A model generated the notes under the pieces. That model had not been told where the DNA came from, searched no databases, and saw only the letters and a list, made by a program, of their open reading frames with translations. From a virus (taxonomy: Duplodnaviria; Heunggongvirae; Uroviricota; Caudoviricetes): DNA of 64,000 nucleotides. Of this stretch, positions 1 through 64,000 are shown piece after piece. The stretch lies in IMG/VR virus record IMGVR_UViG_3300031784_000007; one strand, written 5' to 3'. How positions within the stretch are numbered: position 1 is the first letter of the stretch; every line of letters begins with the position of its first letter. The translations under genes were made by a program, and so were the position numbers.

Positions 1-3000
1 CTGCATTATTACCATCAACAAATAAATTAGTACCTGTAAAAATTTTATAAAAGTTATTTATTACTTTTGGATAAAACCCACTTTGGATACTATTAGAACC
101 TATCAGTGTAAAATCTTGTGGTGTGGGATTTTCGTCAACGGGTATTTTATATGTTTTTTTTGGGTTTGAAGTAATTGGGTCATAATTTGTTTTGTAGTCA
201 AAATCTTTCCAAATAGAAGTTAAGATATCTTCATTGTTTTCAATGTACTTTTTATATCGGTACCAAACTGAACCCATTTTCAATATCCAAGCGTATGGTA
301 ATTCGTGTACCGCTGAAAATTTATTTAAACTTGCAAATATATAATCCTTTTGGGTTCCATTATCACTATCGATATACTTTTCGTGAAGTGTTGAAAGTGG
401 TAATGAGTTTAACAACAAATACCCAAGTTTTGTATATTTTTCATCTCCTGACGAATCACCCGATTCAACAATTGCATTAATAAAATACGGGGTGTTCAAT
501 AAACTTGTTGTTTGTGTAAATGTCAGATTGTTATCTGTTGTATATGTTAAGTTTCCTTCGGTATAAAACTTTTGAAGGTTGTTTCCATATCTTGTGTTAT
601 AAAAATTATTAATAGTTGTATGGGTTGTTGATGTATTATTATAACCCGTTTTGTTAGTTTGGTTTCTAGTTAATGGTGTAATATTTGGTCCTGAAAAATT
701 ATCAATTACTAATTTTTTGTCATTAAAACCATAACTATTAACTGTTGAATATCTATTATCTTTATTTGGTGTTCCTTGCATTTTTTGTGCAAAACTATCA
801 ATAATAAATGGATATGTATCAAATAGTGTTGTTTCGTTAGTTGTATTAGAACTTATCGCGGCTTTAATTTTATCCAAACTTTTTAGTTTCAAGGGGTTTG
901 GTGATGTATTAAAAACTTTTTCACTCAGTAGTTGAAAACTATTATTAACTTGGTCGTTTATATAAGGTGTAACAAAATTCTGTAAGATAAAATTGTTCCA
1001 TGTGGGTCCGGCTTGATTCTGACCAGCGGTTGTTTTTAAATAATTATATAAGGTTGTAGTGGGTAACGTATTGGAAATAACATTATTTAAATCACCAATT
1101 ACTTGTGATTGAGTAACGTTATTAATTTCAAGGTCAGACGCTGTAAAAACTAAATCTTCTGTAATACCACTGATATAATATAAACCAGAATAAAATGTGT
1201 TTAGATATATTCTTTCATACATTTCATAAACATAGGTTTCAACAGGGACGTTTTGTTGGAGGTAAACATTGTTTTTAAACGGTATTTCAATCGCGTGTTC
1301 GGGTGTATATTTTATAATTAATTCAGTATTTGGTTTTACATTGGTTGTAAAATTTCGGTCTTTATTTAAAACTCCTTTAAGATATTCTTCAACAAATTCA
1401 ACTTCAGGCCAAATAACAGGATTATATGACTGAGTTGATTCACTAGTTGATTTAGAGCCAGGATATGTCACCTCATATTCAACTTTACCCGATGTTTCTT
1501 TTTTCTGTACAAATTGTGGCCAAGGATAAACAAAATAATTTGGATTTTTGGTTGTTGTGGTTTGTATTGTGTTCTTACCTTCCTGAGATGGATTGGTCGT
1601 CAAAATTGATTTCAATCTCGCAGTATTTTCTCTTTGATTCCACGAGTTTGTATGAACATCATCCATTAATTGATAAAAAGCATCCACAGACGCCATTATA
1701 GTACCAATTACATTTCTTACGGTTGGTCTGAATTGTAAATCTTGTACATTGTCATTTTTTTTAATTTTGTCTTTCAAAACTTGGTTAAGTCGTTCTGATT
1801 CGTCTTTTGATTTTTGAATTATTTGTCCCTTGATATCTTGACTTGTTTTAACTTCTCTGTCAATCGTATAGTAATATAAATTACCTTTTGTAATATCAAT
1901 ATTGCCTTGGTTGTCAATCGAAAGTAATGTTCCATTGTTTTCCAATTCGGTTTTTAAATCTTTTTTGAATTTAATAAAATCAACGTCAGTATTTGGGTTT
2001 GTAACTTGTTTTCCTCTTTGTTGAAAGTAAGTTGCCTCGTAATTGATATCACTGTCACTAAATTTTACTTTAAAAAAGTCAACTTTGAAAGCTTTTTGGT
2101 CAAGTGTAATACTTTTACAAAGGTCTGTCGGCACAGATTGAAATTCTTTTAAACCATTGTTTAATATTGATGTTAATTCAGTTTCAACTTTTCCTGATAA
2201 ATCAACATTGCTTTGTATTTCAACACCACTTTGACTGTTTGTTAAATTTTTTAATGGGTATAATTTTAAATTGTTAACGTTTGGAACTCCCGAATTAAAT
2301 TCATTATTTAATACTAATACTTTAGAAGTTTCTAAATTAGTTTCACCCCATTGAACAATATTATTACTAAATTTATTTACTGATTCATTATATCTTTCTA
2401 ATGCAACAATATTTGTAAAATCTAATTTTTCAAATTCGAGATTAACGAATTCAGTATATTTCTTTAACCTTTCCTGCATCTCGTTCAAGGTTATTACGGG
2501 TACGTTTTTGTCGATAAGACCGGCTTTTTTGTACTGTTCAAATACTTGTTTTATTTTTGAATATCCCTTAGATGTTGGTTCGACAGTTACTTCATTGGTA
2601 ATACCAGTTCCGTTTTGTTGTACAGATGCCGTGGCTGAGTTAGGTGTGTTAACAGTTGGTATATTTGGTATGCTGGTTTGACTATACATGTGAGGTAGTG
2701 CAAACAAATACCCTAAACGAATATCATCCAACATCGCACTTGTTCTAGCAATGAACTTTAAATTGACCACATAATTACCTGTTGATGCTTCAAATGAGGC
2801 TTGAAAATTCAATAACATCAATTCATATTTAATCGACTTTCCGTAAAATCCCTTCAGAATTAATTCAAAAAGTGGATAGGGGTAATACAAAAAAACTGAG
2901 TACGGTGAATTTCCTCCTGTTTGGAATAAACTTTTACCCTGTACGTCTACTAATGTCATTGTTACGGTTGGTACACCATTGAATTTAATATCAACATTAA

Positions 3001-3403
3001 TGTCTCGTATACCTAAGATTTGGGTATCTACAAAGTTTGTTTGTTGTGGATTTTGTCCATTGTTAAATTTAATCTGATTGATACCTCTCCCTTGTGTACT
3101 ACCGGCACCAGTAATTTCATCCGTGTAACTTGTATCCAAAACATCTTTATCTTGTGGTTTAAGAAAATTTATAGATGCAACAGTTGTATTACTAATACTA
3201 GAATCCAAATCTGTACCTGAAGATAATTTTGTTCTTGGTACTGACTTCGCAATTAAATTTGCATACATGACAAGATTTTCTTGTTTGATAACACGGTCCT
3301 TTTTTACACCATTAGAACTTCTAACAGAGTTAGGGTCAATCAAAACAATGTTTGAATTTTCTTCATAGTATATATTTTCACTACCACCGAAATTATCTGC
3401 CAT
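1..3403 (-). CDS. Large baseplate hub-like protein (gp27/P2 gpD position), >1130 aa, runs off the left edge
   Basis: Missing from the ORF track because no stop lies in the window. ATG at 3403 overlaps the upstream stop: MADNFGGSENIYYEENSNIVLIDPNSV...YYPYPLFELILKGFYGK...YNPVIWPEVEFVEEYLKG. Frame spot-checked as open at several places, not at every codon. Product inferred from position after the LysM-like gene. Confidence 0.6.
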   Translation of the reverse strand, partial: MADNFGGSENIYYEENSNIVLIDPNSVRSSNGVKKDRVIKQENLVMYANLIAKSVPRTKLSSGTDLDSSISNTTVASINFLKPQDKDVLDTSYTDEITGAGSTQGRGINQIKFNNGQNPQQTNFVDTQILGIRDINVDIKFNGVPTVTMTLVDVQGKSLFQTGGNSPYSVFLYYPYPLFELILKGFYGKSIKYELMLLNFQASFEASTGNYVVNLKFIARTSAMLDDIRLGYLFALPHMYSQTSIPNIPTVNTPNSATASVQQNGTGITNEVTVEPTSKGYSKIKQVFEQYKKAGLIDKNVPVITLNEMQERLKKYTEFVNLEFEKLDFTNIVALERYNESVNKFSNNIVQWGETNLETSKVLVLNNEFNSGVPNVNNLKLYPLKNLTNSQSGVEIQSNVDLSGKVETELTSILNNGLKEFQSVPTDLCKSITLDQKAFKVDFFKVKFSDSDINYEATYFQQRGKQVTNPNTDVDFIKFKKDLKTELENNGTLLSIDNQGNIDITKGNLYYYTIDREVKTSQDIKGQIIQKSKDESERLNQVLKDKIKKNDNVQDLQFRPTVRNVIGTIMASVDAFYQLMDDVHTNSWNQRENTARLKSILTTNPSQEGKNTIQTTTTKNPNYFVYPWPQFVQKKETSGKVEYEVTYPGSKSTSESTQSYNPVIWPEVEFVEEYLKGVLNKDRNFTTNVKPNTELIIKYTPEHAIEIPFKNNVYLQQNVPVETYVYEMYERIYLNTFYSGLYYISGITEDLVFTASDLEINNVTQSQVIGDLNNVISNTLPTTTLYNYLKTTAGQNQAGPTWNNFILQNFVTPYINDQVNNSFQLLSEKVFNTSPNPLKLKSLDKIKAAISSNTTNETTLFDTYPFIIDSFAQKMQGTPNKDNRYSTVNSYGFNDKKLVIDNFSGPNITPLTRNQTNKTGYNNTSTTHTTINNFYNTRYGNNLQKFYTEGNLTYTTDNNLTFTQTTSLLNTPYFINAIVESGDSSGDEKYTKLGYLLLNSLPLSTLHEKYIDSDNGTQKDYIFASLNKFSAVHELPYAWILKMGSVWYRYKKYIENNEDILTSIWKDFDYKTNYDPITSNPKKTYKIPVDENPTPQDFTLIGSNSIQSGFYPKVINNFYKIFTGTNLFVDGNNA

Positions 3404-3710
3404 AATAATAGAATCTTGTTTGTACAGCGTTATTATAATCCTGAAGTGATGTAACCAAAGGATACGGAATTATAATAATTGAATTATCAGGAATGTCCCA
3501 CTCTAAACTACCATATTCTTGGTTTGCTTGTAAAATCAACCAATTAAAAAATGGTGAACCATAATATTCTTGACTAATTTTATCTAATCTACTTACACCC
3601 GCTCTGAAGACATATTTGATGTCGGTACTTTTTCTTGGTAAATTCAAACCAGGAACAACGGTTTGCTCACCGTTTAATAAAAATTGTCCGTATCTATTAT
3701 AGTAATCCAT
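3393..3710 (-). CDS. Baseplate wedge LysM-like protein (T4 gp53 / P2 gpX-like)
   Basis: RLDKISQEYYGSPFFNWLILQAN...IIIP is a LysM-like pattern; canonical position after the tube initiator. Confidence 0.65.
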   Translation of the reverse strand: MDYYNRYGQFLLNGEQTVVPGLNLPRKSTDIKYVFRAGVSRLDKISQEYYGSPFFNWLILQANQEYGSLEWDIPDNSIIIIPYPLVTSLQDYNNAVQTRFYYYGR

Positions 3711-6700
3711 TAGAATATTACTTTACCATTGAATGTATTTTTTTCCTCATTACGGTTTTGTCCCGTATAAAGGTCTTTTAATCTACTTATTTCAGTATCC
3801 GTTGGTGATGTTTTAAGGGTCAAACCTGTTTTTCTTTTCTCTTTAATTAATGTTGTTACATCACCTGGCACATACGCTTTATTACTGCCTTTATTAAAGG
3901 CTTTGTCATAATCTGAAAAAATTTGACTCATTTTCTTTTTTTCATTATCAGCTGGTACTTTATAATTTTTAGTTAAACTTTCGCTAATAAATTTTGTCCA
4001 ATCTTTAGTTGTAAACGAACCTGTAACTTGTGTTTCAAACGCTTTGTAATTATTCGCTAATTGCCATCCGAAAACTAAAAAGAATCTTTTATCTGCGGTG
4101 TTTGTTGGAAAACTACCACCCTCTAAAACATAAGTTTGGTCATCAGTATATGTTGATGTTATTATTTTTTTGGTTTCTAAATTGTTTTCTAATAAATTAA
4201 TTAATGGTGAATAAGTGTTCATAACAGTACCAATTTCAGTTACAGTTGTTGCACTATCTATTGTATAAATTTTTGCAACACCCTTAGTATCAATATAACC
4301 ATCTAATGTTTGAACTACATAGTTTAATTTATCTATATTTCTTGTCATCTCTAATTGAATCTTGGATAATTCATTACTTGTGTTTACCAGTTTGTCCGTA
4401 AACGCCACTTTATAATCGTTAACTAATTTTTTCAATTGGTTGTTAAAATTGGTTTGGTCAATAGATTTAAAGTTTTGCTTTAACATTTCTTGTTGAATGG
4501 TTAGTGAATTGTTATTGATGTCGTTTAGTAATCCACTAAATAAAGTATCGATTTTACTTTCAAACGTTGATTTACCAAAAATTGTCAAATCGGTTTGTGT
4601 TGCCGATGGGGCACCAAATTCATTCATCTTGCCAAATTTGTAATCACGGTCTTTTGTATATAACATTAATATACCACTGTTATATTGTTCACTAATTTGT
4701 TTTAGTTTGTTAAATTCACCACTTGTAAAGTTATCAAAACTTTTTATAAAGTCATTAACAATTTCTTTATATGCAACATTAACACTTGTTCCACTATTTT
4801 GAAATTTACCCTCTACAGAACCAATAGTAGTTCCACCTTCGTTTTGAAGATTTGTGTTTGTATTTTTAGGGGTGTCACCTGTAGGTTCTGTTTTTTCAAT
4901 AAATTCTTTATTAAATGCGGAAATTTGTGAAGAATCTGTCGCTCTATCGTCATACATCTCTGTATTTGCAAAGAAATTAAACGACAAAGCATTTTGTAAT
5001 TCGTCGACTGGTCCTTTTAATCCTTGACCACCAATAAACTTGAAACCCATTGAAACACTAACAATCATCGGTTGAACACCAATACCCTCAGGGTTCAAAT
5101 CAAATTTACCATCCTCATATGAAAAATTACAACTGTCAATAACGACTTTAGAATGGTAAAAATCACCAATTCTCAACACACAAATTGGGGGTGCACCAAA
5201 CGAAGTATTTCTTGCATCTGTGTCCTTTAGTGTACCGCCAGCTTGTTTGGTTGGGACGGTGTCACCAGGTCTTGTACATTGTAACAAGAAAGTTAATCTT
5301 TCGTTCAAACCCTCAGGTGTCATTGAGTGAAACGCTGGATGAAAATATTTTAATTTTTCTTTCAAAGAATCATAAACAAAAGGATTACTTTCTTTCATAA
5401 ATTTGAAGTAATCAGCCTCACTTAGTAGTTTTCTAATAACCTGTTTGTTAATTGATTCTTGTGTTGGTACACTTGGGTTGTTATTGTTGTTTCCATTTTG
5501 TCTTTGTGTTTCAGACAATAATCTATCAATAACTGATATTGGACCTGTTTCAACACCTCCGTTTGGATTGTTGATGTTTGGCAGTGGGGTCTCAATAATG
5601 TCCTCAATAATAACCCTTCTACATCCAACAGGTCCAGCACCGTATTGGTCAGTTGTTTCTGTGCTACACTTATAATTAATTGGTTGTATAGTCTCGTCAA
5701 CAGAACCATTACTTTTTGAAATTTTTACTCTCTTGTCGTTGTTTATTAAAGATTTTATTGTGTCTTCAATACATGTATTTCTTTCCGAATCAATTCTATT
5801 TCCCTCATTATAAGACACGTTTGAACGTAATCTAATTTCAATTTTTACATTAGCGTTTGATGATAAGACCGTTTTAATATTTTCGGTGAACGCAGTTAGA
5901 GCGTTTTCAGAAGATGAAATTAGAGTTTGTTGTGTTGGTGCTATTTTACTGAAATTACCACTTGTTGTATATGTTACAACATTGTTTGAGTAGTTTCCTC
6001 CACCACCATCGTTATAATCAAAATAAAATTGTGTTGACTTATAACCACTTAGTTGTGGCGTATATACTTGTTGTCCAACATTTGAGTTTGAGCTTAATGA
6101 ACCACCAGCTGCGTCCCCACCAATATTCAAAGATTGATTAATAACGTCTTTAATTTTTTCTGGGTTACCCGAACCGTTTATAATCTGTTGAATTTTAGAT
6201 AGTTCTGTTGTCGAAAAGTTATTATATCTTTTAGATAATTCGTAAATATCAAATTTGGTTAGTCCAGCAAAGAATGAATCAATAACTTGGTCAGCAATTT
6301 GACTCGAAGCTGTATTACTCAAAACCCTATTCACCAACAAATTCATTACAGACGGATGGTCAACTATTACTTTAAAACCCAAAGTACCACCTCTACTTGT
6401 ATTCTTATAGGTATATATTTCTTCAGGTCTTCCTAAAAAAGAGTTTCCTTCCCATTGAACCGAGTTGTTTTCGGCGAATGTTAAATCATATGGTGGAAAC
6501 CACATAACTCTACCACCATTAGGACCTCTTTCTGATTCCGCTAAATCGGTGTATCTAAAACCAGGTCTTCTTGATGTTCTCCAAGCAAGGTTTTCTAATG
6601 ACAACATATACTTCTTAACTTGCCCCCCTTCTAAAGTTGTTGAATCGGGACCTGATGTTGGGTACATATTTAAGTTATATGTCTTGTCTAAGATTGAATA

Positions 6701-8365
6701 TGGGTTTTTTCTAATGTTACCATCACTTCTTACCAACTTTTGGTTGTCATAATATGGAATGTCTTTGGCAAATACTCTACCGTATTCTTCTCCTTTAAAC
6801 ACACCATTGTTGTCGGTGTATCTAATTACCCTTGAACCTTTTGTTATTTCCTTATATCCATCGTTAAACACCTTAGATACTTGGTCAATGGCGTTACCAA
6901 CGTGCTGTAATCTTTTTGAACCAGCGGGTTGTGAATTAATTAATCTTTGTGTATCATCCAAAATACCACCTTGTTTAAGTGGGTATTCGGTTGATTCACT
7001 TCTTGTATAGTTCGCAGCAATTGGTTGGTATCCTGTGTCTTGTCCTTTAATGTCACCACCAACACCAACTTTAAATCCTGCGTTTCCTTTGTATTTTGGT
7101 GATACCCATGTGAATCCACCTTGTACACCACCGCCCTCTATGGTTGGTGTTTGATTTAATCCAAATTTAAAATCAACATTGTTTTCATATAACTTACCTA
7201 AGTTACTTGGTCCGTATACGTTTGTTTCAACCTCAACACCAAATTGGTTAACAGGAATTTGTCCTGAAGGTGATAAAATATCTAATGGTTCTGATGTTCT
7301 ACTACCAATGTAGTAGTTTCCTTTAGGTGCGGTTAAATTTAAATTACTTAGGAAATTGGCTTTGTAGTCAGGTGTATAATAGTTTAATGATAAATTATTA
7401 AAAAGTACTTTTCTTGTTCCACCACTTGTGTAAGCTAAAAATACATCTGATGAACTTTTTTTACTTGGTAATACTGCAGGAAAACCAAAAAGTCTTGATA
7501 CCGCATTTACTGTTTGGTTCAACACACTTTTTTTTCCAACGTTGTTAAAATAATCACCAGGTATATATGAGTATGGTGAATAAACACCTGTGACTCTTGA
7601 TATAAAATCCAATCCCTTACCCACAAAACTATCGGGTACAGTTATGTGCCAATCAGGTTCAATAAGTGGTTGTCTACCTGTTATTAAATTTAAAATTCTA
7701 TATGGGTCACTTCCTGTTTGAAGGAAGTTTGCTCTACCTACAGTTTGTTGAAGTGTTTCAAAAGCAATCGACGCTTCAAATAGTTTTCTTAGATTGGTTG
7801 CACCAATTTGTGCCAGTGCGGAATCCTGTGATAATGTACCTAAGGTACCTGTTGGGTCTTTACTTAATAATATGTTTATTGGTGAATAACTTGAAGCTTT
7901 ATATGTGTAATATTCTGCTCTTGTTGTTAATTGTCTAATTATTAATTCTAACTCTGATGATGCATCACCCCATCCATCTTGTGGTCCAAATAAGTTTTTG
8001 GTAATTAGATTTTTTTGTAAAAATTGTGATTCATCGAATTTTTTTGTTTGTGGACTTGTAAAATTAAATTCACCTTCGTTAGAATTATTTACAATAACTT
8101 CATTGTTGGCACTAGTTTTATAACCACCTTCAGGACCATATTGATTGACGGTATATAGTCGTTTTTTTTCTGAAACACCAGTATCAACCATGTCTGGCTG
8201 ATTAATTAAAGGAACATCAATCCACGTTGTTTCTTTAGTATACGTAAGATTTTTGGGTACAGTTTGTGTTGAAGAACCTTTTACAAAATAAGGCTCTAAA
8301 TTAGAAACAATCAATCGTTTTCTAAATTGTTCGGATGCTGAAAATGATAATAAGCTGTCTGCCAT
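3710..8365 (-). CDS. Large baseplate/tail-tube initiator protein (gp48/gp54/CIS-tube-like) with a degenerate OmpA-like insertion, 1551 aa
   Basis: Motifs WFPPYDL..FLGRPEEIYTYKNTSRGGTLGFKVIVDHP and PPICVLRIGDFYHSKVVIDSCNFSYE..PMIVSVSMGFKFI; lies directly downstream of the tape measure gene. Confidence 0.5.
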   Translation of the reverse strand: MADSLLSFSASEQFRKRLIVSNLEPYFVKGSSTQTVPKNLTYTKETTWIDVPLINQPDMVDTGVSEKKRLYTVNQYGPEGGYKTSANNEVIVNNSNEGEFNFTSPQTKKFDESQFLQKNLITKNLFGPQDGWGDASSELELIIRQLTTRAEYYTYKASSYSPINILLSKDPTGTLGTLSQDSALAQIGATNLRKLFEASIAFETLQQTVGRANFLQTGSDPYRILNLITGRQPLIEPDWHITVPDSFVGKGLDFISRVTGVYSPYSYIPGDYFNNVGKKSVLNQTVNAVSRLFGFPAVLPSKKSSSDVFLAYTSGGTRKVLFNNLSLNYYTPDYKANFLSNLNLTAPKGNYYIGSRTSEPLDILSPSGQIPVNQFGVEVETNVYGPSNLGKLYENNVDFKFGLNQTPTIEGGGVQGGFTWVSPKYKGNAGFKVGVGGDIKGQDTGYQPIAANYTRSESTEYPLKQGGILDDTQRLINSQPAGSKRLQHVGNAIDQVSKVFNDGYKEITKGSRVIRYTDNNGVFKGEEYGRVFAKDIPYYDNQKLVRSDGNIRKNPYSILDKTYNLNMYPTSGPDSTTLEGGQVKKYMLSLENLAWRTSRRPGFRYTDLAESERGPNGGRVMWFPPYDLTFAENNSVQWEGNSFLGRPEEIYTYKNTSRGGTLGFKVIVDHPSVMNLLVNRVLSNTASSQIADQVIDSFFAGLTKFDIYELSKRYNNFSTTELSKIQQIINGSGNPEKIKDVINQSLNIGGDAAGGSLSSNSNVGQQVYTPQLSGYKSTQFYFDYNDGGGGNYSNNVVTYTTSGNFSKIAPTQQTLISSSENALTAFTENIKTVLSSNANVKIEIRLRSNVSYNEGNRIDSERNTCIEDTIKSLINNDKRVKISKSNGSVDETIQPINYKCSTETTDQYGAGPVGCRRVIIEDIIETPLPNINNPNGGVETGPISVIDRLLSETQRQNGNNNNNPSVPTQESINKQVIRKLLSEADYFKFMKESNPFVYDSLKEKLKYFHPAFHSMTPEGLNERLTFLLQCTRPGDTVPTKQAGGTLKDTDARNTSFGAPPICVLRIGDFYHSKVVIDSCNFSYEDGKFDLNPEGIGVQPMIVSVSMGFKFIGGQGLKGPVDELQNALSFNFFANTEMYDDRATDSSQISAFNKEFIEKTEPTGDTPKNTNTNLQNEGGTTIGSVEGKFQNSGTSVNVAYKEIVNDFIKSFDNFTSGEFNKLKQISEQYNSGILMLYTKDRDYKFGKMNEFGAPSATQTDLTIFGKSTFESKIDTLFSGLLNDINNNSLTIQQEMLKQNFKSIDQTNFNNQLKKLVNDYKVAFTDKLVNTSNELSKIQLEMTRNIDKLNYVVQTLDGYIDTKGVAKIYTIDSATTVTEIGTVMNTYSPLINLLENNLETKKIITSTYTDDQTYVLEGGSFPTNTADKRFFLVFGWQLANNYKAFETQVTGSFTTKDWTKFISESLTKNYKVPADNEKKKMSQIFSDYDKAFNKGSNKAYVPGDVTTLIKEKRKTGLTLKTSPTDTEISRLKDLYTGQNRNEEKNTFNGKVIF

Positions 8366-8379
8366 CTTATACTGTTTCT

Positions 8380-8387
8380 AATAAATA
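8380..8387 (-). promoter_or_regulatory. Late motif TATTTATT before the tube initiator gene
   Basis: Recurrent motif, 14 nt before the ATG. Confidence 0.6.
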
Positions 8388-8409
8388 GATGTAACAGGAT
8401 TTTTTATTC

Positions 8410-10008
8410 TTATTTTTTACCAGGTGATGACGAGCCAACACTATATCCACTACTATCTGATGCGCTTACCTTGATTGATTTTGCAATCTCATTCGCAATA
8501 TGTGTTTTAATAACATCTGACAATCCAACATCAATACCCGTAACCTTAACATCAATTACCGGATTACCCTCAACTTTAATAAATTTATCTTTAGAAACCG
8601 CTTGTGTGTATTCATTTATTCTATCTAAAAAAGTATCCTTATCACCAGCAGAAAAAGATGTTTTTAAATCACCAAGTATTTTAGTACCTCCTTCAATTGA
8701 TTTATCTAAAATGTTTTTTACTTGTTCTTGAGCCTTAACAACCACACCTGTGTAACCTTCTAATGTAGTTGAAAAATTACCAGCCTTTAAAGTTGCCATT
8801 GAAAATGCGTTTGTTAACTGATTATTAGCTGAAATAACCGATTCTGTTGCGGATAAATTTCGTTGTATACTATCAATATTAGCTTCTGTATTATTTTTTA
8901 ATTCACTACCTGAACCTTGTATATTTGATAAAATTTCTTTTACTTTATCAGGACTTAACCCACCAATATCTTGACCTTCAATTGTTACAACTCCACCTTT
9001 TTGTAGTTGAGCATAACCTGCAAGTGTTTCTTGTTCTTCTTTAGATAATCCCTCAAACTGTGGTTTAAATTGGAATTGACTTATAATTTTTTCTTGTTTG
9101 GCTAATTTTAAAGCGGTCTCCTCAATTTCTTTAGATTCAATGCCTAAATTTTTTAATCCCCTTAATCTTAATCTTTCATTAGCACTTATTTCAAATTGAC
9201 CAGTTTCTTCATTAAATGTTGCAATACCTCTAGTTGCGTTAATTAATTGGTCATTTAATCCTTTTAAGTCGTTTTGTGCCATGTACAATAACTGAGCACC
9301 ATCTCCAAGTTGTGAAAATGAACCACCCAGTGTTTGAAGTTGTGCGGCGTATTCGTAAGCTTTTTCCGGACTATCCATAATTTGGTCAGCAAAACCTTGA
9401 GCAACACTCAATGTATCACCTAAAAGTTGTGATTTGGCGACCATTGACGCTAAATCTGAAACACCTTTTGGAAAACCATACTTGTTTACTATATCTAATT
9501 TTTCACCGACGGTACCAAGAAATTTACCGACATTTAATCCATACGCCTTTGCCGTGTTAACTAATTGAATTTGTTTTTCTGTGGCGGCATCCATACCACC
9601 ACCAACTTTATCAAAGAACTTAACAAAAGAATTAATAGTCTCACCTTTAACACCGTATTTTTCAATTGCTTCAACATTTTCATAAAATTGTTGAGACAAA
9701 TATGTTGTTCTACCTATTTGTGAATTAATTTCGGTAAATGTTTTAATAACACCTTCCAAAGACCCACCCATTTTGATTACATTAACAGCGGCTCTTCCTA
9801 ATTCGTTTTCAACACTTTTTGCGTAAGCAGCACTTTGTCCTAAATTTCTGGCACCAGAAATTAACTTGGTATCAAAATTTGATACCGTGTTAAGAGTTTC
9901 TTTAAAATTACCTTTTAATCTTTCAGATATCTTACCAACCTTTTCAAGTTCGGCTGCAAGTCCTGTTACTTGTGTGGTTGTTTGGGTTACTTCGTTTTCT
10001 CCTGCCAT
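8410..10008 (-). CDS. Tape measure protein (putative), 532 aa
   Basis: Ala/Gly/Leu/Gln-rich helical composition; position after tube and chaperone genes. Confidence 0.6.
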   Translation of the reverse strand: MAGENEVTQTTTQVTGLAAELEKVGKISERLKGNFKETLNTVSNFDTKLISGARNLGQSAAYAKSVENELGRAAVNVIKMGGSLEGVIKTFTEINSQIGRTTYLSQQFYENVEAIEKYGVKGETINSFVKFFDKVGGGMDAATEKQIQLVNTAKAYGLNVGKFLGTVGEKLDIVNKYGFPKGVSDLASMVAKSQLLGDTLSVAQGFADQIMDSPEKAYEYAAQLQTLGGSFSQLGDGAQLLYMAQNDLKGLNDQLINATRGIATFNEETGQFEISANERLRLRGLKNLGIESKEIEETALKLAKQEKIISQFQFKPQFEGLSKEEQETLAGYAQLQKGGVVTIEGQDIGGLSPDKVKEILSNIQGSGSELKNNTEANIDSIQRNLSATESVISANNQLTNAFSMATLKAGNFSTTLEGYTGVVVKAQEQVKNILDKSIEGGTKILGDLKTSFSAGDKDTFLDRINEYTQAVSKDKFIKVEGNPVIDVKVTGIDVGLSDVIKTHIANEIAKSIKVSASDSSGYSVGSSSPGKK

Positions 10009-10011
10009 AAT

Positions 10012-10019
10012 AATAAATA
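10012..10019 (-). promoter_or_regulatory. Late motif TATTTATT before the tape measure gene
   Basis: 3 nt before the ATG. Confidence 0.6.
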
Positions 10020-10199
10020 TTATTTATTGGATTTTTCACGAGCCTCCATAATCATATCGTGTTCTTGAAGAACCTTACCAATAAAATATTTTCTTTCATA
10101 TGTTGGCATATTCATAATATCAACATATGAAAAGTTAGCGTTTTTAACTAAAAAAAATGTTTCGTCTAATAGTATTTTTTTATACTCCGAAGAAAGGGC
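10020..10199 (-). CDS. +1-frame extension of the tail assembly chaperone (gpGT-like; resembles short gp51-like proteins), 59 aa
   Basis: Open frame ALSSEYKKILLDETFFLVKNANFSYVDIMNMPTYERKYFIGKVLQEHDMIMEAREKSNK*. No ATG/GTG/TTG until 10115. Begins immediately after UUU_UUU_C of the upstream gene. Confidence 0.7.
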   Translation of the reverse strand, partial: ALSSEYKKILLDETFFLVKNANFSYVDIMNMPTYERKYFIGKVLQEHDMIMEAREKSNK

Positions 10200-10932
10200 G
10201 AAAAAAGTCTACCCCAAAATTGACAGTGATGTCAATTATTTCTCCTGACGGGGTTCTGACTTGTTTGGTTAAATCCAATCTTGGCTCAACCTCTTTTAAA
10301 AATTTTCTAATAAATTTAGAATCGGCAATTGGCATTTGTTGAACATACTTTACAATAGATTCTCTATCCGAACTACCATTTATTGAAATAATCTGAGCTT
10401 CCAACTTTCTTGTAATAATTGGTGCTATCATACTTTTTGGGTAGATTTCCATTTCCTTGTCAATCATGTTCTCTTCACCATATGTTAAAAGTTTTAGTTT
10501 AACAATATCTTTTGAAGTGGGTAATGTTGTTTCAAACAGACCTTCTTGGTCAGGTGTTAGGTCAACTTTTTTTATATTTAATTCGCTCAAATCAACCTCA
10601 GCATCAAATCTTTGATTTGTTTTTGGGTCATATGATGACAATATATATTTTGTTCCAAATGCGGTATTTCTTAAAAAAAGTAAAATAGCTTCAATATCAC
10701 CACCTAACATTTCATCAATCCTAAAATCAGGTTCGTAAATTTTTGATTTCAATAATTGATTAATCACATTATCACTATTTGAACTCATTAGCAGATTTTC
10801 ATCTTGGGCCGTCAAATATCCAACCTTAACCGATTTCTTTTTATTTTTATAAAATAAACCTTGTGAAGGTAGTGGTACCACATCGTGTGGTAAGTTAAAA
10901 TTCATTTGTCCGTATTGTATTTCGTTTTCCAT
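10180..10932 (-). CDS. Tail assembly chaperone / T4 gp26-like baseplate hub assembly protein, 250 aa
   Basis: LPHDVVPLPSQGLFY..VKVGYLTAQDENLL pattern; lies between tube and tape measure. ATG at 10932 preferred over the track's TTG at 10944, which lies inside a terminator hairpin. Confidence 0.75.
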   Translation of the reverse strand: MENEIQYGQMNFNLPHDVVPLPSQGLFYKNKKKSVKVGYLTAQDENLLMSSNSDNVINQLLKSKIYEPDFRIDEMLGGDIEAILLFLRNTAFGTKYILSSYDPKTNQRFDAEVDLSELNIKKVDLTPDQEGLFETTLPTSKDIVKLKLLTYGEENMIDKEMEIYPKSMIAPIITRKLEAQIISINGSSDRESIVKYVQQMPIADSKFIRKFLKEVEPRLDLTKQVRTPSGEIIDITVNFGVDFFRPFFGV

Positions 10933-10961
10933 AAAAAAAGCCAAGGATTACCCCTGGCTTT
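10933..10961 (-). terminator. Intrinsic terminator after the tail tube gene
   Basis: AAAGCCAGGG-GTAA-TCCTTGGC followed by T7 on the minus strand, abutting the next ATG. Confidence 0.7.
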
Positions 10962-10997
10962 AAATATAAACTGACTTTGTTTTTTGTAAATGAAATA

Positions 10998-11486
10998 TTA
11001 ATAAACTAAGATACATCTATCAGGACGAAGTGTTGCTGAGATGGTTTGTAAACCGTCATCAGTATAAGACACACCCTGAAAGTCCACGTCTGTTAGGAAA
11101 CAACCTTGTAAAATCCATTTTTCAACCGCAACACCTGTCGGGTCTAACATTTCCAAAGTAATATCCTTTTTGTAACCAGCAGCATATCCCATACGACCTG
11201 TTACTGATTCAGCGTGTAAACGAACCCATTCCATAAGAGCTTGAGCAGCTGATGGTCCAATAGGGTCACGGAAAGTAACACCAATTGTTCCCCACTCAAA
11301 CATACCAGCAACATAAGTTTTGGTATTTAAGAAAGGAATTTCTTTTGATGCAATTGTTATTTTTGGTCTGGCAGCAGATTCTACATACCAAGAATTAATA
11401 CCCAATGAAGTAGGAAACGTTAAAATAAATCGGTTTTTACGTTTTGGTTCATACGGGTCGGGCATTTTCATTAATAAGTCAGCCAT
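10998..11486 (-). CDS. Tail tube protein (T4 gp19-like)
   Basis: YEPKRKNRFIL..RPKITI..EIPFLN..YVAG..W..I.VTFRDPI..W..GYKKDITLEMLDPTG..VEKWILQGCF; downstream of the sheath gene. Confidence 0.9.
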   Translation of the reverse strand: MADLLMKMPDPYEPKRKNRFILTFPTSLGINSWYVESAARPKITIASKEIPFLNTKTYVAGMFEWGTIGVTFRDPIGPSAAQALMEWVRLHAESVTGRMGYAAGYKKDITLEMLDPTGVAVEKWILQGCFLTDVDFQGVSYTDDGLQTISATLRPDRCILVY

Positions 11487-11526
11487 TTTATTATATTTTT
11501 GTTTTAGTTATTTTAGTTTATTTACC

Positions 11527-11534
11527 TATAAATA
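11527..11534 (-). promoter_or_regulatory. Late motif TATTTATA before the tail tube gene
   Basis: 40 nt before the ATG. Confidence 0.65.
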
Positions 11535-11599
11535 CTTGATTATCCAAATTTTTTCTCTTATATTATCTAGGCGTTCTAGTTTATTATTTATTTAAATAT

Positions 11600-12454
11600 T
11601 TAATATCTAGTTTTAGTTTGAGCTTTTGTTAAATATGTAGTTACTGGATGCTCTAGACCAAATTCTTTATTTAAGAATTCTTTAACTTTTTCCACATTTC
11701 TTTCATCGTCATCTGAGAAACCTATTGAAGGTACCACGAAATTATTGGACACATCATTTTTGAACAATACTTTCCCCCCCACCTTGTTTGCAAGTTCCTT
11801 ACAATAACTGATAAACTCTCTTAATGCGTTTATTTTTCCTTCTTCAGGATTGGCTTCAGAACCAGTTCCGAAAGATACAGGGTGAAAACGACACATGTCC
11901 AAATATTCTTTAATCATTGTATTGTCATCTTTAATATCCTCACCTGTAAAATCACGGTATTTCTTTAATGATTCCACCAATTTTTCTTGGTCCAAACCAC
12001 TCACATTATTTTTGATGAGTTTGTAAACCGCTTGTTTTAAAATCATCGGATTGTGTCCACGAGCTGTGATGATGGAAAAAATTGACCCACCATTAATACA
12101 CTCAACAAAATCATCCCATGATGGTCCCAAACTCGCCGACATTACATCAACCAAAAATTGTCTTTCACCCTCACCTCTAAAATTTCTAAAAGGATTTGAT
12201 GCAAAACCAACAATAGTTTTTCCGTTGTACACAAATGGTTTTTTACCCAATTCGTTTCTATATTCAGCAAAATCATCAGTAGACATACCAATCTCATTAT
12301 CTTTGTCATCTAATACCATAATTTTTGTTGGCATATTCATTACATTGTCATCCCAATCAAAAGCGTAATATTTGTGGTCAGGTAATCCTGATGGGTCCAT
12401 ACCCTCAGTTACCATTTCTAACAATTGTCTTCTAATTGATTTTTTTAAATTCAT
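11600..12454 (-). CDS. HAD-superfamily-like protein with an N-terminal leader
   Basis: YYAFDWDDN (DxD motif I), IITARGH (motif II), GFSDDD (motif IV). Confidence 0.55.
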   Translation of the reverse strand: MNLKKSIRRQLLEMVTEGMDPSGLPDHKYYAFDWDDNVMNMPTKIMVLDDKDNEIGMSTDDFAEYRNELGKKPFVYNGKTIVGFASNPFRNFRGEGERQFLVDVMSASLGPSWDDFVECINGGSIFSIITARGHNPMILKQAVYKLIKNNVSGLDQEKLVESLKKYRDFTGEDIKDDNTMIKEYLDMCRFHPVSFGTGSEANPEEGKINALREFISYCKELANKVGGKVLFKNDVSNNFVVPSIGFSDDDERNVEKVKEFLNKEFGLEHPVTTYLTKAQTKTRY

Positions 12455-12600
12455 TACTTTTTGTCTTTTGATAATTTTGCAATGATACTTTCTAACTGTG
12501 ATTCAGTTAAAACAATGTTTTGTGGTTTTTTAGAATAAGTTTTTTTACCATTAGTTGGTACTTCTAAACTTTCCATTAATACTTTTTTTGTAAATTCCAT
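12454..12600 (-). CDS. Small 48-aa protein with an IVLTESQLE motif
   Basis: Below the track cutoff: MEFTKKVLMESLEVPTNGKKTYSKKPQNIVLTESQLESIIAKLSKDKK*. TAATG coupling to the HAD gene; TATTTATA 9 nt upstream. Confidence 0.75.
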   Translation of the reverse strand: MEFTKKVLMESLEVPTNGKKTYSKKPQNIVLTESQLESIIAKLSKDKK

Positions 12601-12620
12601 AGTTTTATATATAAATAATA

Positions 12621-12646
12621 GGGAGGGGGTTTTTATTTCCCCTCCC
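12621..12646 (-). terminator. GC-rich hairpin, likely terminator after the sheath gene
   Basis: GGGAGGGG-AAATAAAAAC-CCCCTCCC followed by TATTATTT on the minus strand. Confidence 0.6.
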
Positions 12647-12656
12647 GTGTTTATTT

Positions 12657-15600
12657 TTAAATATTTTCAAACGAAGCTCCTGTTGGTGTAATCAAGAACT
12701 CAATGTCAATGAATTCAAGAGCTTTTGTTGGTTTAAGGTAAATTTTACCTGTCATTGTGTTTCTATCCAAGTCTTCAGGTGTGTTTGTTACAACAACTCT
12801 AAAGTCAATTAAACCTCTATCTCTTCTGATTGAATCCAAAATTGGATTAACAGAGTCTAAGAAATCTTGTCTAACTTTGTCATCGTTTTGTTCAAACAAC
12901 AATCTGACAGCTACAGCTGAAATCAACTTACGAGCTTGTAACAACAATCTTCTTACGTTAATTCTATCAAGAGCAGATTCTGCGACTTGAGTAGTCTTGT
13001 TACCAAAAATTAATGTTCCAACATCAGAGAATGTTGCGATTGGGTTGATTCTACCTTGATATAATGTATCTCTATCGTCTTGTGTAAGTTTCTTACGAGC
13101 TTTAACTGAATTTACAATACCTCTTGTGTAACCTGCTGATGCGAACCAAGGGAACGAAATGTTATCAGTCAATGCTAAGTTTCTACAAACCTCAGCGGTT
13201 GGTGGAAGGTAAATTTGAGTATTATTGACAGTGTCTCTTGTTAATACCCAAGGGTAGTAAGTTGCTGTGTAGTTAGAATCAATTCCTGTTGTGTCTAAAT
13301 TGTCGACAGCTTCAGTTGGATAAATTAAATCAGTTTCGTACGATGTTGTTGTATCAACAAACATATTGTAATCAGGACAAGTCATTACATATAAAGAGTC
13401 TGCCCTTTGAGATTCAATCATATCAATTGCGTCTTCAACTAAGTTAGAGTTATTAACAAAATCGATACCCGGTGTTACAAACACGTTGATATTTGTAGCC
13501 TCAGGGTTAGCAAATGTTTGTTGACCTAGTAAGTATGCGTAGTAGTCGGTGTTAGCAAAATCAGTTGTATTACCTTCTACAGATATTTGTTTGAACGCTC
13601 CCCAACCAGTTGCACTTGGGAACTGAGTTGTTGGTGATGCACCTTTTAAGTAACCTGAACCACCTAATACAAAGTTATCACCGTTGGTTCTTGATTTTCT
13701 ATAAATGTCCCAACCATCAAAACCTCCACGAGCAAACAACGTGAATTTTCTTGATTGGATTCTAAAATATGGATTTGTAGGGTCACTTGAGTCAGTTGGT
13801 CCAAAAGAAGCGTTTCCAACTTCAAAAGCAGAAGTGCCCGAAGTACTATAACCATTTGATATAGTAACAACAGTAGCACCTGAATCCATGTGGAATCCCT
13901 TAGATAAGAAATCCCAATAACTTGGTGAAGTTTCGATTGTTAAATTTGAAGGTGTGATAATACCTTTATAATTAAAATATTCAGGGTCATAACCAATTGT
14001 GTTGGACAAACCTAAGAATACTCTATTAATTTTATCACCTGAACTTCTTTGAACAGATGATAAAGGTGGTTGGAATATAACCTCACCTGCAACATCATAT
14101 TTAGTTTTATAAATTGGGAATGGTGTTGTTGAACCATAATAATTTCTCATTGAATATCCTTCGAACCCACTCGGTAATGCGTCTGTCGGTGCTTCAGAAC
14201 TAATTTCTAACATTACATATTTAGACCTTACTTGATATTCACCATCACTAGTTCCAATTTTTACACCAACGAAACTGTTAGAAGCTGGGTTCATAGAACA
14301 ATTTGTATATTTTTCTAAGAACACTGGATTTGCATCTGTATCATTATATGCTCTGATACCAACATCAAAAGTACCATTGTTAAACGAAACGTTTAATATT
14401 GATATTTTTACTTCTTGGTTAGCGTCGTTACCATCAGAAATTAAAATAAACTTGAATAATTTATAAACAGTATTACCTCTCAATTCTGAAACTAAATAAG
14501 GTGTTTCAGGAGTTTGATATTTTTCTAAGTAACAACCAATAGATTGTAAAGTACCGTTATCGTCTTGAGCGGATGGTAAAGCTGTGATGGTTTCGTTAAT
14601 ACCTCTAATGTAACCTTTCTTGTATGAATAATTAAGAAAATTCGTAAATTGTTCTTCAACAAATAAAGGAACTTCATCTGAAGGTTTACCGAAGTTAGAA
14701 AAACCAAATACTTTAGAAATATAATTACTGTCTGTTGAATCCAAAGACACTTTAAATTCAAACGTACTACCATCATTAGTAACACCCGAAATTCCGAACG
14801 GTGCGTAAGGACTCATTGTTACACCACTATAAACGCCATTACTATCCAATACAACACTAGTCGTACCCGTAACTTCATAAACAGGATTTGTTCCTGTTGT
14901 ATATGTTGACAGACCTCTTGAACGTAAAGTCGCAACAACAACATCATTGTATTCTGTAAAGGCAGTACCAATTTGTGTAAAAGCCGATAATTGAACCGAA
15001 CCCGAAAACGAACCTGACGCACCTGTTAAGGTGTCAATTTTTGAACTAAACGAATATCCCGAATATCCATTACCAGTTGTTGGGTTGAATTGAGCGTAGT
15101 ACCAAGCGTCATTATCTCTACTTGGATAATCAGTATCAGCGTCTTTTAAACTCGGAACATCATAAACATTTGTTAATCCTGTCCATCCACCACCCGTAAG
15201 TGAGTCATAATAAGAGTCGGGTATTGTACCAAATACGTAAGCAGTTGTTGCACTTGTTGATGCCGCAGATGCGTTAGAACCAATTACACCACTAACAAAT
15301 GTCTTTAACTCAGAACTGATAGTTGATGTTGTACCATCCGATAATGTGAATTGACTATTTAAATCAGGACTAAAAATAGTTGATGGGAATGGAGACTCAA
15401 ACAAAATAGTTGATGTCCCACCAGTTGTTCCTGTAAAAGTTACGGAAACCGACGAAAGAACACTATCTTGTGAAACTGAACCACCACTCACGTTCGCAAT
15501 AGTACTAATAGACCAAGATGGTCCCGCATCATAACCCGACAAACCAAGAATTCTTGATACGAATAATTGGTTAGATTGTGATAAGTATGATTTGGCGATA

Positions 15601-15836
15601 TACGCCGCTTCGTATTTTGGTATTTGTGTATCTACAAATTTTTCAGGTGAAGTACCCCCAAAAATTGCTGAAAATTCATCGAAACTTGATACGAAGATTG
15701 GCTCAAAAGCCGGACCTCTCAAAGTTTCTCCTACAATACCTAACGTTGTAACACCTACACTCTGTGCTACAAATGATAAGTCACGTTCTGAAGTGTATAC
15801 TCCAGGTGAAACGAAAACTTTATTTGATGTTGCCAT
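12657..15836 (-). CDS. Tail sheath protein (T4 gp18-like), 1059 aa
   Basis: N-terminal FVSPGVYTSERDLS; C-terminal YYPW, PWFASAGYTRG, RINPIA, RINVRRLL, LFEQND, PTKALEFIDIEF. Confidence 0.95.
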   Translation of the reverse strand: MATSNKVFVSPGVYTSERDLSFVAQSVGVTTLGIVGETLRGPAFEPIFVSSFDEFSAIFGGTSPEKFVDTQIPKYEAAYIAKSYLSQSNQLFVSRILGLSGYDAGPSWSISTIANVSGGSVSQDSVLSSVSVTFTGTTGGTSTILFESPFPSTIFSPDLNSQFTLSDGTTSTISSELKTFVSGVIGSNASAASTSATTAYVFGTIPDSYYDSLTGGGWTGLTNVYDVPSLKDADTDYPSRDNDAWYYAQFNPTTGNGYSGYSFSSKIDTLTGASGSFSGSVQLSAFTQIGTAFTEYNDVVVATLRSRGLSTYTTGTNPVYEVTGTTSVVLDSNGVYSGVTMSPYAPFGISGVTNDGSTFEFKVSLDSTDSNYISKVFGFSNFGKPSDEVPLFVEEQFTNFLNYSYKKGYIRGINETITALPSAQDDNGTLQSIGCYLEKYQTPETPYLVSELRGNTVYKLFKFILISDGNDANQEVKISILNVSFNNGTFDVGIRAYNDTDANPVFLEKYTNCSMNPASNSFVGVKIGTSDGEYQVRSKYVMLEISSEAPTDALPSGFEGYSMRNYYGSTTPFPIYKTKYDVAGEVIFQPPLSSVQRSSGDKINRVFLGLSNTIGYDPEYFNYKGIITPSNLTIETSPSYWDFLSKGFHMDSGATVVTISNGYSTSGTSAFEVGNASFGPTDSSDPTNPYFRIQSRKFTLFARGGFDGWDIYRKSRTNGDNFVLGGSGYLKGASPTTQFPSATGWGAFKQISVEGNTTDFANTDYYAYLLGQQTFANPEATNINVFVTPGIDFVNNSNLVEDAIDMIESQRADSLYVMTCPDYNMFVDTTTSYETDLIYPTEAVDNLDTTGIDSNYTATYYPWVLTRDTVNNTQIYLPPTAEVCRNLALTDNISFPWFASAGYTRGIVNSVKARKKLTQDDRDTLYQGRINPIATFSDVGTLIFGNKTTQVAESALDRINVRRLLLQARKLISAVAVRLLFEQNDDKVRQDFLDSVNPILDSIRRDRGLIDFRVVVTNTPEDLDRNTMTGKIYLKPTKALEFIDIEFLITPTGASFENI

Positions 15837-15871
15837 TATTTGTTTTTTTTATAAGTTGTTTTATTTACTAC

Positions 15872-15878
15872 ATAAATA
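15872..15878 (-). promoter_or_regulatory. Late motif TATTTAT before the tail sheath gene
   Basis: 35 nt before the ATG. Confidence 0.6.
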
Positions 15879-15958
15879 TTATTGATTTTTGTAAAAATCT
15901 TAGTATAGGGATACTATTTATAAATCAGTATGAATAAATTCTTCCTTTTTTCTGCCCA

Positions 15959-16129
15959 ATGAAAAAAACACCCAAAAAAATAAAGAATATCAAGATATCT
16001 GAAGAATCACACACAATTCTCAAAAAGTATTGTGAAGAAAATGGACTTAAGATTTATGGATTTTTAGAAAATATTATCAAAGAAAAATGTCGTATTAAGA
16101 CCGACATTTACGGTGACCCGTTAGACTAA
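15959..16129 (+). CDS. Ribbon-helix-helix (Arc/CopG-like) DNA-binding protein, 56 aa
   Basis: Below the track cutoff: MKKTPKKIKNIKISEESHTILKKYCEENGLKIYGFLENIIKEKC... (beta strand then two helices with a G turn). Confidence 0.65.
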   Translation: MKKTPKKIKNIKISEESHTILKKYCEENGLKIYGFLENIIKEKCRIKTDIYGDPLD

Positions 16130-17185
16130 TTTAATATCAAACAAAATATTTGAATCATTATTTGTTTGACCAGTCTTTTTTTCAATTTGAATCACCAAAC
16201 CAATTTGTGAACTCATTGGAAAATAAGACAAATCCTGTCCAATATACTCTTGAACACCATGAGTCAATGTATATGCACTATAATGTTCAACATTTTCAGA
16301 ACTTACAAAATTAAAGTCATAATTTGTTGGTAATGAACTTTGTGTTAAAGTGGTATTTGAACCAATAAATTGATAATTTGTTGGTATATTGTTTGGATTG
16401 GGAGTCGAAGCTATTGCTTTTCTTGATTTGGTTTTAGTACTAACGTCAACCATAGTTAATACTCTTGACACCGCAGGTGCCACTTCAAACTGTTCTTCAT
16501 CCAATAAAACACCTAACATTTTGAATGTATAATTCTGAATGAAGTATCTTCTTTTTTGTAATTCAACCACCGATTCATCTGAAATACTATCCATAATAAT
16601 CGGAATGTATCTTCCCTTAATTAAAGCATATGATTGTCTTGATGAAAATTTATCTAAAACCTTTTGATTAAACGCATTCAACTCTCGCATTCTATTTGTA
16701 AAGATTTTTATTTCGTATGTAATATCAACAGGAATTGGTTGTGGTATTTTATAAACATCCATACCATTTCTTGCTCCGTCAAAATTGGGAACCAAAGCGT
16801 ATTGAAATAATGGTCTACCAGGTATTCTATAATTTGTTGCTCCCTGATTTGTTCCATAGGGTGTTTCAGGTTTTCTAACTGTTGCAACAAAAGGTGGTTT
16901 AATGTTCGAATCTAAATCTTGAAAATTCCAAGTTTGTGTAAACTGTGCCCAGTTCTGAGTGGTAATAATAACATCAACTGTGTTAACAACTTTTCCGTTA
17001 ACACTAATTCCTAAATCATTCTTTACAAAATCTAACATCCCCCTATCCAAATCGGCGTGATAAATTCCTTTTGGAAGATATGTTCCATCTTTTTGAATTT
17101 GTTCCAATAATTCTTCCCTTCTAGGTTGAAGAATTTTTTTTGGTGTTAAAGAAATTGTTTTAACAAGTTTTTTTGGTGTTGCCAT
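16121..17185 (-). CDS. Tail terminator/completion protein (gp15-like)
   Basis: PIPVDITYEIKIFTN..ELN segment; adjacent to the gp14-like gene. Confidence 0.5.
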   Translation of the reverse strand: MATPKKLVKTISLTPKKILQPRREELLEQIQKDGTYLPKGIYHADLDRGMLDFVKNDLGISVNGKVVNTVDVIITTQNWAQFTQTWNFQDLDSNIKPPFVATVRKPETPYGTNQGATNYRIPGRPLFQYALVPNFDGARNGMDVYKIPQPIPVDITYEIKIFTNRMRELNAFNQKVLDKFSSRQSYALIKGRYIPIIMDSISDESVVELQKRRYFIQNYTFKMLGVLLDEEQFEVAPAVSRVLTMVDVSTKTKSRKAIASTPNPNNIPTNYQFIGSNTTLTQSSLPTNYDFNFVSSENVEHYSAYTLTHGVQEYIGQDLSYFPMSSQIGLVIQIEKKTGQTNNDSNILFDIKLV

Positions 17186-17697
17186 TATATTCCTTTAAAT
17201 TCGTCTTCACTTACAGGTGTACAAACAAATGTTCTATAAAATGGTTTGTATCCACCATATGTGTGTTTATTGTCCGAAACAATCCTTCCGTCATCTGCAA
17301 CAGAATAATATCTCATCCTACTTTCAGTTTCAGGATATCCAATGTAATCACCATATGAAATTGTAATTGCTTCTTCTTCCAAATAGTGAAGATATACACT
17401 CATAATCAAATTACCTGGTTCAGTTTGACTTAATTTTGAATTACCAAAAGTCGCTTGACTTGGTGCTTCGATTTTAACAAACGCTTTAATTTCAACAGGT
17501 GCCAAATAAGACACCGAATCTGTTAACGCCTCACCATATACATCATCTTGATTTGTTTTACTCTTGTCAACACGATATAAAACCAATGTAAAGTTCATAT
17601 CACCGTACAACCATTCCTCACCCATAGATATATTTAGGTTAAAATCCTGTTCACCAAAGAATTTGGATATTCGTGTAATTGGTACTTTATTTGTCAT
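17185..17697 (-). CDS. Neck/head-closure protein (T4 gp14-like)
   Basis: DDVYGEA..Y..PVEIKAFV..GDYI..YY.V pattern. ATG at 17697 preferred; late motif 5 nt upstream. Confidence 0.6.
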   Translation of the reverse strand: MTNKVPITRISKFFGEQDFNLNISMGEEWLYGDMNFTLVLYRVDKSKTNQDDVYGEALTDSVSYLAPVEIKAFVKIEAPSQATFGNSKLSQTEPGNLIMSVYLHYLEEEAITISYGDYIGYPETESRMRYYSVADDGRIVSDNKHTYGGYKPFYRTFVCTPVSEDEFKGI

Positions 17698-17750
17698 TAT
17701 TGATAAATACAATAAAATTGATTATATTTCTTTATTAAAACTATTTTGAT

Positions 17751-19517
17751 TTGGAAAACCCCATAATTGAAAACTCAGGATTATTAGAACAAAAAGCCCT
17801 TAATACCCTACATGATTATCAGGGTGCAAATAACTATATCCTAAAATTAAAAGGTATTTTCAACCCAAACAAACGTGGTATTCCAACAAGAAGTCAATGT
17901 GAATACATTTTAAACCACTCAAACACAACACCAAAAGTTGCAAAAAAATGGGTTGAATTGGATGATTATTTTTCTGAAAAAATATCAAACGAAAAATTAT
18001 ATACAGTTCCACCAAAACAAGTGTGGATTGAAAAGTTATTAGTTGAAAAAGATAAGTCTTATCATATTTGGGGTCGTTTTTTTGATAGTGAACCTTTAAC
18101 AGATTTTTGGTTACCAAAGGCGGCAATCATTAAAAACCCTGAACAATACTATAAAGAAATTGATTATTCAAAGTATTCACATAGACCACTTCTTTCACAC
18201 CAAGTTGAGGCGGTAGAAAAACTTGTAAAAACAAAAAGGTTTATTTTGGCTGATGATATGGGATTGGGTAAGACAACATCAACCATTGTGGCGGCGTTGG
18301 AAACTGAAGCCAAAAGAGTTTTAATTATTTGTCCTGCGTCATTAAAGATTAACTGGCAAAGAGAAATTGAAAATTACACAAAACGCTCAACATATATCTG
18401 CGGAAGTAAAAGATATGAGGATGCTGATTTTGTAATTGTTAATTACGACATTCTAAAAAACTTTCACGACCCAAAAGATAGGGACAACTCTCGTGTTTTA
18501 AAAAGTAATTTTGATTTGGTTATTATTGATGAAGCACATTATATTCAAAATAAAACCGCACAAAGAACAAAATTAATCAACGACTTTGTGAAGGGGGTTG
18601 ACAGATTGTGGTTGTTAACGGGTACACCAATGACATCACGACCAATGAATTATTTTAATTTGTTAGAACTTATTGAATCACCCGTTGCAGCAAATTGGAT
18701 GGCATATGTTGTTAGATATTGTAATGGGTACCAATTCAAAGTTGGTAATAGAAAAGTTTGGAATGTTATGGGAGCTTCAAATTTAGAAGAGTTAAGAGAC
18801 CGAACAACAAGACAAGTATTAAGAAGATTAAAAACAGATGTATTAGATTTACCTGATAAAATTATCACCCCCGTTTATTTGAGATTAAAATCAAAAGAAT
18901 ATGAAGAATTAATGGGTGAGTATTTTGATTGGTATGAAAAAAATACCGATGAGAGTTCATCATTAACCGTTCAATTTACCAAGTTAACAAAGGTACGTCA
19001 GGTAATTGCACAAGAAAAAATACGGTCAACCATTGAATTGGTTGAGAACATATTAGAACAAGATAAAAAAGTAATAGTTTTCACAAACTTTACCGATTCC
19101 CTAAATAAAATTTATGACCATTTCGGTAAACAAGCCGTTTACTTGGATGGTTCATGTTCACCAGCAAAAAGACAAAACGCTGTTGACGAATTTCAAAACA
19201 ATGAAAAAATAAAAGTGTTTGTTGGTAACTTAAAAGCGGCGGGTGTTGGTATTACACTTACTGCCGCTGAGGCGGTTATTATGAATGATTTATCATTTGT
19301 TCCATCCGACCACGCACAAGCTGAAGACCGAAGTTATAGATACGGACAAAAATCAAACGTATCGGTATATTATCCAATATTTGAAAATACTATTGAGGGT
19401 ACAATTTATGATATTCTCAATAAAAAGAAAAATATTTTTGAAACCGTAATGGGTGATAACGTGGGCAGGGCAGAGATTGTACAAGAAATTATGAATCAAA
19501 TTTTTGGTAAGAGGTAA
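17751..19517 (+). CDS. SNF2-family (SMARCAL1/HARP-like) helicase/translocase
   Basis: LADDMGLGKT (Walker A), IIDEAH (DEAH), LLTGTP, AAGVGITLT, QAEDRSYRYGQ; TTG start. Confidence 0.92.
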   Translation: MENPIIENSGLLEQKALNTLHDYQGANNYILKLKGIFNPNKRGIPTRSQCEYILNHSNTTPKVAKKWVELDDYFSEKISNEKLYTVPPKQVWIEKLLVEKDKSYHIWGRFFDSEPLTDFWLPKAAIIKNPEQYYKEIDYSKYSHRPLLSHQVEAVEKLVKTKRFILADDMGLGKTTSTIVAALETEAKRVLIICPASLKINWQREIENYTKRSTYICGSKRYEDADFVIVNYDILKNFHDPKDRDNSRVLKSNFDLVIIDEAHYIQNKTAQRTKLINDFVKGVDRLWLLTGTPMTSRPMNYFNLLELIESPVAANWMAYVVRYCNGYQFKVGNRKVWNVMGASNLEELRDRTTRQVLRRLKTDVLDLPDKIITPVYLRLKSKEYEELMGEYFDWYEKNTDESSSLTVQFTKLTKVRQVIAQEKIRSTIELVENILEQDKKVIVFTNFTDSLNKIYDHFGKQAVYLDGSCSPAKRQNAVDEFQNNEKIKVFVGNLKAAGVGITLTAAEAVIMNDLSFVPSDHAQAEDRSYRYGQKSNVSVYYPIFENTIEGTIYDILNKKKNIFETVMGDNVGRAEIVQEIMNQIFGKR

Positions 19518-19535
19518 GTTTTTTGAAAATCTATT

Positions 19536-19543
19536 TATTTATA
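19536..19543 (+). promoter_or_regulatory. Late motif TATTTATA before the SOD fusion
   Basis: Tandem TATTTATTTATA, 15 nt before the ATG. Confidence 0.6.
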
Positions 19544-19558
19544 AGATAATGATAGATT

Positions 19559-21121
19559 ATGAAATTTAAAAAATTAAAAGCCGAAATTGAAGAATTAGAA
19601 GACAAATTAACTACCAACGAAGACCTACAAGAATCAATACAAAACGAACAAAAAGAGATTATTAATGAAATGAAAAAAATTGGGATTGAAAGATTACCAT
19701 ATTCATATTCATCACTTGGTAGATTTATTGACCCAAAAACAATGAATGTTCATTACAACAAACATTATAAAGGGTATGTTGAAAAATTAAATGCGGCACT
19801 TGCAAATCTTAAAGGTGCCGATGCTGAACTTGAAGAAATTGTAAAAGGTATTTCAAGATATAACAAAACTGTTAAAAACAATGCGGGTGGTGCCTTTAAC
19901 CACGCTTTGTTTTGGAAAATGTTATCGCCAAAGAAACAAACCATTAACGGTCCTGTAGAAGAAAAAATTAAAAAAGACTTTGGTTCTTACGAAGAATTCA
20001 AAAAACAATTCACGGAAAAATCACAAAAGAATTTTGGTTCAGGATGGTGTTGGTTGGTAATTAATGGTCAAGGTAAATTAAAAATTGTTACGACATCAAA
20101 CCAAGATAACCCATTAATGAATACCGTCAAAGATGGTGGATATCCAATATTGGGTCTTGATTTGTGGGAACACGCATATTATTTAAGATACCAAAACAAA
20201 AAAGATGAATATATAGGAAAATTTTTCTCAGTTATTAATTGGGACTTTGTTAACACACTTCTTATATCTAAAAACGAAAAAAAACTTAACGAAGAAAAGT
20301 TAGCTGGTGAATTACTTGTTGAAACAAGAGAAAGTATAGGTTGTTCAACAACAGAGGTTAAAGAAATAAACAAAATGTTTTCAATGAACACACAAGTAAA
20401 ATATAAATTCATGAATACAATCAACACAATCATGAAAGAAAAATTTTCAGAATATTGGTTTGAAAAAGACCAATATGAACCAGGTTCAATGTCAGGAATT
20501 TATAATTACGGAAAACCAGGTCGTTCAGTTATTAACAAATTAAATACAAATTACAGTTCGTTTTGTATTTTGATGAATGATTTAAATTTTTATTTAATTA
20601 AAAACAATATAAAACCTATATCATTTGGGGATAAAGATAAATTTGCACAAATTAAAGAAGTTGAAAGATTTACAAAATATCTTTATGATTTAAGAGACCG
20701 AATCTTTAACTTGTCAACATCTAAAACTTTTCAAAATATTGTACAGAAATTAGTACAAACCGATTCCAAAGGTGAGGAAAGAGAAGATATTACTGTTATA
20801 GCATTAAGAAAAATATTTGGAACTGAAGACGTTCACAAAATTGGTGGATTGGGTTCTGAAGAAGATATGATTTCGGGTGTTGATGCGATTATTAATAAAG
20901 ATGGTCAAAGATTGACAGCACAAATTAAACCATTTAGTGGTGTAAAAGATTTTAATGATGATAGTGTTATGGTGTTCGGAGCGAGCGCACCAAAACAATA
21001 TAAAACTGATTATTTAGTTTTTAATAATAAAAACAAGACAGTCGTATTCAAAAATCAAAATACAAAAATTATTGATGGTAATTATGTATTTCCAAAATCA
21101 AACATATTTGGAGATATTTGA
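19559..21121 (+). CDS. sod: Fe/Mn superoxide dismutase (Mn-type signature) fused to a C-terminal PD-(D/E)xK-like domain
   Basis: LPYSYSSL, HYNKH, NNAGGAFNH, FGSGWCWL, TSNQD and DLWEHAYY include all metal ligands. A further ~280 aa follow, with E..GVD..AQIK. Confidence 0.9.
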   Translation: MKFKKLKAEIEELEDKLTTNEDLQESIQNEQKEIINEMKKIGIERLPYSYSSLGRFIDPKTMNVHYNKHYKGYVEKLNAALANLKGADAELEEIVKGISRYNKTVKNNAGGAFNHALFWKMLSPKKQTINGPVEEKIKKDFGSYEEFKKQFTEKSQKNFGSGWCWLVINGQGKLKIVTTSNQDNPLMNTVKDGGYPILGLDLWEHAYYLRYQNKKDEYIGKFFSVINWDFVNTLLISKNEKKLNEEKLAGELLVETRESIGCSTTEVKEINKMFSMNTQVKYKFMNTINTIMKEKFSEYWFEKDQYEPGSMSGIYNYGKPGRSVINKLNTNYSSFCILMNDLNFYLIKNNIKPISFGDKDKFAQIKEVERFTKYLYDLRDRIFNLSTSKTFQNIVQKLVQTDSKGEEREDITVIALRKIFGTEDVHKIGGLGSEEDMISGVDAIINKDGQRLTAQIKPFSGVKDFNDDSVMVFGASAPKQYKTDYLVFNNKNKTVVFKNQNTKIIDGNYVFPKSNIFGDI

Positions 21122-21135
21122 TATTTATAAAGAAG

Positions 21136-22251
21136 ATGGCAATTATTGTAGAACCAGAAAGAAGTAAACTCTATAGAAGAATTAAAGCCCTTCTTGGTGC
21201 ACCTGTTAGAGGTGTTGAGTTAGAAGATGAGCAAATGGACTCATTATTAGAACTTGCGATTGGGGATTACGAACAATATATTTTAGATTGGTTAATTGAA
21301 GCACAATGGACTTCTTTATATGGACTGAACCTTGACGAACAGTCTTTAACAAGGGCACTTACCAAAAGAAGTTTAGATTGGGAAACACAATACACTTACG
21401 CATATTCAAAGATAGTTGGATTACAAGCTGGTGGTGATTGGGTACTTAAAAAAGATTATGTTGATTTGGTTCCGAACCAACAAATTTATGAAATACCTAA
21501 GGGTCGTGAAATTAATGAACTTTTATGGTTCATGAGAGCCGAATTAAACAATTCATTATTCGACCCATTTATGGGTGGATTTGGAGGATTTGGTGGAACT
21601 GGATTAGGTGGTCCTGGCGGATTTGCACAATTTGGTGCAAGTGGAAGTTATTTTATGATGCCAGCGTTTGACGTTGTGTTAAGAATGGCGGATAGAAATC
21701 TCAAACAAAGAATGATTGTTGGTGATTTGACATATAGAATTACAGCATTGCCTGAAGGAAAAAAAGCATTACACTTATACAACACACCTGGTGGAAGATT
21801 TGATTTTTCAAATATTGGATTTAACGAATATAGATGTTGGTATTGGTACTACGATACTGATGGTGACCGTGATGATTGTTTGGCTGCAAATCCTGACATT
21901 GTTAGATTACCATCTGACATACCATTAGAAGCGTTAAATTGGCAGGACCTTAATACACCCGCACAACAATGGGTTAGAAGATGGTTTACCGCTTACTGTA
22001 AAGAAACATTAGGTCGTATTTATGGTAAATACAGTGGTAACCTTAAAACCCCTGACTCTGAACTAACATTGGACTACACATCTTTGTTAGGTGAGGCTAA
22101 AGATGAAAGAGCAAAACTTGAAGAAGAATTAAAATTACGTCTTGAAAGATTAAGTCCTGTTAAACAAATGGAAAAGGAAGCCTTAATTGCTGAAAACCTA
22201 AATAAACAATTAAAATATAGAGCGTTCCCAAGTCCCTATAATGTAATTTAA
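21136..22251 (+). CDS. Neck protein (T4 gp13-like head-tail adaptor)
   Basis: LLGAPVRGVELEDEQMD..AI; WVRRWFTAYCKETLGRIYGKY. ATG at 21136 follows TATTTATA. Confidence 0.7.
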   Translation: MAIIVEPERSKLYRRIKALLGAPVRGVELEDEQMDSLLELAIGDYEQYILDWLIEAQWTSLYGLNLDEQSLTRALTKRSLDWETQYTYAYSKIVGLQAGGDWVLKKDYVDLVPNQQIYEIPKGREINELLWFMRAELNNSLFDPFMGGFGGFGGTGLGGPGGFAQFGASGSYFMMPAFDVVLRMADRNLKQRMIVGDLTYRITALPEGKKALHLYNTPGGRFDFSNIGFNEYRCWYWYYDTDGDRDDCLAANPDIVRLPSDIPLEALNWQDLNTPAQQWVRRWFTAYCKETLGRIYGKYSGNLKTPDSELTLDYTSLLGEAKDERAKLEEELKLRLERLSPVKQMEKEALIAENLNKQLKYRAFPSPYNVI

Positions 22252-22255
22252 TTTT

Positions 22256-22591
22256 ATGCCAATATTAAGGAGTATACCGAGTAAAAAAATTATTAACGGA
22301 ATTGAAGTAAAAACATCTGAGGTCGCTTTAATTTCCGAATCAAATTACACAACAACAGGTGAATACGCAATTGTGATTAAAACTGTTGAACATTGTGATT
22401 TGTTATTAGATAGTAAAACAACTGACCACATTGTTGTCAAAGCTCTTACCAAAGTTACAATTAGACCCGATAAGAGCAAAATTGACGAACAATATGATGA
22501 AGTTGAAATTGGAAAAGGTGCATGTGTTGAGTTTCACTTTATAGGTGGAAACTGGTACATCTTATCTTCAGACGGTCTCAAATTGGACTAA
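22256..22591 (+). CDS. Hypothetical beta-rich protein, probably structural
   Basis: 111-aa ORF directly after the neck gene; overlaps the 3' end of the polymerase gene. Confidence 0.6.
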   Translation: MPILRSIPSKKIINGIEVKTSEVALISESNYTTTGEYAIVIKTVEHCDLLLDSKTTDHIVVKALTKVTIRPDKSKIDEQYDEVEIGKGACVEFHFIGGNWYILSSDGLKLD

Positions 22592-25297
22592 TTCTTGTTC
22601 CCATCCATCTTCAGCTAAATCATAGATATAGTCAGGACTAATACCAACCCTATCCCAAAACTTCACTTCTTGTTCAGAAACCGTTAAAACATCTACCAAT
22701 TTATCTTGGTCGGTATCCTCGAAAGGGTGACCATTGATTAATTGACATTGTTCTTTTGTATAGAATTCCCTCTTACTTGGGTTATCAATAATCAAAGAAT
22801 CTCTAACATCATCTTTAAACACAACCATCAAAGGTTCAATACGTTTGTTAAATGTTGTTATTGCTCTCGCTATATTATACTCACCCAACATATCAGGATT
22901 TCTTTCAAGTTCCTCATTGTCCAATCTATAGGCATTGATTACCAATGAGTCAACTTTTTTAACAACATCACCATGTGATGCTTTTGTACCGTTGTTAACA
23001 TAAAAAATTACATCACCCAAGTTAGCCGCAATACCATCATGAATAATAAGTTCCATATGTGCTTGTCTTGACATCATACTTCCTGATTTGGTTTTTTGAC
23101 CACATCTTACTTTGTAATCCTCAATAGAAATTTTAACTTTAGCACGAGACGCAATTTGTTTTAATGGAATTTGTTTGTTAAAGATTTTTTCTAAGTATTC
23201 ATAATACCACTCAACAAATTGTTGACCTTCACCCATCAATAACATTTTGATTCCTTTGTCCAAAAACGCTTCAATATACAACGGTAATTTCTTTGATTTG
23301 ATTGTATTACCAACCAATTTAATTTTACCTTTGTCAGTCATCAAGGCATAGTTCTTACGTGCTAAGTTAATACAAGATGGCCAAACACCATCATTATCCA
23401 AAGCCATTTCACCTTTCATGAACAAGTCATTATATTCTGCAATGTCAGCTGCGGCACCCATATATTCCTTACCTTCAACCACTTTCCAATTCAAACCTTT
23501 ACCAATGTATTTACGGGATTCAACATTCACAGGTGATGAAAAGTTCACACCATCCGTATCCATAACCAACGGGTCATATCCACGATTCATAAAGAACTTA
23601 ATCATCTGACGTAGATATTGTCTACCTGTACAAGTAATCCTTTCACCCTGATTCATATCACCCCAGTGAAATACTTGAGGTGCTGATAAAGCTCCAAACA
23701 TTGAGTTAATAAAAATCTTAATTGGTAATTGTTTACGGTCATAAGATTTAGATTTTACAGGGTCACTCTTTTCAAACTCTTCGGCCAATTGTTTATACAT
23801 AATACGAGCATTTCTAAAGTACGTTAACATACCTTTCATTACTCCTGTTATATCACAATCAGGGAATACGTCGTGAACCAACTGAATTGACGGATACAGT
23901 GAACTAAAGTCAAGTTTCAATACATCGGTTGAATACCCAACTTTAACCAAACGTGACAATCCACCAACAAAGTCTTGTTTCTGTTGTTTAGCGGGAATTG
24001 CAAGTCCATGTTTATACGACCAAGCTCTCATTTGGATTTCCCAGAGTGTTGCTGTTCCCATCGTGGCAATCCTTTGATATGTTGTTGGAACCAAAGAAGC
24101 CAACAGGAATGAACCCTGATTAAACTCTTCATCAACTCTTAATGTCTCAATTAAGTCATCGTCAAGATATCTTTCAACAATGTTATCACCTGTTGTTTTA
24201 ATATAGGTATCTTCTCTTCTTTCACACACTTCATCAACCTTTGGGTCAATACCACATTTTTTGTACTTACCATTTTGGGTGTTTAACCAATAATCTTCTT
24301 TCTTGGCATACATGGAACCAATATCGGTATGGTCAATGTAGATACGGTCAGCGTCTTCAGCTTCCAAATATTGAACAATATATTTCAAACCAGCAGATTT
24401 GATATTTGAGTTAATAGCTTGTGCACGTCTTACTGAGTGTAATGCGTCAATAACATTATAACCCCAAATTGATGTTTGAACGTAATCCTCAATTTCGTTT
24501 GCCAATTTCAACAAACCTTTTGATTGTGTAATTGATTTTTCAGGGTTAAGTGATTTACAGATTCTTTTCATATCCAATCCCAAAGCTTTTGCCCTTTCAA
24601 ATATCCAATGCCAGTCAAACGCAAATCCGTTATATGACACAATAATGGATGGTTTAATTTCATGGATATAGTTAAAAAAATCTATGATACCTTGTTTTTC
24701 CTGTTCCTCATTTGAACATTCAATAACCTTGTGAAACCCTTTGTTTGTCTTTAATCCAAACATGAATATTCTACCATCTTTTGGTTCCAAAGCGGTAGTT
24801 TCTAAGTCAAATACAAAACGGGTTACGTCATCATAACTTTCAAACCCTTTGAAAAGACGTTTTTCTTTTTGAATCAAAAATTGTTCAATCGGTGGAAGAA
24901 TCAAAACTTTTTCTTTTGCCTTTTCACCATATGGGTCAATTCCACCATCACGGAAAAATTGTAATAATGTTCTATAACCCTTCAAAGATTTAACCATAAA
25001 TGATAAACCTTCTTCAAGTCTTTTATTTCCTTCTGTTTTTAGTTTTTCAATAACAATTCCGTATTTGGACATTGCTTCTTTTTGTAACCCCTTTGAACCT
25101 TGATAAAAGTTGAGACCACGTAAATCACCAACCCAAGCAAATGGAATAAAGGTATCACGTTTAACAATCTTCCCTTTTATGGGGTCTTCAATAATTTTGT
25201 AGATGGAGTCACTAACGTAGTCAAATTCAACACTGACTATGTACTGTTCAGGGTCAGAGCCCTTCAAAAAATCTTCAATTTCTTCTGCTGGTATCAT
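22568..25297 (-). CDS. polB: Family B DNA polymerase
   Basis: ExoI FDLET, ExoII SYNGFAFDW, region II DFSSLYPSI, region III KIFINSMFG, region I MDTDG. Confidence 0.95.
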   Translation of the reverse strand: MIPAEEIEDFLKGSDPEQYIVSVEFDYVSDSIYKIIEDPIKGKIVKRDTFIPFAWVGDLRGLNFYQGSKGLQKEAMSKYGIVIEKLKTEGNKRLEEGLSFMVKSLKGYRTLLQFFRDGGIDPYGEKAKEKVLILPPIEQFLIQKEKRLFKGFESYDDVTRFVFDLETTALEPKDGRIFMFGLKTNKGFHKVIECSNEEQEKQGIIDFFNYIHEIKPSIIVSYNGFAFDWHWIFERAKALGLDMKRICKSLNPEKSITQSKGLLKLANEIEDYVQTSIWGYNVIDALHSVRRAQAINSNIKSAGLKYIVQYLEAEDADRIYIDHTDIGSMYAKKEDYWLNTQNGKYKKCGIDPKVDEVCERREDTYIKTTGDNIVERYLDDDLIETLRVDEEFNQGSFLLASLVPTTYQRIATMGTATLWEIQMRAWSYKHGLAIPAKQQKQDFVGGLSRLVKVGYSTDVLKLDFSSLYPSIQLVHDVFPDCDITGVMKGMLTYFRNARIMYKQLAEEFEKSDPVKSKSYDRKQLPIKIFINSMFGALSAPQVFHWGDMNQGERITCTGRQYLRQMIKFFMNRGYDPLVMDTDGVNFSSPVNVESRKYIGKGLNWKVVEGKEYMGAAADIAEYNDLFMKGEMALDNDGVWPSCINLARKNYALMTDKGKIKLVGNTIKSKKLPLYIEAFLDKGIKMLLMGEGQQFVEWYYEYLEKIFNKQIPLKQIASRAKVKISIEDYKVRCGQKTKSGSMMSRQAHMELIIHDGIAANLGDVIFYVNNGTKASHGDVVKKVDSLVINAYRLDNEELERNPDMLGEYNIARAITTFNKRIEPLMVVFKDDVRDSLIIDNPSKREFYTKEQCQLINGHPFEDTDQDKLVDVLTVSEQEVKFWDRVGISPDYIYDLAEDGWEQELVQFETV

Positions 25298-25324
25298 AAT
25301 ATTTTCTAGAGTGGTTTATTAGCT

Positions 25325-25339
25325 TCCGAACACGTCGGA
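25325..25339 (-). promoter_or_regulatory. GC-rich hairpin in the polymerase 5' leader, candidate translational operator
   Basis: UCCGA-CGUGU-UCGGA, 27 nt before the ATG, with no U-tract. Confidence 0.4.
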
Positions 25340-25382
25340 GTTTACCTTGTCTAAATAAATATATGTTACAGAATTGGTATTA

Positions 25383-25763
25383 TCAACAACAGTATTGAGT
25401 TTTAATAAAAGAAGGGGTTATGTTGATAAACAAAGATTCTCTTATTGGAACAATCAATTCACCGTCAGTTGTTGTGATGCTAAACTCACCCAAATATCTA
25501 CCGGGTGTTCTTGTGTCGTTTGGTGTAAAATTATAATAAATGTAATATTCTTCAGGTGCGTCGGGATTATCTAAAAACTTTTGTGTGATATACGCTGGTT
25601 TTGACGCAATTTTTAAAATACCATTATCGGAATTAATCATTGAAAATGTAATAATTGCATTCTGAAGTGTCTCCATAAAACTTCTGAAGTCGTTTCTTCC
25701 GTCTTTTACAACTTGTAGTTTTAAAGTTGGTAAGGTTGCGTTTTGTTTTATAAAGAATTCCAT
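25383..25763 (-). CDS. BppU-N-like Ig-fold structural protein
   Basis: FFIKQNATLP.LK..Y.F...DT..PGRYLGEF.I pattern. Confidence 0.5.
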   Translation of the reverse strand: MEFFIKQNATLPTLKLQVVKDGRNDFRSFMETLQNAIITFSMINSDNGILKIASKPAYITQKFLDNPDAPEEYYIYYNFTPNDTRTPGRYLGEFSITTTDGELIVPIRESLFINITPSFIKTQYCC

Positions 25764-25792
25764 TATCTATAAATACTTTAATTTTAATATTA

Positions 25793-28693
25793 TTATAAAC
25801 CGTATTTTGATTTATCGGCATTAAAGTTTTGTAATACTTGTGTTGATGTTAATGATGTGTCGTACATTCTTATGACACCAATAGTTCCTTTGAACTTGTT
25901 TAGGGCTGAACTTCCGTCTGCAGTAACTCTACCAGCTATACTTACAAAATTTGTGTTACTTACTTGATTAACACCAGCTAAACTTATACTTCCCGCGGAA
26001 ACACCGTTTCTATAAACCGTGAGAGTCTTGGCAACACCAAAATTAAAGACAGCAACCGCTTGTACCCAAGTATTCACCGTAAATCCCGTCATAATAATAT
26101 TAGGGTTGTTAGCCCCGTCGTAAGCTGCCACGAACATATTACTTGCACCTTCATTAAATCTAATTGTGTAAGGGTATCTAAGAGGTGAGAAGCTGGTATC
26201 CCATTTTTCCAATAGTTCCGCTTCACCTGAGTTTGGTTGACCATTTGAAGGATTAAACCATATTTCAACCGTGTATTGTTCAGTATTTGTAAAGTTTGTA
26301 ACACCATTAACACTTGGGATTCTACCATAAGAAGAACTTCCATTGAAAGTAAAACCACTTAATGCGTTGTAAGTTGGACTACCCGATAAAGTTGCATCCG
26401 TACTACCCACAGTTGTGTCCCAAACAGTTCCTGAACCAACATAACTACTTGGTAATAACTGTAGTTGTAAGTTTGATGTTACAATATTAGGTGTTACTGA
26501 TGGTGTTGGTGTCTGAGTATTAGTTGGTGTTATTGTATTTGTTGGGGTAACCGTAGGTGTTGATGTTGATGTAGGGGTGGGTGTTGGTTCAACAAATCTT
26601 GGAGACAAGAAATTATACTGTTGTTGTATTTCAGAAAGTGACAACTGTCTATTGTAGAAATACATGTTGGCAACATACCCCCAAGGCTGAGGAACGACAT
26701 CATTATTACCCCAACCCCAGTGTGTAGTTCCACCAGCACCAAAAGCAATTTGACTTCCAACTTCAGAACCATTTATGTAGAATTTTTGAGATGAATTTGT
26801 TCCAACAACCGCATATTGAACCCAAACACTTGTTTCACCTGACAAGTCATACCCTGAACTTCTAAACGCACTGTCCCAATAACCCAATATATCGGAGTTA
26901 TTTGGGATGGTAATTGGAGTGTATTTAGGTGAGTTTGTATAAAGTAATGTTCTAAATGATGCAATATTATTTAATTCTAATCTTGCCCAAGTAATATATG
27001 TGTATCCTGAATTTGGTAATAAAGGTCCTGTTGCGTTGTAATTAACTCTATTAGTCCCTGTAGTACAATCAAAACATTTTATACCGTTAAGAACTGTGTA
27101 AGTTGCACCGATTAATGTGTGATTATACCCCCCTGTTATATCATAAACTGTTGTACCTGTTCCGGGATAGCTTGAACTTGTATGTGCGTCAAGTTGGATT
27201 ACCAAACCATTTGTTACAAGATTTGGCGTTGGCGTAATTGTTGGTGTAACCGTTGGTGTTGATGTATTAGTCGGCGTAATTGTTGGTGTAACCGTTGGTG
27301 TTGATGTATTAGTTGGTGTTGGTGTTGGACAAATATAATTTGAGGATGTGTTAATATAGTTTGAATACGTTTGTCCACTTGTTAAGGATGTTGTATAAAT
27401 TTCTAAACTACCAAGTCTGTAATCACCAAATCCTCCGTCACCCATATTTGTACCATCCTGATGTGCAAGTAAATAAAATAGTCCTGACCCGGCATTATAA
27501 GGGGCCAATCTATTTAAGGTTATATTACCAGCACTTACACCATCAACATATGCGGTTAAAGTTGACCCATCATATGTCATACCAACATAATACCAATTAT
27601 TAAGTGGTGTTGATATAGATGAGGTAAAATTAATATTTCCTGTAGTAGTCCATAAACCAAACTTAAGTGTTCCCGAAACCATTTCAATTATAGATGTGTG
27701 CCATCCCGATAAAGAATTTACAACCCCCACTTCAGAAAGTATAACCCCATCACCTTGAGGATAAATCCACATAAATATTGAAGTCACTTCAGACTTGTTT
27801 GGAGAAACACCAGAAAACAATGAACTTAAATTAGTGTTGGTATAGATATACTGTGAAGTACCATTGAAATCTACGAAAGTTCCACATCCTGTACTACCAC
27901 TTGAAGGAGAATTCACAATAGTACCATTACTATTATTTTCTAAATCAAATACGGTTGTAGTTCCTGAATATGAATTACTATCACTAAAATCGTAATATAG
28001 TATTCTACTACTCAACACATTTGTTGGTGTTACAGTGGAAGTTGGTGTTGGGGTTGGTGTGGAATTACTCGATGTCGGCGTAATGGTTGGTGTAATAGTT
28101 GGCGTAACTGTTGGAGTCTCCGTTGAAGTTGCTGTTGGTGTCTGAGTAGGAGTTTCGGTATTGGTAGGAGTTGGTGTTTGGGTAGGAGTTTCGGTATTGG
28201 TAGGAGTTGGCGTTTGGGTAGGAGTCTCGGTGTTAGTTGGTGTTGGTGTTTGGGTAGGAGTTTTGGTATTGGTAGGAGTTGGCGTTTGGGTAGGAGTCTC
28301 GGTGTTAGTTGGTGTTGGTGTCTGAGTTGGTGTTTCGGTATTGGTAGGAGTTGGCGTTTGGGTAGGAGTCTCGGTGTTAGTTGGTGTTGGTGTCTGAGTT
28401 GGTGTTTCGGTATTGGTAGGTGTAACCGTATTTGTTGGTGTTGGCGTTACGGTGCTAGTTGGTGTTGGTGATGGATTTGGTGTTGTAATATCAATTACAA
28501 ATGTTTGGTCGGTACCTGAAAAATATATAAACACTTTACCTTGTGGTGTACCATCGGCAGGAAAATAATCAAAAGGGATAGTTTCTACTCCCAACTCAAA
28601 AGTTTCATTTAATGTTGTATCCAAAAAGGTAACCAAACATGTTTGACCACTATATTCAGTACTTTCAACTCTAAATCCGTAATTATTTGACAT
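25793..28693 (-). CDS. Virion fibre/decoration protein: three LamG (concanavalin A-like) domains joined by Thr/Pro-rich linkers
   Basis: Three modules with L.L.LDA/YYDF..SY.G.GT, FNG.S.Y, W..V..TY/V, Y..G, Y...L...I..NY/F; long TPT repeats. Confidence 0.78.
28130..28417 (-). repeat. Eight tandem 36-bp units encoding [12 protein letters not shown], with 72-bp higher-order periodicity
   Basis: Units at 28346-81, 28274-309 and 28202-37 are identical; units at 28382-417 and 28310-45 are identical. Confidence 0.95.
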
Positions 28694-30594
28694 TATGGTG
28701 CCGGTATTAATGTTGCTGTAAAATCCCCACTGTTAACAATACATGCGTTATCAGGACAGTTAAAATTAAACAAACCAAATTTATTTTTTAATATTCTATA
28801 ATTATGTTGTACTTGTGCAGAACCCAATGGTTCAACATACATTCTGAACTCAGATATACCGCCCATAAATGTCCCACCAAAATTTTGTTCTAATAAAATA
28901 TTTGTGGTAAGTCCTGATAAACTTGTTCCACTTAATGTATTATCACACATAACTTCAGGGTCTTGGATATATGGACCTGTTGTCCCGCTACAACCACTAA
29001 ATGTTAATGATTCTCTTAATCCAAAAGTTCCACCACCCCATGATATATTAAATGGAACCCCAATTTGTTTTTCTTTAACTTCGTTCAATTCTCTTGGAAT
29101 AATTTCTTCAAAATCTTCAATGGTCATAAACAATTTACCATTAACAAAGAATTTAAGTTTTCCTAATCTATATTCTCTTTGGTCTAACCATTTTCTGTTC
29201 AGTTGAATTGTCTCAACTTTGCTTGGATAGGTATTTCCCGAGTGTGTTGCTGGTGGTCCAATTAATGATACAGTGTTACCATATGTTGATGCCGTATAAG
29301 TCATTCGTCTAATATCACCCAATCCTCCCATGTTCAATAAATCACATTCATCCCAAGTTATATTTCTTTCAAACACAACATCTAACATCAACCATTTTTC
29401 AATACCTGTTGAACCTGTTGTACATACATCATAGATTCCATCTGTTGAACATATTTCAGTAATGGTATATCCCGATTCAAAAGTTAATCCTGTTGTTTCA
29501 CAAGCTCCCGTTGTTGAACAACTACCTGTTAATAATAAAAATTTAACACACAAATGTGGGTTTGATGGGTCACCCTCGAATCGTAGTGATAATGCATTTG
29601 AAAAAACATCATCTTCAGGATTGTGGTCTTCTTGTACTACAGTTGTTGTGGTACAATTGTGTGATATAGTAATTGCTGAAGATGGGTATAATGTATGACA
29701 ATCAGAATTAGTGAATGCAGTATTCGAACACGCACAAGTTGTTAAACAATCTGTTAATCCTGATGTCACTCTTGTGTACCCTGAAAAAGTATCAGCGGTT
29801 CCTGCTGCGTAATGATAGAATTTGTTTTCAGCTCTTGCTCCCATAAAGAAGAAGGTACCTGAATTTTCAGTATAAATGTTATTTAGATATGTTTGTCCCG
29901 ATGAAGGAACATATTCATCAACCAATCTTGGTTTTAACATCATTTCTACCGTCCACCCTTTATGCATCCTTTCAGGTAAAACTTCATAATCATAACCGTA
30001 TAACTTATAAAACCCTTGTAAATAACCACCGTATAATTCATAGTATTGACCAATAGTTGTTGCTGTTTTGGATACAATATTATATAATGTTTGTGCGGTA
30101 ATTCCTGAAAATCTTTGATTTGGGCTTTGAGTATAACCTGTAACAGGTCTCATTTTAAATCTCCTATCGTAATGTAATGGGTCAAACTTAAAAACATCAC
30201 TAATACCCATTGAATAATATAATGTTTGTCCTGTCATTTCAGTCACAAGTCCATTATCAATTCCTGTTAATCCAACATCACAAACACCTGTAAAGGCACT
30301 ATAACAAGTATCGTTTAATGGGTTAACATTATAATTGTTTAAAGAAATAATTGTATTACCTGAAAAATAATCACCATATGAATATGAAAAATTTTGTGAA
30401 CAACCTGTGTTAGATAATTCAATTGATATTGGTAATCTATTACCATCATTGTATCCAATTAAGTAAGGTGAATAAATAACCTCTTGGTCATATTGTTTTT
30501 CATCGGCAACAAGAAAGAAATCGGTGTATGAACTATCATCCGCTCTTATGTCCAATCTATTAAAATAATAGTTATTTATGTTCTGTGTTGCCAT
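28693..30594 (-). CDS. Cys/Thr/Gly-rich structural protein with a LamG-like C-terminus, 633 aa
   Basis: [24 protein letters not shown]; many Cys; late motif upstream. Confidence 0.55.
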
Positions 30595-30600
30595 TCAATA

Positions 30601-30628
30601 GATAAATACAAACAATATGGTATTTATA
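30601..30628. promoter_or_regulatory. Back-to-back divergent late motifs
   Basis: TATTTATC on the minus strand (30601-8) and TATTTATA on the plus strand (30621-8) in a 50-nt gap. Confidence 0.65.
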
Positions 30629-30644
30629 GATAAACTGTTTCAAT

Positions 30645-31376
30645 ATGTCTGAACATAAATATAAAACAAAAAAGGAAGCTTTAGACGCAGCTGAAAAACT
30701 TGGTTGTCTTGGATATCACAAAATGGGTGATGATTCGTATATGCCGTGTAAATCACACGAAAGATTTAAAAAATTAAATTCAACAAAAACTAAAGAAGAA
30801 CCCGAAGGTGAACTTGAAGAATTTGTGGATGCCGATGGTACAATGTTGAATTCTAAGATTCCAATTTTAGACCCAGCATTACACCCAAGAAAAACTATGG
30901 ACCAAACCGTTCAAGCTGCAAGAAATGTTTATGACATTTTTAGAATGGGTTATAGAAGATATTTTAGTGAGTCGGCTAAAGAAATTGAAGAGCATGATAT
31001 GGAACATGCGTTTTCTTATGATGAAACCAAATTTATGAACGCCAAAGAAACAATAAAATATTTGGAAAAAGAATTAGGTTTGGATAGTGAGGATGCTAAA
31101 GACAGAGCAAAGGAAATGGGTAAAGACCCAAAGATGGATAAAAAATCTAAATTTAAAGACGATAAGAATTTTGTTAATCGTGGTGTAATTGCGGAAAAAG
31201 ATGTTGATGAAGTTAAAGAAGAAATTATTTCAAAAAAATCTAATGACCAAGAAATTACAGAAAAATCTAAAATTTCATCAAAGGTAATTTCAAGAAATGT
31301 AACCGCACTTAAAAAACAGGCGGAAAAAGAAGGTATATCAATAAACGACTTAATAAAAATGTTGAAAAGTGAATAA
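30645..31376 (+). CDS. Hypothetical late protein with an N-terminal C-H-C-H motif
   Basis: AAEKLGCLGYHKMGDDSYMPCKSHE; TATTTATA upstream. Confidence 0.6.
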   Translation: MSEHKYKTKKEALDAAEKLGCLGYHKMGDDSYMPCKSHERFKKLNSTKTKEEPEGELEEFVDADGTMLNSKIPILDPALHPRKTMDQTVQAARNVYDIFRMGYRRYFSESAKEIEEHDMEHAFSYDETKFMNAKETIKYLEKELGLDSEDAKDRAKEMGKDPKMDKKSKFKDDKNFVNRGVIAEKDVDEVKEEIISKKSNDQEITEKSKISSKVISRNVTALKKQAEKEGISINDLIKMLKSE

Positions 31377-31830
31377 AGACCTGTATGGTAAGGAATATCA
31401 AATTCCACCACATTTATTAAACATGATTGCGAAAGGTTTAGCTAAGTATTCAAATCAGAGTACTGAAAATGTTAAACGTGCACAAGATTTAATATCAACA
31501 GGTAATGCAACTTATCAACAATTAAAAAGAATAAAAAACTGGTTTGAATCAAACTCCAATACATCAAACCCTGAATTTCATCTTTTAGGTGGTGGAGCGT
31601 TTAAAGGATGGGTTGACCAAACATTAGACTCAGATAGAGGGGCAATTGATTTATCTAAAAAAGCAAAGAGTGTTGCGATGTCAAATCAATACAGTGACGA
31701 ACACGAAAAAAATAATGACTTGAGAAAAGATTTCAGACCAAGTCAATCACATAAAAAAAGTGGGCACAAAATAACAGGTGTTCATGAAGAAATTGAAAGA
31801 ATAAACACGTGGTTTAAAATATTAATATAA
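31369..31830 (+). CDS. Hypothetical late protein
   Basis: 153-aa ORF translationally coupled within the operon. Confidence 0.6.
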   Translation: MNKDLYGKEYQIPPHLLNMIAKGLAKYSNQSTENVKRAQDLISTGNATYQQLKRIKNWFESNSNTSNPEFHLLGGGAFKGWVDQTLDSDRGAIDLSKKAKSVAMSNQYSDEHEKNNDLRKDFRPSQSHKKSGHKITGVHEEIERINTWFKILI

Positions 31831-32135
31831 TGAGTACACAAAACGACAGATTAGATTTTTCGCAACCTGCTGGTGACAACAATCAGTTAAGTTTTTATGC
31901 GGAACAACAAAGAGCAAAATTATTTCCGAGAAATGATTTTAACACAAAGAATCAATACGGTCCAACAAACAAAGACGCATTAGCAGACGGTGACGCTATG
32001 GGTAGAGGGACTGGTGGATTTTTGGACGTTAACAATGATAAAATTGGAAATAGTGCTGATATTATGGATAGAATTGATAATATCAAAACAAACAAATATA
32101 ACTCAAAAGCACCTTATACAACACCAACACCATAA
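31830..32135 (+). CDS. Hypothetical late protein
   Basis: 101-aa ORF with TAATG coupling at both ends. Confidence 0.6.
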   Translation: MSTQNDRLDFSQPAGDNNQLSFYAEQQRAKLFPRNDFNTKNQYGPTNKDALADGDAMGRGTGGFLDVNNDKIGNSADIMDRIDNIKTNKYNSKAPYTTPTP

Positions 32136-32542
32136 TGAAACTTTTTTCATCATTTAAAGATGTATTAACTGAAGCAGTGTCTTTTGATGACTTACAAAAA
32201 GCCATCAAAAGCTTGGATGTTATTACAATTACTTACGATGGTGATGAACCGGGCGGTAAAGGATATAGAACTGTTTACCCCGTTTGTTTGGGTAGGTCAA
32301 AATCTGGTAATTTGGTTTTAAGAGCTTATGATATTGAAGGAGCATCCCACAGAGCATCACTTGGATTAAAACCTTTACCGAGTTGGAGAATGTTTAGAAT
32401 TGATAAAACATTTACTTTTAACCGAACTGGTGAGAAATTTAATGAACTACCTGTGGACTATAACCCAAATGGAGATAAATCAATGACACAAGTTTACATA
32501 AACGCAAAACTAGGTCAAACCCCTGAAGAAATAATAGCATAA
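32135..32542 (+). CDS. Stand-alone WYL-domain protein
   Basis: ITITYD..G..R.VYPV.L...GNLVLRAY..WRMFRIDK (WYL-type R.FR.D); no HTH. Confidence 0.72.
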   Translation: MKLFSSFKDVLTEAVSFDDLQKAIKSLDVITITYDGDEPGGKGYRTVYPVCLGRSKSGNLVLRAYDIEGASHRASLGLKPLPSWRMFRIDKTFTFNRTGEKFNELPVDYNPNGDKSMTQVYINAKLGQTPEEIIA

Positions 32543-32543
32543 T

Positions 32544-33134
32544 ATGAGCAACGATTTAATGGCAAAATTAGCCTTATCCAAAAAAATAATGGATAGACAC
32601 CAAGTAATACCAAGAGGTAATGCAAGTGGTACCCCAAATTATAATACACCAATGGTTGAAAACTACGAAGCAGTTCCTGCAACTTATAACATACCACAAG
32701 AATACGCCTCTGATACATCTTTATCAGAAGTTAAACAACCTGAATTACCAACACAAGATAGAATTTTAAATTCAAAATTACCTGATGAAATAAAACAATT
32801 AATGATTGAAAACCCAATTGCTCAAGCAAGTTTACCGGGAACTACAAATGTTTTATCTAATGAAATTATTGAAGGAGCACAAAAGTTAATGGGAACAACA
32901 CCCAAAAAACAAAGCCAACCTCAATCAAATAATACATCCGGTTTTGACATGAATGCATTAAAAACAATGATTAGAGACACTGTTAGAGACACAGTTAGAG
33001 ATGTGGTTAGAGAAGAATTATCTAAATCAGGAATTATTGTTGAAAATGAACAAAAAACTAATGAATTTCTAAGTTTAAAAGTTGGTAAACATCTTTTTGA
33101 AGGTAAGGTTACAAAAATTAAAAAGATTCAATAA
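32544..33134 (+). CDS. Hypothetical protein
   Basis: 196-aa ORF, last gene of the operon. Confidence 0.6.
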   Translation: MSNDLMAKLALSKKIMDRHQVIPRGNASGTPNYNTPMVENYEAVPATYNIPQEYASDTSLSEVKQPELPTQDRILNSKLPDEIKQLMIENPIAQASLPGTTNVLSNEIIEGAQKLMGTTPKKQSQPQSNNTSGFDMNALKTMIRDTVRDTVRDVVREELSKSGIIVENEQKTNEFLSLKVGKHLFEGKVTKIKKIQ

Positions 33135-33182
33135 GGTTTGATTATTCAATTAATATTTCTATATTTTAAGAAATATTAACAT

Positions 33183-34394
33183 ATGTCAAAGATTAAAATA
33201 CTAGTTTTACCATCAGACAGAACGGGAGTTGGTAAATTTCGTTCAATCGAACCTCACATTTTTTTACAGAATAAATACCCTGAAGATTTTCACGTAGATA
33301 TTGATTTTGAACCAAAAATGGATGATATATCCTATTGGACAAAATACGATATGGTTTGTTTTCACAGGAGTTTGAATCCTGATTATGATAAATCCAATAC
33401 ACTAATCCAAGTTTTAAATAGCTTAGGTATTATTACCGTGATGGATTTAGATGACTATTGGCTACCCACAAAAGAACATCCAGCATATCATTTAGTTGTA
33501 CAACACAAAATTCATGAAAAAATTTTAGCGAACATCAAGGTCGCAAAATATGTGACGACAACTACATCTATTTTTGCAGATGAAATTAAAAAGTATAACA
33601 AAAATGTATTTGTTTTACCAAACGCTATTAATCCAAATGAACAACAATTTATGGAACCAACAAAACCATCAGAAAAATTACGATTTGGTTGGTTAGGTGG
33701 TTCTTCACACTTGCATGATTTGGGATTAATGAAAGGTTTTACAGATGCTATTGGTCAAGAATTTAGAGATAAGTCACAAATATTTCTTTGTGGTTTTGAT
33801 ACAAGAGGAACAATGACTGAAATTAACGCACAAACTGGTGAACAAAAACAAAGAGCAATTCTACCACAAGAAACTGTGTGGGCGAGATATGAAGAAATTT
33901 TTACAAAAAATTATGAATTCACAACACCTGAATACAAGGATTATTTGATGAAATTTAGACAAGACTCTTGGAATGGTAGTGAACAATTTTATAATCGTGT
34001 TTGGACTGAACCAGTGACATCTTACGCGAAAAACTACGCTAAATTTGATGTGTCTTTGGCACCAATTATGAATCACACATTTAATAGAGTTAAATCACAA
34101 TTGAAGGTAATTGAAGCTGGTTTTTATAAAAAAGCAATTGTGGCATCAAATATTGGTCCTTACACAATTGATTTGAAACATTCATTGGAAAATGGTAACT
34201 TTGTTGATGGAAATGCAATCTTAGTTGAGGAAAAAAGAAATCATTCAGATTGGGCTAAAGCAATGAAAAAACTAATTCAAAACCCAACATGGGCGGCAGA
34301 TTTAGGTGAAAGATTATACGAAACAGTAAAAGACAAATACGATTTAAATATTGTTACAGACCATAGAGCACAACTTTACAAATCATTAAAATAA
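33183..34394 (+). CDS. Glycosyltransferase, GT-B (GT4-like)
   Basis: MDLDDYW, VTTTT..FA, VLPNAI, FGWLGGSSH, KSQLKVIEAG..AIVASNIGPY. Confidence 0.85.
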   Translation: MSKIKILVLPSDRTGVGKFRSIEPHIFLQNKYPEDFHVDIDFEPKMDDISYWTKYDMVCFHRSLNPDYDKSNTLIQVLNSLGIITVMDLDDYWLPTKEHPAYHLVVQHKIHEKILANIKVAKYVTTTTSIFADEIKKYNKNVFVLPNAINPNEQQFMEPTKPSEKLRFGWLGGSSHLHDLGLMKGFTDAIGQEFRDKSQIFLCGFDTRGTMTEINAQTGEQKQRAILPQETVWARYEEIFTKNYEFTTPEYKDYLMKFRQDSWNGSEQFYNRVWTEPVTSYAKNYAKFDVSLAPIMNHTFNRVKSQLKVIEAGFYKKAIVASNIGPYTIDLKHSLENGNFVDGNAILVEEKRNHSDWAKAMKKLIQNPTWAADLGERLYETVKDKYDLNIVTDHRAQLYKSLK

Positions 34395-34395
34395 A

Positions 34396-35103
34396 ATGTT
34401 ACCATATCCAAAAACCAAATTATTATTCTTTGACTTGGAAACTGTTGGTGGTTATCCAACACTAAAAGAATTTGAAAAAAGTAATCCTGAACTTCATAAA
34501 GTTTTTATGAAATATCAAGATTGGTTTATTAAAAAATTTCCTGAGGACAAAGACAAAACACCTGAGGAAATTTACGAAACAAGAGCCGCTCTTGTTCCTG
34601 AATTTGCCAAAATTGTTGTGGCAAGTTTTGCTTTTATTTCACCTGATGGAAAAATGCAAATGCAAACATTCGCGTTGGACGATGAAAAACAACTACTTAA
34701 AAATACAATTCAACTTTTAAATAAGGTTCACAAACTTAATTTTTTTATGTGTGGACATAACATTAAAGGGTTTGATATTCCAATGTTGGCAAAACGGATG
34801 ATGATTAATGGTTTTGTACCACCGGCAATTATCCCAACCGCAGATACCAAGCCATGGGAAATTAAAGCCCTTGATACAAAAGAATTATGGAATGGTACAA
34901 ACCCATTCACAATCGCGTCGTTAGAATTGATTTCAGTATCAATGGGTTGTGAATCATCAAAAGGTGGACCTGTTACTGGTGGTGTTGTTCACCACTCTTA
35001 TTGGGAAGCAGGAATTCTTGATAAAATTGCGGAATACTGTGAAGACGATGTAAAAGCGTTGGTAGACTTAATAGAAAAATTTGATAAATTACAATATGTT
35101 TAA
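34396..35103 (+). CDS. DEDD-family 3'-5' exonuclease (stand-alone PolB-exo-like)
   Basis: FFDLETV, GHNIKGFDIP, YCEDDV. Confidence 0.85.
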   Translation: MLPYPKTKLLFFDLETVGGYPTLKEFEKSNPELHKVFMKYQDWFIKKFPEDKDKTPEEIYETRAALVPEFAKIVVASFAFISPDGKMQMQTFALDDEKQLLKNTIQLLNKVHKLNFFMCGHNIKGFDIPMLAKRMMINGFVPPAIIPTADTKPWEIKALDTKELWNGTNPFTIASLELISVSMGCESSKGGPVTGGVVHHSYWEAGILDKIAEYCEDDVKALVDLIEKFDKLQYV

Positions 35104-35692
35104 AAATCTAAAACAAATGAATAGTTTAATTTCTGAAATGAAGAAATTAACAAATGACCCAAATGCTTTGAAAGACCCACAAGCAATGATGGAATCTATG
35201 GGTATTGACCAAGATGAAATTGAAAAACAATTATCGGGTTTATTAACCAAAAAAGCAACTTTAAAATTTACCAAAATTCATCCTGATTCGGTTGAACCAA
35301 AGTATAACTATGAAAGTGATTCAGGATTTGATTTACACTCAACCGAAGATTTGGAAGTTGGTCCATTTGGTAGAATTTTGGTACCAACAGGATTAAGATT
35401 TGATATTCCAATGGGTCATGAAATACAAGTAAGACCAAAGAGCGGTTTAGCTCTTAAACAAGGTTTAACTGTATTAAACACACCGGGAACAGTAGATGCT
35501 GGATATGACGGTGAAGTAAAAGTTATTGTATATAATACAAATAATCACGTTGTAATAATACCAAAAGGTATGAAAATTGCACAAGCAGTTTTATGTCCAG
35601 TAATAAATGGTAAATTTGTAACACTACACGAAGTAATCGAATTAGATGAAAAAGAACGAGGCTCAAACGGATTTGGTTCAACAGGAATCTAA
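35096..35692 (+). CDS. dut: Trimeric dUTPase with a ~55-aa N-terminal extension
   Basis: SGFDL, RPKSGLA, GTVDAGYDGEV, KIAQAV, RGSNGFGSTG. Confidence 0.93.
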   Translation: MFKNLKQMNSLISEMKKLTNDPNALKDPQAMMESMGIDQDEIEKQLSGLLTKKATLKFTKIHPDSVEPKYNYESDSGFDLHSTEDLEVGPFGRILVPTGLRFDIPMGHEIQVRPKSGLALKQGLTVLNTPGTVDAGYDGEVKVIVYNTNNHVVIIPKGMKIAQAVLCPVINGKFVTLHEVIELDEKERGSNGFGSTGI

Positions 35693-36068
35693 TACTAGTC
35701 CTGTGTTGGCAAATGGTGTTAAGAACTATCTAATTGACATTGATGGTACAGTAACTGAAGATGTGCCAAATGAAGAATCTGAACGTATGGCAACTTGTTT
35801 ACCATATGAAGGTTCGGTAGATATGATTAACACTTGGTATGATGATGGACATATTATAACATTCTTCACATCGAGGACTGATGAACATGAAATAGTAACC
35901 AAACAATGGTTAGATAAACATGGTTTCAAATACCACAACTTGTTACTTAATAAACCAAGAGGTGGAAACTATCATTGGATTGATAATCACATTGTACGAG
36001 CGACTCGTTATGATGGTAAATGGGGTGAATTAGTTAAAAAAGAACACACAATAGAAGTATTTGAATAA
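35646..36068 (+). CDS. Small HAD phosphatase (capsule-biosynthesis phosphatase-like)
   Basis: YLIDIDGTV, FFTSRT, KPRGG..IDN. Start uncertain because it overlaps dut. Confidence 0.75.
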   Translation: MKKNEAQTDLVQQESNTSPVLANGVKNYLIDIDGTVTEDVPNEESERMATCLPYEGSVDMINTWYDDGHIITFFTSRTDEHEIVTKQWLDKHGFKYHNLLLNKPRGGNYHWIDNHIVRATRYDGKWGELVKKEHTIEVFE

Positions 36069-37708
36069 TGATTACAATTGGATATAGTACCCGAAGTTCA
36101 AAACCTGAACTACAAGAATATTTTAAAAAAACTTGTGGTGTAAAAAATATACAGGTTATTGAAAAAGTTAACCCAAATGGTCAGTCGTTGACTGACGTTT
36201 ATAACGATATTTTAAATGAATCTGAAAATGACATTGTGGTACTTTGTCACGATGACATTTATTTTGATAACAAGAGTTGGGGATTTAAGATTTTGGAACA
36301 CTTTAAAAAGACCGATTATGGTATCTTAGGGGTTGCAGGTTCAACTAACTTACCTAAGTCAGGTATGTGGTGGGAAGACCGTCGCAAAATGGTTGGTATT
36401 GTAAATCACGAACACGAGGGTAAAAAATGGGAATCAAAATATTCAAATGATTTAGGGAACAAAATTCATCAGACAGTTTTGATTGATGGATTGTTTATGG
36501 TTGTGAATAAAAGTAGAATCCAAGAAAATTTTGATACCAATGTTAAAGGTTTTCATTTGTATGATGTTGATTTTTGTTTTAGAAATTACATTAAAGATGT
36601 AAAAATTGGTGTAATGTTCAATATTAGAATAACCCATAAATCAATTGGAATGACAAATGAACAATGGGATTTAAACAGACAAGAATTTTCAAACAAATAC
36701 CAAGACCAATTACCTATTAAAATCAAAAAAACAAAAGAAGATAAATTAAAAATTCTTTTATCTTGTTTAAATTTTAAAACATTTACAGGTTCAGAAGTTT
36801 ATGTTTATGAATTAGCCAAAGGATTAGTTAAAATGGGTCACGATGTTACAGTTTTATCTGAAATTGGTGGTCCGTTAACTGATAAAGCAAAAAAGATTGG
36901 TATTAAAGTTAGACCATTTAGTGAACCGCCAGGTTTTAAAATGGGTGATGGTAAATGGTCAGTGTCAACACCAAACGGTGTTGAGGTTTCTAAAGAAGGT
37001 ATGCTGTACAAAATACAAGATATTAACTACGATATTATTCACGTTCAACATGAACCAGTTACTAATATGGTACTACAATTATACCCAAATATTGAAAAAA
37101 TTGCCACCATTCATTCAGAAGTTATTGATTTAGAAAAACCTGTGAAACATGAATCAATTAAGAGATATATCGCAATTAGACCTGAAATTAAGGAACATAT
37201 TGTTGAGCAAGATGAAATTACTGAATCACTAGTTGATGTTATTTATAACCCAATTGATGATACAAGGTTTAATGAAAAAGAAACCACAGAAGAAAATGCC
37301 GTGTTGTTTGTTGGAACAATAGATTATCTAAGAGAACAAACAATTAAAGATTTGATTGAATATACTAATGAAAATCAAATGGAATTGTGGATTGTAGGTG
37401 AAAACAAATCAGATTATTTAAATGATATTTTATTAAACAAACACGTCAAAAGATTTACACCAACTTGGAATACCGAAACATTTATTAGAAAGGCAAAAGA
37501 AACTGCTGGTATTCTTTTAGGTAGAACAACAATTGAAAGTTGGATGTGTGGTAAAAAATCTTGGATATATAACGTAGACAAATCAGGTGGCATTTTATCA
37601 AAAGAATTGGTTTCTCCACCACAAGATATAAATAAATTTTATGGTTCAACAGTTTGTGAAAAATTGGTGGACTCTTACCTTAATATTATCAATGAAACTT
37701 TTAATTAA
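36068..37708 (+). CDS. Bifunctional glycosyltransferase (N-terminal GT-A/GT2-like, C-terminal GT-B/GT4-like)
   Basis: VVLCHDD, IDGLF, GFHLYDVD; then TGSEVYVYELAKGL..GHDVTV and GRTTIESW. Confidence 0.82.
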   Translation: MITIGYSTRSSKPELQEYFKKTCGVKNIQVIEKVNPNGQSLTDVYNDILNESENDIVVLCHDDIYFDNKSWGFKILEHFKKTDYGILGVAGSTNLPKSGMWWEDRRKMVGIVNHEHEGKKWESKYSNDLGNKIHQTVLIDGLFMVVNKSRIQENFDTNVKGFHLYDVDFCFRNYIKDVKIGVMFNIRITHKSIGMTNEQWDLNRQEFSNKYQDQLPIKIKKTKEDKLKILLSCLNFKTFTGSEVYVYELAKGLVKMGHDVTVLSEIGGPLTDKAKKIGIKVRPFSEPPGFKMGDGKWSVSTPNGVEVSKEGMLYKIQDINYDIIHVQHEPVTNMVLQLYPNIEKIATIHSEVIDLEKPVKHESIKRYIAIRPEIKEHIVEQDEITESLVDVIYNPIDDTRFNEKETTEENAVLFVGTIDYLREQTIKDLIEYTNENQMELWIVGENKSDYLNDILLNKHVKRFTPTWNTETFIRKAKETAGILLGRTTIESWMCGKKSWIYNVDKSGGILSKELVSPPQDINKFYGSTVCEKLVDSYLNIINETFN

Positions 37709-38354
37709 ATTTCCGACAAGGTCCCGTAGAAAACAATTCTTTGAAACCTTTAACAGGTATCAAGAATACATAAGTGAACCCACCACAAGGTTTTTAATTA
37801 CCATAGATGAGGATGACTCAGACATGAACAATGATGAGGTACTGGCAATACTTGAATCATACGATAATGTATCTTTTGTAATTGGTCAAAGTAATTCTAA
37901 AATTCACGCAATTAACCGTGATATTGATACATCAGAAGATTGGGATATTATCTTATTGGCATCTGATGATATGATACCACAAGTTAAAGGGTTTGATAAA
38001 GTTATTAATACTTTGATGAACGCAAATTACCCTGACACAGATGGAATCCTTTTCTTTAATGATGGATTTAAAGGTCAAGAATTAAACACATTGTGTATTT
38101 TGGGTAAGAAATATTATGAAAGATTTAATTACATTTATTATCCTGAATATAAATCAGTTTGGTGTGATAATGAGTTTATGTTAGTCGGAAACTTACTAAG
38201 AAAACAAAAGTATTTCCCAATGGTTATTATCAAACATGAACACCCTGATTGGGGATATGGTAAACATGACGTAATACACAATAAAAATCATTCAGACTTG
38301 TCTTTTGATATGAATTTATTTAAAGATAGACAATCCAAAAATTTCTACATATGA
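37692..38354 (+). CDS. Glycosyltransferase, GT-A-like
   Basis: KFPTRSR, IDEDD, LASDDM, WCDNEF..H.H. ATG at 37692 preferred over the track start. Confidence 0.75.
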   Translation: MKLLIKFPTRSRRKQFFETFNRYQEYISEPTTRFLITIDEDDSDMNNDEVLAILESYDNVSFVIGQSNSKIHAINRDIDTSEDWDIILLASDDMIPQVKGFDKVINTLMNANYPDTDGILFFNDGFKGQELNTLCILGKKYYERFNYIYYPEYKSVWCDNEFMLVGNLLRKQKYFPMVIIKHEHPDWGYGKHDVIHNKNHSDLSFDMNLFKDRQSKNFYI

Positions 38355-39010
38355 AAAAAATCATATCATTTTGTTTGTGGGGTGATAATCCAAAATACAC
38401 AATCGGAGCGATTGAAAACGCCAAATTAGCAAAAACAATATATCCTGATTGGACATGTAGATTTTATGTTGGTACTTCAACACCCGATGAAATTTGGGAT
38501 GAATTATACGACATGGACAATACCGAAATGATTAATATGGAAATTGATGGTAATTGGTCAGGAATGTTTTGGAGATTTTATCCAGCGTCTGAAAATGACG
38601 TAGATGTTTTTATTGTCAGAGACACTGATTCAAGATTAAGTCAAAGAGAAAAAGAAGCCGTTGATGAATGGTTATCATCAGATAAAGGATTACATATTAT
38701 GAGGGACCATCCTTTTCATAATAGTTTAATTATGGGTGGTATGTGGGGAATGAAAAAAGACACGTTTCCTAAAATGAAGGAACTGATTGACATCTACAAG
38801 GGAGGTGATTTTTGGCAAGTTGACCAAAACTTTTTAAATGAAATGGTTTACCCTTTGTGTAAAAATAATACCATTATACATGACGAATTCATGAATTTTG
38901 AAAGTTGGAAAAAACCATTTCCAAGTGAAAGAAAAGACAAGGAATTTGTTGGTGATGTTTTTGATGAACATAATCAAAGACACCCAGAATATTATACATT
39001 TATACCATGA
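38351..39010 (+). CDS. Putative glycosyltransferase (GT-A-like)
   Basis: SFCLWG..Y..GA, FWRF, RDTDSR (DxD), MRDHP.H, DQ.FL. Confidence 0.6.
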   Translation: MKKIISFCLWGDNPKYTIGAIENAKLAKTIYPDWTCRFYVGTSTPDEIWDELYDMDNTEMINMEIDGNWSGMFWRFYPASENDVDVFIVRDTDSRLSQREKEAVDEWLSSDKGLHIMRDHPFHNSLIMGGMWGMKKDTFPKMKELIDIYKGGDFWQVDQNFLNEMVYPLCKNNTIIHDEFMNFESWKKPFPSERKDKEFVGDVFDEHNQRHPEYYTFIP

Positions 39011-39867
39011 AAATACTAATAATACAAGAAGCCGGAAGAAATGAACCAAACAAAGAATTTAGAGAGGCCAAAAATTTTCATAGGGGATTTCAAAAATTAG
39101 GGATTGATAGCGTCGTATGGGGGTTAAACCATGAAAATTTCAATATCCCTTACAATGAAATATCTAAAGATTGTGATGTTATTTTTTTATTAGAAAATTA
39201 TGAAACAGGTGGATGGGTACCCGATTTATCAAATGAAAAAAAATTAAAATTGTTTTGGTCTATTGATTCTCATTGTGTACCCACATCACATTTTAACACC
39301 GCAAAAAACCATAATATTGATATTGTACTTTATGCGGTATATAATCACGGAAAATTATTTGGTAGTCGTAAAACAATTTATTTACCTAATGCATATCCAG
39401 ATGATTTAATTTACCCCATTAATGAAATTGAAAAAATTAATGATGTTGGGTTTTGTGGTTCTATTTTAAATCGACAATCACATTTAAATTTATTATCAAA
39501 AAATTTTAATTTTAAAAATGATACTTTTGTTTTGGGACAAAAAATGGTTGAGACTATTAACTCATATAAAATTCATTTTAATAGAAATTTATCTGATGAT
39601 ATTAATTTTAGAACGTTTGAGACTTTAGGGTGTAAAACGTTTTTAATAACAAACCCAACACCAGGTATTAATGAATTATTTGAGATTGATAAACATTTAG
39701 TTGTTTATAAAAATAACGATGAATTAATTGAAAAAATAAAATATTATTTAGATAATGAAAATGAAAGAAAATTGATTGAAAATCAAGGTTATGAATTTGT
39801 TAGAGAAAACCACACTTATTTTCAAAGAGCTAAACAAATTGTAAAAATAATAGAAGAAAATGTTTGA
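39007..39867 (+). CDS. CgeB-like glycosyltransferase (GT-B)
   Basis: DVGFCGS, SYKIHFN, NFRTFETLGC..FLIT, ELIEKIKYYL...R..I...GYE.V..HTY. Confidence 0.8.
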   Translation: MKILIIQEAGRNEPNKEFREAKNFHRGFQKLGIDSVVWGLNHENFNIPYNEISKDCDVIFLLENYETGGWVPDLSNEKKLKLFWSIDSHCVPTSHFNTAKNHNIDIVLYAVYNHGKLFGSRKTIYLPNAYPDDLIYPINEIEKINDVGFCGSILNRQSHLNLLSKNFNFKNDTFVLGQKMVETINSYKIHFNRNLSDDINFRTFETLGCKTFLITNPTPGINELFEIDKHLVVYKNNDELIEKIKYYLDNENERKLIENQGYEFVRENHTYFQRAKQIVKIIEENV

Positions 39868-40639
39868 TAGAATTGTCACAAGTACTAATGAAAATAGTAC
39901 TTATTTAGGATTTTGGGAGCTTCAAATTTTATCCCATAAAAAGTTTTTCCCTGAAAAAAAAATAACAATAGCTTTTTTAACCGATAGAACATATGAAGAT
40001 GAATTAGTTAAAGAAATGATTAGTTATGATATTGACGTACAGATATATAAACCAATTAATGGTATTCCCGAAGGAAACCATGCTAAAATATTAAGATACC
40101 TATGTGCATCACAATATGATAATGAAATTTGTTGTATTACTGATATGGATACAATACCATTGCAAAAAGAATATTTAACCAATCAAACTAATCTTAGAGA
40201 ACCAAATAAATTATTATGTATTGGTGCCGAGGTTTATAAAAACACACCCCACTATGGTAAATTTCCCGCACACCACATGACAGCTGAAGGAAAAATATTT
40301 AAACAATTATTTAACCCTAATAATTTAAATTATGAAGACAGTGTTAAAGAAATTTCAAATTTTAAAGTTTTTGATTCAAAAGAAAGCCTTGTTAATTCAA
40401 GGGATGGTTTTTCGGATGAATCATTAATTAGAGTTTTAATAGAAAAAAATAGTGTCCCTGTTCAACATATAGTAAGAAATGTTGACATATATAATGATTG
40501 GATTGATAGAAGTTGGTGGAATATTGATATTGAAAAATTAAAAAATTTAAAATATATAGAGTCAAATTTATTAAGACCTTATGATGAAAATAAACAACAA
40601 ATTGAACCAATTTTACAATTTTTAAAAGATGAATCATAA
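39860..40639 (+). CDS. Putative glycosyltransferase/glycan-modifying protein
   Basis: CITDMDTIPL (DxD), DE near the C-terminus; cluster context. Confidence 0.45.
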   Translation: MFDRIVTSTNENSTYLGFWELQILSHKKFFPEKKITIAFLTDRTYEDELVKEMISYDIDVQIYKPINGIPEGNHAKILRYLCASQYDNEICCITDMDTIPLQKEYLTNQTNLREPNKLLCIGAEVYKNTPHYGKFPAHHMTAEGKIFKQLFNPNNLNYEDSVKEISNFKVFDSKESLVNSRDGFSDESLIRVLIEKNSVPVQHIVRNVDIYNDWIDRSWWNIDIEKLKNLKYIESNLLRPYDENKQQIEPILQFLKDES

Positions 40640-41219
40640 AAAAGCGGTTTTAGAAGGATTGGAAACTGGTAAACAGTTACCACATAATGATAGATTAACA
40701 CAAGTATTTAATAACCTACTTAATATTGAAGATGGTTATTGCGTTGAAATAGGTGCGGGATACGGTGAAACTACTGTTAAATTATTAAACTCAGTTAAAA
40801 ACTATAAAATAATCGTTGTTGACCCATTTGAAGATGGTTGGGGTAGTATGCCTGAGTCCTACGGAAAACCATATCCATTTTTTCTTTTTCAAAATGCAAT
40901 TAAACAATTTTCAGATAAAGTAATATTAATTAAAAAATCATCTGATGATTCATCGGTTATTGATGAATTATTAAAATACAAACCAATAATTTTTTCATTT
41001 GTTGACGGATTACAATATACCGATAATGTATTGTACGATTTAAATATGATGGATAAATTAAATTGTAAAGTAATATGTGTTGACGATTATAATAGATTAA
41101 CTAACATTAGTCAGGTCCCTTTAGCAATTGAGGAATTTATAAAAAATAATAAAAATTATGATGTTGTTTATCAAAACGACAATAAAGAAATTTATTTAGT
41201 TAGAAATGAAAAAAATTAA
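40629..41219 (+). CDS. Class I SAM-dependent methyltransferase
   Basis: CVEIGAGYGETT, VVDPF, FVDG, VDDY. Confidence 0.75.
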   Translation: MNHKKAVLEGLETGKQLPHNDRLTQVFNNLLNIEDGYCVEIGAGYGETTVKLLNSVKNYKIIVVDPFEDGWGSMPESYGKPYPFFLFQNAIKQFSDKVILIKKSSDDSSVIDELLKYKPIIFSFVDGLQYTDNVLYDLNMMDKLNCKVICVDDYNRLTNISQVPLAIEEFIKNNKNYDVVYQNDNKEIYLVRNEKN

Positions 41220-41772
41220 ATATTTTAGATTTGATGATGTTTGTATTAATGCTGATATAGATTTGATAAACAAAATGACAACATTTATGTTTGAAAAATT
41301 TCCAGACTGTGTTGTATTGTACGGAGTATCACCATTAGTTCACGACATGAGTTATGAAAAGAATGATGTTGAGAAACAAAGAATTTTTCCAAGAATATTA
41401 AACGCGTTATCGGATTATAAAAACTTCTATAAGGTTGACATGGCTGGATTGCCTGAGTTTCACCCAAAAGCAACATTAGCAGCACATGGATTAATACATG
41501 TTGACCATAGATTATTACCAAAGTCAGTACAAGAAATTAGTATATTAATTAGTGCTAGTTTAGTTAAATCAAAAATATTTATTCCACCATTTAATAAATG
41601 GAATAAAGATACTGAAGAAATATGTGATGAACATGGAATTGAATTAGTTAAATTTGAAGACGGTTGGTTGAGTATGGAACATAACAATTTTTCTGATATT
41701 CATAATAAATGGTATCTTCATGCTAGAGAATTTGAGTATGAAGATTTTGTTAAATGGTTTGGAAATGTATAA
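41206..41772 (+). CDS. Polysaccharide deacetylase-like (NodB/DUF2334-like) protein
   Basis: FRFDDV, AHGLIH, FIPPFNKW. Confidence 0.65.
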   Translation: MKKIKYFRFDDVCINADIDLINKMTTFMFEKFPDCVVLYGVSPLVHDMSYEKNDVEKQRIFPRILNALSDYKNFYKVDMAGLPEFHPKATLAAHGLIHVDHRLLPKSVQEISILISASLVKSKIFIPPFNKWNKDTEEICDEHGIELVKFEDGWLSMEHNNFSDIHNKWYLHAREFEYEDFVKWFGNV

Positions 41773-42547
41773 AGTAGGTATTGTAGGTATGGGATTTGTG
41801 GGGAAAGCTGTGTTTCACGGTTTTTCTTTATTTTGTGAAACTAAAGGGTATGATATTGACCCTAAAAAAAGTACACATACTCTTGATGATGTTTTAAATT
41901 CTGATTTTGTTTTTGTTTGTTTGCCAACGCCAGAATCTTCAAATGGCTCAGCAGATTTAACCTACATACATGATTTTTTTAATTCGTTAGAAAATAAAAA
42001 TCCAATTTTTATTTTAAAATCAACAGTACCAATAGGGACAACATCTAATATTGAATCGTTGTATTCGGTTAAAATTGTTCATAGTCCAGAATTTTTATCC
42101 GCCAGAACCGCAGACATTGATTTTATAACATCTAATCGTGTTATTGTTGGTTCTAACAATTTAGAAATTTCATTAAAAGTTAACGAATTATTCACACAAA
42201 GATTTCCAGGTATTAATACTGTCACAACAACCCCAAATGAATCAGAATTAATTAAGTATTTTTTAAATTGTTTTTTCTCAACAAAAATAACATTCTTTAA
42301 TGAAATGAGATTATTATCCGATAAACTTAATTTAAGTTGGGATAGTATTATGAATGGTGTATTAAGTGATGGTAGAATTGAAAAAATGCACACGGATGTT
42401 CCTGGACATGACGGTAAATTTGGATTTGGTGGTGCTTGTTTTCCTAAAGACACAAAAGCCCTTAGAGACGTGTTTATTCAAAACCAAATTCAACCAATTG
42501 TTTTAGATTCAGTTATTAAACAAAATAGTATTATTAGACATGATTGA
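41765..42547 (+). CDS. UDP-glucose/GDP-mannose dehydrogenase family protein, short form
   Basis: GMGFVG (Rossmann), FVCLPTP, KSTVP.G, SPEFL, K...N, GFGGACFPKD (catalytic Cys). ATG at 41765. Confidence 0.88.
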   Translation: MYKVGIVGMGFVGKAVFHGFSLFCETKGYDIDPKKSTHTLDDVLNSDFVFVCLPTPESSNGSADLTYIHDFFNSLENKNPIFILKSTVPIGTTSNIESLYSVKIVHSPEFLSARTADIDFITSNRVIVGSNNLEISLKVNELFTQRFPGINTVTTTPNESELIKYFLNCFFSTKITFFNEMRLLSDKLNLSWDSIMNGVLSDGRIEKMHTDVPGHDGKFGFGGACFPKDTKALRDVFIQNQIQPIVLDSVIKQNSIIRHD

Positions 42548-43019
42548 ATTAAATGATATAAATTGGGGCGGTTCAGGAATTGAAAAATGTTTATACGATT
42601 TTTTAATTAATAAATTTCCTAAAGGAACTAAAATGTTAGAATTTGGTGGAGGTAAAGTATCAACAAATGTTTTTTCTAATTACTTTAATTTAACAACAGT
42701 TGAAGAAGATTTAGAATGGTTAAACATTTTTAAAAATAGGTACATTTATGCACCAATAAAAAATGATTGGTATGACAATGAAATATTATCTAAAGAATTA
42801 GATAATGATTATCAAGTTATTTTTGTTGATGGTCCATTAGGCGAAGGAAATCGTGTTGGATTATTAAATAATTTAAATTTATTTAATGAAAATATTACTT
42901 GGGTTTTTCATGATACATACAGAGTATCTGAAAAAAATTTAGCGACTGAATTCTCTGAAAAAACAAACAAAAAAATAACGTTTTATTCTGAGTGTGATTA
43001 TTGGGCAATTGTAGAATAA
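42540..43019 (+). CDS. SAM-dependent methyltransferase-like protein
   Basis: MLEFGGG..T, TVEED, IFVDGP, HDT. Confidence 0.65.
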   Translation: MIELNDINWGGSGIEKCLYDFLINKFPKGTKMLEFGGGKVSTNVFSNYFNLTTVEEDLEWLNIFKNRYIYAPIKNDWYDNEILSKELDNDYQVIFVDGPLGEGNRVGLLNNLNLFNENITWVFHDTYRVSEKNLATEFSEKTNKKITFYSECDYWAIVE

Positions 43020-43020
43020 T

Positions 43021-43587
43021 ATGAAAATATCTATACACCAACCTAATTTTATGCCTTGGTTACCATTTTTCAAAAAAATTGAAATTGTTGATAAATTTGT
43101 TATTTTACAAAATTGCCAATTTGAAAAAAACAATTTTCAAAATAGATTTAATATTGAAGACAAGTGGTATACCTTAAGTACCAATAGAGGATTAGAACCA
43201 ATTATAAATAAAAAATATGTTAATCATGTTAAAGATTGGTTAAAAATTAAAAACAATCTTAAAGACTATAAAGAAGTTTTAGACATGTTTGATGATTGTA
43301 TTACTGAAAATTTATCAGAAACAAATTCTAAAATTATAAAAAAAGTTTGTAATATGTTAGATATTAAAACTGAAATTGTGTTTGATTACCCGACTGATTT
43401 AAAATCAACGGAAAGGTTACTTGATATCTGTGTTAAACATGGCGCAACTGAATATGTTGCGGGAAGTAGTGGAAAAAAATACATGGACATTAAATTATTT
43501 GAAGATAGAAACATTAATGTAATTTTTCAGTCAACAAATAAAGAAGATATGATACCAATAGTTGAGGTATTAAAAAAACAACTTTAA
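43021..43587 (+). CDS. WbqC-like protein
   Basis: IHQPNFMPW..FF.KI, QF..N.FQNR, TERLLDIC...GA..Y..G.SG..Y. Confidence 0.82.
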   Translation: MKISIHQPNFMPWLPFFKKIEIVDKFVILQNCQFEKNNFQNRFNIEDKWYTLSTNRGLEPIINKKYVNHVKDWLKIKNNLKDYKEVLDMFDDCITENLSETNSKIIKKVCNMLDIKTEIVFDYPTDLKSTERLLDICVKHGATEYVAGSSGKKYMDIKLFEDRNINVIFQSTNKEDMIPIVEVLKKQL

Positions 43588-43617
43588 TTTTTAAAAAAAA
43601 ATAATACTTTATATATA

Positions 43618-44364
43618 ATGGATAAAAAACCTAGAAGAACCCCTACAGTATCTGTAGAAGACTCAAACCAACAACACAAATCAAAAAAAGAAATTATCGG
43701 TACTTTGATTAAGAAAAAAACAAAAGATAAATTTTTATCAGATAGTCAAAAAGAGTATTATGAAATATTACAAAACAATCAGATAACAATTTGTTCAGGT
43801 CCTGCAGGTGTAGGTAAATCATATATTGCAATGAAAGCCGCAATTGATTTATTAGCCGACCCCAACAATTCTTACGAAAAATTAATTATTGTAAGACCCG
43901 CAGTTGAAGCCGAGGAAAAACTTGGTTCACTACCTGGGAATGTTGAAGAAAAATTAGACCCGTATATTTTTCCGTCTTACTATCTTTTAAATAAAATTAT
44001 TGGAAAAGATGTTAGGGAAAAATTAAAAAATATGGAAATTATTGAAGTTTTCGCCTTGGCTTATATGAGAGGTATGAACATTGATAACTCAATTCTTATT
44101 TTTGAAGAAGCACAAAACTGTACACCAAAACAAATGAAACTTCTTTTAACAAGAATTGGTTTTAACAGTAAATTTTTTATATCTGGTGATTTAGAACAAA
44201 CTGACCGATATAAGGACAAAACACATTCAGGACTATGGGACGCTTTAGAAAAGTTTAAAAACATTGATGATATAGGAACTTTTACATTTAAAGATTCTGA
44301 CATTGTTAGAAATGCGATAATTACAAAAATATTAAAAAAATACGAAGATGAAGTTCGCTTTTGA
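43618..44364 (+). CDS. phoH: PhoH-like ATPase
   Basis: GPAGVGKS, RPAVE..EKLGSLPG..EK, AYMRG, EEAQN, GDLEQTD. Confidence 0.93.
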   Translation: MDKKPRRTPTVSVEDSNQQHKSKKEIIGTLIKKKTKDKFLSDSQKEYYEILQNNQITICSGPAGVGKSYIAMKAAIDLLADPNNSYEKLIIVRPAVEAEEKLGSLPGNVEEKLDPYIFPSYYLLNKIIGKDVREKLKNMEIIEVFALAYMRGMNIDNSILIFEEAQNCTPKQMKLLLTRIGFNSKFFISGDLEQTDRYKDKTHSGLWDALEKFKNIDDIGTFTFKDSDIVRNAIITKILKKYEDEVRF

Positions 44365-44959
44365 TACCGATGAAGTTTTAAGAGACACAATCTCTAAAAT
44401 GAAAGCTACTTATGAAAAGTTTTTTATTGAGGACTATGTTTCTGAAGAAGGTGAAGAAGAGTTTGAGTATAAAATAATTGAACCAATTACTTCACACAAA
44501 TTTTCAGAACATTTTTTATTCCCATCTGAAAGTGACTATATTAATTTTTTATACTTGGATTTCCCAATGAATATTTTTGGTCACTCACCATCAATGTCGG
44601 CAAATACATTTAACACTTTTTCTGAAATTCAAAAAAATGTTTTATCTAAAAGAGACAAATTAAGTGTTATAGGAATGGGTGTGGCAAAAATAAAACCAGC
44701 ATCATTATTTTTTTACTCAAAATATGGTATGGAAGTAGACAACATACAATTTTACAATAAAAAAACCATCAAAAAAATATGGTCTAAATTTGATGTTATA
44801 GTTACAGCAAACCCAGATTTACTTGAAATTAAACCAAAAAACAAAACATCAATTAAAATAAACACGGATTATAACCAAAACTATGAGTCTGATTATTCAA
44901 TTGATTCTATTGAAGGTTTTACTTCGGTATATAATCAATTAAAATTAAAACATGCTTAA
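44348..44959 (+). CDS. 5'(3')-deoxyribonucleotidase-like HAD protein
   Basis: FAFDTDEVLRD motif I; C-terminal K...YN. Confidence 0.55.
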   Translation: MKFAFDTDEVLRDTISKMKATYEKFFIEDYVSEEGEEEFEYKIIEPITSHKFSEHFLFPSESDYINFLYLDFPMNIFGHSPSMSANTFNTFSEIQKNVLSKRDKLSVIGMGVAKIKPASLFFYSKYGMEVDNIQFYNKKTIKKIWSKFDVIVTANPDLLEIKPKNKTSIKINTDYNQNYESDYSIDSIEGFTSVYNQLKLKHA

Positions 44960-45218
44960 TATATTTGGAGAAACATATCACATTGATTTTGATAAAATTG
45001 AGAATTTAATTTCTATAAAACAAACAGACACTGGTGATACTAAACAAAATGTTAGTATCGTTAAATTTGAACTTATTAAAACAATGTTAGATGTTGTTCT
45101 TTCAGAGTCGGGTGAAATTGATGAAAAGATGGGTTTAAAAGGTAGTAATGATTTAACTATTCCCTTTAAAATTGCTTTTAATACATTATTAAGATACGAA
45201 ATATTACAAACATTATGA
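44952..45218 (+). CDS. Hypothetical protein
   Basis: 88-aa coupled ORF. Confidence 0.6.
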   Translation: MLNIFGETYHIDFDKIENLISIKQTDTGDTKQNVSIVKFELIKTMLDVVLSESGEIDEKMGLKGSNDLTIPFKIAFNTLLRYEILQTL

Positions 45219-46270
45219 ACACAGAACTTATAACAAAATTAGAATTATCAATTAGTAATTTGGAAGAAAAAAAATCAAGAATATATTTTTTAGTTCAAGA
45301 TACTAAAGGTAACGCCAAAGCTTCTATTAGAGTAATTTATGAAATGGCTTACCATTTATTTGAAAATGGTTACAACGCAATTATTATGCATGAACAAACT
45401 GACTATAAAGGTGTTTCATCTTGGTTAGATGAAAAATACATGTCATTACCACACAAACCAATTGAGGGACAAAACTTAGAAATTTCACCTGAAGATTTTA
45501 TGATAATTCCTGAATTATATGGACACGTAATGGAACAAGTTTCAAAATTTCCATGTGGTAAGATTGTATTATGTCAATCATATGATTACATAATGGAAAC
45601 ATTAAGTCCCGGTACATCTTGGTCACAATACGGATTTTTAAAGTGTATCACAACTAGCGAAGAACAAAAAAAATATTTGGAAAAAATAATGAAAAATGTT
45701 TCATTTGATGTTATTGAACCAACAATTTCAAATTCATTCGAAAGAAAACCAATACCGTCAAAACCAATAGTGTCTGTTCACACAAGAGACCAAAGGGACA
45801 CTATGAAGTTGATTAAAACTTTTTATTTAAAATACCCACAATTTAGATGGATTACTTTTAGAGATATGAGAGGTTTGAGTGAATTAGAATTTGCAACAAT
45901 ACTAAAAGACTCTTTTGTGTCTATATGGGTTGATGACATTTCAGGTCTTGGGACATATCCATTAGAATCAATGAAAACAGGTACACCTGTGATTGGAAAA
46001 ATACCTAATTTAAAACCTGATTGGATGAATGAACACAATGGTATTTGGACAAATGATACAATAAACATGGTTGATATATTAGCGGAATTTACACAAAACT
46101 GGCTTGAGGATAACATTTCAGAAAAACTTTACGAATCAGGTTATGAAACAGCTGAAAAATTTACAAATACTGATGATTTCAAATCAAAAGTTTTAGAACG
46201 TTTTTCATCATATATAAACACGAGATTAAGTAATTTTAATTCTCAATTAGAAAAATTAAAAACAAATTAA
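45215..46270 (+). CDS. Glycosyltransferase, GT-B-like
   Basis: DFMIIPE, SGLGTYPLESMKTGTPVIG. Confidence 0.7.
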   Translation: MNTELITKLELSISNLEEKKSRIYFLVQDTKGNAKASIRVIYEMAYHLFENGYNAIIMHEQTDYKGVSSWLDEKYMSLPHKPIEGQNLEISPEDFMIIPELYGHVMEQVSKFPCGKIVLCQSYDYIMETLSPGTSWSQYGFLKCITTSEEQKKYLEKIMKNVSFDVIEPTISNSFERKPIPSKPIVSVHTRDQRDTMKLIKTFYLKYPQFRWITFRDMRGLSELEFATILKDSFVSIWVDDISGLGTYPLESMKTGTPVIGKIPNLKPDWMNEHNGIWTNDTINMVDILAEFTQNWLEDNISEKLYESGYETAEKFTNTDDFKSKVLERFSSYINTRLSNFNSQLEKLKTN

Positions 46271-46272
46271 TT

Positions 46273-47082
46273 ATGGAAAATAAAGTAGATATTTCAGTTA
46301 TATTACCAATCGCATCATCATTTGGAAAAGATTTTGACATTCTTTTTGAAAAAGCGATTGACTCAATAAAAAAACAACAAGTTTCAATTAATGAACTTAT
46401 TATTGTTCATTCGGATGAAGAATCATTATGTACTAAATTAAATTCATTTGATTTTGGTGATTTAAATGTTGTTAAAGTATTAAACACATCAGAACATACT
46501 GATTACGCATCACAAGTTAATCTTGGTGTCAAAAACGCATCATCAACATGGGTTAGTTTCTTTGAACACGATGATGAATATTCGTTTATATGGTTTAAAA
46601 ATGTGAATGATTATATTAAATACCACCCTGAGTGTGATGGATTTTTACCAATCGTTGTTGATGTTGATGAAACAGATGTATTCGCGGGATACACAAATGA
46701 AGCAACATTTGCGGCTTCATTCAACACTGAAATTGGTATTCTAACTAATGAATTGTTAAATCAATATCAAAATTTCCAAACAAGTGGAATGGTTGTTAAA
46801 AAATCAATTTTGGATAATTTTGGTGGTTTTAAAAAATCAATGAAACTAACATTTGTTTATGAATTTTTATTAAGATTGACATATAACTCAGCAAGAATAA
46901 TGACTATTCCAAGATTGGGATACAAACATGCTAACATGAGAGAATCATCAATTTTTTGGGGATATAAAAACGGAAAAAATGTTTTGACCGACAACGAGGT
47001 TAAGTTTTGGATTGATACAGCAAAAAAAGAATATTTTTTTACAAATGACCGTGACATAAAATACGAAGAAACCACTAATTAA
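46273..47082 (+). CDS. Glycosyltransferase family 2
   Basis: ISVILPI, ELIIV, NLGV, FFEHDDEY, YEFLLRL. Confidence 0.8.
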   Translation: MENKVDISVILPIASSFGKDFDILFEKAIDSIKKQQVSINELIIVHSDEESLCTKLNSFDFGDLNVVKVLNTSEHTDYASQVNLGVKNASSTWVSFFEHDDEYSFIWFKNVNDYIKYHPECDGFLPIVVDVDETDVFAGYTNEATFAASFNTEIGILTNELLNQYQNFQTSGMVVKKSILDNFGGFKKSMKLTFVYEFLLRLTYNSARIMTIPRLGYKHANMRESSIFWGYKNGKNVLTDNEVKFWIDTAKKEYFFTNDRDIKYEETTN

Positions 47083-47837
47083 TGATAGTTTCCGAAACAA
47101 TTCCAAGCGGGAACACTGAATCCGCAGACTCAAAACGCAGTAAAAAAATTAAGTCAAATAATTATTTTGACGTAAGAGAAGAGACTGCGGTTGTTATGTT
47201 TTTGGAAGCTGAAACTATGAAAGAAAGAAACGAAATTTATAATGAGTTTCTTAAAAAACCAATAGAAAAAATGGTTTCTTCTATAATTAGAAGATACAAA
47301 TTATATAGAAAGGACATGTCATTTGATGAAATATTAAATGACACCCATTCTTTTTTAATTACAAAATCAGACAAGTTCAAACCAGATAAGAACAAAAAAG
47401 CATATTCTTATTTTGGTACGATTTGTAAAAATTATTTGATGGGTCAAATTATAAAAGACCAAAAGGATACCAATAGAAAAGTATCTTATGAAGATATTTC
47501 ATCTAGTTTAGAAGAAAGACCTGATTTGGTGTATTACATTGAAGATGACATAATTGAAACTGATAAAATAATAATAGATTATATCGCTCAACTAAAAACG
47601 TTCATTGACGTATCATCATTAAACGAAAATGAGGTTAAATTAGGTTATGCTTTGTTAGAATTATTTGAAAATTATGATTCAATTTTTGTTGGTAATGATA
47701 ACAAAAAATTTAACAAAAATTTGGTTTTAATGTCAATTCGTGAAATGACAAACCTTTCAACAAAAGAAATTAGATTAAGTATGAAAAAATACAAAAAACT
47801 ATATTTTGATTTTGTTAAAAGTATTGATAACAGATAA
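47082..47837 (+). CDS. Phage sigma factor (T4 gp55-like late sigma)
   Basis: Region-2-like KFKPDKNKKAYSYFGTICKNYL; directly precedes a late-motif gene. Confidence 0.6.
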   Translation: MIVSETIPSGNTESADSKRSKKIKSNNYFDVREETAVVMFLEAETMKERNEIYNEFLKKPIEKMVSSIIRRYKLYRKDMSFDEILNDTHSFLITKSDKFKPDKNKKAYSYFGTICKNYLMGQIIKDQKDTNRKVSYEDISSSLEERPDLVYYIEDDIIETDKIIIDYIAQLKTFIDVSSLNENEVKLGYALLELFENYDSIFVGNDNKKFNKNLVLMSIREMTNLSTKEIRLSMKKYKKLYFDFVKSIDNR

Positions 47838-47851
47838 AATCCGTTGTTAAA

Positions 47852-47859
47852 TATTTATA
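47852..47859 (+). promoter_or_regulatory. Late motif TATTTATA
   Basis: 3 nt before ATG 47863, immediately after the sigma gene. Confidence 0.65.
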
Positions 47860-47862
47860 AGT

Positions 47863-48240
47863 ATGTCTAGACCGAAGAAAAAAGAAATATCATTAAATAA
47901 AGAATCTGTATTATCATTAATGCAGGAAATATATAATGAGCTTGTTGAACAAAGAGCAACCGCATTAAGAATTCAAAACAAAATGTTGGCTTTAATGAAG
48001 GATTCTTCAGACATGGCAATCATTGGACCAATTATTAAAGAACAACAAAAAATAATTAATGATACTGTTGAGAAAAAATTAACATTATCAAAACTACAGT
48101 CGACTGTTTGGGAAAAGTCACAACAAAAAAACAATGAAGAAAATTTCTCAATGTCAGATATTGATGACGCATTAATTCAAGACTTACTTAAAAAAGACAT
48201 ATCAGACGAAGGTTCAGGCGGATATAAACTTAATAAATAA
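47863..48240 (+). CDS. Hypothetical coiled-coil late protein
   Basis: 125 aa; TATTTATA 3 nt upstream. Confidence 0.6.
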   Translation: MSRPKKKEISLNKESVLSLMQEIYNELVEQRATALRIQNKMLALMKDSSDMAIIGPIIKEQQKIINDTVEKKLTLSKLQSTVWEKSQQKNNEENFSMSDIDDALIQDLLKKDISDEGSGGYKLNK

Positions 48241-48249
48241 TTTAATATT

Positions 48250-50430
48250 ATGGCTGAAGAAACACCTTCCGAAGGACACGATAAAGTTAGGAAAAAAATT
48301 AATGTTTACAAAACCGCTGTAGATGTCAATAAAAAACAAAAAGCGCTCAAGAAAAAAAAGAAAGCTCTTAATACAACTGTTGACAATGCTGAAGGTAAGT
48401 TTAAATCTAAGATTGAATCTTATAGTCAAAAAACTAAAGACGCACCAAAACAATTTAAAGAGGCCGCGAGAAATCAATTATCACAATTAATTGAAACTTT
48501 CAAAATGTCGGCATCTGACGGTGAAGACCCAAGTTCTAATTCTGAAACTGAAACAATTGATGTAAATAAATTAAAAAAGGAAGAAGCAGAATTAGAGGCA
48601 GAGTTAAAAGAAGAACAAGCTAAAACACCAAAACCAGACGCAAGAATAGCTGAAATTAAATCACAACTTAAAGAGTTAGATAAAGAAATTGGTAAGGCAA
48701 ATTTTAGTCAACTTAAAATAAATACACCAAAAAACGCGACCGAAGCCTTAAGAAATACCTTTATTCAAACGGTCAATAGAACCAAAGAAAGATTACAAGA
48801 AGTTTTATCTAAGGAAATGGTATCAGCCTTAGGTTGTTCACAAGAACAAAATTACGAAACTAACAAACCACTTTACATTAAAGTTTTGTGTATTGATGTG
48901 TTTGGTAAAACATTACAAACAGACCCTAATACCTCACCAGGTCAATACATCTATGAGGTTAATCCCTTTAACCCCAAAAAACGACCATACTCATTTAACA
49001 GAGAATTATATAATAGATTACAAAATCCTGGTAAGAGTTATAAAGAAGAATACAATGTAAATTTTTTGGGTGCGACAAACCAAGAATTATTTAATATAAC
49101 GTATGTTAAAGACCCCACACAAATAGATGGAAAACAATTGTATGGTGACTATTATAAAGTTGAATTGTCACCAAGAGTAAGTGGTGAAAAAGTAGTTGAT
49201 TTTTTAAATGATTATTTAAATTCAATAGACATTTTAAACTTTAATGAACTTTACAGTAACGTATTGAACTTATTAACAGGGTCAATCAATATTAAATTAA
49301 AAACAGGTGAAGATGATTTGAGAAGTCAAACTGAGTTTGAAAAAATATTACAAAGAATACTTGGTTTATGTTTTGACAATAAACAAGAAATTGATGTAAG
49401 TGGTTCAGGGAAACTAGACTCTTTAGACCAAATTGACGATAGTTTTTTTGTTTTAAGTCCTCAAGAAATGGTGGAAGTTGAAAACAAAGTAAAAAATGTC
49501 TTGGAAAGTGTGGTTCAATACAGGGATTGTGGTACACTTTTACTACCTGTTAACGCAGACGCTAATTTAGGTTTGTTAGACAAATTTTTAAATCCTGATG
49601 TAAACGCATCAAATGCTGATAGGATTGCTCAAGATTTATTGGATGAACTTTCCAAAAACCCAGATTGGAAAATTAGATTTCCTCAGTTGGATGTGCCAGA
49701 CAAGTTAAGGGACATTATCAATACTGAATTTTTAGAATTGATTCCAATTGCTATATTTAATTCATTATTATCACCAAAACACTTATTTCCATTAATGGTT
49801 ATGGCGAAAGCACTTCAAAATGAATATGTCGATAATATTGAAACCCTACAAGATTTCCTACGTGAATTTAGGAAATTTATCATTAATTTACAGTCCAAAA
49901 TATCGGGAATATTTGTTGAGGAGTTAGTCAAACAAATTCGTAAAAATATTAAGGATTTGATGCAAACAATTGTACAACAAACAACAAATGAATTATTAAA
50001 TAAAAAAGCGAAAATTATATTAGCAAGTATTAATTTAGCGTTAACATTAGCAACCGCAATTACTGATTATAGAAGATGTAAGAGCATTATTGAAGAGTTA
50101 CAAAGAATGTTATCTTTAACTTTGCAAATTAGGGGTTTAGCGGGAAATAGTGTTCCCACTTTGATTAACTATTTGGCAAATTTAAAACCAGGTATGTCAC
50201 CGACATCGTTACTTACAAGATTTATCGATAAGTTAGAAGAAGCTGGCGTTCCAACAGGTGATTTGCCAGATGGAGGTCCAAATTTGAGTTTAATAATTCA
50301 ACAATCTTTTAACCAATCGTTAATTGATGAGATTGCTGAAAATGGAAAAACAGATGTTACCATAACTGGTATTGAAGTTGCTGATTTGTCAGCAAAAGGA
50401 TTTACCAAAGTATCAGGAAATTTATTATAA
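48250..50430 (+). CDS. Hypothetical large helical protein, probably structural
   Basis: 726-aa ORF in the spike operon. Confidence 0.55.
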   Translation: MAEETPSEGHDKVRKKINVYKTAVDVNKKQKALKKKKKALNTTVDNAEGKFKSKIESYSQKTKDAPKQFKEAARNQLSQLIETFKMSASDGEDPSSNSETETIDVNKLKKEEAELEAELKEEQAKTPKPDARIAEIKSQLKELDKEIGKANFSQLKINTPKNATEALRNTFIQTVNRTKERLQEVLSKEMVSALGCSQEQNYETNKPLYIKVLCIDVFGKTLQTDPNTSPGQYIYEVNPFNPKKRPYSFNRELYNRLQNPGKSYKEEYNVNFLGATNQELFNITYVKDPTQIDGKQLYGDYYKVELSPRVSGEKVVDFLNDYLNSIDILNFNELYSNVLNLLTGSINIKLKTGEDDLRSQTEFEKILQRILGLCFDNKQEIDVSGSGKLDSLDQIDDSFFVLSPQEMVEVENKVKNVLESVVQYRDCGTLLLPVNADANLGLLDKFLNPDVNASNADRIAQDLLDELSKNPDWKIRFPQLDVPDKLRDIINTEFLELIPIAIFNSLLSPKHLFPLMVMAKALQNEYVDNIETLQDFLREFRKFIINLQSKISGIFVEELVKQIRKNIKDLMQTIVQQTTNELLNKKAKIILASINLALTLATAITDYRRCKSIIEELQRMLSLTLQIRGLAGNSVPTLINYLANLKPGMSPTSLLTRFIDKLEEAGVPTGDLPDGGPNLSLIIQQSFNQSLIDEIAENGKTDVTITGIEVADLSAKGFTKVSGNLL

Positions 50431-50627
50431 TGGAACCGAGTAAAATTAAAGAAATTATCAGTGAACCAAAAAATCAATCAAATATTGATTTAATGGAATG
50501 TATGGATTTTTTATCTAATGAACATGAACAATTAAAAGACACAATTTTAAAATTAACATATCATTTAGATGAAGTTGAATTTTCATACAATAAAATTTTA
50601 GAAGAATACAAAAATAGAACCAAATGA
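50430..50627 (+). CDS. Hypothetical coiled-coil protein
   Basis: 65-aa coupled ORF. Confidence 0.55.
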   Translation: MEPSKIKEIISEPKNQSNIDLMECMDFLSNEHEQLKDTILKLTYHLDEVEFSYNKILEEYKNRTK

Positions 50628-52183
50628 TGGATGATGTAAAACACCACTCTTCTTTACCCAAAAAGTATACACAGGTTGTTAATTACGGAAAAGTAATTAG
50701 TAACAATGACCCTATGAACTTGGGTAGGATTAGGGTTGAACCAGTTTCATGGCAAAATGAAGACCTTTACAGTGCATTTAAAAGTCCATTTGGAGCTAGA
50801 CTTGACACAAAGAATTTTTGGACATCACAAGACCCATTTGTGTACATGCCTTTATTACCCTTGTTTATTTATCAAGTTCCAAAAGTAGGTGAATATGTTC
50901 ACGTAGTATATTACAACACTGAGTTTCAAGACAGAAATAAATTTTATATTCAAGGAAGTTTTTCAAGTCCAAATAATACCAAATTTGAACCATTCGATTC
51001 GGCTTTAGCATTTACTGCAAAAGGTGAAAGAAATTCATTACCAAACAATATTAGAAATAGTAATGGTGAATATATTAACGTTGACCAAGTTGGTTTATAT
51101 CCTGATATTAATACTATTGGTTTATTAGGTAGATATAATTCAGATATTTTATTACCTGAAAATGGTTTTGTTTTAAGGGCAAACACCATATTAGATGGTT
51201 CGGACCAATTAAATCCTACCTTCAACAAGAAACATAGTTTTATTTCATTACAAAAATACGATTCGAAAACCATTGATAATGGTCCAACAACTTATTTAGA
51301 AAACAATAAGGTGGTACAACCAGTCAAATATTTGATTGAATATAACGTATATGGTGGTCTTGGAACATTAACGGGTAATTACTCAGCGTATGCCTATGTA
51401 TATAAAATTTCTGAATACCAACCTGTTTACACAAATAGTGTTGACAAAGGATTCTATGAATTTCCTGAAATATCTAAAATTGGTCCAATTTATAAAGAGG
51501 ACTATACCTTTAAATCTTACGATGAAATTGTAACAGGAATTAATAATTTAATTCAAAAAGTTAATAGTGGTAAATTCTTAGTGGGTAATACTCTAATCAC
51601 AGATATATTCCCATTTGTTTTTCAACCTGAAAAACCTCTTTATGACAAATATAGTTTAAATAATATAACAAATGCAAATGTGGCCATTAATGCTCAAAGA
51701 TTTATTTCATCTGTTTATCTAAATGAAACCGACACCAACAGAGGGTTGGGATTAGTTTGTAAACAAGGAGAATTGGGGCCTTTAACTCAATTAACATCAT
51801 TCGAAGTCCAAAACATTTCGTCTGACCCAACTCCAATAACCTACGGTATTAACGTTTCAGATATATCCTTTTTTTTATCACATGATTCACAAATACCAGG
51901 TACAAATAAGATTGATTTTGATACCGCTGACTTTTCAGGAACTACCATATCACAAAAATTTATTGAGGAATCTATAATACCAAATACCGCATCAATGGTA
52001 CGAGGTGAACAACTTTTGAACTTAATTGAATTGATTGTCAAATACTTAACATCACATGTTCACCCTTATCACCAAATGGGTCCAAATCAAGTTTCGTTGG
52101 ATGGAACACAATCACAAAAAATACTTGCAGAATTATTTAACGCGACAGAAACCGTATTAAATAAAAACTTACGAATTAATTGA
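50624..52183 (+). CDS. Baseplate central spike (gp5/VgrG OB-fold-like)
   Basis: GKVISNNDPMNLGRIRV and VPKVGEYVHV (OB fold); C-terminal HVHPYH (metal-binding tip). Confidence 0.72.
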   Translation: MMDDVKHHSSLPKKYTQVVNYGKVISNNDPMNLGRIRVEPVSWQNEDLYSAFKSPFGARLDTKNFWTSQDPFVYMPLLPLFIYQVPKVGEYVHVVYYNTEFQDRNKFYIQGSFSSPNNTKFEPFDSALAFTAKGERNSLPNNIRNSNGEYINVDQVGLYPDINTIGLLGRYNSDILLPENGFVLRANTILDGSDQLNPTFNKKHSFISLQKYDSKTIDNGPTTYLENNKVVQPVKYLIEYNVYGGLGTLTGNYSAYAYVYKISEYQPVYTNSVDKGFYEFPEISKIGPIYKEDYTFKSYDEIVTGINNLIQKVNSGKFLVGNTLITDIFPFVFQPEKPLYDKYSLNNITNANVAINAQRFISSVYLNETDTNRGLGLVCKQGELGPLTQLTSFEVQNISSDPTPITYGINVSDISFFLSHDSQIPGTNKIDFDTADFSGTTISQKFIEESIIPNTASMVRGEQLLNLIELIVKYLTSHVHPYHQMGPNQVSLDGTQSQKILAELFNATETVLNKNLRIN

Positions 52184-52195
52184 TATTTATATATA

Positions 52196-53695
52196 ATGTC
52201 AATACACAAATCGTATTTTAGCAAAAACAACACCATTATTTTAAGTGGTAATACAAACACTGGTTTAAATCCTGTGACAGAACTATTTTTTGGTAGAACT
52301 GATAACGTATTATCCACACCTGGCTTCTCAAGATTTATTTTTGATATTGATTTAAGTCAATTACAACAAAAAATAAGTGATGGTGTGGTTTATACAGGTA
52401 GTCCTATGACCCATAAGTTAAAGATGACAAATACAATCATGTTTAATTATGAGTTATTAAATACCACAACATCTGATAACAGAAGAAGGGCTTCAGCATT
52501 TGATTTAAGAGTGTTTAATATTCCCAAATTAAATTACACAGGAAGTTCTCAAACTTGGGATGAAGGTGTCGGTTATGATTATTATGATAACAATACATTA
52601 AATTCATCAAACGCCAGTTTGACATCAAGAAATTACAGAGACAATGATAAGTCATACTCCAATAGACCATCAAATTGGTTCAATAGAAACCTAATAAACA
52701 CTTGGAGTACACCTGGTGTATACTTTAATAATAACAGTGGTTCAGGGACGCAAATTAACTATTCAGGACTAACACAAGTTGGCCTACAACATTTTCAATT
52801 CGGAAATGAAAACTTAGATATTGATATTTCTTCAACAATCAATGATATATTAACGGGAGCTACCACAGGTTCAACAGGTTATATTATGGCATTTTCACCT
52901 GAATTAGAAAATATTACGGGTTTAACAGAAAATTATTCTGTTGGTTTCTTTACTAGACATACTCAAACGTTTTATGAACCTTATTTGGAAACAACATATG
53001 ATGACCTAATTTTAGATGATAGAACAGCATTTTTTGAAAATAAAGTTAATAAGTTATATCTTTATTCATATATTAATGGGACACCAACTAATTTTGATTT
53101 TAATCCAAAAGTTAATATTGCCGATTCTAATGGTGATTTAATTTCATCTTTAACAGGTTTAACAACAGTTAGACGTACTGAAGGAGTTTATGAGTGTACA
53201 ATACCCGCACTAACGGGTTACACAACACCATGTCAGTTTAGTGATATTTGGAGTGGTGTAACTATTAACGGTGTGTCATTAGGAGATATAACAAATGATA
53301 TAATATTAAGACCGGCAACAGAATATTATCAAGTTGGTCCATTGGCTAAAGACCCTGTTTTATATGGTTTTGAATTTTCAGGTATAAAACAAGATGAAAA
53401 AATATTAAATACTGATGTTCGTAAAGTAATTGTTAAAATAAAACAAGCGTATACATCAAATGTTATTTATCCAAATTTCAAAGCTTATTATAGATTATAT
53501 GTCAAAGAAGGTACAACAGAAGTTATTGTACAAGATTGGACAAGAATAAATCAAACACCAAACGAGTATTATTTCATCTTTGATACTAAAGATAAAATAC
53601 CAAATGAATATTATGTTGATATTAAAGTTTTAACTTCGGGAGAAGTAGATACTTATAAAAGAGAATTAAAATTTCAAATAGTTAACCAAAAATGA
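52196..53695 (+). CDS. Structural beta-rich protein
   Basis: SRFIFDIDLS, W..G.G..Y, FFTRHT..FYEPYLE; late motif 4 nt upstream. Confidence 0.55.
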   Translation: MSIHKSYFSKNNTIILSGNTNTGLNPVTELFFGRTDNVLSTPGFSRFIFDIDLSQLQQKISDGVVYTGSPMTHKLKMTNTIMFNYELLNTTTSDNRRRASAFDLRVFNIPKLNYTGSSQTWDEGVGYDYYDNNTLNSSNASLTSRNYRDNDKSYSNRPSNWFNRNLINTWSTPGVYFNNNSGSGTQINYSGLTQVGLQHFQFGNENLDIDISSTINDILTGATTGSTGYIMAFSPELENITGLTENYSVGFFTRHTQTFYEPYLETTYDDLILDDRTAFFENKVNKLYLYSYINGTPTNFDFNPKVNIADSNGDLISSLTGLTTVRRTEGVYECTIPALTGYTTPCQFSDIWSGVTINGVSLGDITNDIILRPATEYYQVGPLAKDPVLYGFEFSGIKQDEKILNTDVRKVIVKIKQAYTSNVIYPNFKAYYRLYVKEGTTEVIVQDWTRINQTPNEYYFIFDTKDKIPNEYYVDIKVLTSGEVDTYKRELKFQIVNQK

Positions 53696-54411
53696 AAAAT
53701 ATAAATGAATTAGATGTCGCAAGTTTTATTAAGAACATTGTTGGCGATACAGGAAGAAACGTATTAACAAGTATTCCAGGTGTGGGAACCGCTGTAGGTG
53801 TAGGTGCGTCAATAAAAAACTTTAGTGAATTAAATGATGATTTAGAAAAATACAAACAACTTAAATCTGAAATAGTTGATGGAGAAGTTATAAAATCAGA
53901 AACGTTTGAAAAACTACTTGATGTTCAAGATGAACTCGAAGTTGATTTTATTGATTTACTACAGTCAATTGCTGGAATTACAAGTATTCCTGGTCTCGGA
54001 TTTATTGCAAAAGGTTTAGGACCGTTTTTAGTAAAGTTGAGTATTGAAGAAATACTTGAAAAAATTAGTAGTGTTGTACCTATAGATAAAGAGGCTGAAG
54101 AATCATTCATTCCATATTTAGCGGCAATCAAAGATATCGAGGATTTGAAACAAAAGGCTAAGGAACTCGAACCTCTTACCAAAGACGCAGACAAATTTAT
54201 GGACCAAATGCTCGAAAGAAAAAATTTAGAAGAAGCTAAGAAAAACAGAAAAAAAACGGGAACTAAATTATGTGCACGTGGAAAAGCGGCCGCTAAAGCA
54301 AAATTTGATGTTTATCCATCTGCATATGCTAACGGATACGCAGTACAGGTCTGTCAAGGTCGTATAAAGGGATTAGACGGAAAGAAAAGGTCCTCAGGGG
54401 CATATTCTTAA
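53692..54411 (+). CDS. Hypothetical protein with a C-terminal KFDVYPSAYAN domain
   Basis: Two IPG(V/L)G hydrophobic hairpins; C-terminal LCARGKAAAKAKFDVYPSAYANGYAVQVC. Confidence 0.6.
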   Translation: MKNINELDVASFIKNIVGDTGRNVLTSIPGVGTAVGVGASIKNFSELNDDLEKYKQLKSEIVDGEVIKSETFEKLLDVQDELEVDFIDLLQSIAGITSIPGLGFIAKGLGPFLVKLSIEEILEKISSVVPIDKEAEESFIPYLAAIKDIEDLKQKAKELEPLTKDADKFMDQMLERKNLEEAKKNRKKTGTKLCARGKAAAKAKFDVYPSAYANGYAVQVCQGRIKGLDGKKRSSGAYS

Positions 54412-54417
54412 CAAAAT

Positions 54418-54447
54418 AAAAAAAAGGGGTTTTAAGACCCCTTTTTT
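54418..54447. terminator. Bidirectional intrinsic terminator
   Basis: A8-GGGGT-TTTAAG-ACCCC-T6 between convergent genes. Confidence 0.8.
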
Positions 54448-55319
54448 AATGAATATAGAATTGTGTTAACCCATTGTTTGGTTTTGTCACCTCCGAGTAA
54501 TAAATAATTTAAATCATTGGTTTCTGACTCATTCAAAACATTTTTGTTTAATGATGCATGAAGTTCTGTGACCATTTTTTCGGTAAATGGAACTCTGTTG
54601 TATAAATTTTTAATTACGGTCAAATTTTCGTTGATACCTTTTTTTTTCATCTCGTATAAAATTTTACCAGCCAATTTTGCTAAAGTAATTGGTGGTAAAT
54701 AATTAACTGATTCCTTTGTTGTTTTGTAAGATGAGTAAACAGGTTTTTGTCCTTTACCTGTTTGTGTATCTGCTTTCTCAGCCTTTCTTTTTTTAGCACA
54801 AGCGGCTCTTTTTTGAAAATCACTCATACGTGCAGCAACACCTTTGGCCCTACATTTAGGATATGACTTTGGGTCTGCTTCGGCTCTTCCACAAGGTGGA
54901 TGTCCACCACCTTCTTTTTTTCTACAAATATTGACCCAAGGACCTGCGGGTTGTTTAGAACCCTTAGGTTTTTTCTTAGTACCAAACCAAACCGCTAAAT
55001 CCTCATTGACAACAGGAACACTATTGACTTCAGTGTTATGTGTACCACCAACATTTTTTTTTAATTCAACAATATTTTTTTTGATTATATTTGTTATTTT
55101 TTTTTGTTTTTTTTCTTTATCAGTTTGGTCAGAAGGATTTTCAGTAAACGGACCTAATTCTGAATTATTCCATTTTTTTTCACCAAATACAAGAACTTTA
55201 TTATAAACACCAGTACCTACTGAAGTTGACGAACTTTCATCAATTGATAAACTATTTTTAGACAAAGACATAAAATATTCATTAAGAATATTTTTGATTA
55301 GTGCTTTATTGTTGTTCAT
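54432..55319 (-). CDS. Hypothetical late protein with a DL..WF..W..C..CGR..YPKC domain
   Basis: 295-aa ORF; TATTTATA upstream. Confidence 0.6.
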   Translation of the reverse strand: MNNNKALIKNILNEYFMSLSKNSLSIDESSSTSVGTGVYNKVLVFGEKKWNNSELGPFTENPSDQTDKEKKQKKITNIIKKNIVELKKNVGGTHNTEVNSVPVVNEDLAVWFGTKKKPKGSKQPAGPWVNICRKKEGGGHPPCGRAEADPKSYPKCRAKGVAARMSDFQKRAACAKKRKAEKADTQTGKGQKPVYSSYKTTKESVNYLPPITLAKLAGKILYEMKKKGINENLTVIKNLYNRVPFTEKMVTELHASLNKNVLNESETNDLNYLLLGGDKTKQWVNTILYSLKKGS

Positions 55320-55352
55320 TTTTTTACGATTATTATATATAAATATCTTACT

Positions 55353-55574
55353 ATGATTAATAATAACACAAAACTATTCGATTTTTTACAATATAACTCA
55401 AATGACGAGCTTGAAAAAATAATTAATTCTATTGAAAAGGAGCAATCTTTATTTTATTTAATACAATCAGTAAAATCTGCGTATAAACGAGGTTGTTTTA
55501 CATTAGAAGAATCTGAAATTATTTCAAAATCATTACGTGTTTTAAGTACACCCGATAAAAAAGATGAAGCATAA
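55353..55574 (+). CDS. Hypothetical protein
   Basis: 73-aa ORF followed by a terminator. Confidence 0.55.
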   Translation: MINNNTKLFDFLQYNSNDELEKIINSIEKEQSLFYLIQSVKSAYKRGCFTLEESEIISKSLRVLSTPDKKDEA

Positions 55575-55603
55575 AAAAAGGGACAATTTCTTGTCCCTTT
55601 TTT
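55573..55603. terminator. Bidirectional terminator downstream of the major capsid gene
   Basis: A7-GGGACAA-TTTC-TTGTCCC-T6 (GAAA loop on the minus strand). Confidence 0.85.
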
Positions 55604-55620
55604 ATTTCATTTAGAAAAGA

Positions 55621-57417
55621 TTATCTCAATTCTCTTAAGTCAAATGTTCTAACACCATCAACTGTGATTTTACCGTAGAAACGGTTGTTCACCATCTTCT
55701 TAGCGTATCTTGTCATGATACCTTTGATAGGTGTGAAGTTGAATGGGTTATACATTGTTGGAGTCAATTGTAATGGTACGTATGGTGCGTACACATAACC
55801 TGTGTCTAACAATGAGTTACCTTTATGACCAATCAACACTGTGTTTGGTGGAAAATAAGGGTCTCTGTAAACTTGGTATCTACCAGCCAAAGTTCCAACT
55901 CTTTCAATACCCATGTTATATTGGTCTTGCTCAGGAGCTGCGTTTGATACGTGGAAGTATTCCAAATCATCAAAGATTGCACTGATTTCAGAAGAAACAA
56001 CAATCCAGTTAGCTCCACCTCTCAATGTTGATTTGTGGATTTGAGCTGAAAGTTGGTTGATTGCTGTAATCAATGTTTGGTTCCAATCTTTTTGTGTGTA
56101 TTGTGTTAATGGATTTGCAGTTGTACCTCTCTTCCAACCGTTGTAATCCCATCTCAAAGTCCATGCTGCACCTTTTCTCAAATCTCTCAAGATTTCTCTA
56201 TCAATTTCTGCCGCAACTTGCTCAGACAATAAAGCTGTTAATTCAGCTTCAGCGTCAATGTTGTGGAATGCTGCAACGTCTTGTGCTAATTCAGGAGACC
56301 ATTGTGCTCTCAATTTTCTTTCAGTTACAGAAACTGTTACTGATTCCAAATCAAAAGAAACTTCACCGATTTCATCTTCAAATTCTAAGTTTTGATAAAC
56401 TCTATATGTACATTTGAATGCTTGATTATATGCGGTTGTTACAGATGTTGTAACACCTGAGTAACCATCTAAAGAATCAGCACCGATTGAACAAGGAACT
56501 TGAGTATCCACCTCTAAGTAAATAATACCAAGAGCATCACAGATATTGTCATAAGAACCTCCATTACCTGTACTTGGGAATGATGTTGTTGCTTGTGAAC
56601 CATATTGTACAATACCTTTACCGTATTTTTGAGTTACAACTCTAAATAATTGGTTACCAGACAATCCTGAAAAACCATTTGAAGTAGCATCTGTAATTGG
56701 TGTTACAGATAAGCTAGACAAAAACTCTTCAGAATCCATTTCGTTACCGTTAGGACCAATTAATTTACCAGCACCAGCTGTGTTAAATCCTGATAAAGCA
56801 ATAATAACTTTTCTGTATTCACCAGCACTGTAACCACTTTGGATTAATTCTGAACCACTCCAAACTTGTGTAGACGCTGTGTATGTTTCAGCACTAAACT
56901 TACCTTTAGAATAGTCAAATAACCCTGGAGGGTCTAATGATGCTTCGTTACCTTCGTAGAATCTGTCATACAAATTCTTATCGTTTGCGCCATAACCAGC
57001 ATTTGTTGATGATGGTCCATTAGGTGCTCCAAAAGGTGCGAAGTGTGTACCACCTTCAGTTGGGTCTTGACCCATGTCATAACCCTGAATTTTAGGTACG
57101 AAGTAGAACAATTTACCGATAGGTAAGTTCATAGCTTGTACAGATACGATGTCGTTAGCCAACAATTTAGAGAAAACTCTTCTTACGATTGGAAATACAA
57201 CCGTTTCGAAAGAACCGTCTGATGCTGTGCTAGCAGCTTCGTTAATTAAGTGAGATGCTTGGTTTTCATAAAGTTGAGCGATGTTTTCTTTAACATGTCC
57301 TCTCAAACCTTCCAAGAATCCTAATTTGTCCCATTTGTTAATAGTATCTTCTTTGATAACTTTAAGGTGCTTAAGACCGATGTTACCAACAAGACCTGAT
57401 TCTAATAATGCTCCCAT
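55621..57417 (-). CDS. Major capsid protein (T4 gp23-like)
   Basis: IVSVQAMNLPIG.LF, RKLRAQWSPELAQD..AFH.IDAEAEL..LS.Q..EIDREI, YAPYVPL, GIMTRYA. Confidence 0.97.
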   Translation of the reverse strand: MGALLESGLVGNIGLKHLKVIKEDTINKWDKLGFLEGLRGHVKENIAQLYENQASHLINEAASTASDGSFETVVFPIVRRVFSKLLANDIVSVQAMNLPIGKLFYFVPKIQGYDMGQDPTEGGTHFAPFGAPNGPSSTNAGYGANDKNLYDRFYEGNEASLDPPGLFDYSKGKFSAETYTASTQVWSGSELIQSGYSAGEYRKVIIALSGFNTAGAGKLIGPNGNEMDSEEFLSSLSVTPITDATSNGFSGLSGNQLFRVVTQKYGKGIVQYGSQATTSFPSTGNGGSYDNICDALGIIYLEVDTQVPCSIGADSLDGYSGVTTSVTTAYNQAFKCTYRVYQNLEFEDEIGEVSFDLESVTVSVTERKLRAQWSPELAQDVAAFHNIDAEAELTALLSEQVAAEIDREILRDLRKGAAWTLRWDYNGWKRGTTANPLTQYTQKDWNQTLITAINQLSAQIHKSTLRGGANWIVVSSEISAIFDDLEYFHVSNAAPEQDQYNMGIERVGTLAGRYQVYRDPYFPPNTVLIGHKGNSLLDTGYVYAPYVPLQLTPTMYNPFNFTPIKGIMTRYAKKMVNNRFYGKITVDGVRTFDLRELR

Positions 57418-57452
57418 TTTTTAAAATATTTAGTTTGTTTTTAGTTTATTTT

Positions 57453-58736
57453 TTATTTATTCATTTTTGACATAAGGTCCTTCATTCTTAAGAACTGTGG
57501 ATTTTCATATGTCTTACTTTCAACCAAATTAGTTGAACCTTTTGATGGTGTTCTATCAATGTTTTCAACGATAGATTCTTTAACCATTGGTTTTTCAACT
57601 GAACCCAATTCCTCTTTAATAGTTTGATAAAGATTTTTAGATTCTTTGATTGTTTCGACGTTGTCAAAACGTCTCATGATATTTATTTTTTCTGATTTTG
57701 TAGTTGTATGTTCAGTAAACAATCTTGTAGCGTAAGCTAAGTTAGAATTGAAAACAGCAACTTCATTTAATTTTTCTCTGAAAATATTTAATGCTTTTCT
57801 GTACTCTTCATTTTTAGCTCTCAACTTTTCAACTTCTTCTTGTAAAGCGTCATTTGTAATAACTTTCATTTTTGGAAGACCTTTTCTTTTTGGAAAATTT
57901 CTACTTCCATTTCCGTAAGTTCTAGCAGCTTCTTTTGTTTCAGTTTCTTTTTCTTCAACATCATGTTCACCTTCCTTAAATTCAAATTTCTTAGGACCTT
58001 TAAAGTTTTCTTTGTGTTGTGACATGTTAGATTTGAAACCTTGCATGTTTACTTTACCTGAAGATTTTTCTGATTTAACTTTTCCCATACCCATACCTTT
58101 TGGTTTAACCATCATACTAGATTCCGTTACTGTAGAGTCATCTTCATCAACATTATCATCTTCACCTAATTCAATTTCGTAAACAATTTCTTCGTCGTAT
58201 GATTCATTAGTATCATTAGAGTTGTAATAATCTGACTCTTCTAATGATTCCATCATGTCATCGTCTTGGAAAGTAATTTTGTCTACATCTAAATCTTCAC
58301 CAGTTTTCTTAATGATAACTCCGTCATTATCGCCCATACCGTTAAGTACTGCCATAATTTCTTCCATAGATGCTCCCGTCATGTCTAACGGTTCTAGTTC
58401 ATCATCATCATCTTCCAATCCCATGTCATCCATGTCATCCATGTCATCCATTTTCATAGAATCTGAATCATCGGACATCATATCATCACCCATCATAGGT
58501 GTCTTCATGTCCATAGCCATCAATGAATCTTCTTCTTCATCTTCAGTAACATCTTCGTTACTATAAGACTCATCTACAGCATAAGTGTCAGCCTCTTCAA
58601 GAGACTCTTTTACTAACTCTTCGATTTCTTCCTTCATTGTAGAAGCAAGTATTCCTTTTGCGTTTTCGGTAACAACTTGTTCCAAATTTTTCATTTGTAA
58701 CAACGCTTCCTCAACTAATGATTTTTTTTCGCTCAT
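57453..58736 (-). CDS. Prohead core scaffold protein (gp22-like)
   Basis: Acidic D/E/M-rich with a coiled-coil C-terminus (LNEVAVFNSNLAYATRLF); directly upstream of MCP. Confidence 0.8.
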   Translation of the reverse strand: MSEKKSLVEEALLQMKNLEQVVTENAKGILASTMKEEIEELVKESLEEADTYAVDESYSNEDVTEDEEEDSLMAMDMKTPMMGDDMMSDDSDSMKMDDMDDMDDMGLEDDDDELEPLDMTGASMEEIMAVLNGMGDNDGVIIKKTGEDLDVDKITFQDDDMMESLEESDYYNSNDTNESYDEEIVYEIELGEDDNVDEDDSTVTESSMMVKPKGMGMGKVKSEKSSGKVNMQGFKSNMSQHKENFKGPKKFEFKEGEHDVEEKETETKEAARTYGNGSRNFPKRKGLPKMKVITNDALQEEVEKLRAKNEEYRKALNIFREKLNEVAVFNSNLAYATRLFTEHTTTKSEKINIMRRFDNVETIKESKNLYQTIKEELGSVEKPMVKESIVENIDRTPSKGSTNLVESKTYENPQFLRMKDLMSKMNK

Positions 58737-58768
58737 TTTTTGTGTAATAAAATAGTTTTTATTTACAC

Positions 58769-58776
58769 TATAAATA
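58769..58776 (-). promoter_or_regulatory. Late motif TATTTATA before scaffold-MCP
   Basis: 32 nt before the ATG. Confidence 0.65.
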
Positions 58777-58818
58777 TGCCCCTAATCAAAAAAATCTTAA
58801 ATGGTGATATAATAAAAT

Positions 58819-58844
58819 AAAAAAAACCCGATTTCTCGGGTTTT
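58819..58844 (-). terminator. Intrinsic terminator
   Basis: AAAACCCGA-GAAA-TCGGG-T8 on the minus strand. Confidence 0.8.
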
Positions 58845-58847
58845 AAA

Positions 58848-59057
58848 TTATTCAAAAACTTCATCGATTTTACTTTCACTGACTGCCGTTATTCGCCAAT
58901 CATGTTGAAATCCTTTGAATTTTTCGGTTACTTTAGCTTCAACATCTGTTACGCTGTAACCTTTAACTAATTTTTCTTCTCTAACTTTTTTGATTTTTCC
59001 TGTGTTTTCATCAATCAAGTCGTACTGAATTTTTGCTACAAAATATTTTTCGTCCAT
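58848..59057 (-). CDS. DUF4494-like small protein
   Basis: YFVAKIQY..ENTGKIKKVRE.LV.GYSVTDVEAK resembles recalled Bacteroidota DUF4494 proteins. Confidence 0.5.
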   Translation of the reverse strand: MDEKYFVAKIQYDLIDENTGKIKKVREEKLVKGYSVTDVEAKVTEKFKGFQHDWRITAVSESKIDEVFE

Positions 59058-59067
59058 AATAATAATT

Positions 59068-59790
59068 TTATCTATATCCCAAAAAATCGTTCAATTTTCC
59101 CATTAAGTCAAGCGATTTACCTAAACCACCATCAATTCTTCCATCTTCTTTTGATTTTTTTTCTTCTTCAAGATTTTCATCGTATTTGTGACGGTCATCC
59201 TTATTAAGGAATAGATAAGCGCCGGGTGTAGATGGATTCATAACCAAGTCAAAACAAATCATTTCATAATCATTTTGAACTTCATTGTGTTCTCCCTTTT
59301 TAGCTAAAGAACCTACACCACGTGAAGATACCCCCATCGTAACACCTTGTCTCATTAAGTTTGCCGCTACATCACCCTTAGATGATACAATACCTCTTTC
59401 ATGGAAACCTGGTGTTGTTAATAACCTTAGTTTACCCATAAGAACGTTATCATCCCACCATATATCATCAATAATGTGTGATACTCTGTCTAAATCAATC
59501 AAAGATGATTCAGGGTGATTAAGTTCTGATGTTGCCAAACCTTTAGATATTGTTTGTTTATATTTTTCAGCTTCTCTTTTAAGAATATTTTCAGGATATA
59601 CACGACCATTTCTATTAGGTGTACCATACTTTTGTAGAGTTGCGTAAAATACAAATGGTTTAGAGTGGTCTAATTGTGATTTTTGTTCATTAACTAAATC
59701 AGTATCTACGGCATTTTTCATAGATATATGACCTGCATCATATTCTATCAATATTCCTTTACCTATTTCATTCGGTTTAAGTATCTTCAT
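59068..59790 (-). CDS. Prohead protease (T4 gp21-like)
   Basis: NRNGRVYP, ELNHP (His), RVSHII, GVSSRGVGSL (Ser), FDLVMNPSTPGA. Confidence 0.95.
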   Translation of the reverse strand: MKILKPNEIGKGILIEYDAGHISMKNAVDTDLVNEQKSQLDHSKPFVFYATLQKYGTPNRNGRVYPENILKREAEKYKQTISKGLATSELNHPESSLIDLDRVSHIIDDIWWDDNVLMGKLRLLTTPGFHERGIVSSKGDVAANLMRQGVTMGVSSRGVGSLAKKGEHNEVQNDYEMICFDLVMNPSTPGAYLFLNKDDRHKYDENLEEEKKSKEDGRIDGGLGKSLDLMGKLNDFLGYR

Positions 59791-59813
59791 ATTAAAATAT
59801 TTATCAATAAATA

Positions 59814-60272
59814 TTAGAATATCTCAAAGTTTTTGTTTTTCAACTTGTTTTTAGAATATTGAATGGTAAAATACTTTGATTTCTTTAAAACATTGTCGTG
59901 AACTTCTTTTAATACGTGATTTAATTCTGTTGATATATTTTCAGATTTGAACTCAATATTTTCTTTTGTAAAGAATGTAATTTCAAGATTTAAAAAACTT
60001 GCTTTATCTACTTTTATCCCACTTGTTCTTAAATCTAAATCAACAATAAAATGTTCTTTGAATAATGATTTATTGTAAACTTCTAAAACTTTATGTTTAA
60101 TAGTTCGAGATATTGTCCCAACTACTCTTTCCCAATTATCCCTTTCTTGTGTGGGTGTTACCCATGTTTGTAATACTAAATAAATTGATTTTAATTCTGT
60201 CGCATCTACACTACCGTAATAGCACTTAGCATCTTGGAATAAATCCAATTTTGATGTTTTTCCTTTTTTCAT
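59814..60272 (-). CDS. Hypothetical protein
   Basis: 152-aa ORF. Confidence 0.6.
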   Translation of the reverse strand: MKKGKTSKLDLFQDAKCYYGSVDATELKSIYLVLQTWVTPTQERDNWERVVGTISRTIKHKVLEVYNKSLFKEHFIVDLDLRTSGIKVDKASFLNLEITFFTKENIEFKSENISTELNHVLKEVHDNVLKKSKYFTIQYSKNKLKNKNFEIF

Positions 60273-60355
60273 TCTTTTTCATTTGTGAAATGTTTATTTG
60301 TTGTAGTGAAAAGATAATAAAAAAAAACTTATTAACAAATTTAATTTTATTTGTA

Positions 60356-60363
60356 TATTTATA
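60356..60363 (+). promoter_or_regulatory. Late motif TATTTATA before bS21
   Basis: 21 nt before the ATG. Confidence 0.6.
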
Positions 60364-60384
60364 TCAATAACACACATTTTTTAT

Positions 60385-60579
60385 ATGATAAAAATAATTT
60401 TAGAAAAAGGTGAAAGTTTGGAAAAAGCTTTAAAACGTTACAAACACAAAGTTATCAAAACAAAACAAATTGAACAACTTCGTGCAAAACAAGAGTATGT
60501 TAAAAAAACAACTTTGAAAAGGGAACAAATAAAAAAAGCAATATACAAACAACAAATCGCCCAAAGTAACTTTGACTAA
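60385..60579 (+). CDS. rpsU: Phage-encoded ribosomal protein bS21
   Basis: GESLEKALKRYKHKV.KT..I.QLR..Y.K..KR pattern, 64 aa; located in the head module as reported for bS21 phages. Confidence 0.9.
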   Translation: MIKIILEKGESLEKALKRYKHKVIKTKQIEQLRAKQEYVKKTTLKREQIKKAIYKQQIAQSNFD

Positions 60580-60606
60580 TATTTATTGGTAACAAATACC
60601 AAGAAT

Positions 60607-60846
60607 ATGAAAAACTTTATTATGAATTTACTAGGAAACGGTTCTGACGTTTCATCAAAAAGATTCGCATCTTTATTCACTTTATTAAACGTAATTATCT
60701 TAGCTTATGTTGCAACATTTACATCTAAAGATGGTGTAACACCTGAGTATATGTTTGATGCACTTTGTTTAATTGCTGGTGGTGGATTGGGTCTTACAGT
60801 TGTTGAGAAGATTTTCTCAAAAGGTTCAGACAAAAAAGCTGAATAA
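60607..60846 (+). CDS. Small two-TM membrane protein (holin-like)
   Basis: SSKRF followed by hydrophobic FASLFTLLNVIILAYVATF and YMFDALCLIAGGGLGLTVV; charged C-terminus. Confidence 0.5.
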   Translation: MKNFIMNLLGNGSDVSSKRFASLFTLLNVIILAYVATFTSKDGVTPEYMFDALCLIAGGGLGLTVVEKIFSKGSDKKAE

Positions 60847-60847
60847 C

Positions 60848-60874
60848 AAAAAACCCCTCTTTTGAGGGGTTTTT
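60848..60874. terminator. Bidirectional terminator
   Basis: A6-CCCCTC-TTTT-GAGGGG-T5 between convergent genes. Confidence 0.85.
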
Positions 60875-60877
60875 ATT

Positions 60878-61603
60878 TTAAAGTCCTTCTGACAACTTTT
60901 TAAGTTTGTAATATGATAAGGAATCAATCGGTGTTGATTCTATTCTTACCTTTGTTTCATTTAATTTTTTGTTGGTATCATCATCACTTTCGTTAATACT
61001 TGAAAGTTTTCCAAGAACCTCAGTTTTCAATCTTTCAATACCTTCACTCAATTCTTCTTGTGACATTCTTAAGATTGATTTTAATTCAAACAATTCAGAT
61101 TCACTTAATTGTGAATATTCTTTTGCGAATGTGTCAGCTGCCACACCAAACATAGATTCTAATGGAATGTTAACTGATTCTGTGATTGTTGATTCTTCTT
61201 TTGTTTCTGACATTAACTTCCACATTTGTTTTCTTGATTCAACCAATTTAGTAAAATCATCGGCGGTTTTTGCATAAACCATGTTATCTAATAACTCATA
61301 TTGATTATCAATACTTTCTCCTAAAGTTTCAACCCAGCTGTCGAACTGTTCAAATTCACGTTTGTTACTGTTAATTGTATTTTTTATGAAATCAACTGAA
61401 AGTCCCAAAAATTCTTTCGCAACTTCTTCGTTCAATCCTTTGGTTTTCATTAAGGAACCGTATTCAACATATAGTTCACCAACGGATTTGTTGTCCTTAA
61501 TAAAATCTCTAAATTCTTTTATAATTTGTTTAAAATCTTCAGTTTTGTATGTTTTAACTAAAGCATTTTCAACAATACTTTTTAATAATCCAAAATTTCT
61601 CAT
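60878..61603 (-). CDS. Hypothetical head-module protein
   Basis: 241 aa, directly downstream of portal; late motif 3 nt upstream. Confidence 0.6.
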   Translation of the reverse strand: MRNFGLLKSIVENALVKTYKTEDFKQIIKEFRDFIKDNKSVGELYVEYGSLMKTKGLNEEVAKEFLGLSVDFIKNTINSNKREFEQFDSWVETLGESIDNQYELLDNMVYAKTADDFTKLVESRKQMWKLMSETKEESTITESVNIPLESMFGVAADTFAKEYSQLSESELFELKSILRMSQEELSEGIERLKTEVLGKLSSINESDDDTNKKLNETKVRIESTPIDSLSYYKLKKLSEGL

Positions 61604-61616
61604 ATCAATAAATATC

Positions 61617-63458
61617 TTAAGTATTTAATAATTCGTTTAATTTGGTTTCAATTTCATTAATTGATGTTCTACCTTTAGATAAATCAATTTCATCTCTACC
61701 ACTAATTAAATCATCTTCCAAAATTAAATTTAAATCGTTCATTTTACTTTCAGGTGTTACTTCACCTCCAGCCGGTGGTTCAGGGGATTCAGGAATATCA
61801 GGTGCTCCACCCATATCTTCAGGTCCTCCACCTATTCCACCTAAACTACCCATATCACCACTTGGTGGTGCTCCACCCATATCGTCACCCTCAGCAGGTG
61901 GCGTGGCTGTTTCACCGGGTTTCTTACCATACAATCTATCAATATTATCAAAAATACCTGTATGAATAATTACCTCAGGAGTTTTTTGTAATTCAGCCCC
62001 AACTGCTTTTTCAATTCTTTGTTGTTGGATATCCAATTTAATTTCCTCATCAGAGAATCCAAGAATGTGTTTTTTTGCCCATGTTGTTGATACCGCTTGG
62101 ATACCGTTACCTGGGTCAGAAACCGCATCTTTATAAAGAAGTATTTTTTCTTTCCAATTCTCAATCTTTAATAAATCAGCTTGAGTTGATGGGTTAGTTA
62201 ATCCTAATGTGAAGTTTGTTAATTCATCTTCAAAACCAAGAATAAACAAGTGAATAATTGCAATCTTATTTAATTCCTGAATCATTGATTTTTGAATTCT
62301 ATTAATTGTTCTCGCAAAACGAATATCTTGTAATGCCAAGTTCTTACCATCACCAACAACTTCTTCAAAACCTAAGAACGCTTTTGGTACACGAAGAGCG
62401 GTTAATAATTTCTTTTGGATATATTCAATATCGGCAATTTCAGAAAGGTTCTGTGCTCCCGCCAATGTTTCAATAGGACTTGTTTGTGCTGGGTCACGAA
62501 CAGGAATGAAATAATCTTGGTCAACCGCCATTTGGTTCATTCTTAAGTCAACGTTACCTGTTTTTGAGTCAACAACTTGGTCTCTCTTAAACTTATTAGC
62601 AATTCTTTGAATGTATGGTTCAACGTCCTTATCATCCATGTTACCAACATAAACTTTGAATACACGTCTTTCAGGTGCTCTTGATGTTCTATACACCAAC
62701 ATTGCATCTTCTGATAATAACAACTGTTTCCAAGTACGTCTTGCTTTTTCCAACATAGCAGTACCATAAGGAAGTTTTCTATCATCACCTAACAAACGGA
62801 AGTGTGCGACCTCCCAAGTATTCATTTCCATATCTTTTACTTTCCATACGAATTTCAAAGATTTTGCATCCTCAGTTGTATTATGTGATGGTTTGATTTT
62901 CATACCACGTTCCAAACGTTCAATTTCAATGTTTGGAAGTTGTTGACAACCCATAATACCTTTTTCAGAATCTAATTTTAAGTAAACAAAGTTATCACCA
63001 TACTTACAAGTGTTTCTTGTCCACATTGGTAAGTTGGTGTTAATATCTAATCTGTTATTAAATAAATCCGCTAATATTCCCTTAATTCTATTTGATTCTG
63101 AATATATTTGTAGAATATATCCATCTTCATTTGTTGTTGTTGATTCTTCAGCGTAGATATCTAAAGCTGCGGAAATTTCAGGAGTGTATTCCATTGATTC
63201 ATAATCATAATATGATGCCAATCTTGTTGGTTCATAATAAATTGCCTGAGAATATAAATTATTTTCTACTTTACCCCATTGTTGACCAAGATACATTGTC
63301 TGTTGAGCTTGGAGTTTTTCCTTCTCAAATTCTTGCTTATCTGTGGTTTTTAATAATTCCTTCTTATCAAATTTATAAACTGGAGGCTGTTGACCCAAAG
63401 TTGAGTCGGGACCAAAGACTTTGGTAAGTCGTTGCCATATGGTGAAATTGTCTGCCAT
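61617..63458 (-). CDS. Portal protein (T4 gp20-like)
   Basis: YESMEYTPEISAALDIYAEE, EDAMLVYRTSRAPERRVFKVYVGNM, DYFIP, IETLAG, KKLLTALRVP. Confidence 0.97.
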   Translation of the reverse strand: MADNFTIWQRLTKVFGPDSTLGQQPPVYKFDKKELLKTTDKQEFEKEKLQAQQTMYLGQQWGKVENNLYSQAIYYEPTRLASYYDYESMEYTPEISAALDIYAEESTTTNEDGYILQIYSESNRIKGILADLFNNRLDINTNLPMWTRNTCKYGDNFVYLKLDSEKGIMGCQQLPNIEIERLERGMKIKPSHNTTEDAKSLKFVWKVKDMEMNTWEVAHFRLLGDDRKLPYGTAMLEKARRTWKQLLLSEDAMLVYRTSRAPERRVFKVYVGNMDDKDVEPYIQRIANKFKRDQVVDSKTGNVDLRMNQMAVDQDYFIPVRDPAQTSPIETLAGAQNLSEIADIEYIQKKLLTALRVPKAFLGFEEVVGDGKNLALQDIRFARTINRIQKSMIQELNKIAIIHLFILGFEDELTNFTLGLTNPSTQADLLKIENWKEKILLYKDAVSDPGNGIQAVSTTWAKKHILGFSDEEIKLDIQQQRIEKAVGAELQKTPEVIIHTGIFDNIDRLYGKKPGETATPPAEGDDMGGAPPSGDMGSLGGIGGGPEDMGGAPDIPESPEPPAGGEVTPESKMNDLNLILEDDLISGRDEIDLSKGRTSINEIETKLNELLNT

Positions 63459-63495
63459 CCCTCTAAATATAGTATCTTTTTTTTATGAATAAACT

Positions 63496-64000
63496 TTATC
63501 TTCTACCGAATAACCATAAATACTGTTCATAATCCTTTTTTGTTGGATTTGATGAAAAAGCATCGTTATATCCTGTTGGTGATAAAACAGGCATTCCCGG
63601 ATTAAATTGTGTTATTTCTCTATTTGTACTGTCGTCAGCTACGGTCCAAGAGCTTAACATAGCCTTTGTTTGTTCATTAACCTTTTCAAGTTGATTATAT
63701 GCGTTTTGTCCAACATATAAAGCCATTGACATTGACATAATTAAATCATCATGTTGCCCTTTCATGTGGTCAGGTCGTCCGTTTATATAAACATACGTAT
63801 TCATCTCACCAAGTAATCTAGCAGAATACAATTTAAATCCATGTCTTAACGCTTCCTCAAACGCCGCAATAATTTGAACCCTTTTACCATTAAAGTTTAT
63901 ACCCGGTATTTTTTCATTAGACTTAACAGTTGACTCCCAAATATTACCATAATTAATTCCATCAACATATAAGTTTTTATAACCCAATTCTTGTAATTTT
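63496..64000 (-). CDS. terL: Terminase large subunit, C-terminal nuclease part (5' truncated by the window edge)
   Basis: KLQELGYKNLY..S.RLLGEM.TYVY..GRPDHMKGQHDDLIMS; directly upstream of portal. Confidence 0.85.
   Translation of the reverse strand, partial: KLQELGYKNLYVDGINYGNIWESTVKSNEKIPGINFNGKRVQIIAAFEEALRHGFKLYSARLLGEMNTYVYINGRPDHMKGQHDDLIMSMSMALYVGQNAYNQLEKVNEQTKAMLSSWTVADDSTNREITQFNPGMPVLSPTGYNDAFSSNPTKKDYEQYLWLFGRR

Follow-up and report, generated by a model that had tools for sequence, protein, structure and literature searches.

The window, that is the whole stretch of 64,000 nt analysed here, belongs to the genome of a large lake phage of about 31% G+C in which the heptamer TATTTAT stands on the coding strand before a series of genes (Table 1). 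Among them are the tail tube, tail sheath, prohead protease, portal and phage bS21 genes and the unit that ends in the gp23 capsid gene. All 21 sites listed in the preliminary description are present, as is the TATTTAG variant at the portal gene; most positions had been given exactly, while five were off by one because an eighth base had been counted (11528, 12611, 25769, 55339 and 58770 are correct).

Table 1. TATTTAT boxes and the candidate sigma gene in the window (spacing in nt between box and start of the gene)
Feature	Position	Strand	Spacing	Gene	Orthologues with box	Remarks
TATTTAT	8381..8387	-	15	3710-8365 (1551 aa)	9/9	spacing to ATG
TATTTAT	10013..10019	-	4	8410-10008 (532 aa)		to ATG; putative leaderless class
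TATTTAT	11528..11534	-	41	10998-11486, tail tube	52/52	AAATAAAC tract after box
TATTTAT	12611..12617	-	10	12454-12600, small ORF		G+C hairpin directly precedes box
TATTTAT	15872..15878	-	35	12657-15836, tail sheath	67/67	
TATTTAT	15915..15921	+	37	15959-16129, small ORF	41/47	divergent partner of sheath box
TATTTAT	17703..17709	-	5	17185-17697	45/47, 41 of them at 4-5 nt	to ATG; first gene of minus-strand tail unit; putative leaderless class
TATTTAT, two overlapping	19532..19542	+	20 and 16	19559-21121, SOD-domain protein	22/23	
TATTTAT	21122..21128	+	7	21136-22251, weak head-tail adaptor match	30/30	directly after previous stop codon
TATTTAT	25355..25361	-	57	22568-25297, DNA polymerase	6/13 only	weakest case
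TATTTAT	25769..25775	-	5	25383-25763		to ATG; putative leaderless class
TATTTAT	30602..30608	-	7	28693-30594		first gene of minus-strand unit
TATTTAT	30621..30627	+	17	30645-31376		first gene of plus-strand unit
TATTTAT	47852..47858	+	4	47863-48240 (125 aa)		to ATG; putative leaderless class
TATTTAT	52184..52190	+	5	52196-53695		to ATG; directly after stop codon; putative leaderless class
TATTTAT	55339..55345	-	19	54432-55319	11/12	
TATTTAT	58770..58776	-	33	57453-58736	27/27	
TATTTAT	59807..59813	-	16	59068-59790, prohead protease	52/52	
TATTTAT	60356..60362	+	22	60385-60579, phage bS21	41/56	
TATTTAT	60580..60586	+	20	60607-60846		
TATTTAT	61608..61614	-	4	60878-61603	67/69	to ATG; putative leaderless class here
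TATTTAG variant	63463..63469	-	4	61617-63458, portal	TATTTAT in 67/76 relatives	to ATG
Candidate late sigma gene	47082..47837	+		251 aa		no TATTTAT of its own; last gene of motif-free block

The block between 31.4 and 47.8 kb, with glycosyltransferase, dUTPase, PhoH and candidate sigma genes, is free of the motif. None of its 22 genes carries a box, whereas 20 of the other 40 genes in the window do (Fisher p = 2.8e-5), in agreement with the earlier remark that the SNF2 gene, the glycosyltransferase operon and the PhoH gene lack it. The bS21 gene (PF01165, E 1e-9) lies inside the late module. It is located at 60385-60579 and not at 47863-48240, and it carries the motif itself; 47863-48240 is syntenic with small ORFs behind the sigma gene in phages immuto and Mel-JY01. 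The gp23-type capsid gene (55621-57417) lies downstream of 57453-58736 and has no box of its own, nor has any of its 15 orthologues. That the most expressed late gene should lack one is a point against reading the box as a promoter. The capsid region is well represented in assembled RNA contigs.

Taken over the whole window, TATTTAT is not enriched (44 copies, 43.1 expected). In the 40 nt that precede ATG starts, read on the coding strand, it ranks first among all 7-mers: it occurs 22 times, while dinucleotide shuffles give 2.9 ± 1.7 copies and at most 9 in 1000 rounds. Its reverse complement occurs there 6 times against 4.5 in shuffles and is not enriched. The enrichment and strand bias at issue in the preliminary description are thus real and specific to position. 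In an 85-kb contig, 33 of 54 copies fall into intergenic DNA, which makes up 7.1% of the sequence, and 26 of these 33 face a start on the same strand at most 70 nt away. The preferred flanks are an A just before the box and an A or T just after it.

The same heptamer also ranks first among 7-mers before starts in 160 related loci (312 copies, 12 in shuffles) and in two cultured phages, Flavobacterium phage immuto (13 against 0.7) and Microcystis phage Mel-JY01 (11 against 0.8); the reverse complement is again not enriched upstream of genes. Presence or absence of the box is nearly all-or-none by orthologue, while its flanks and its distance to the ATG drift. These observations support TATTTAT as a signal of late genes that a large lineage of phages has conserved, as had been proposed: the 160 loci retain it at the same genes, and no gene of the metabolic block carries it. 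The recorded hosts of the phages using it span two phyla. Since the same word serves phages of Flavobacterium and Microcystis, its reader should be encoded by the phages themselves. In phage RM378 the word is a variant, TATTTAA, and the annotated sigma factor is unrelated; a homologue of the sigma candidate described below is not detectable there.

The placement of the boxes follows the transcription units. They stand at the first gene of divergent units (starts at 17697, 30594, 30645, 55319 and 60385), and in the relatives they occupy 53–60% of intergenic gaps of at least 12 nt, compared with 4% of tighter junctions. A terminator-like hairpin with a T-run lies within 45 nt upstream of 23 of 301 box sites, but of only 10 of 832 motif-less genes, and several sites in the relatives show the order terminator, box, 4 nt, ATG, some of the terminators being strong. 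The long plus-strand unit holding the motif-free block itself opens with a box (30621, before its first gene), so the timing classes are not cleanly split by sequence alone.

Overall, the distance between box and ATG spans 4 to about 60 nt, but it is discontinuous: 4–5 nt, a gap, then 12–18 and 29–42 nt. Among 301 de-duplicated sites, none lies at 1–3 nt, 57 lie at 4–5, 13 at 6–10 and 129 at 12–18 nt. The short distances reported earlier for the genes starting at 10008, 17697, 25763, 47863, 52196 and 61603 are correct, at 4–5 nt from the heptamer (3–4 nt from the 8-mer). This class accounts for roughly a fifth of the family's sites and for 8 of 28 in the 85-kb contig. The same orthologue can switch between the 4–5 and the 12–16 nt class; the box of 60878-61603, for example, is 13–16 nt from the ATG in most relatives. 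The box-adjacent ATGs are the first in-frame ATGs after a nearby stop codon, the next one following only 20–131 codons downstream. An A-rich peak is seen 5–8 nt after the box (positions 11–14 counted from its first T), and it persists at sites whose ATG lies at least 16 nt from the box.

The preliminary description had noted that the T4 late promoter box, read on its opposite strand, gives exactly the 8-mer. When TATTTATA is set against T4 TATAAATA in the same direction, however, six of eight positions are identical, so the reverse complementarity is a by-product of near-palindromy. Positions 2 and 6 of the box are adenines that correspond to T4 -12 and -8, which gp55 buries in deep pockets (PMC7892883). 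The orientation puzzle dissolves with this alignment, and the distinct type of late initiator invoked to account for it is not needed. As in T4, there is a single AT-rich, -10-like box of 8 bp without a conserved -35 element, standing before structural genes, often several times per gene string, and there is a small, diverged sigma encoded by the phage. The differences are the two central bases (TT here, AA in T4), the many boxes that adjoin a start codon, and the predicted hosts, which are Bacteroidota and do not use Shine-Dalgarno sequences. We know of no T4 late promoters that adjoin start codons.

The sigma candidate, 47082-47837, has no Pfam or PHROG match. Residues 31-139 of its AlphaFold model (pLDDT 74) match region 2 of ECF sigma factors (Z 8.3–8.4, rmsd 2.9 Å over 91 residues), a Z of about 8 for a helical domain being a caveat to the assignment. 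Comparison of the model with T4 gp55 (7d7d_F) gives Z 6.3 over 103 residues at 16% identity. In hhalign the similarity is weak (E 0.0016, probability only 16%), and the gp55 pocket residues F86 and Y97 are aligned to the invariant F99 and Y110 of the candidate. The sole T4 gp55 match in a 190-kb relative falls into the orthologue of this gene, and homologues are found in immuto (E 6e-11) and Mel-JY01 (E 6e-12). The fold predicted by the model and these similarities support the earlier designation as a gp55-like sigma in the sense of a sigma-family protein with weak gp55 likeness. It differs from gp55 in length (251 against 185 aa) and by an extra C-terminal helical domain. Homologues of gp33 and gp45, which belong to the T4 system, were not detected, and a clamp coupling as in T4 is therefore unsupported.

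TATTTAT very probably acts as a promoter and is most likely the core and essentially the only conserved element of a phage-specific class of late promoters, closely related in sequence to the T4 late promoter. The host RNA polymerase, together with a phage-encoded sigma, would read it on the non-template strand, in the orientation and register of T4 TATAAATA; the candidate sigma gene lies in the motif-free, presumably earlier, block. Transcription would start about 5–7 nt after the last T, in the conserved A-rich patch. Most late mRNAs would then have short A-rich leaders (boxes at 12–18 or 29–42 nt), and in the 4–5 nt class the A of the ATG would be the first base transcribed. As a whole we regard this explanation as likely; that 47082-47837 is the reader of the box, and that the 4–5 nt class gives rise to leaderless mRNAs, each seem somewhat likely. 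Of the earlier interpretation it retains the late signal, the subset whose spacing fits leaderless mRNAs and the sigma, and it drops the orientation puzzle and the element at the mRNA level.

The start point is where another reading comes closest. If the T4 geometry (PMC7892883) held strictly, with the box spanning -13 to -6, transcripts of the 4–5 nt class would begin at the G or the T of the ATG, so that leaderlessness needs a start 1–2 nt closer to the box. The boxes could thus be late promoters whose short-spaced members start in or beyond the ATG and feed genes further downstream, the adjacent gene being translated from upstream read-through. Most of the 4–5 nt sites do lie inside co-directional strings, where read-through is possible, and Bacteroidota hosts make few leaderless mRNAs (5.5% of all mRNAs in F. 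psychrophilum; 3.7% of 5' UTRs shorter than 10 nt in B. thetaiotaomicron). But a sharp peak at 4–5 nt, with nothing at 1–3 nt and a trough at 6–10, would not be expected of boxes placed without regard to the ATG; the gene 17185-17697 heads a divergent unit and keeps this spacing in 41 of 47 relatives with no other conserved element upstream; and in some relatives a strong terminator comes immediately before a box that lies 4 nt from its ATG. We consider this reading possible, though rather unlikely. It is doubtful that the promoter is read by something other than 47082-47837, for instance by a second phage sigma that escaped detection, or by the host polymerase assisted by a different phage protein acting as activator or sigma appropriator. 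CheckV puts the record at about 27% of the genome, which leaves room for other factors, the link to the sigma is a correlation over three lineages, and RM378 combines a related word with an unrelated annotated sigma. On the other side, the word common to Flavobacterium and Microcystis phages argues for a common phage-encoded reader, and this protein is shared among them; its fold is that of region 2, which reads -10 elements, and its conserved tyrosine aligns with Y97 of gp55.

An action of UAUUUAU in the mRNA, where it might be cleaved or processed, affect stability or help to load ribosomes, perhaps in connection with the phage bS21, would account for boxes that lie near starts and invariably on the coding strand, for the A-rich tract behind them and for a bS21 gene inside the late module. 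It is improbable, since the distance to the ATG varies even between orthologues, the Mel-JY01 boxes lie upstream of ordinary Shine-Dalgarno sites (GGAG), and boxes directly after terminators leave little RNA to process; moreover, the box heads divergent units, whose first genes require a promoter in any case, and resembles a known promoter at six of eight positions. The exact reverse complementarity to the T4 box and the low G+C content could suggest antisense transcription from TATAAATA on the opposite strand, or chance in AT-rich spacers. Chance is at odds with the shuffles of these same spacers. In immuto and Mel-JY01 entire modules run in one direction, and antisense promoters before nearly every structural gene would have no gene to serve; the opposite-strand word also lacks enrichment before genes. 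We give these two readings next to no credence.

Primary-sigma promoters of Bacteroidota consist of a -33 TTTG and a -7 TAnnTTTG at -12 to -5 (PMC9723704). The phage box is likewise AT-rich, begins with TA and lies at a similar distance from the presumed start site; if its TA occupies -12/-11, like that of the host promoter, the A of the ATG falls at +1 when the spacer is 5 nt. It differs at two of six defined positions, lacks the -33 element and also serves a phage whose recorded host is a cyanobacterium. In Deinococcus-Thermus, leaderless expression is driven from a -10 box beside the ORF, TANNNT at 6–7 bp from the start (PMC12340547). The fixed short distance is shared with the 4–5 nt class, and neither system needs a -35 element. 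The hosts there use leaderless mRNAs widely, those of the Bacteroidota rarely. A phage precedent is Thermus phage phiYS40, whose middle and late mRNAs are reportedly leaderless.

In the literature we found no published description of a TATTTAT late promoter box. The phages analysed here apparently belong to the lineage of the bS21-encoding freshwater Bacteroidetes phages (Chen et al. 2022, PMC9723584), which are large and lake-derived, carry bS21 on the reverse strand inside a module of terminase, portal, protease and capsid genes, and express bS21 late, together with the structural genes, in metatranscriptomes. Promoters, motifs, sigma factors and leaderless mRNAs do not figure in that study. 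What our analysis adds to its picture is the box, including the copy in front of the bS21 gene, and a candidate for the sigma factor.

Over the whole window, TATTTAT (hereafter the box) occurs 44 times against 43 expected, which is no overall enrichment. Within 40 nt upstream of coding-strand ATG starts, 22 copies were found, compared with 2.9 ± 1.7 in dinucleotide-preserving shuffles (n = 1000, maximum 9), and when all 7-mers were ranked it was the most enriched one upstream of ATG starts in the window. Its reverse complement stayed at background there, so that both the enrichment and the strand bias expected from the preliminary description are borne out. The sites listed in that description all exist, five of the coordinates being one base off. 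On the contig, 33 of 54 copies lie in intergenic DNA (7% of the sequence), and 26 of these 33 point toward a gene start within 70 nt. The reported absence before metabolic genes also held: none of the 22 genes in the 31.4–47.8 kb block has a box, versus 20 of 40 elsewhere (Fisher p = 2.8e-5). The structural genes carry the box and the metabolic block does not, the classes being defined by gene function only and not by expression timing.

An 85-kb viral record, about 27% complete according to CheckV, contains the window (span G000:C1:15994-79993). The window has a G+C content of 31%, its structural genes are T4-type, and a 16-kb plus-strand block encodes glycosyltransferases, an exonuclease, a dUTPase and PhoH. 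By capsid protein, the closest cultured phages are Flavobacterium phage vB_FspM_immuto and Microcystis phage Mel-JY01 (about 42% identity); Rhodothermus phage RM378 is more distant. We noted four single-base differences between the window and the genome record (11172, 11238, 11295 and 11340), all within the tail tube gene. The two very large ORFs at the window start had no PHROG hit where tested.

Two IMG/VR scans, with portal and sheath as queries, yielded 160 related loci (1.69 Mb). TATTTAT was again the top upstream 7-mer in the first 80 of them (312 versus 12 expected), and its presence is nearly all-or-none per orthologue (Table). Between relatives the flanks are wholly divergent and the distance to the ATG varies, while the seven letters of the box are constant. 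For example, the box of gene 60878-61603 is 4 nt from the ATG in this phage and its close relatives, compared with 13–16 nt in most others, with the first residue aligned alike.

Table. Genes and ORFs of the window, with the fraction of orthologues in related loci that are preceded by the box
Feature	Position	Strand	Orthologues with box
Two very large ORFs, 2101 aa (running past the window start) and 1551 aa	2-8365	-	
The 1551-aa gene	3710-8365	-	9/9
Tail tube	10998-11486		52/52
Gene	11600-12454		0/52
Sheath	12657-15836		67/67
First gene of a divergent unit	17185-17697		45/47
Superoxide dismutase (SOD) domain protein, 520 aa	19559-21121	+	22/23
Gene	21136-22251		30/30
Gene	22256-22591		0/27
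Family-B DNA polymerase	22568-25297		
Gene	33183-34394		
Sigma candidate, 251 aa	47082-47837	+	
ORF after the sigma candidate, 125 aa	47863-48240	+	
gp23-type capsid	55621-57417	-	0/15
Gene preceding the capsid gene	57453-58736		
ORF, 69 aa	58848-59057	-	
Prohead protease	59068-59790		52/52
Gene	59814-60272		1/63
Ribosomal protein bS21 (PF01165, E 1e-9)	60385-60579	+	41/56
Gene	60878-61603		67/69
Portal	61617-63458		67/76

A sequence logo of 185 de-duplicated sites showed a single -10-like box and no conserved -35 element. Outside the box, it contains only an A at -1, an A or T after the box (A 58%, T 31%), a weak TT at -15/-14 upstream of it, and an A-rich patch 5–8 nt past it, which remains where the ATG is far away. 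The most expressed late genes (those for tube and sheath and the one preceding the capsid gene) have TATTTAT followed by 4–6 nt and then AAATAAA(C), a sequence that could be a conserved mRNA 5' end. The same three genes show an AAG and a T-run 11–14 nt upstream of the box (11487-11599, 15837-15900 and 58737-58800), which could form an UP-like element. We rejected a hairpin TATTTA ... TAAATA before the tube, sheath, 57453 and protease genes, since the relatives do not keep the complementary half and have an A-rich tract at varying distances there instead. In the spacer upstream of the capsid gene, AATAAATAAAAAA stands in place of a box. Because the relatives, too, lack a box directly before the capsid gene, this gene should be co-transcribed with the gene that precedes it.

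The preliminary description had taken the box for the reverse complement of the T4 late promoter, which posed an orientation puzzle. This puzzle dissolves, as the T4 consensus TATAAATA is nearly palindromic, and TATTTATA, its reverse complement, therefore also resembles it closely when read in the direct orientation: the two agree at six of eight positions (1, 2, 3, 6, 7 and 8) and differ at positions 4 and 5. The box does not reproduce the T4 consensus on the non-template strand; the consensus here is TATTTAT plus A or T. In the cryo-EM structure of the open complex with gp55, the sigma factor that reads T4 late promoters, three adenines (-12, -9 and -8) are flipped out, those at -12 and -8 into deep pockets, and Y97 stacks on the -12 adenine (PMC7892883). 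Positions 2 and 6, which hold the only adenines of TATTTAT, are the counterparts of the two deep-pocket adenines, and the shallow-pocket adenine at -9 corresponds to position 5, which is a T here. When gp55 was aligned with the sigma candidate by hhalign, F86 and Y97 fell on the family-invariant F99 and Y110, the -9 pocket residue H95 on Y108, and T99 on G112. This alignment of sequence profiles is suggestive, not proof. Based on these correspondences of positions and residues, the economical reading is a variant of the T4 late promoter in the same orientation. In T4, the box lies at -13 to -6 and transcription starts 6 nt after it; the A-rich peak at positions 12–13 from the first T fits this distance.

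The sigma candidate itself had no match in Pfam, PHROGs or PDB by phmmer or profile searches, and tblastn against cultured phages gave nothing useful. It has about 7,900 homologues, which some sources mislabel as SprT-like; immuto and Mel-JY01 encode one each, annotated as hypothetical, the immuto protein being immuto35A_152. In an AlphaFold model (pLDDT 74), residues 31–139 superpose on sigma region-2 domains, for example on AlgU (8z6g_B, Z 8.3, rmsd 2.9 Å, 91 residues) and on sigma E region 2 (4lup_A, Z 8.4, rmsd 2.9 Å, 91 of 91 residues). Sigma chains led the Foldseek list as well as an unbiased search of 48,161 chains. T4 gp55 (7d7d_F) appeared there with Z 6.3 and rmsd 4.2 over 103 residues, its 16% identity being the highest in the list, and the C-terminal domain had weak fold matches to sigma H (Z 6.2) and region 4 (Z 4.9). 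We have moderate confidence in the predicted region-2 fold, a Z of about 8 being middling for helical domains. The hhalign comparison with gp55 gave E 0.0016 over 111 columns with a probability of 16%. A one-way search of a 190-kb relative with gp55 returned the orthologue of the sigma candidate as its sole match (E 0.005). The sigma gene is the last one in the motif-free block, which suits a factor made ahead of the late genes. T4 gp45, gp33 and PF09116 had no match in five records, which are incomplete, and these proteins diverge fast.

The 125-aa ORF directly after the sigma gene has a separate box at 4 nt from its ATG. Small ORFs also follow the sigma homologues in immuto (116 aa) and Mel-JY01 (131 aa); their N-terminal collinear similarity to the 125-aa ORF is weak (E 0.005 and 0.15). 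A role of its product as a partner of the sigma is possible, whether as a gp33-like protein or as an anti-sigma factor. An assignment of this ORF as bS21 found no support; the bS21 gene lies at 60385-60579. That gene has a late box 22 nt upstream and is encoded opposite to the head genes. Its placement matches that in the Bacteroidetes lake phages of Chen et al. 2022 (PMC9723584). In Mel-JY01, a bS21 gene is found at about the place corresponding to the 69-aa ORF, which lies here between the protease gene and the gene preceding the capsid gene and aligns only with the C-terminal half of DUF4494 (profile positions 71–138 of 139). Another box-preceded gene encodes a complete Fe/Mn superoxide dismutase with both Pfam domains in residues 1–232, followed by a C-terminal half of no known type; the product may be a late or virion-associated SOD fusion.

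The box could act in DNA as a promoter or in RNA as a processing or translation signal, and we favour the promoter. It stands at the head of five of the divergent transcription units in the window, and in the relatives it is found in 53–60% of intergenic gaps of at least 12 nt versus 4% of tighter junctions. Terminator-like hairpins with a T-run just upstream are six times commoner at box sites (23 of 301) than at motif-less genes (10 of 832), and several sites have the order terminator, box, 4 nt, ATG. With a terminator directly before the box, there would be little RNA left for processing. Ordinary GGAG ribosome-binding sites follow the box in Mel-JY01, which rules out a translation signal of fixed geometry. 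Among metatranscriptome contigs from lakes and freshwater, some derive from this phage or its near relatives, and they cover mostly the capsid gene and the one preceding it. We compared four of 24 runs (three RNA, one of unrecorded type) with 47000-64000, all of them assembled and mostly short contigs. The ends of two RNA contigs fall at 58652 and that of a contig of unrecorded type at 58755, neither being the predicted start; such contig ends are uninformative on 5' ends.

A promoter could be read by the host or by a phage factor. The sigma-A promoter of Bacteroidota, the predicted host phylum, has a -7 box TAnnTTTG and a -33 TTTG 19–21 nt upstream; TATTTAT differs from it at two defined positions, and the logo of de-duplicated sites showed no conserved TTG before the box. 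Scans for host-type promoters (TTG N17-21 TAnnTTT) found no enrichment either: the relaxed pattern occurred 10 times upstream of genes with about 8.5 expected. Isolated matches do precede 59814-60272, 33183-34394 and the sigma gene, but they are no more than suggestive. In 60273-60384, upstream of the box-less 59814-60272, TTG and TAnnTTT patterns spaced 19–21 nt apart overlap the bS21 box of the other strand. TATTTAT is enriched upstream of genes in immuto (13 versus 0.7 expected) and in Mel-JY01 (11 versus 0.8). As the hosts recorded for these two phages come from separate phyla that differ in their primary-sigma consensus, the reader of the word should be phage-encoded. Late-region genes of RM378 are preceded by TTATTTAA(A), and TATTTAA, a one-letter variant of the box, occurs there 10 times versus 0.4 expected. 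The annotated sigma of RM378 (Rm378p144) had no similarity to the sigma candidate in BLASTP.

The distance from box to ATG is discontinuous. Among 301 de-duplicated sites, there are none at 1–3 nt, 57 at 4–5 nt, 13 at 6–10 nt, 129 at 12–18 nt and a broad group at 29–42 nt, so that only a subset has a -10-like box at a short and constant distance from the AUG. Single orthologues switch between the 4–5 and 12–16 nt classes without intermediates. This pattern would be expected if transcription started 5–6 nt past the box and very short leaders were translated badly. Of 47 relatives, 41 keep the 4–5 nt spacing at gene 17185-17697, where no other upstream element is conserved, and the ATGs of this class are the first ones after a nearby in-frame stop. 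The spacing resembles that in Deinococcus-Thermus, where a -10 box lies 6–7 bp before ORFs (PMC12340547). The host box TAnnTTTG occupies -12 to -5 (PMC9723704); if the TA of our box is likewise at -12/-11, a 5-nt spacer makes the A of the ATG +1. T4 numbering places the start of close boxes 1–2 bases later than the A of the ATG and hence inside it, as noted in the preliminary description, and the class is leaderless only if the start is 1–2 nt closer than in T4. The host phylum has few leaderless mRNAs (5.5% of mRNAs in F. psychrophilum). In B. thetaiotaomicron, 3.7% of 5' UTRs are shorter than 10 nt. We consider it somewhat more likely than not that the 4–5 nt class is leaderless, in which case about one fifth of the box sites of the family would be of this kind.

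We interpret the finding as late transcription of the T4 type in which the box is altered, the candidate sigma factor is longer and a subclass of the mRNAs is probably leaderless. We found no description of a TATTTAT phage late promoter in the literature, including that on Mel-JY01 and on T4-like late promoters of Flavobacterium phages. The paper on bS21-encoding phages (PMC9723584) is silent on promoters, motifs, sigma factors and leaderless mRNAs.

Promoter, phage sigma and phage bS21 might even form one take-over circuit, although we regard this as unlikely. The sigma would make late mRNAs that are leaderless or have a short conserved A-rich leader (AAAUAAA...), the bS21 gene would be under the same promoter, and ribosomes that take up phage bS21 would prefer these mRNAs over host messages. 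If true, the phage would have built both a specialised ribosome and the mRNA 5' end that fits it, in a host phylum that makes no use of Shine-Dalgarno pairing. The probable leaderless class beside a phage bS21 gene offers a testable handle on why phages carry ribosomal proteins, and a cultured relative with the same box, immuto, makes such tests feasible. The lineage is abundant, with more than 590 portal relatives in IMG/VR besides the many homologues of the sigma candidate, and active in lakes. Its poorly annotated genomes of about 300 kb could be divided by timing class and transcription unit with a one-word late-promoter rule, which would also be of help in choosing start codons and in spotting virion and late genes among unknowns. 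The rule would show how the late-transcription scheme of T4 was adapted to hosts whose transcription and translation signals are unusual.

Follow-up and report, generated by a model that had tools for sequence, protein, structure and literature searches.

The row of genes studied here spans positions 33183 to 47082 of the window, the 64,000-nucleotide stretch of DNA that was analyzed, which comes from an uncultured T4-like jumbo phage whose own record is 85 kb long and 27% complete. Nineteen genes lie on one strand with no gaps (Table 1), and the edges of the block are ORF boundaries, namely the start of the first glycosyltransferase (GT) gene and the end of the last. The block encodes eight GTs, one of which is a GT-A/GT-B fusion, as well as a UGDH-like dehydrogenase, two methyltransferases, WbqC, two HAD-type proteins, a weak deacetylase-like ORF, an exonuclease, a dUTPase, and PhoH. 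A sequence-only reading had listed about eight GT genes including the fusion, and eight are counted here, all with Pfam, PHROG, PDB, or AF2 matches except 38351 and 39860 (genes are named by their start positions), which are ESM Atlas leads only. Family matches were likewise found for the WbqC, HAD phosphatase (35646), dUTPase, exonuclease, and PhoH proteins that it named, and its two methyltransferases were recovered through a weak Pfam match (40629) and by fold (42540). The proteins that it called deacetylase-like (41206) and a nucleotidase (44348) are recognized by short motifs only; family searches gave no match for the former, and there was no PDB or Pfam match for the latter. The protein encoded at 44952 also gave no match in family searches.

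Table 1. Genes of the block and the candidate acceptor protein
Feature	Coordinates	Strand	Basis
Candidate acceptor: 966-aa virion protein	25793..28693	-	phrog_8510, virion structural protein
GT4-like GT-B glycosyltransferase, lineage core, 403 aa	33183..34394	+	Weak Pfam Glyco_trans_1_4 match; AF2 fold
3'-5' exonuclease (PolB-exo/RNase H-like), conserved, not a glycan gene	34396..35103	+	PF10108 3.4e-09
dUTPase, conserved, not a glycan gene	35081..35692	+	PF00692 2.8e-25; in related loci
Small HAD phosphatase (DxDxT)	35646..36068	+	LNS2, Acid_phosphat_B, HAD_PNKP matches; DIDGT motif
GT-A/GT-B fusion	36068..37708	+	PF13712 (Glyco_tranf_2_5) 1.4e-26; PF13439 (Glyco_transf_4) 5.4e-16
GT-A-like glycosyltransferase, close relatives only	37641..38354	+	phrog_14945 2.4e-16; DEDD and SDD motifs
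Virus-restricted GT-A-like protein	38351..39010	+	ESM Atlas clusters, hexosyltransferase/GT8-like (lead only)
Glyco_trans_1_2 glycosyltransferase, island, divergent alleles	39007..39867	+	PF13524 1.2e-28
Virus-restricted GT8-like candidate	39860..40639	+	ESM Atlas lead only
Probable SAM methyltransferase	40629..41219	+	Weak: Methyltransf_24 9e-4
Protein with CE4 deacetylase-like motifs only	41206..41772	+	RFDDV and HGLIH
Short two-domain UGDH-like dehydrogenase, 275 aa	41720..42547	+	PF03721 and PF00984 (N-terminal, central domains)
Class I SAM methyltransferase fold, 159 aa, gene partner of WbqC	42540..43019	+	AF2 pLDDT 90
WbqC-family protein	43021..43587	+	PF08889 2.2e-32
PhoH, conserved right border of island	43618..44364	+	PF02562 2.7e-63
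Conserved HAD-like protein, motif level only	44348..44959	+	N-terminal FDTDEV; conserved in 11 loci
Conserved 88-aa protein	44952..45218	+	Kept in 11 loci
GT-B glycosyltransferase, lineage core, Agt/AmGGT-related	45215..46270	+	Family profile vs PDB 8xsg, 2.8e-11
GT2 glycosyltransferase, lineage core	46273..47082	+	PF00535 (Glycos_transf_2) 3e-06

The block is a composite of lineage-core GTs and a hypervariable island rather than the one dedicated pathway that had been proposed from the sequence. Four GTs (33183, the GT-A half of 36068, 45215, and 46273) are syntenic in every related contig with covering DNA, a count that includes only related viral contigs whose fetched DNA spans those genes. 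Their identity to relatives is 40-94%. When compared with the one complete genome among these relatives (296 kb), three of the core GTs are 56-61% identical, which is above the value of 53% for the adjoining virion protein. The four core genes are placed within a conserved exonuclease-dUTPase...PhoH...gp55-like row of replication and nucleotide-metabolism genes, and two of them are directly upstream of the gp55-like gene. The structural genes are on the opposite strand. The exonuclease gene is present in 17 related loci, and the HAD phosphatase 35646 is patchy, with close homologs in two loci only (L017 and L022).

Homologs of 33183 are found in 18 related loci at 51-94% identity. Its AF2 model (pLDDT 74) was matched by Foldseek to the GT4 GT-B enzymes GlgM, MshA, PglA, PimA, and BshA at TM scores of 0.55-0.6. 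In 36068, the GT-A part (residues 37-211) is present in 16 of 16 relatives, and the complete 546-residue fusion, with its GT-B half at residues 241-400 and beyond, occurs only in L017, L018, and L019. Homologs of 46273 are 52-94% identical in 11 loci and 49-56% identical in three further relatives (G001-G003). The 45215 family has 4,221 database relatives, which are metagenomic, and the best 120 of these are all at least 59% identical. Its profile has a sole significant PDB match, 8xsg, an enzyme of the Agt/AmGGT type. These are soluble alpha-1,6-glucosyltransferases that extend glucose on cytoplasmic glycoproteins or free oligosaccharides (PMC12159676). The relationship to the NGT/Agt N-glycosylation system of Actinobacillus and Haemophilus is one of low identity, and the residues that define the AmGGT acceptor lie partly outside the aligned stretch. 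Furthermore, that system has an NGT/HMW1C (GT41) partner, whereas none was found here in five records.

Between the GT-A gene and PhoH (about 36.8-43.6 kb), bracketed by core GTs, lies a recombination hot spot in which GT, nucleotide-sugar enzyme, and methyltransferase cassettes are interchangeable. In L004, which is 97% identical at gene 39007, the 2.9 kb carrying the methyltransferase, UGDH-like, and WbqC genes is replaced by 4.7 kb encoding an epimerase, a DegT aminotransferase, and a GDP-mannose dehydratase. The breakpoints of this swap coincide with gene borders, and homology resumes 9 bp from the PhoH ATG (within a few base pairs in L006, L007, and L016). Positions 39897-40583, within gene 39860, are also missing from L004. 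The island of L022 is nearly gone, with 0.87 kb from the GT-A gene to PhoH. The 101 island ORFs surveyed in about 20 relatives encode mostly NDP-sugar enzymes, GTs of families 2, 10, 11, 25, and 4, and methyltransferases, and island content is unrelated from one relative to another.

The best explanation is that these cassettes are drawn from a gene pool common to large phages. Gene 39007 is 44-56% identical to its counterparts in four loci other than L004, and it shares 54% identity with a gene of L074, a virus-like contig of 709 kb on which the pair formed by 42540 and WbqC is also found again. Gene 38351 is 41% identical to a gene within the glycan cluster of Synechococcus phage S-SRM01. 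For 38351 and 39860, the nearest ESM Atlas clusters are 91-100% viral and include Nucleocytoviricota GT8 clusters, all of these as leads only. No homolog of 40629 was found among 36 related loci. Foldseek matches of 42540 are O-methyltransferases, including MycE, SpnK, and COMT, and its partner WbqC has 232 relatives of about 188 residues. The nucleotide-sugar dehydrogenase of the sequence-only reading does have UGDH domains. It aligns to residues 77-301 of a 446-residue UGDH, retaining the GGxCFPKD motif, and lacks the C-terminal UDP-binding domain, as does a large family of proteins of about 270 residues. Because 41720 is this short two-domain form with predicted activity only, the uronic acid that had been deduced from it is uncertain.

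The claim that the block lacks membrane components holds, since a hydropathy scan of all proteins encoded at 30645-54411 revealed no convincing membrane helix. Maxima were about 1.7 or less, attained only by the exonuclease, the dUTPase, and a 726-residue protein just outside the region. Among the 101 island ORFs of relatives, one has a membrane helix. Wzx, an initiating phosphoglycosyl transferase (Bac_transf), and GtrA are absent from the phage's own record and from four large relatives, one of them complete.

We propose, with a probability of roughly 0.4, that a glycan differing between strains is assembled on phage proteins in the cytoplasm. The core GTs would build a conserved inner glycan on a phage-made acceptor, and the island enzymes would append strain-specific outer sugars, which in this phage are probably methylated and possibly oxidized or amidated. 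We infer the acceptor, the glycan chemistry, and the joint action of core and island on one product. The likeliest acceptor would be a virion protein such as the one encoded at 25793, 2 kb from the operon, which has three Laminin_G_3 domains (PF13385) and about 63 Thr/Ser-Pro dipeptides, with a stalk of about 160 residues rich in Thr-Pro and two additional TP linkers. Strict conservation of the four core GTs and the thousands of 45215-family members fit a conserved, phage-intrinsic acceptor. The variable island, the soluble acceptors of Agt/AmGGT, the virus-associated families of 38351 and 39860 (Atlas leads only), the presence of the 42540-WbqC pair and a 39007-like GT on L074, and the absence of membrane machinery from the row and the records also count for assembly on phage proteins.

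Several observations count against it. No GT41 NGT/OGT was found in five records, and Pfam scans gave no Maf-, TibC-, or GT60-type match, so no protein-initiating GT is recognizable. A virion-protein target, as had been suggested from the sequence, is plausible because the Thr-Pro-rich protein adjoins. Similar proteins occur in closer relatives, including the complete genome, but a distant one (G002, 77% complete) retains all four core GTs and has no Ser/Thr/Pro-rich protein. Thr-Pro linkers are frequently unglycosylated, and the location among replication and nucleotide-metabolism genes, opposite the structural strand, is unfavorable.

Alternatively, the phage GTs may act at the inner-membrane face of the host, probably a member of the Bacteroidota. 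Their substrates would be undecaprenyl-linked intermediates, whether of LPS O-antigen, of capsule, or of the general O-glycan of Bacteroidota. The initiating transferase, flippase, and ligase or oligosaccharyltransferase would come from the host, and the altered surface would block superinfection or keep progeny from being trapped on debris. We regard such remodelling of host lipid-linked glycans as a doubtful possibility, yet one nearly as likely as assembly on phage proteins. The GTs of O-antigen and capsule synthesis are mostly soluble or peripheral enzymes that act on host undecaprenyl-linked acceptors. The missing helices therefore do not argue against this explanation, and the step from no membrane proteins to a cytoplasmic acceptor, as taken in the sequence-only reading, is weak. 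The mixture of GT2, GT4, GT10, GT11, GT25, WbqC, GDP-sugar dehydratase, aminotransferase, and methyltransferases is that of bacterial surface-polysaccharide (O-antigen and capsule) loci, which counts against a phage-protein target, and hypervariability would follow host glycan diversity.

Similar glycan clusters are already known in large cyanomyoviruses (S-SRM01, S-SCSM2R, S-SCSM1, and P-SSM2), which are T4-like large aquatic phages, like this one. The comparable annotated cluster of S-SRM01 is a row of about 13 kb with GT25, GT11, GT2, and other GTs, an FkbM methyltransferase, a GDP-mannose dehydratase, a fucose synthase, an NDP-sugar synthase, and a small 3'-phosphatase and, as here, no annotated export or membrane gene. 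S-SCSM2R carries 13 GTs, and the clusters of S-SCSM2R, S-SCSM1, and P-SSM2 have been read as envelope remodelling (PMC12801897). However, that reading is putative, as is function in both groups, and the cyanophages infect cyanobacteria. Their glycan genes are treated as flexible auxiliary genes, whereas here four GTs are lineage core and bracket the flexible part. These four are strictly conserved in a lineage where identity among structural proteins falls as low as 30-35%, which would be unexpected were the acceptors variable host glycans. Several island families also look virus-restricted in the Atlas (leads only) and common to unrelated large phages, and the nearest solved relative of 45215 uses soluble acceptors.

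It is unlikely that two unrelated functions share this site, with the core GTs serving one conserved phage process and the island being a permissive insertion site for auxiliary glycan genes that are dispensable and act on another target. The retention of core GTs in L022 despite its reduced island, the unrelated contents between relatives, and breakpoints at gene borders, which are typical of phage hypervariable regions (PMC7468147), would suit this arrangement. However, a general hot spot should gather cargo of many kinds, for example homing endonucleases, methylases, and uncharacterized genes, whereas island cargo is almost exclusively glycan-related in about 20 relatives, and in close relatives the core GT-A and an island-type GT-B form a single protein.

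DNA as the glycan target, also offered from the sequence, is very improbable. The conserved GTs would glycosylate a hydroxylated phage-DNA base as in T-even phages and RB69, and the island would vary the sugar against modification-dependent nucleases. As in those T4-like phages, GTs here lie among nucleotide-metabolism genes (exonuclease, dUTPase, HAD-type proteins, and PhoH), and two immediately precede the gp55-like gene, much as T4 alpha-gt adjoins gene 55. Phage DNA is now known to carry a diversity of glycans (bioRxiv 10.1101/2023.12.21.572611; PMC13326640). However, every known route requires either a thymidylate-synthase-like hydroxymethylase or hydroxylase or the combination of a methyltransferase and TET. 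No hydroxylated-base synthase was found here; Tet_JBP had no match in five records, in a search whose control also matched in no genome, and absence from the phage's own record is weak evidence given its 27% completeness. Two relatives, one of them the complete genome, encode the sole ThyA homolog found. It carries the dUMP-type Asn, and in the complete genome it matches canonical thymidylate synthases at about 1e-55, which leaves DNA glycosylation unsupported. The T4 AGT and BGT structures were not among the PDB sequence matches, and at least eight GTs with fucosyl- and methyltransferases, a much larger and more heterogeneous set than that of the T-even phages, imply a glycan far exceeding any known DNA adduct.

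The proposed assembly of a variable glycan on phage proteins has parallels elsewhere. Chloroviruses and mimiviruses encode complete soluble glycosylation machinery, and their capsid or fibril glycans combine a conserved core with strain- or clade-specific decorations from variable clusters. Unlike this phage, these are giant viruses of eukaryotes, and their glycan structures have been solved. Among phages, mycobacteriophages use two to four soluble GTs, sometimes with methyltransferases, to attach glycans in the cytoplasm to their own capsid and tail proteins; the C termini of capsid and tail-tube subunits are experimentally shown acceptors, and glycosylation gene content differs between related phages (Freeman et al. 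2023, as summarized in PMC12619734). Far more genes are present here, with a predicted glycan and a candidate acceptor. The Moraphages, large freshwater phages of the Bacteroidota, share the habitat and predicted host phylum of this lineage, and their core includes four separate putative-GT orthologous groups, PhoH, and T4-like structural genes (Arch Virol 2025, PMC12619734). Lysine-tRNA ligase is near-core in Moraphages, whereas PF00152 was not found in the complete relative here, and that paper neither describes the island nor proposes a target. If a virion protein is the acceptor, then phage particles of this lineage would have variable "glycotypes."

The sequence is part (bases 15994-79993) of a viral IMG/VR record of 85 kb whose completeness is estimated at 27% by CheckV. 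T4-type genes in this genome include those for a Gp23 major capsid protein (1e-72), a T4 portal (3.5e-77), and a tail sheath protein (phrog_23), and DNA polymerase and helicase are likewise encoded. GC content is ~30% in the window, and no Shine-Dalgarno sequences precede the start codons. Between 30645 and 54411, every gene lies on the plus strand with almost no intergenic space, and the adjoining structural genes lie on the minus strand. The capsid protein has 598 aa; its Pfam Gp23 match does not start until residue 329, and the long N-terminal region before it is unexplained. Related viral contigs were retrieved by using the flanking genes, and four large ones were extended, one of which (G001, 296 kb) is rated complete. 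These four and the phage's own record make up the five records searched below.

The sequence-only reading had described the block at 33183-47082 as a soluble glycan-synthesis cluster. Its borders coincide with ORF borders, and nearly every item in its gene list was recovered. About eight glycosyltransferase (GT) genes had been proposed, and eight were found by a combination of Pfam, PHROG, AF2 fold predictions, profiles, and ESM Atlas matches, the last of which serve as leads only. The proposed GT-A/GT-B fusion was seen at 36068, and the WbqC, PhoH, dUTPase, exonuclease, and HAD phosphatase genes are all present as listed. Both expected methyltransferases were located, and the second of these (42540) is predicted with a pLDDT of 90 to adopt a class I SAM methyltransferase fold resembling sugar O-methyltransferases. 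For the “deacetylase-like” 41206 and the “nucleotidase” 44348, short motifs were found, and nothing beyond these motifs bears out the two calls. Hydropathy maxima of ~1.7 or less across 30645-54411 agree with the proposed lack of membrane components, which we read as no convincing membrane helix.

Features of the window, by start coordinate or range
Position	Strand	Feature	Basis or description
19559-21121	+	520-aa protein	Complete Fe/Mn superoxide dismutase (Sod_Fe_N + Sod_Fe_C, residues 44-232), then ~290 residues without assigned function
25793-28693	-	966-aa virion protein	phrog_8510
30621-30628, 47852-47859, 52184-52191		Octamer TATTTATA	Reverse complement of the T4 late-promoter box
30645-33134	+	Five small genes heading the operon	
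33183	+	GT	Weak Pfam match; AF2 model is a GT4-type GT-B fold
36068	+	GT fusion	GT-A domain (PF13712) joined to a GT4 N-terminal domain
37641	+	GT	phrog_14945
37641-37708	+	68-nt overlap of ORFs 36068 and 37641	
38351, 39860	+	GT candidates	ESM Atlas leads: virus-restricted GT8/hexosyltransferase-like clusters
39007	+	GT	PF13524
40629	+	Methyltransferase	Weak match
41720-42547	+	Short UGDH-like dehydrogenase	NAD-binding and central domains; catalytic GGxCFPKD motif
42540-43587	+	Methyltransferase-WbqC pair	159-aa SAM methyltransferase-fold protein and WbqC, adjacent
43618	+	PhoH	
45215	+	GT	Family profile (A2) vs PDB 8xsg, 2.8e-11
46273	+	GT	GT2
47082-47837	+	Candidate late sigma factor, 251 aa	Weak matches
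55621-57417	-	gp23-type major capsid protein	Pfam Gp23

Single-sequence PDB searches with 38351 and 39860 gave no match, family profiles of 33183 and 44348 matched no PDB sequence, and the sole PDB match of the GT-A profile is an uncharacterised Rhodobacter ORF6. A nucleotide search of GenBank phages with the whole block found no match, and neither did 45215 or the GT-A domain when searched as proteins. Where ORFs 36068 and 37641 overlap, an internal Met at ~37689 would reduce the overlap to 20 nt, and the protein would then begin at a typical GT-A first strand (LLIKFPTRSR).

The operon opens with five small genes that are kept in nearly all relatives, with 31369 confined to the closer ones. 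None has a PHROG match, and one carries an N-terminal DUF3721 motif. At the other end, the last GT gene is directly followed by a highly conserved gene whose product gives its best, weak matches to T4 gp55 (PDB 7d7c_F, E 0.23) and to sigma-70/ECF region 2. Copies of the TATTTATA octamer lie 3-16 nt upstream of three plus-strand start codons. Furthermore, a NATAAATA motif precedes the first gene of the operon by 43 nt, and the helicase gene also has one upstream. In a check of promoters as guides to expression timing, TATAAATA is not enriched (15 found versus 10.6 expected), and searches for Bacteroidota-type -33/-7 patterns and intrinsic terminators yielded nothing interpretable.

Comparison with related loci by tblastn separates the block into two kinds of genes. 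Wherever the fetched DNA extends, conservation and synteny hold for 33183, the exonuclease, the dUTPase, the GT-A domain of 36068, 44348, 44952, 45215, 46273, the gp55-like 47082, and the genes past it. PhoH is kept in most relatives, but the sequence fetched for the large relatives G002 and G003 yielded no copy. The four core GTs (33183, the GT-A part of 36068, 45215, and 46273) are 61, 40, 60, and 56% identical to those of G001; the figure for the adjacent 633-aa virion protein is 53%. The family of 45215 has 4221 database relatives, of which the best 120 are all ≥59% identical and come from contigs of up to 310 kb.

The island between the GT-A gene and PhoH (~36.8-43.6 kb) is of a different character. 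In 36 related loci, the only counterparts to genes 39860-43587 are a weak 26% match to 39860 in one (L005) and a WbqC-like 3' gene end in another (L012), and 39007 occurs as divergent alleles. One related locus (L004) is 97% identical at 39007 and lacks 39860. There, a 4.7-kb segment with genes for an epimerase, a DegT aminotransferase, and a GDP-mannose 4,6-dehydratase takes the place of 40665-43608, and a UDP-galactopyranose mutase is also present upstream. Homology restarts 9 bp before the PhoH start, and the breakpoints of this cassette replacement fall at gene borders. In a further locus (L022), just 0.87 kb separates the GT-A gene from PhoH. A census of 101 island ORFs from ~20 relatives includes nine GDP-sugar dehydratases/epimerases, six GT2 proteins, four each of DegT, GT11, Glyco_trans_1_2, and Methyltransf_24, and two each of GT10, GT25, FkbM, and NTP transferases, with a membrane helix in only 1 of the 101. 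The island sits in a hypervariable genome region; this flexibility does not extend to the four GTs on either side. Taken together, the conserved flanking genes, the cassette swap, the near-empty island, and the census indicate that four lineage-core GTs bracket a dedicated glycan-cassette hot spot.

Some island genes have homologs elsewhere. A 41%-identical homolog of 38351 resides in the 13-kb glycan cluster of the freshwater cyanomyovirus S-SRM01, and a further homolog is carried by a 735-kb megaphage. The methyltransferase-WbqC pair recurs at 7525-8570 of the contig fetched as L074 (47% identity for 42540 and 56% for WbqC), together with a 39007-like GT (54%). With DnaB, ribonucleotide reductase, and small ORFs in dense packing, this 709-kb NCBI contig (GCA_040384045.1) is possibly a megaphage. 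In addition, the nearest Atlas clusters of 38351 and 39860 are 91-100% viral. On these grounds, cassettes seem to circulate among large phages.

The dehydrogenase 41720 stops where a UDP-sugar-binding domain ought to start, and has two of the three domains of UDP-glucose/GDP-mannose dehydrogenases. A truncation artefact was ruled out, as this length is typical of its family, and 42540 was rejected as a detached C-terminal domain because its fold is that of a SAM methyltransferase. Among 1.84 billion representatives searched, 662 related clusters reached E ≤ 1e-30; the top 150 of these are mostly 255-300 residues long and match end to end. They represent a large UGDH-like family of ~270 residues that keeps the NAD-binding domain, the central domain, and the catalytic Cys motif and has no C-terminal UDP-sugar-binding domain. 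Two members were inspected (L072:7001-7879 and L073:7001-7918); one lies in a glycan gene row of a phage-like contig, and the other among unannotated genes with a sulfotransferase nearby. The proposal of a uronic acid-containing glycan finds its UGDH-like enzyme here, but in the short two-domain form, and uronic acid is no more than a possibility.

We infer the acceptor and the chemistry of this glycan. A phage protein, probably of the virion, is our tentative choice of acceptor, at somewhat less than even odds. The conservation of the core GTs speaks for an acceptor intrinsic to the phage, and the variable island suggests that an exposed glycan is under diversifying selection. The match of 45215 to the AmGGT structure (8xsg) extends over 250 residues and is its only significant PDB match, which makes 45215 a relative of Agt-type alpha-1,6-glucosyltransferases by homology. 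AmGGT/Agt, its sole solved relatives, are soluble and act on cytoplasmic glycoproteins or oligosaccharides, where they extend glucose. The five records contain no PF13844 match that would indicate the GT41 initiating enzyme HMW1C/NGT. Encoded 2 kb from the operon on the opposite strand, the 966-aa virion protein consists of an N-terminal domain, a Thr-Pro-rich repeat stalk of ~160 residues, and three lectin-like Laminin_G_3 domains separated by two more TP linkers. Closer relatives have one to five such Thr-Pro-rich proteins each, with five in G001. The expected co-occurrence of Thr-Pro tracts with the GTs is seen in this phage and its closer relatives, but G002 has the core GTs without a tract, and the pattern follows phylogeny only.

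Alternatively, the GTs might decorate the host envelope, a reading to which we give only a somewhat lower probability. O-antigen GTs are soluble and could work on host lipid-linked intermediates with host export, and host-encoded initiating and export parts could still be used. Moreover, this reading is the literature default for look-alike cyanophage clusters (PMC12801897). Nevertheless, the strict conservation of four GTs in a lineage whose structural proteins drop to 30-35% identity speaks against variable host acceptors. The five records, complete G001 included, contain neither the initiating phosphoglycosyl transferase PF02397 nor Wzx PF01943, and G001 has no Wzx/Wzy-sized polytopic protein. 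Gtr-type proteins are absent as anticipated, with no GtrA in the five records and no convincing membrane helix in the gene row of the window.

DNA, the other target suggested by the sequence-only reading, is highly improbable and received no support. Eight or more GTs imply a glycan far beyond the size of any DNA adduct that we know of. Known DNA glycosylation requires a ThyA-like hydroxymethylase or hydroxylase, or a methyltransferase plus TET (bioRxiv 10.1101/2023.12.21.572611; PMC13326640). No Tet_JBP was found in the five records, though the control of this search was positive in no genome. The only ThyA homolog, found in G001 and G002 and not in the phage's own 27% complete record, looks canonical, with Asn at the base-specificity position (PFN(L/I)ASY), and the G001 copy matches canonical thymidylate synthases at ~1e-55.

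Returning to the phage particle as acceptor, we propose, with a probability of roughly 0.3, that aquatic jumbo phages of a very widespread lineage cover their own particles with glycan. The four core GTs would make a conserved inner part, and strains would exchange the outer sugars through the dedicated hot spot. A virus-wide pool of glycan genes, including the short two-domain sugar dehydrogenase family, would supply the island.

GT-rich clusters of large aquatic phages have been on record for ~20 years. They routinely carry “LPS” or “cell wall” labels, and to our knowledge no target has been demonstrated for them. The closest known are the putative glycan clusters of large cyanomyoviruses (S-SRM01, S-SCSM2R, and others). 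Common to these large T4-like aquatic myoviruses and the present phage are T4-like virion and replication genes, several GT families with nucleotide-sugar and methyl-transfer enzymes, and a flexible region. Next closest are the “moraphages,” which may or may not be the same lineage and for which four core GT groups are reported; the demonstrated precedent is virion glycosylation in mycobacteriophages, which shares phage-encoded soluble GTs (PMC12619734). New here are the arrangement of a core with a hot spot, the Agt-like enzyme in that core, the family of short dehydrogenases, and the pairing of a methyltransferase with WbqC.

With four strongly conserved GTs around a sugar-cassette swap site and thousands of metagenomic relatives, the present lineage offers a cleaner handle on such clusters. 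If the host surface is the acceptor, then these phages re-dress their hosts with a conserved toolkit of their own. If the virion is the acceptor, then glycan-based particle variation would be common in nature, with consequences for adsorption, grazing, immune recognition, and phage typing. Particle coating, if true, would give phages “serotypes” analogous to bacterial O-antigens.
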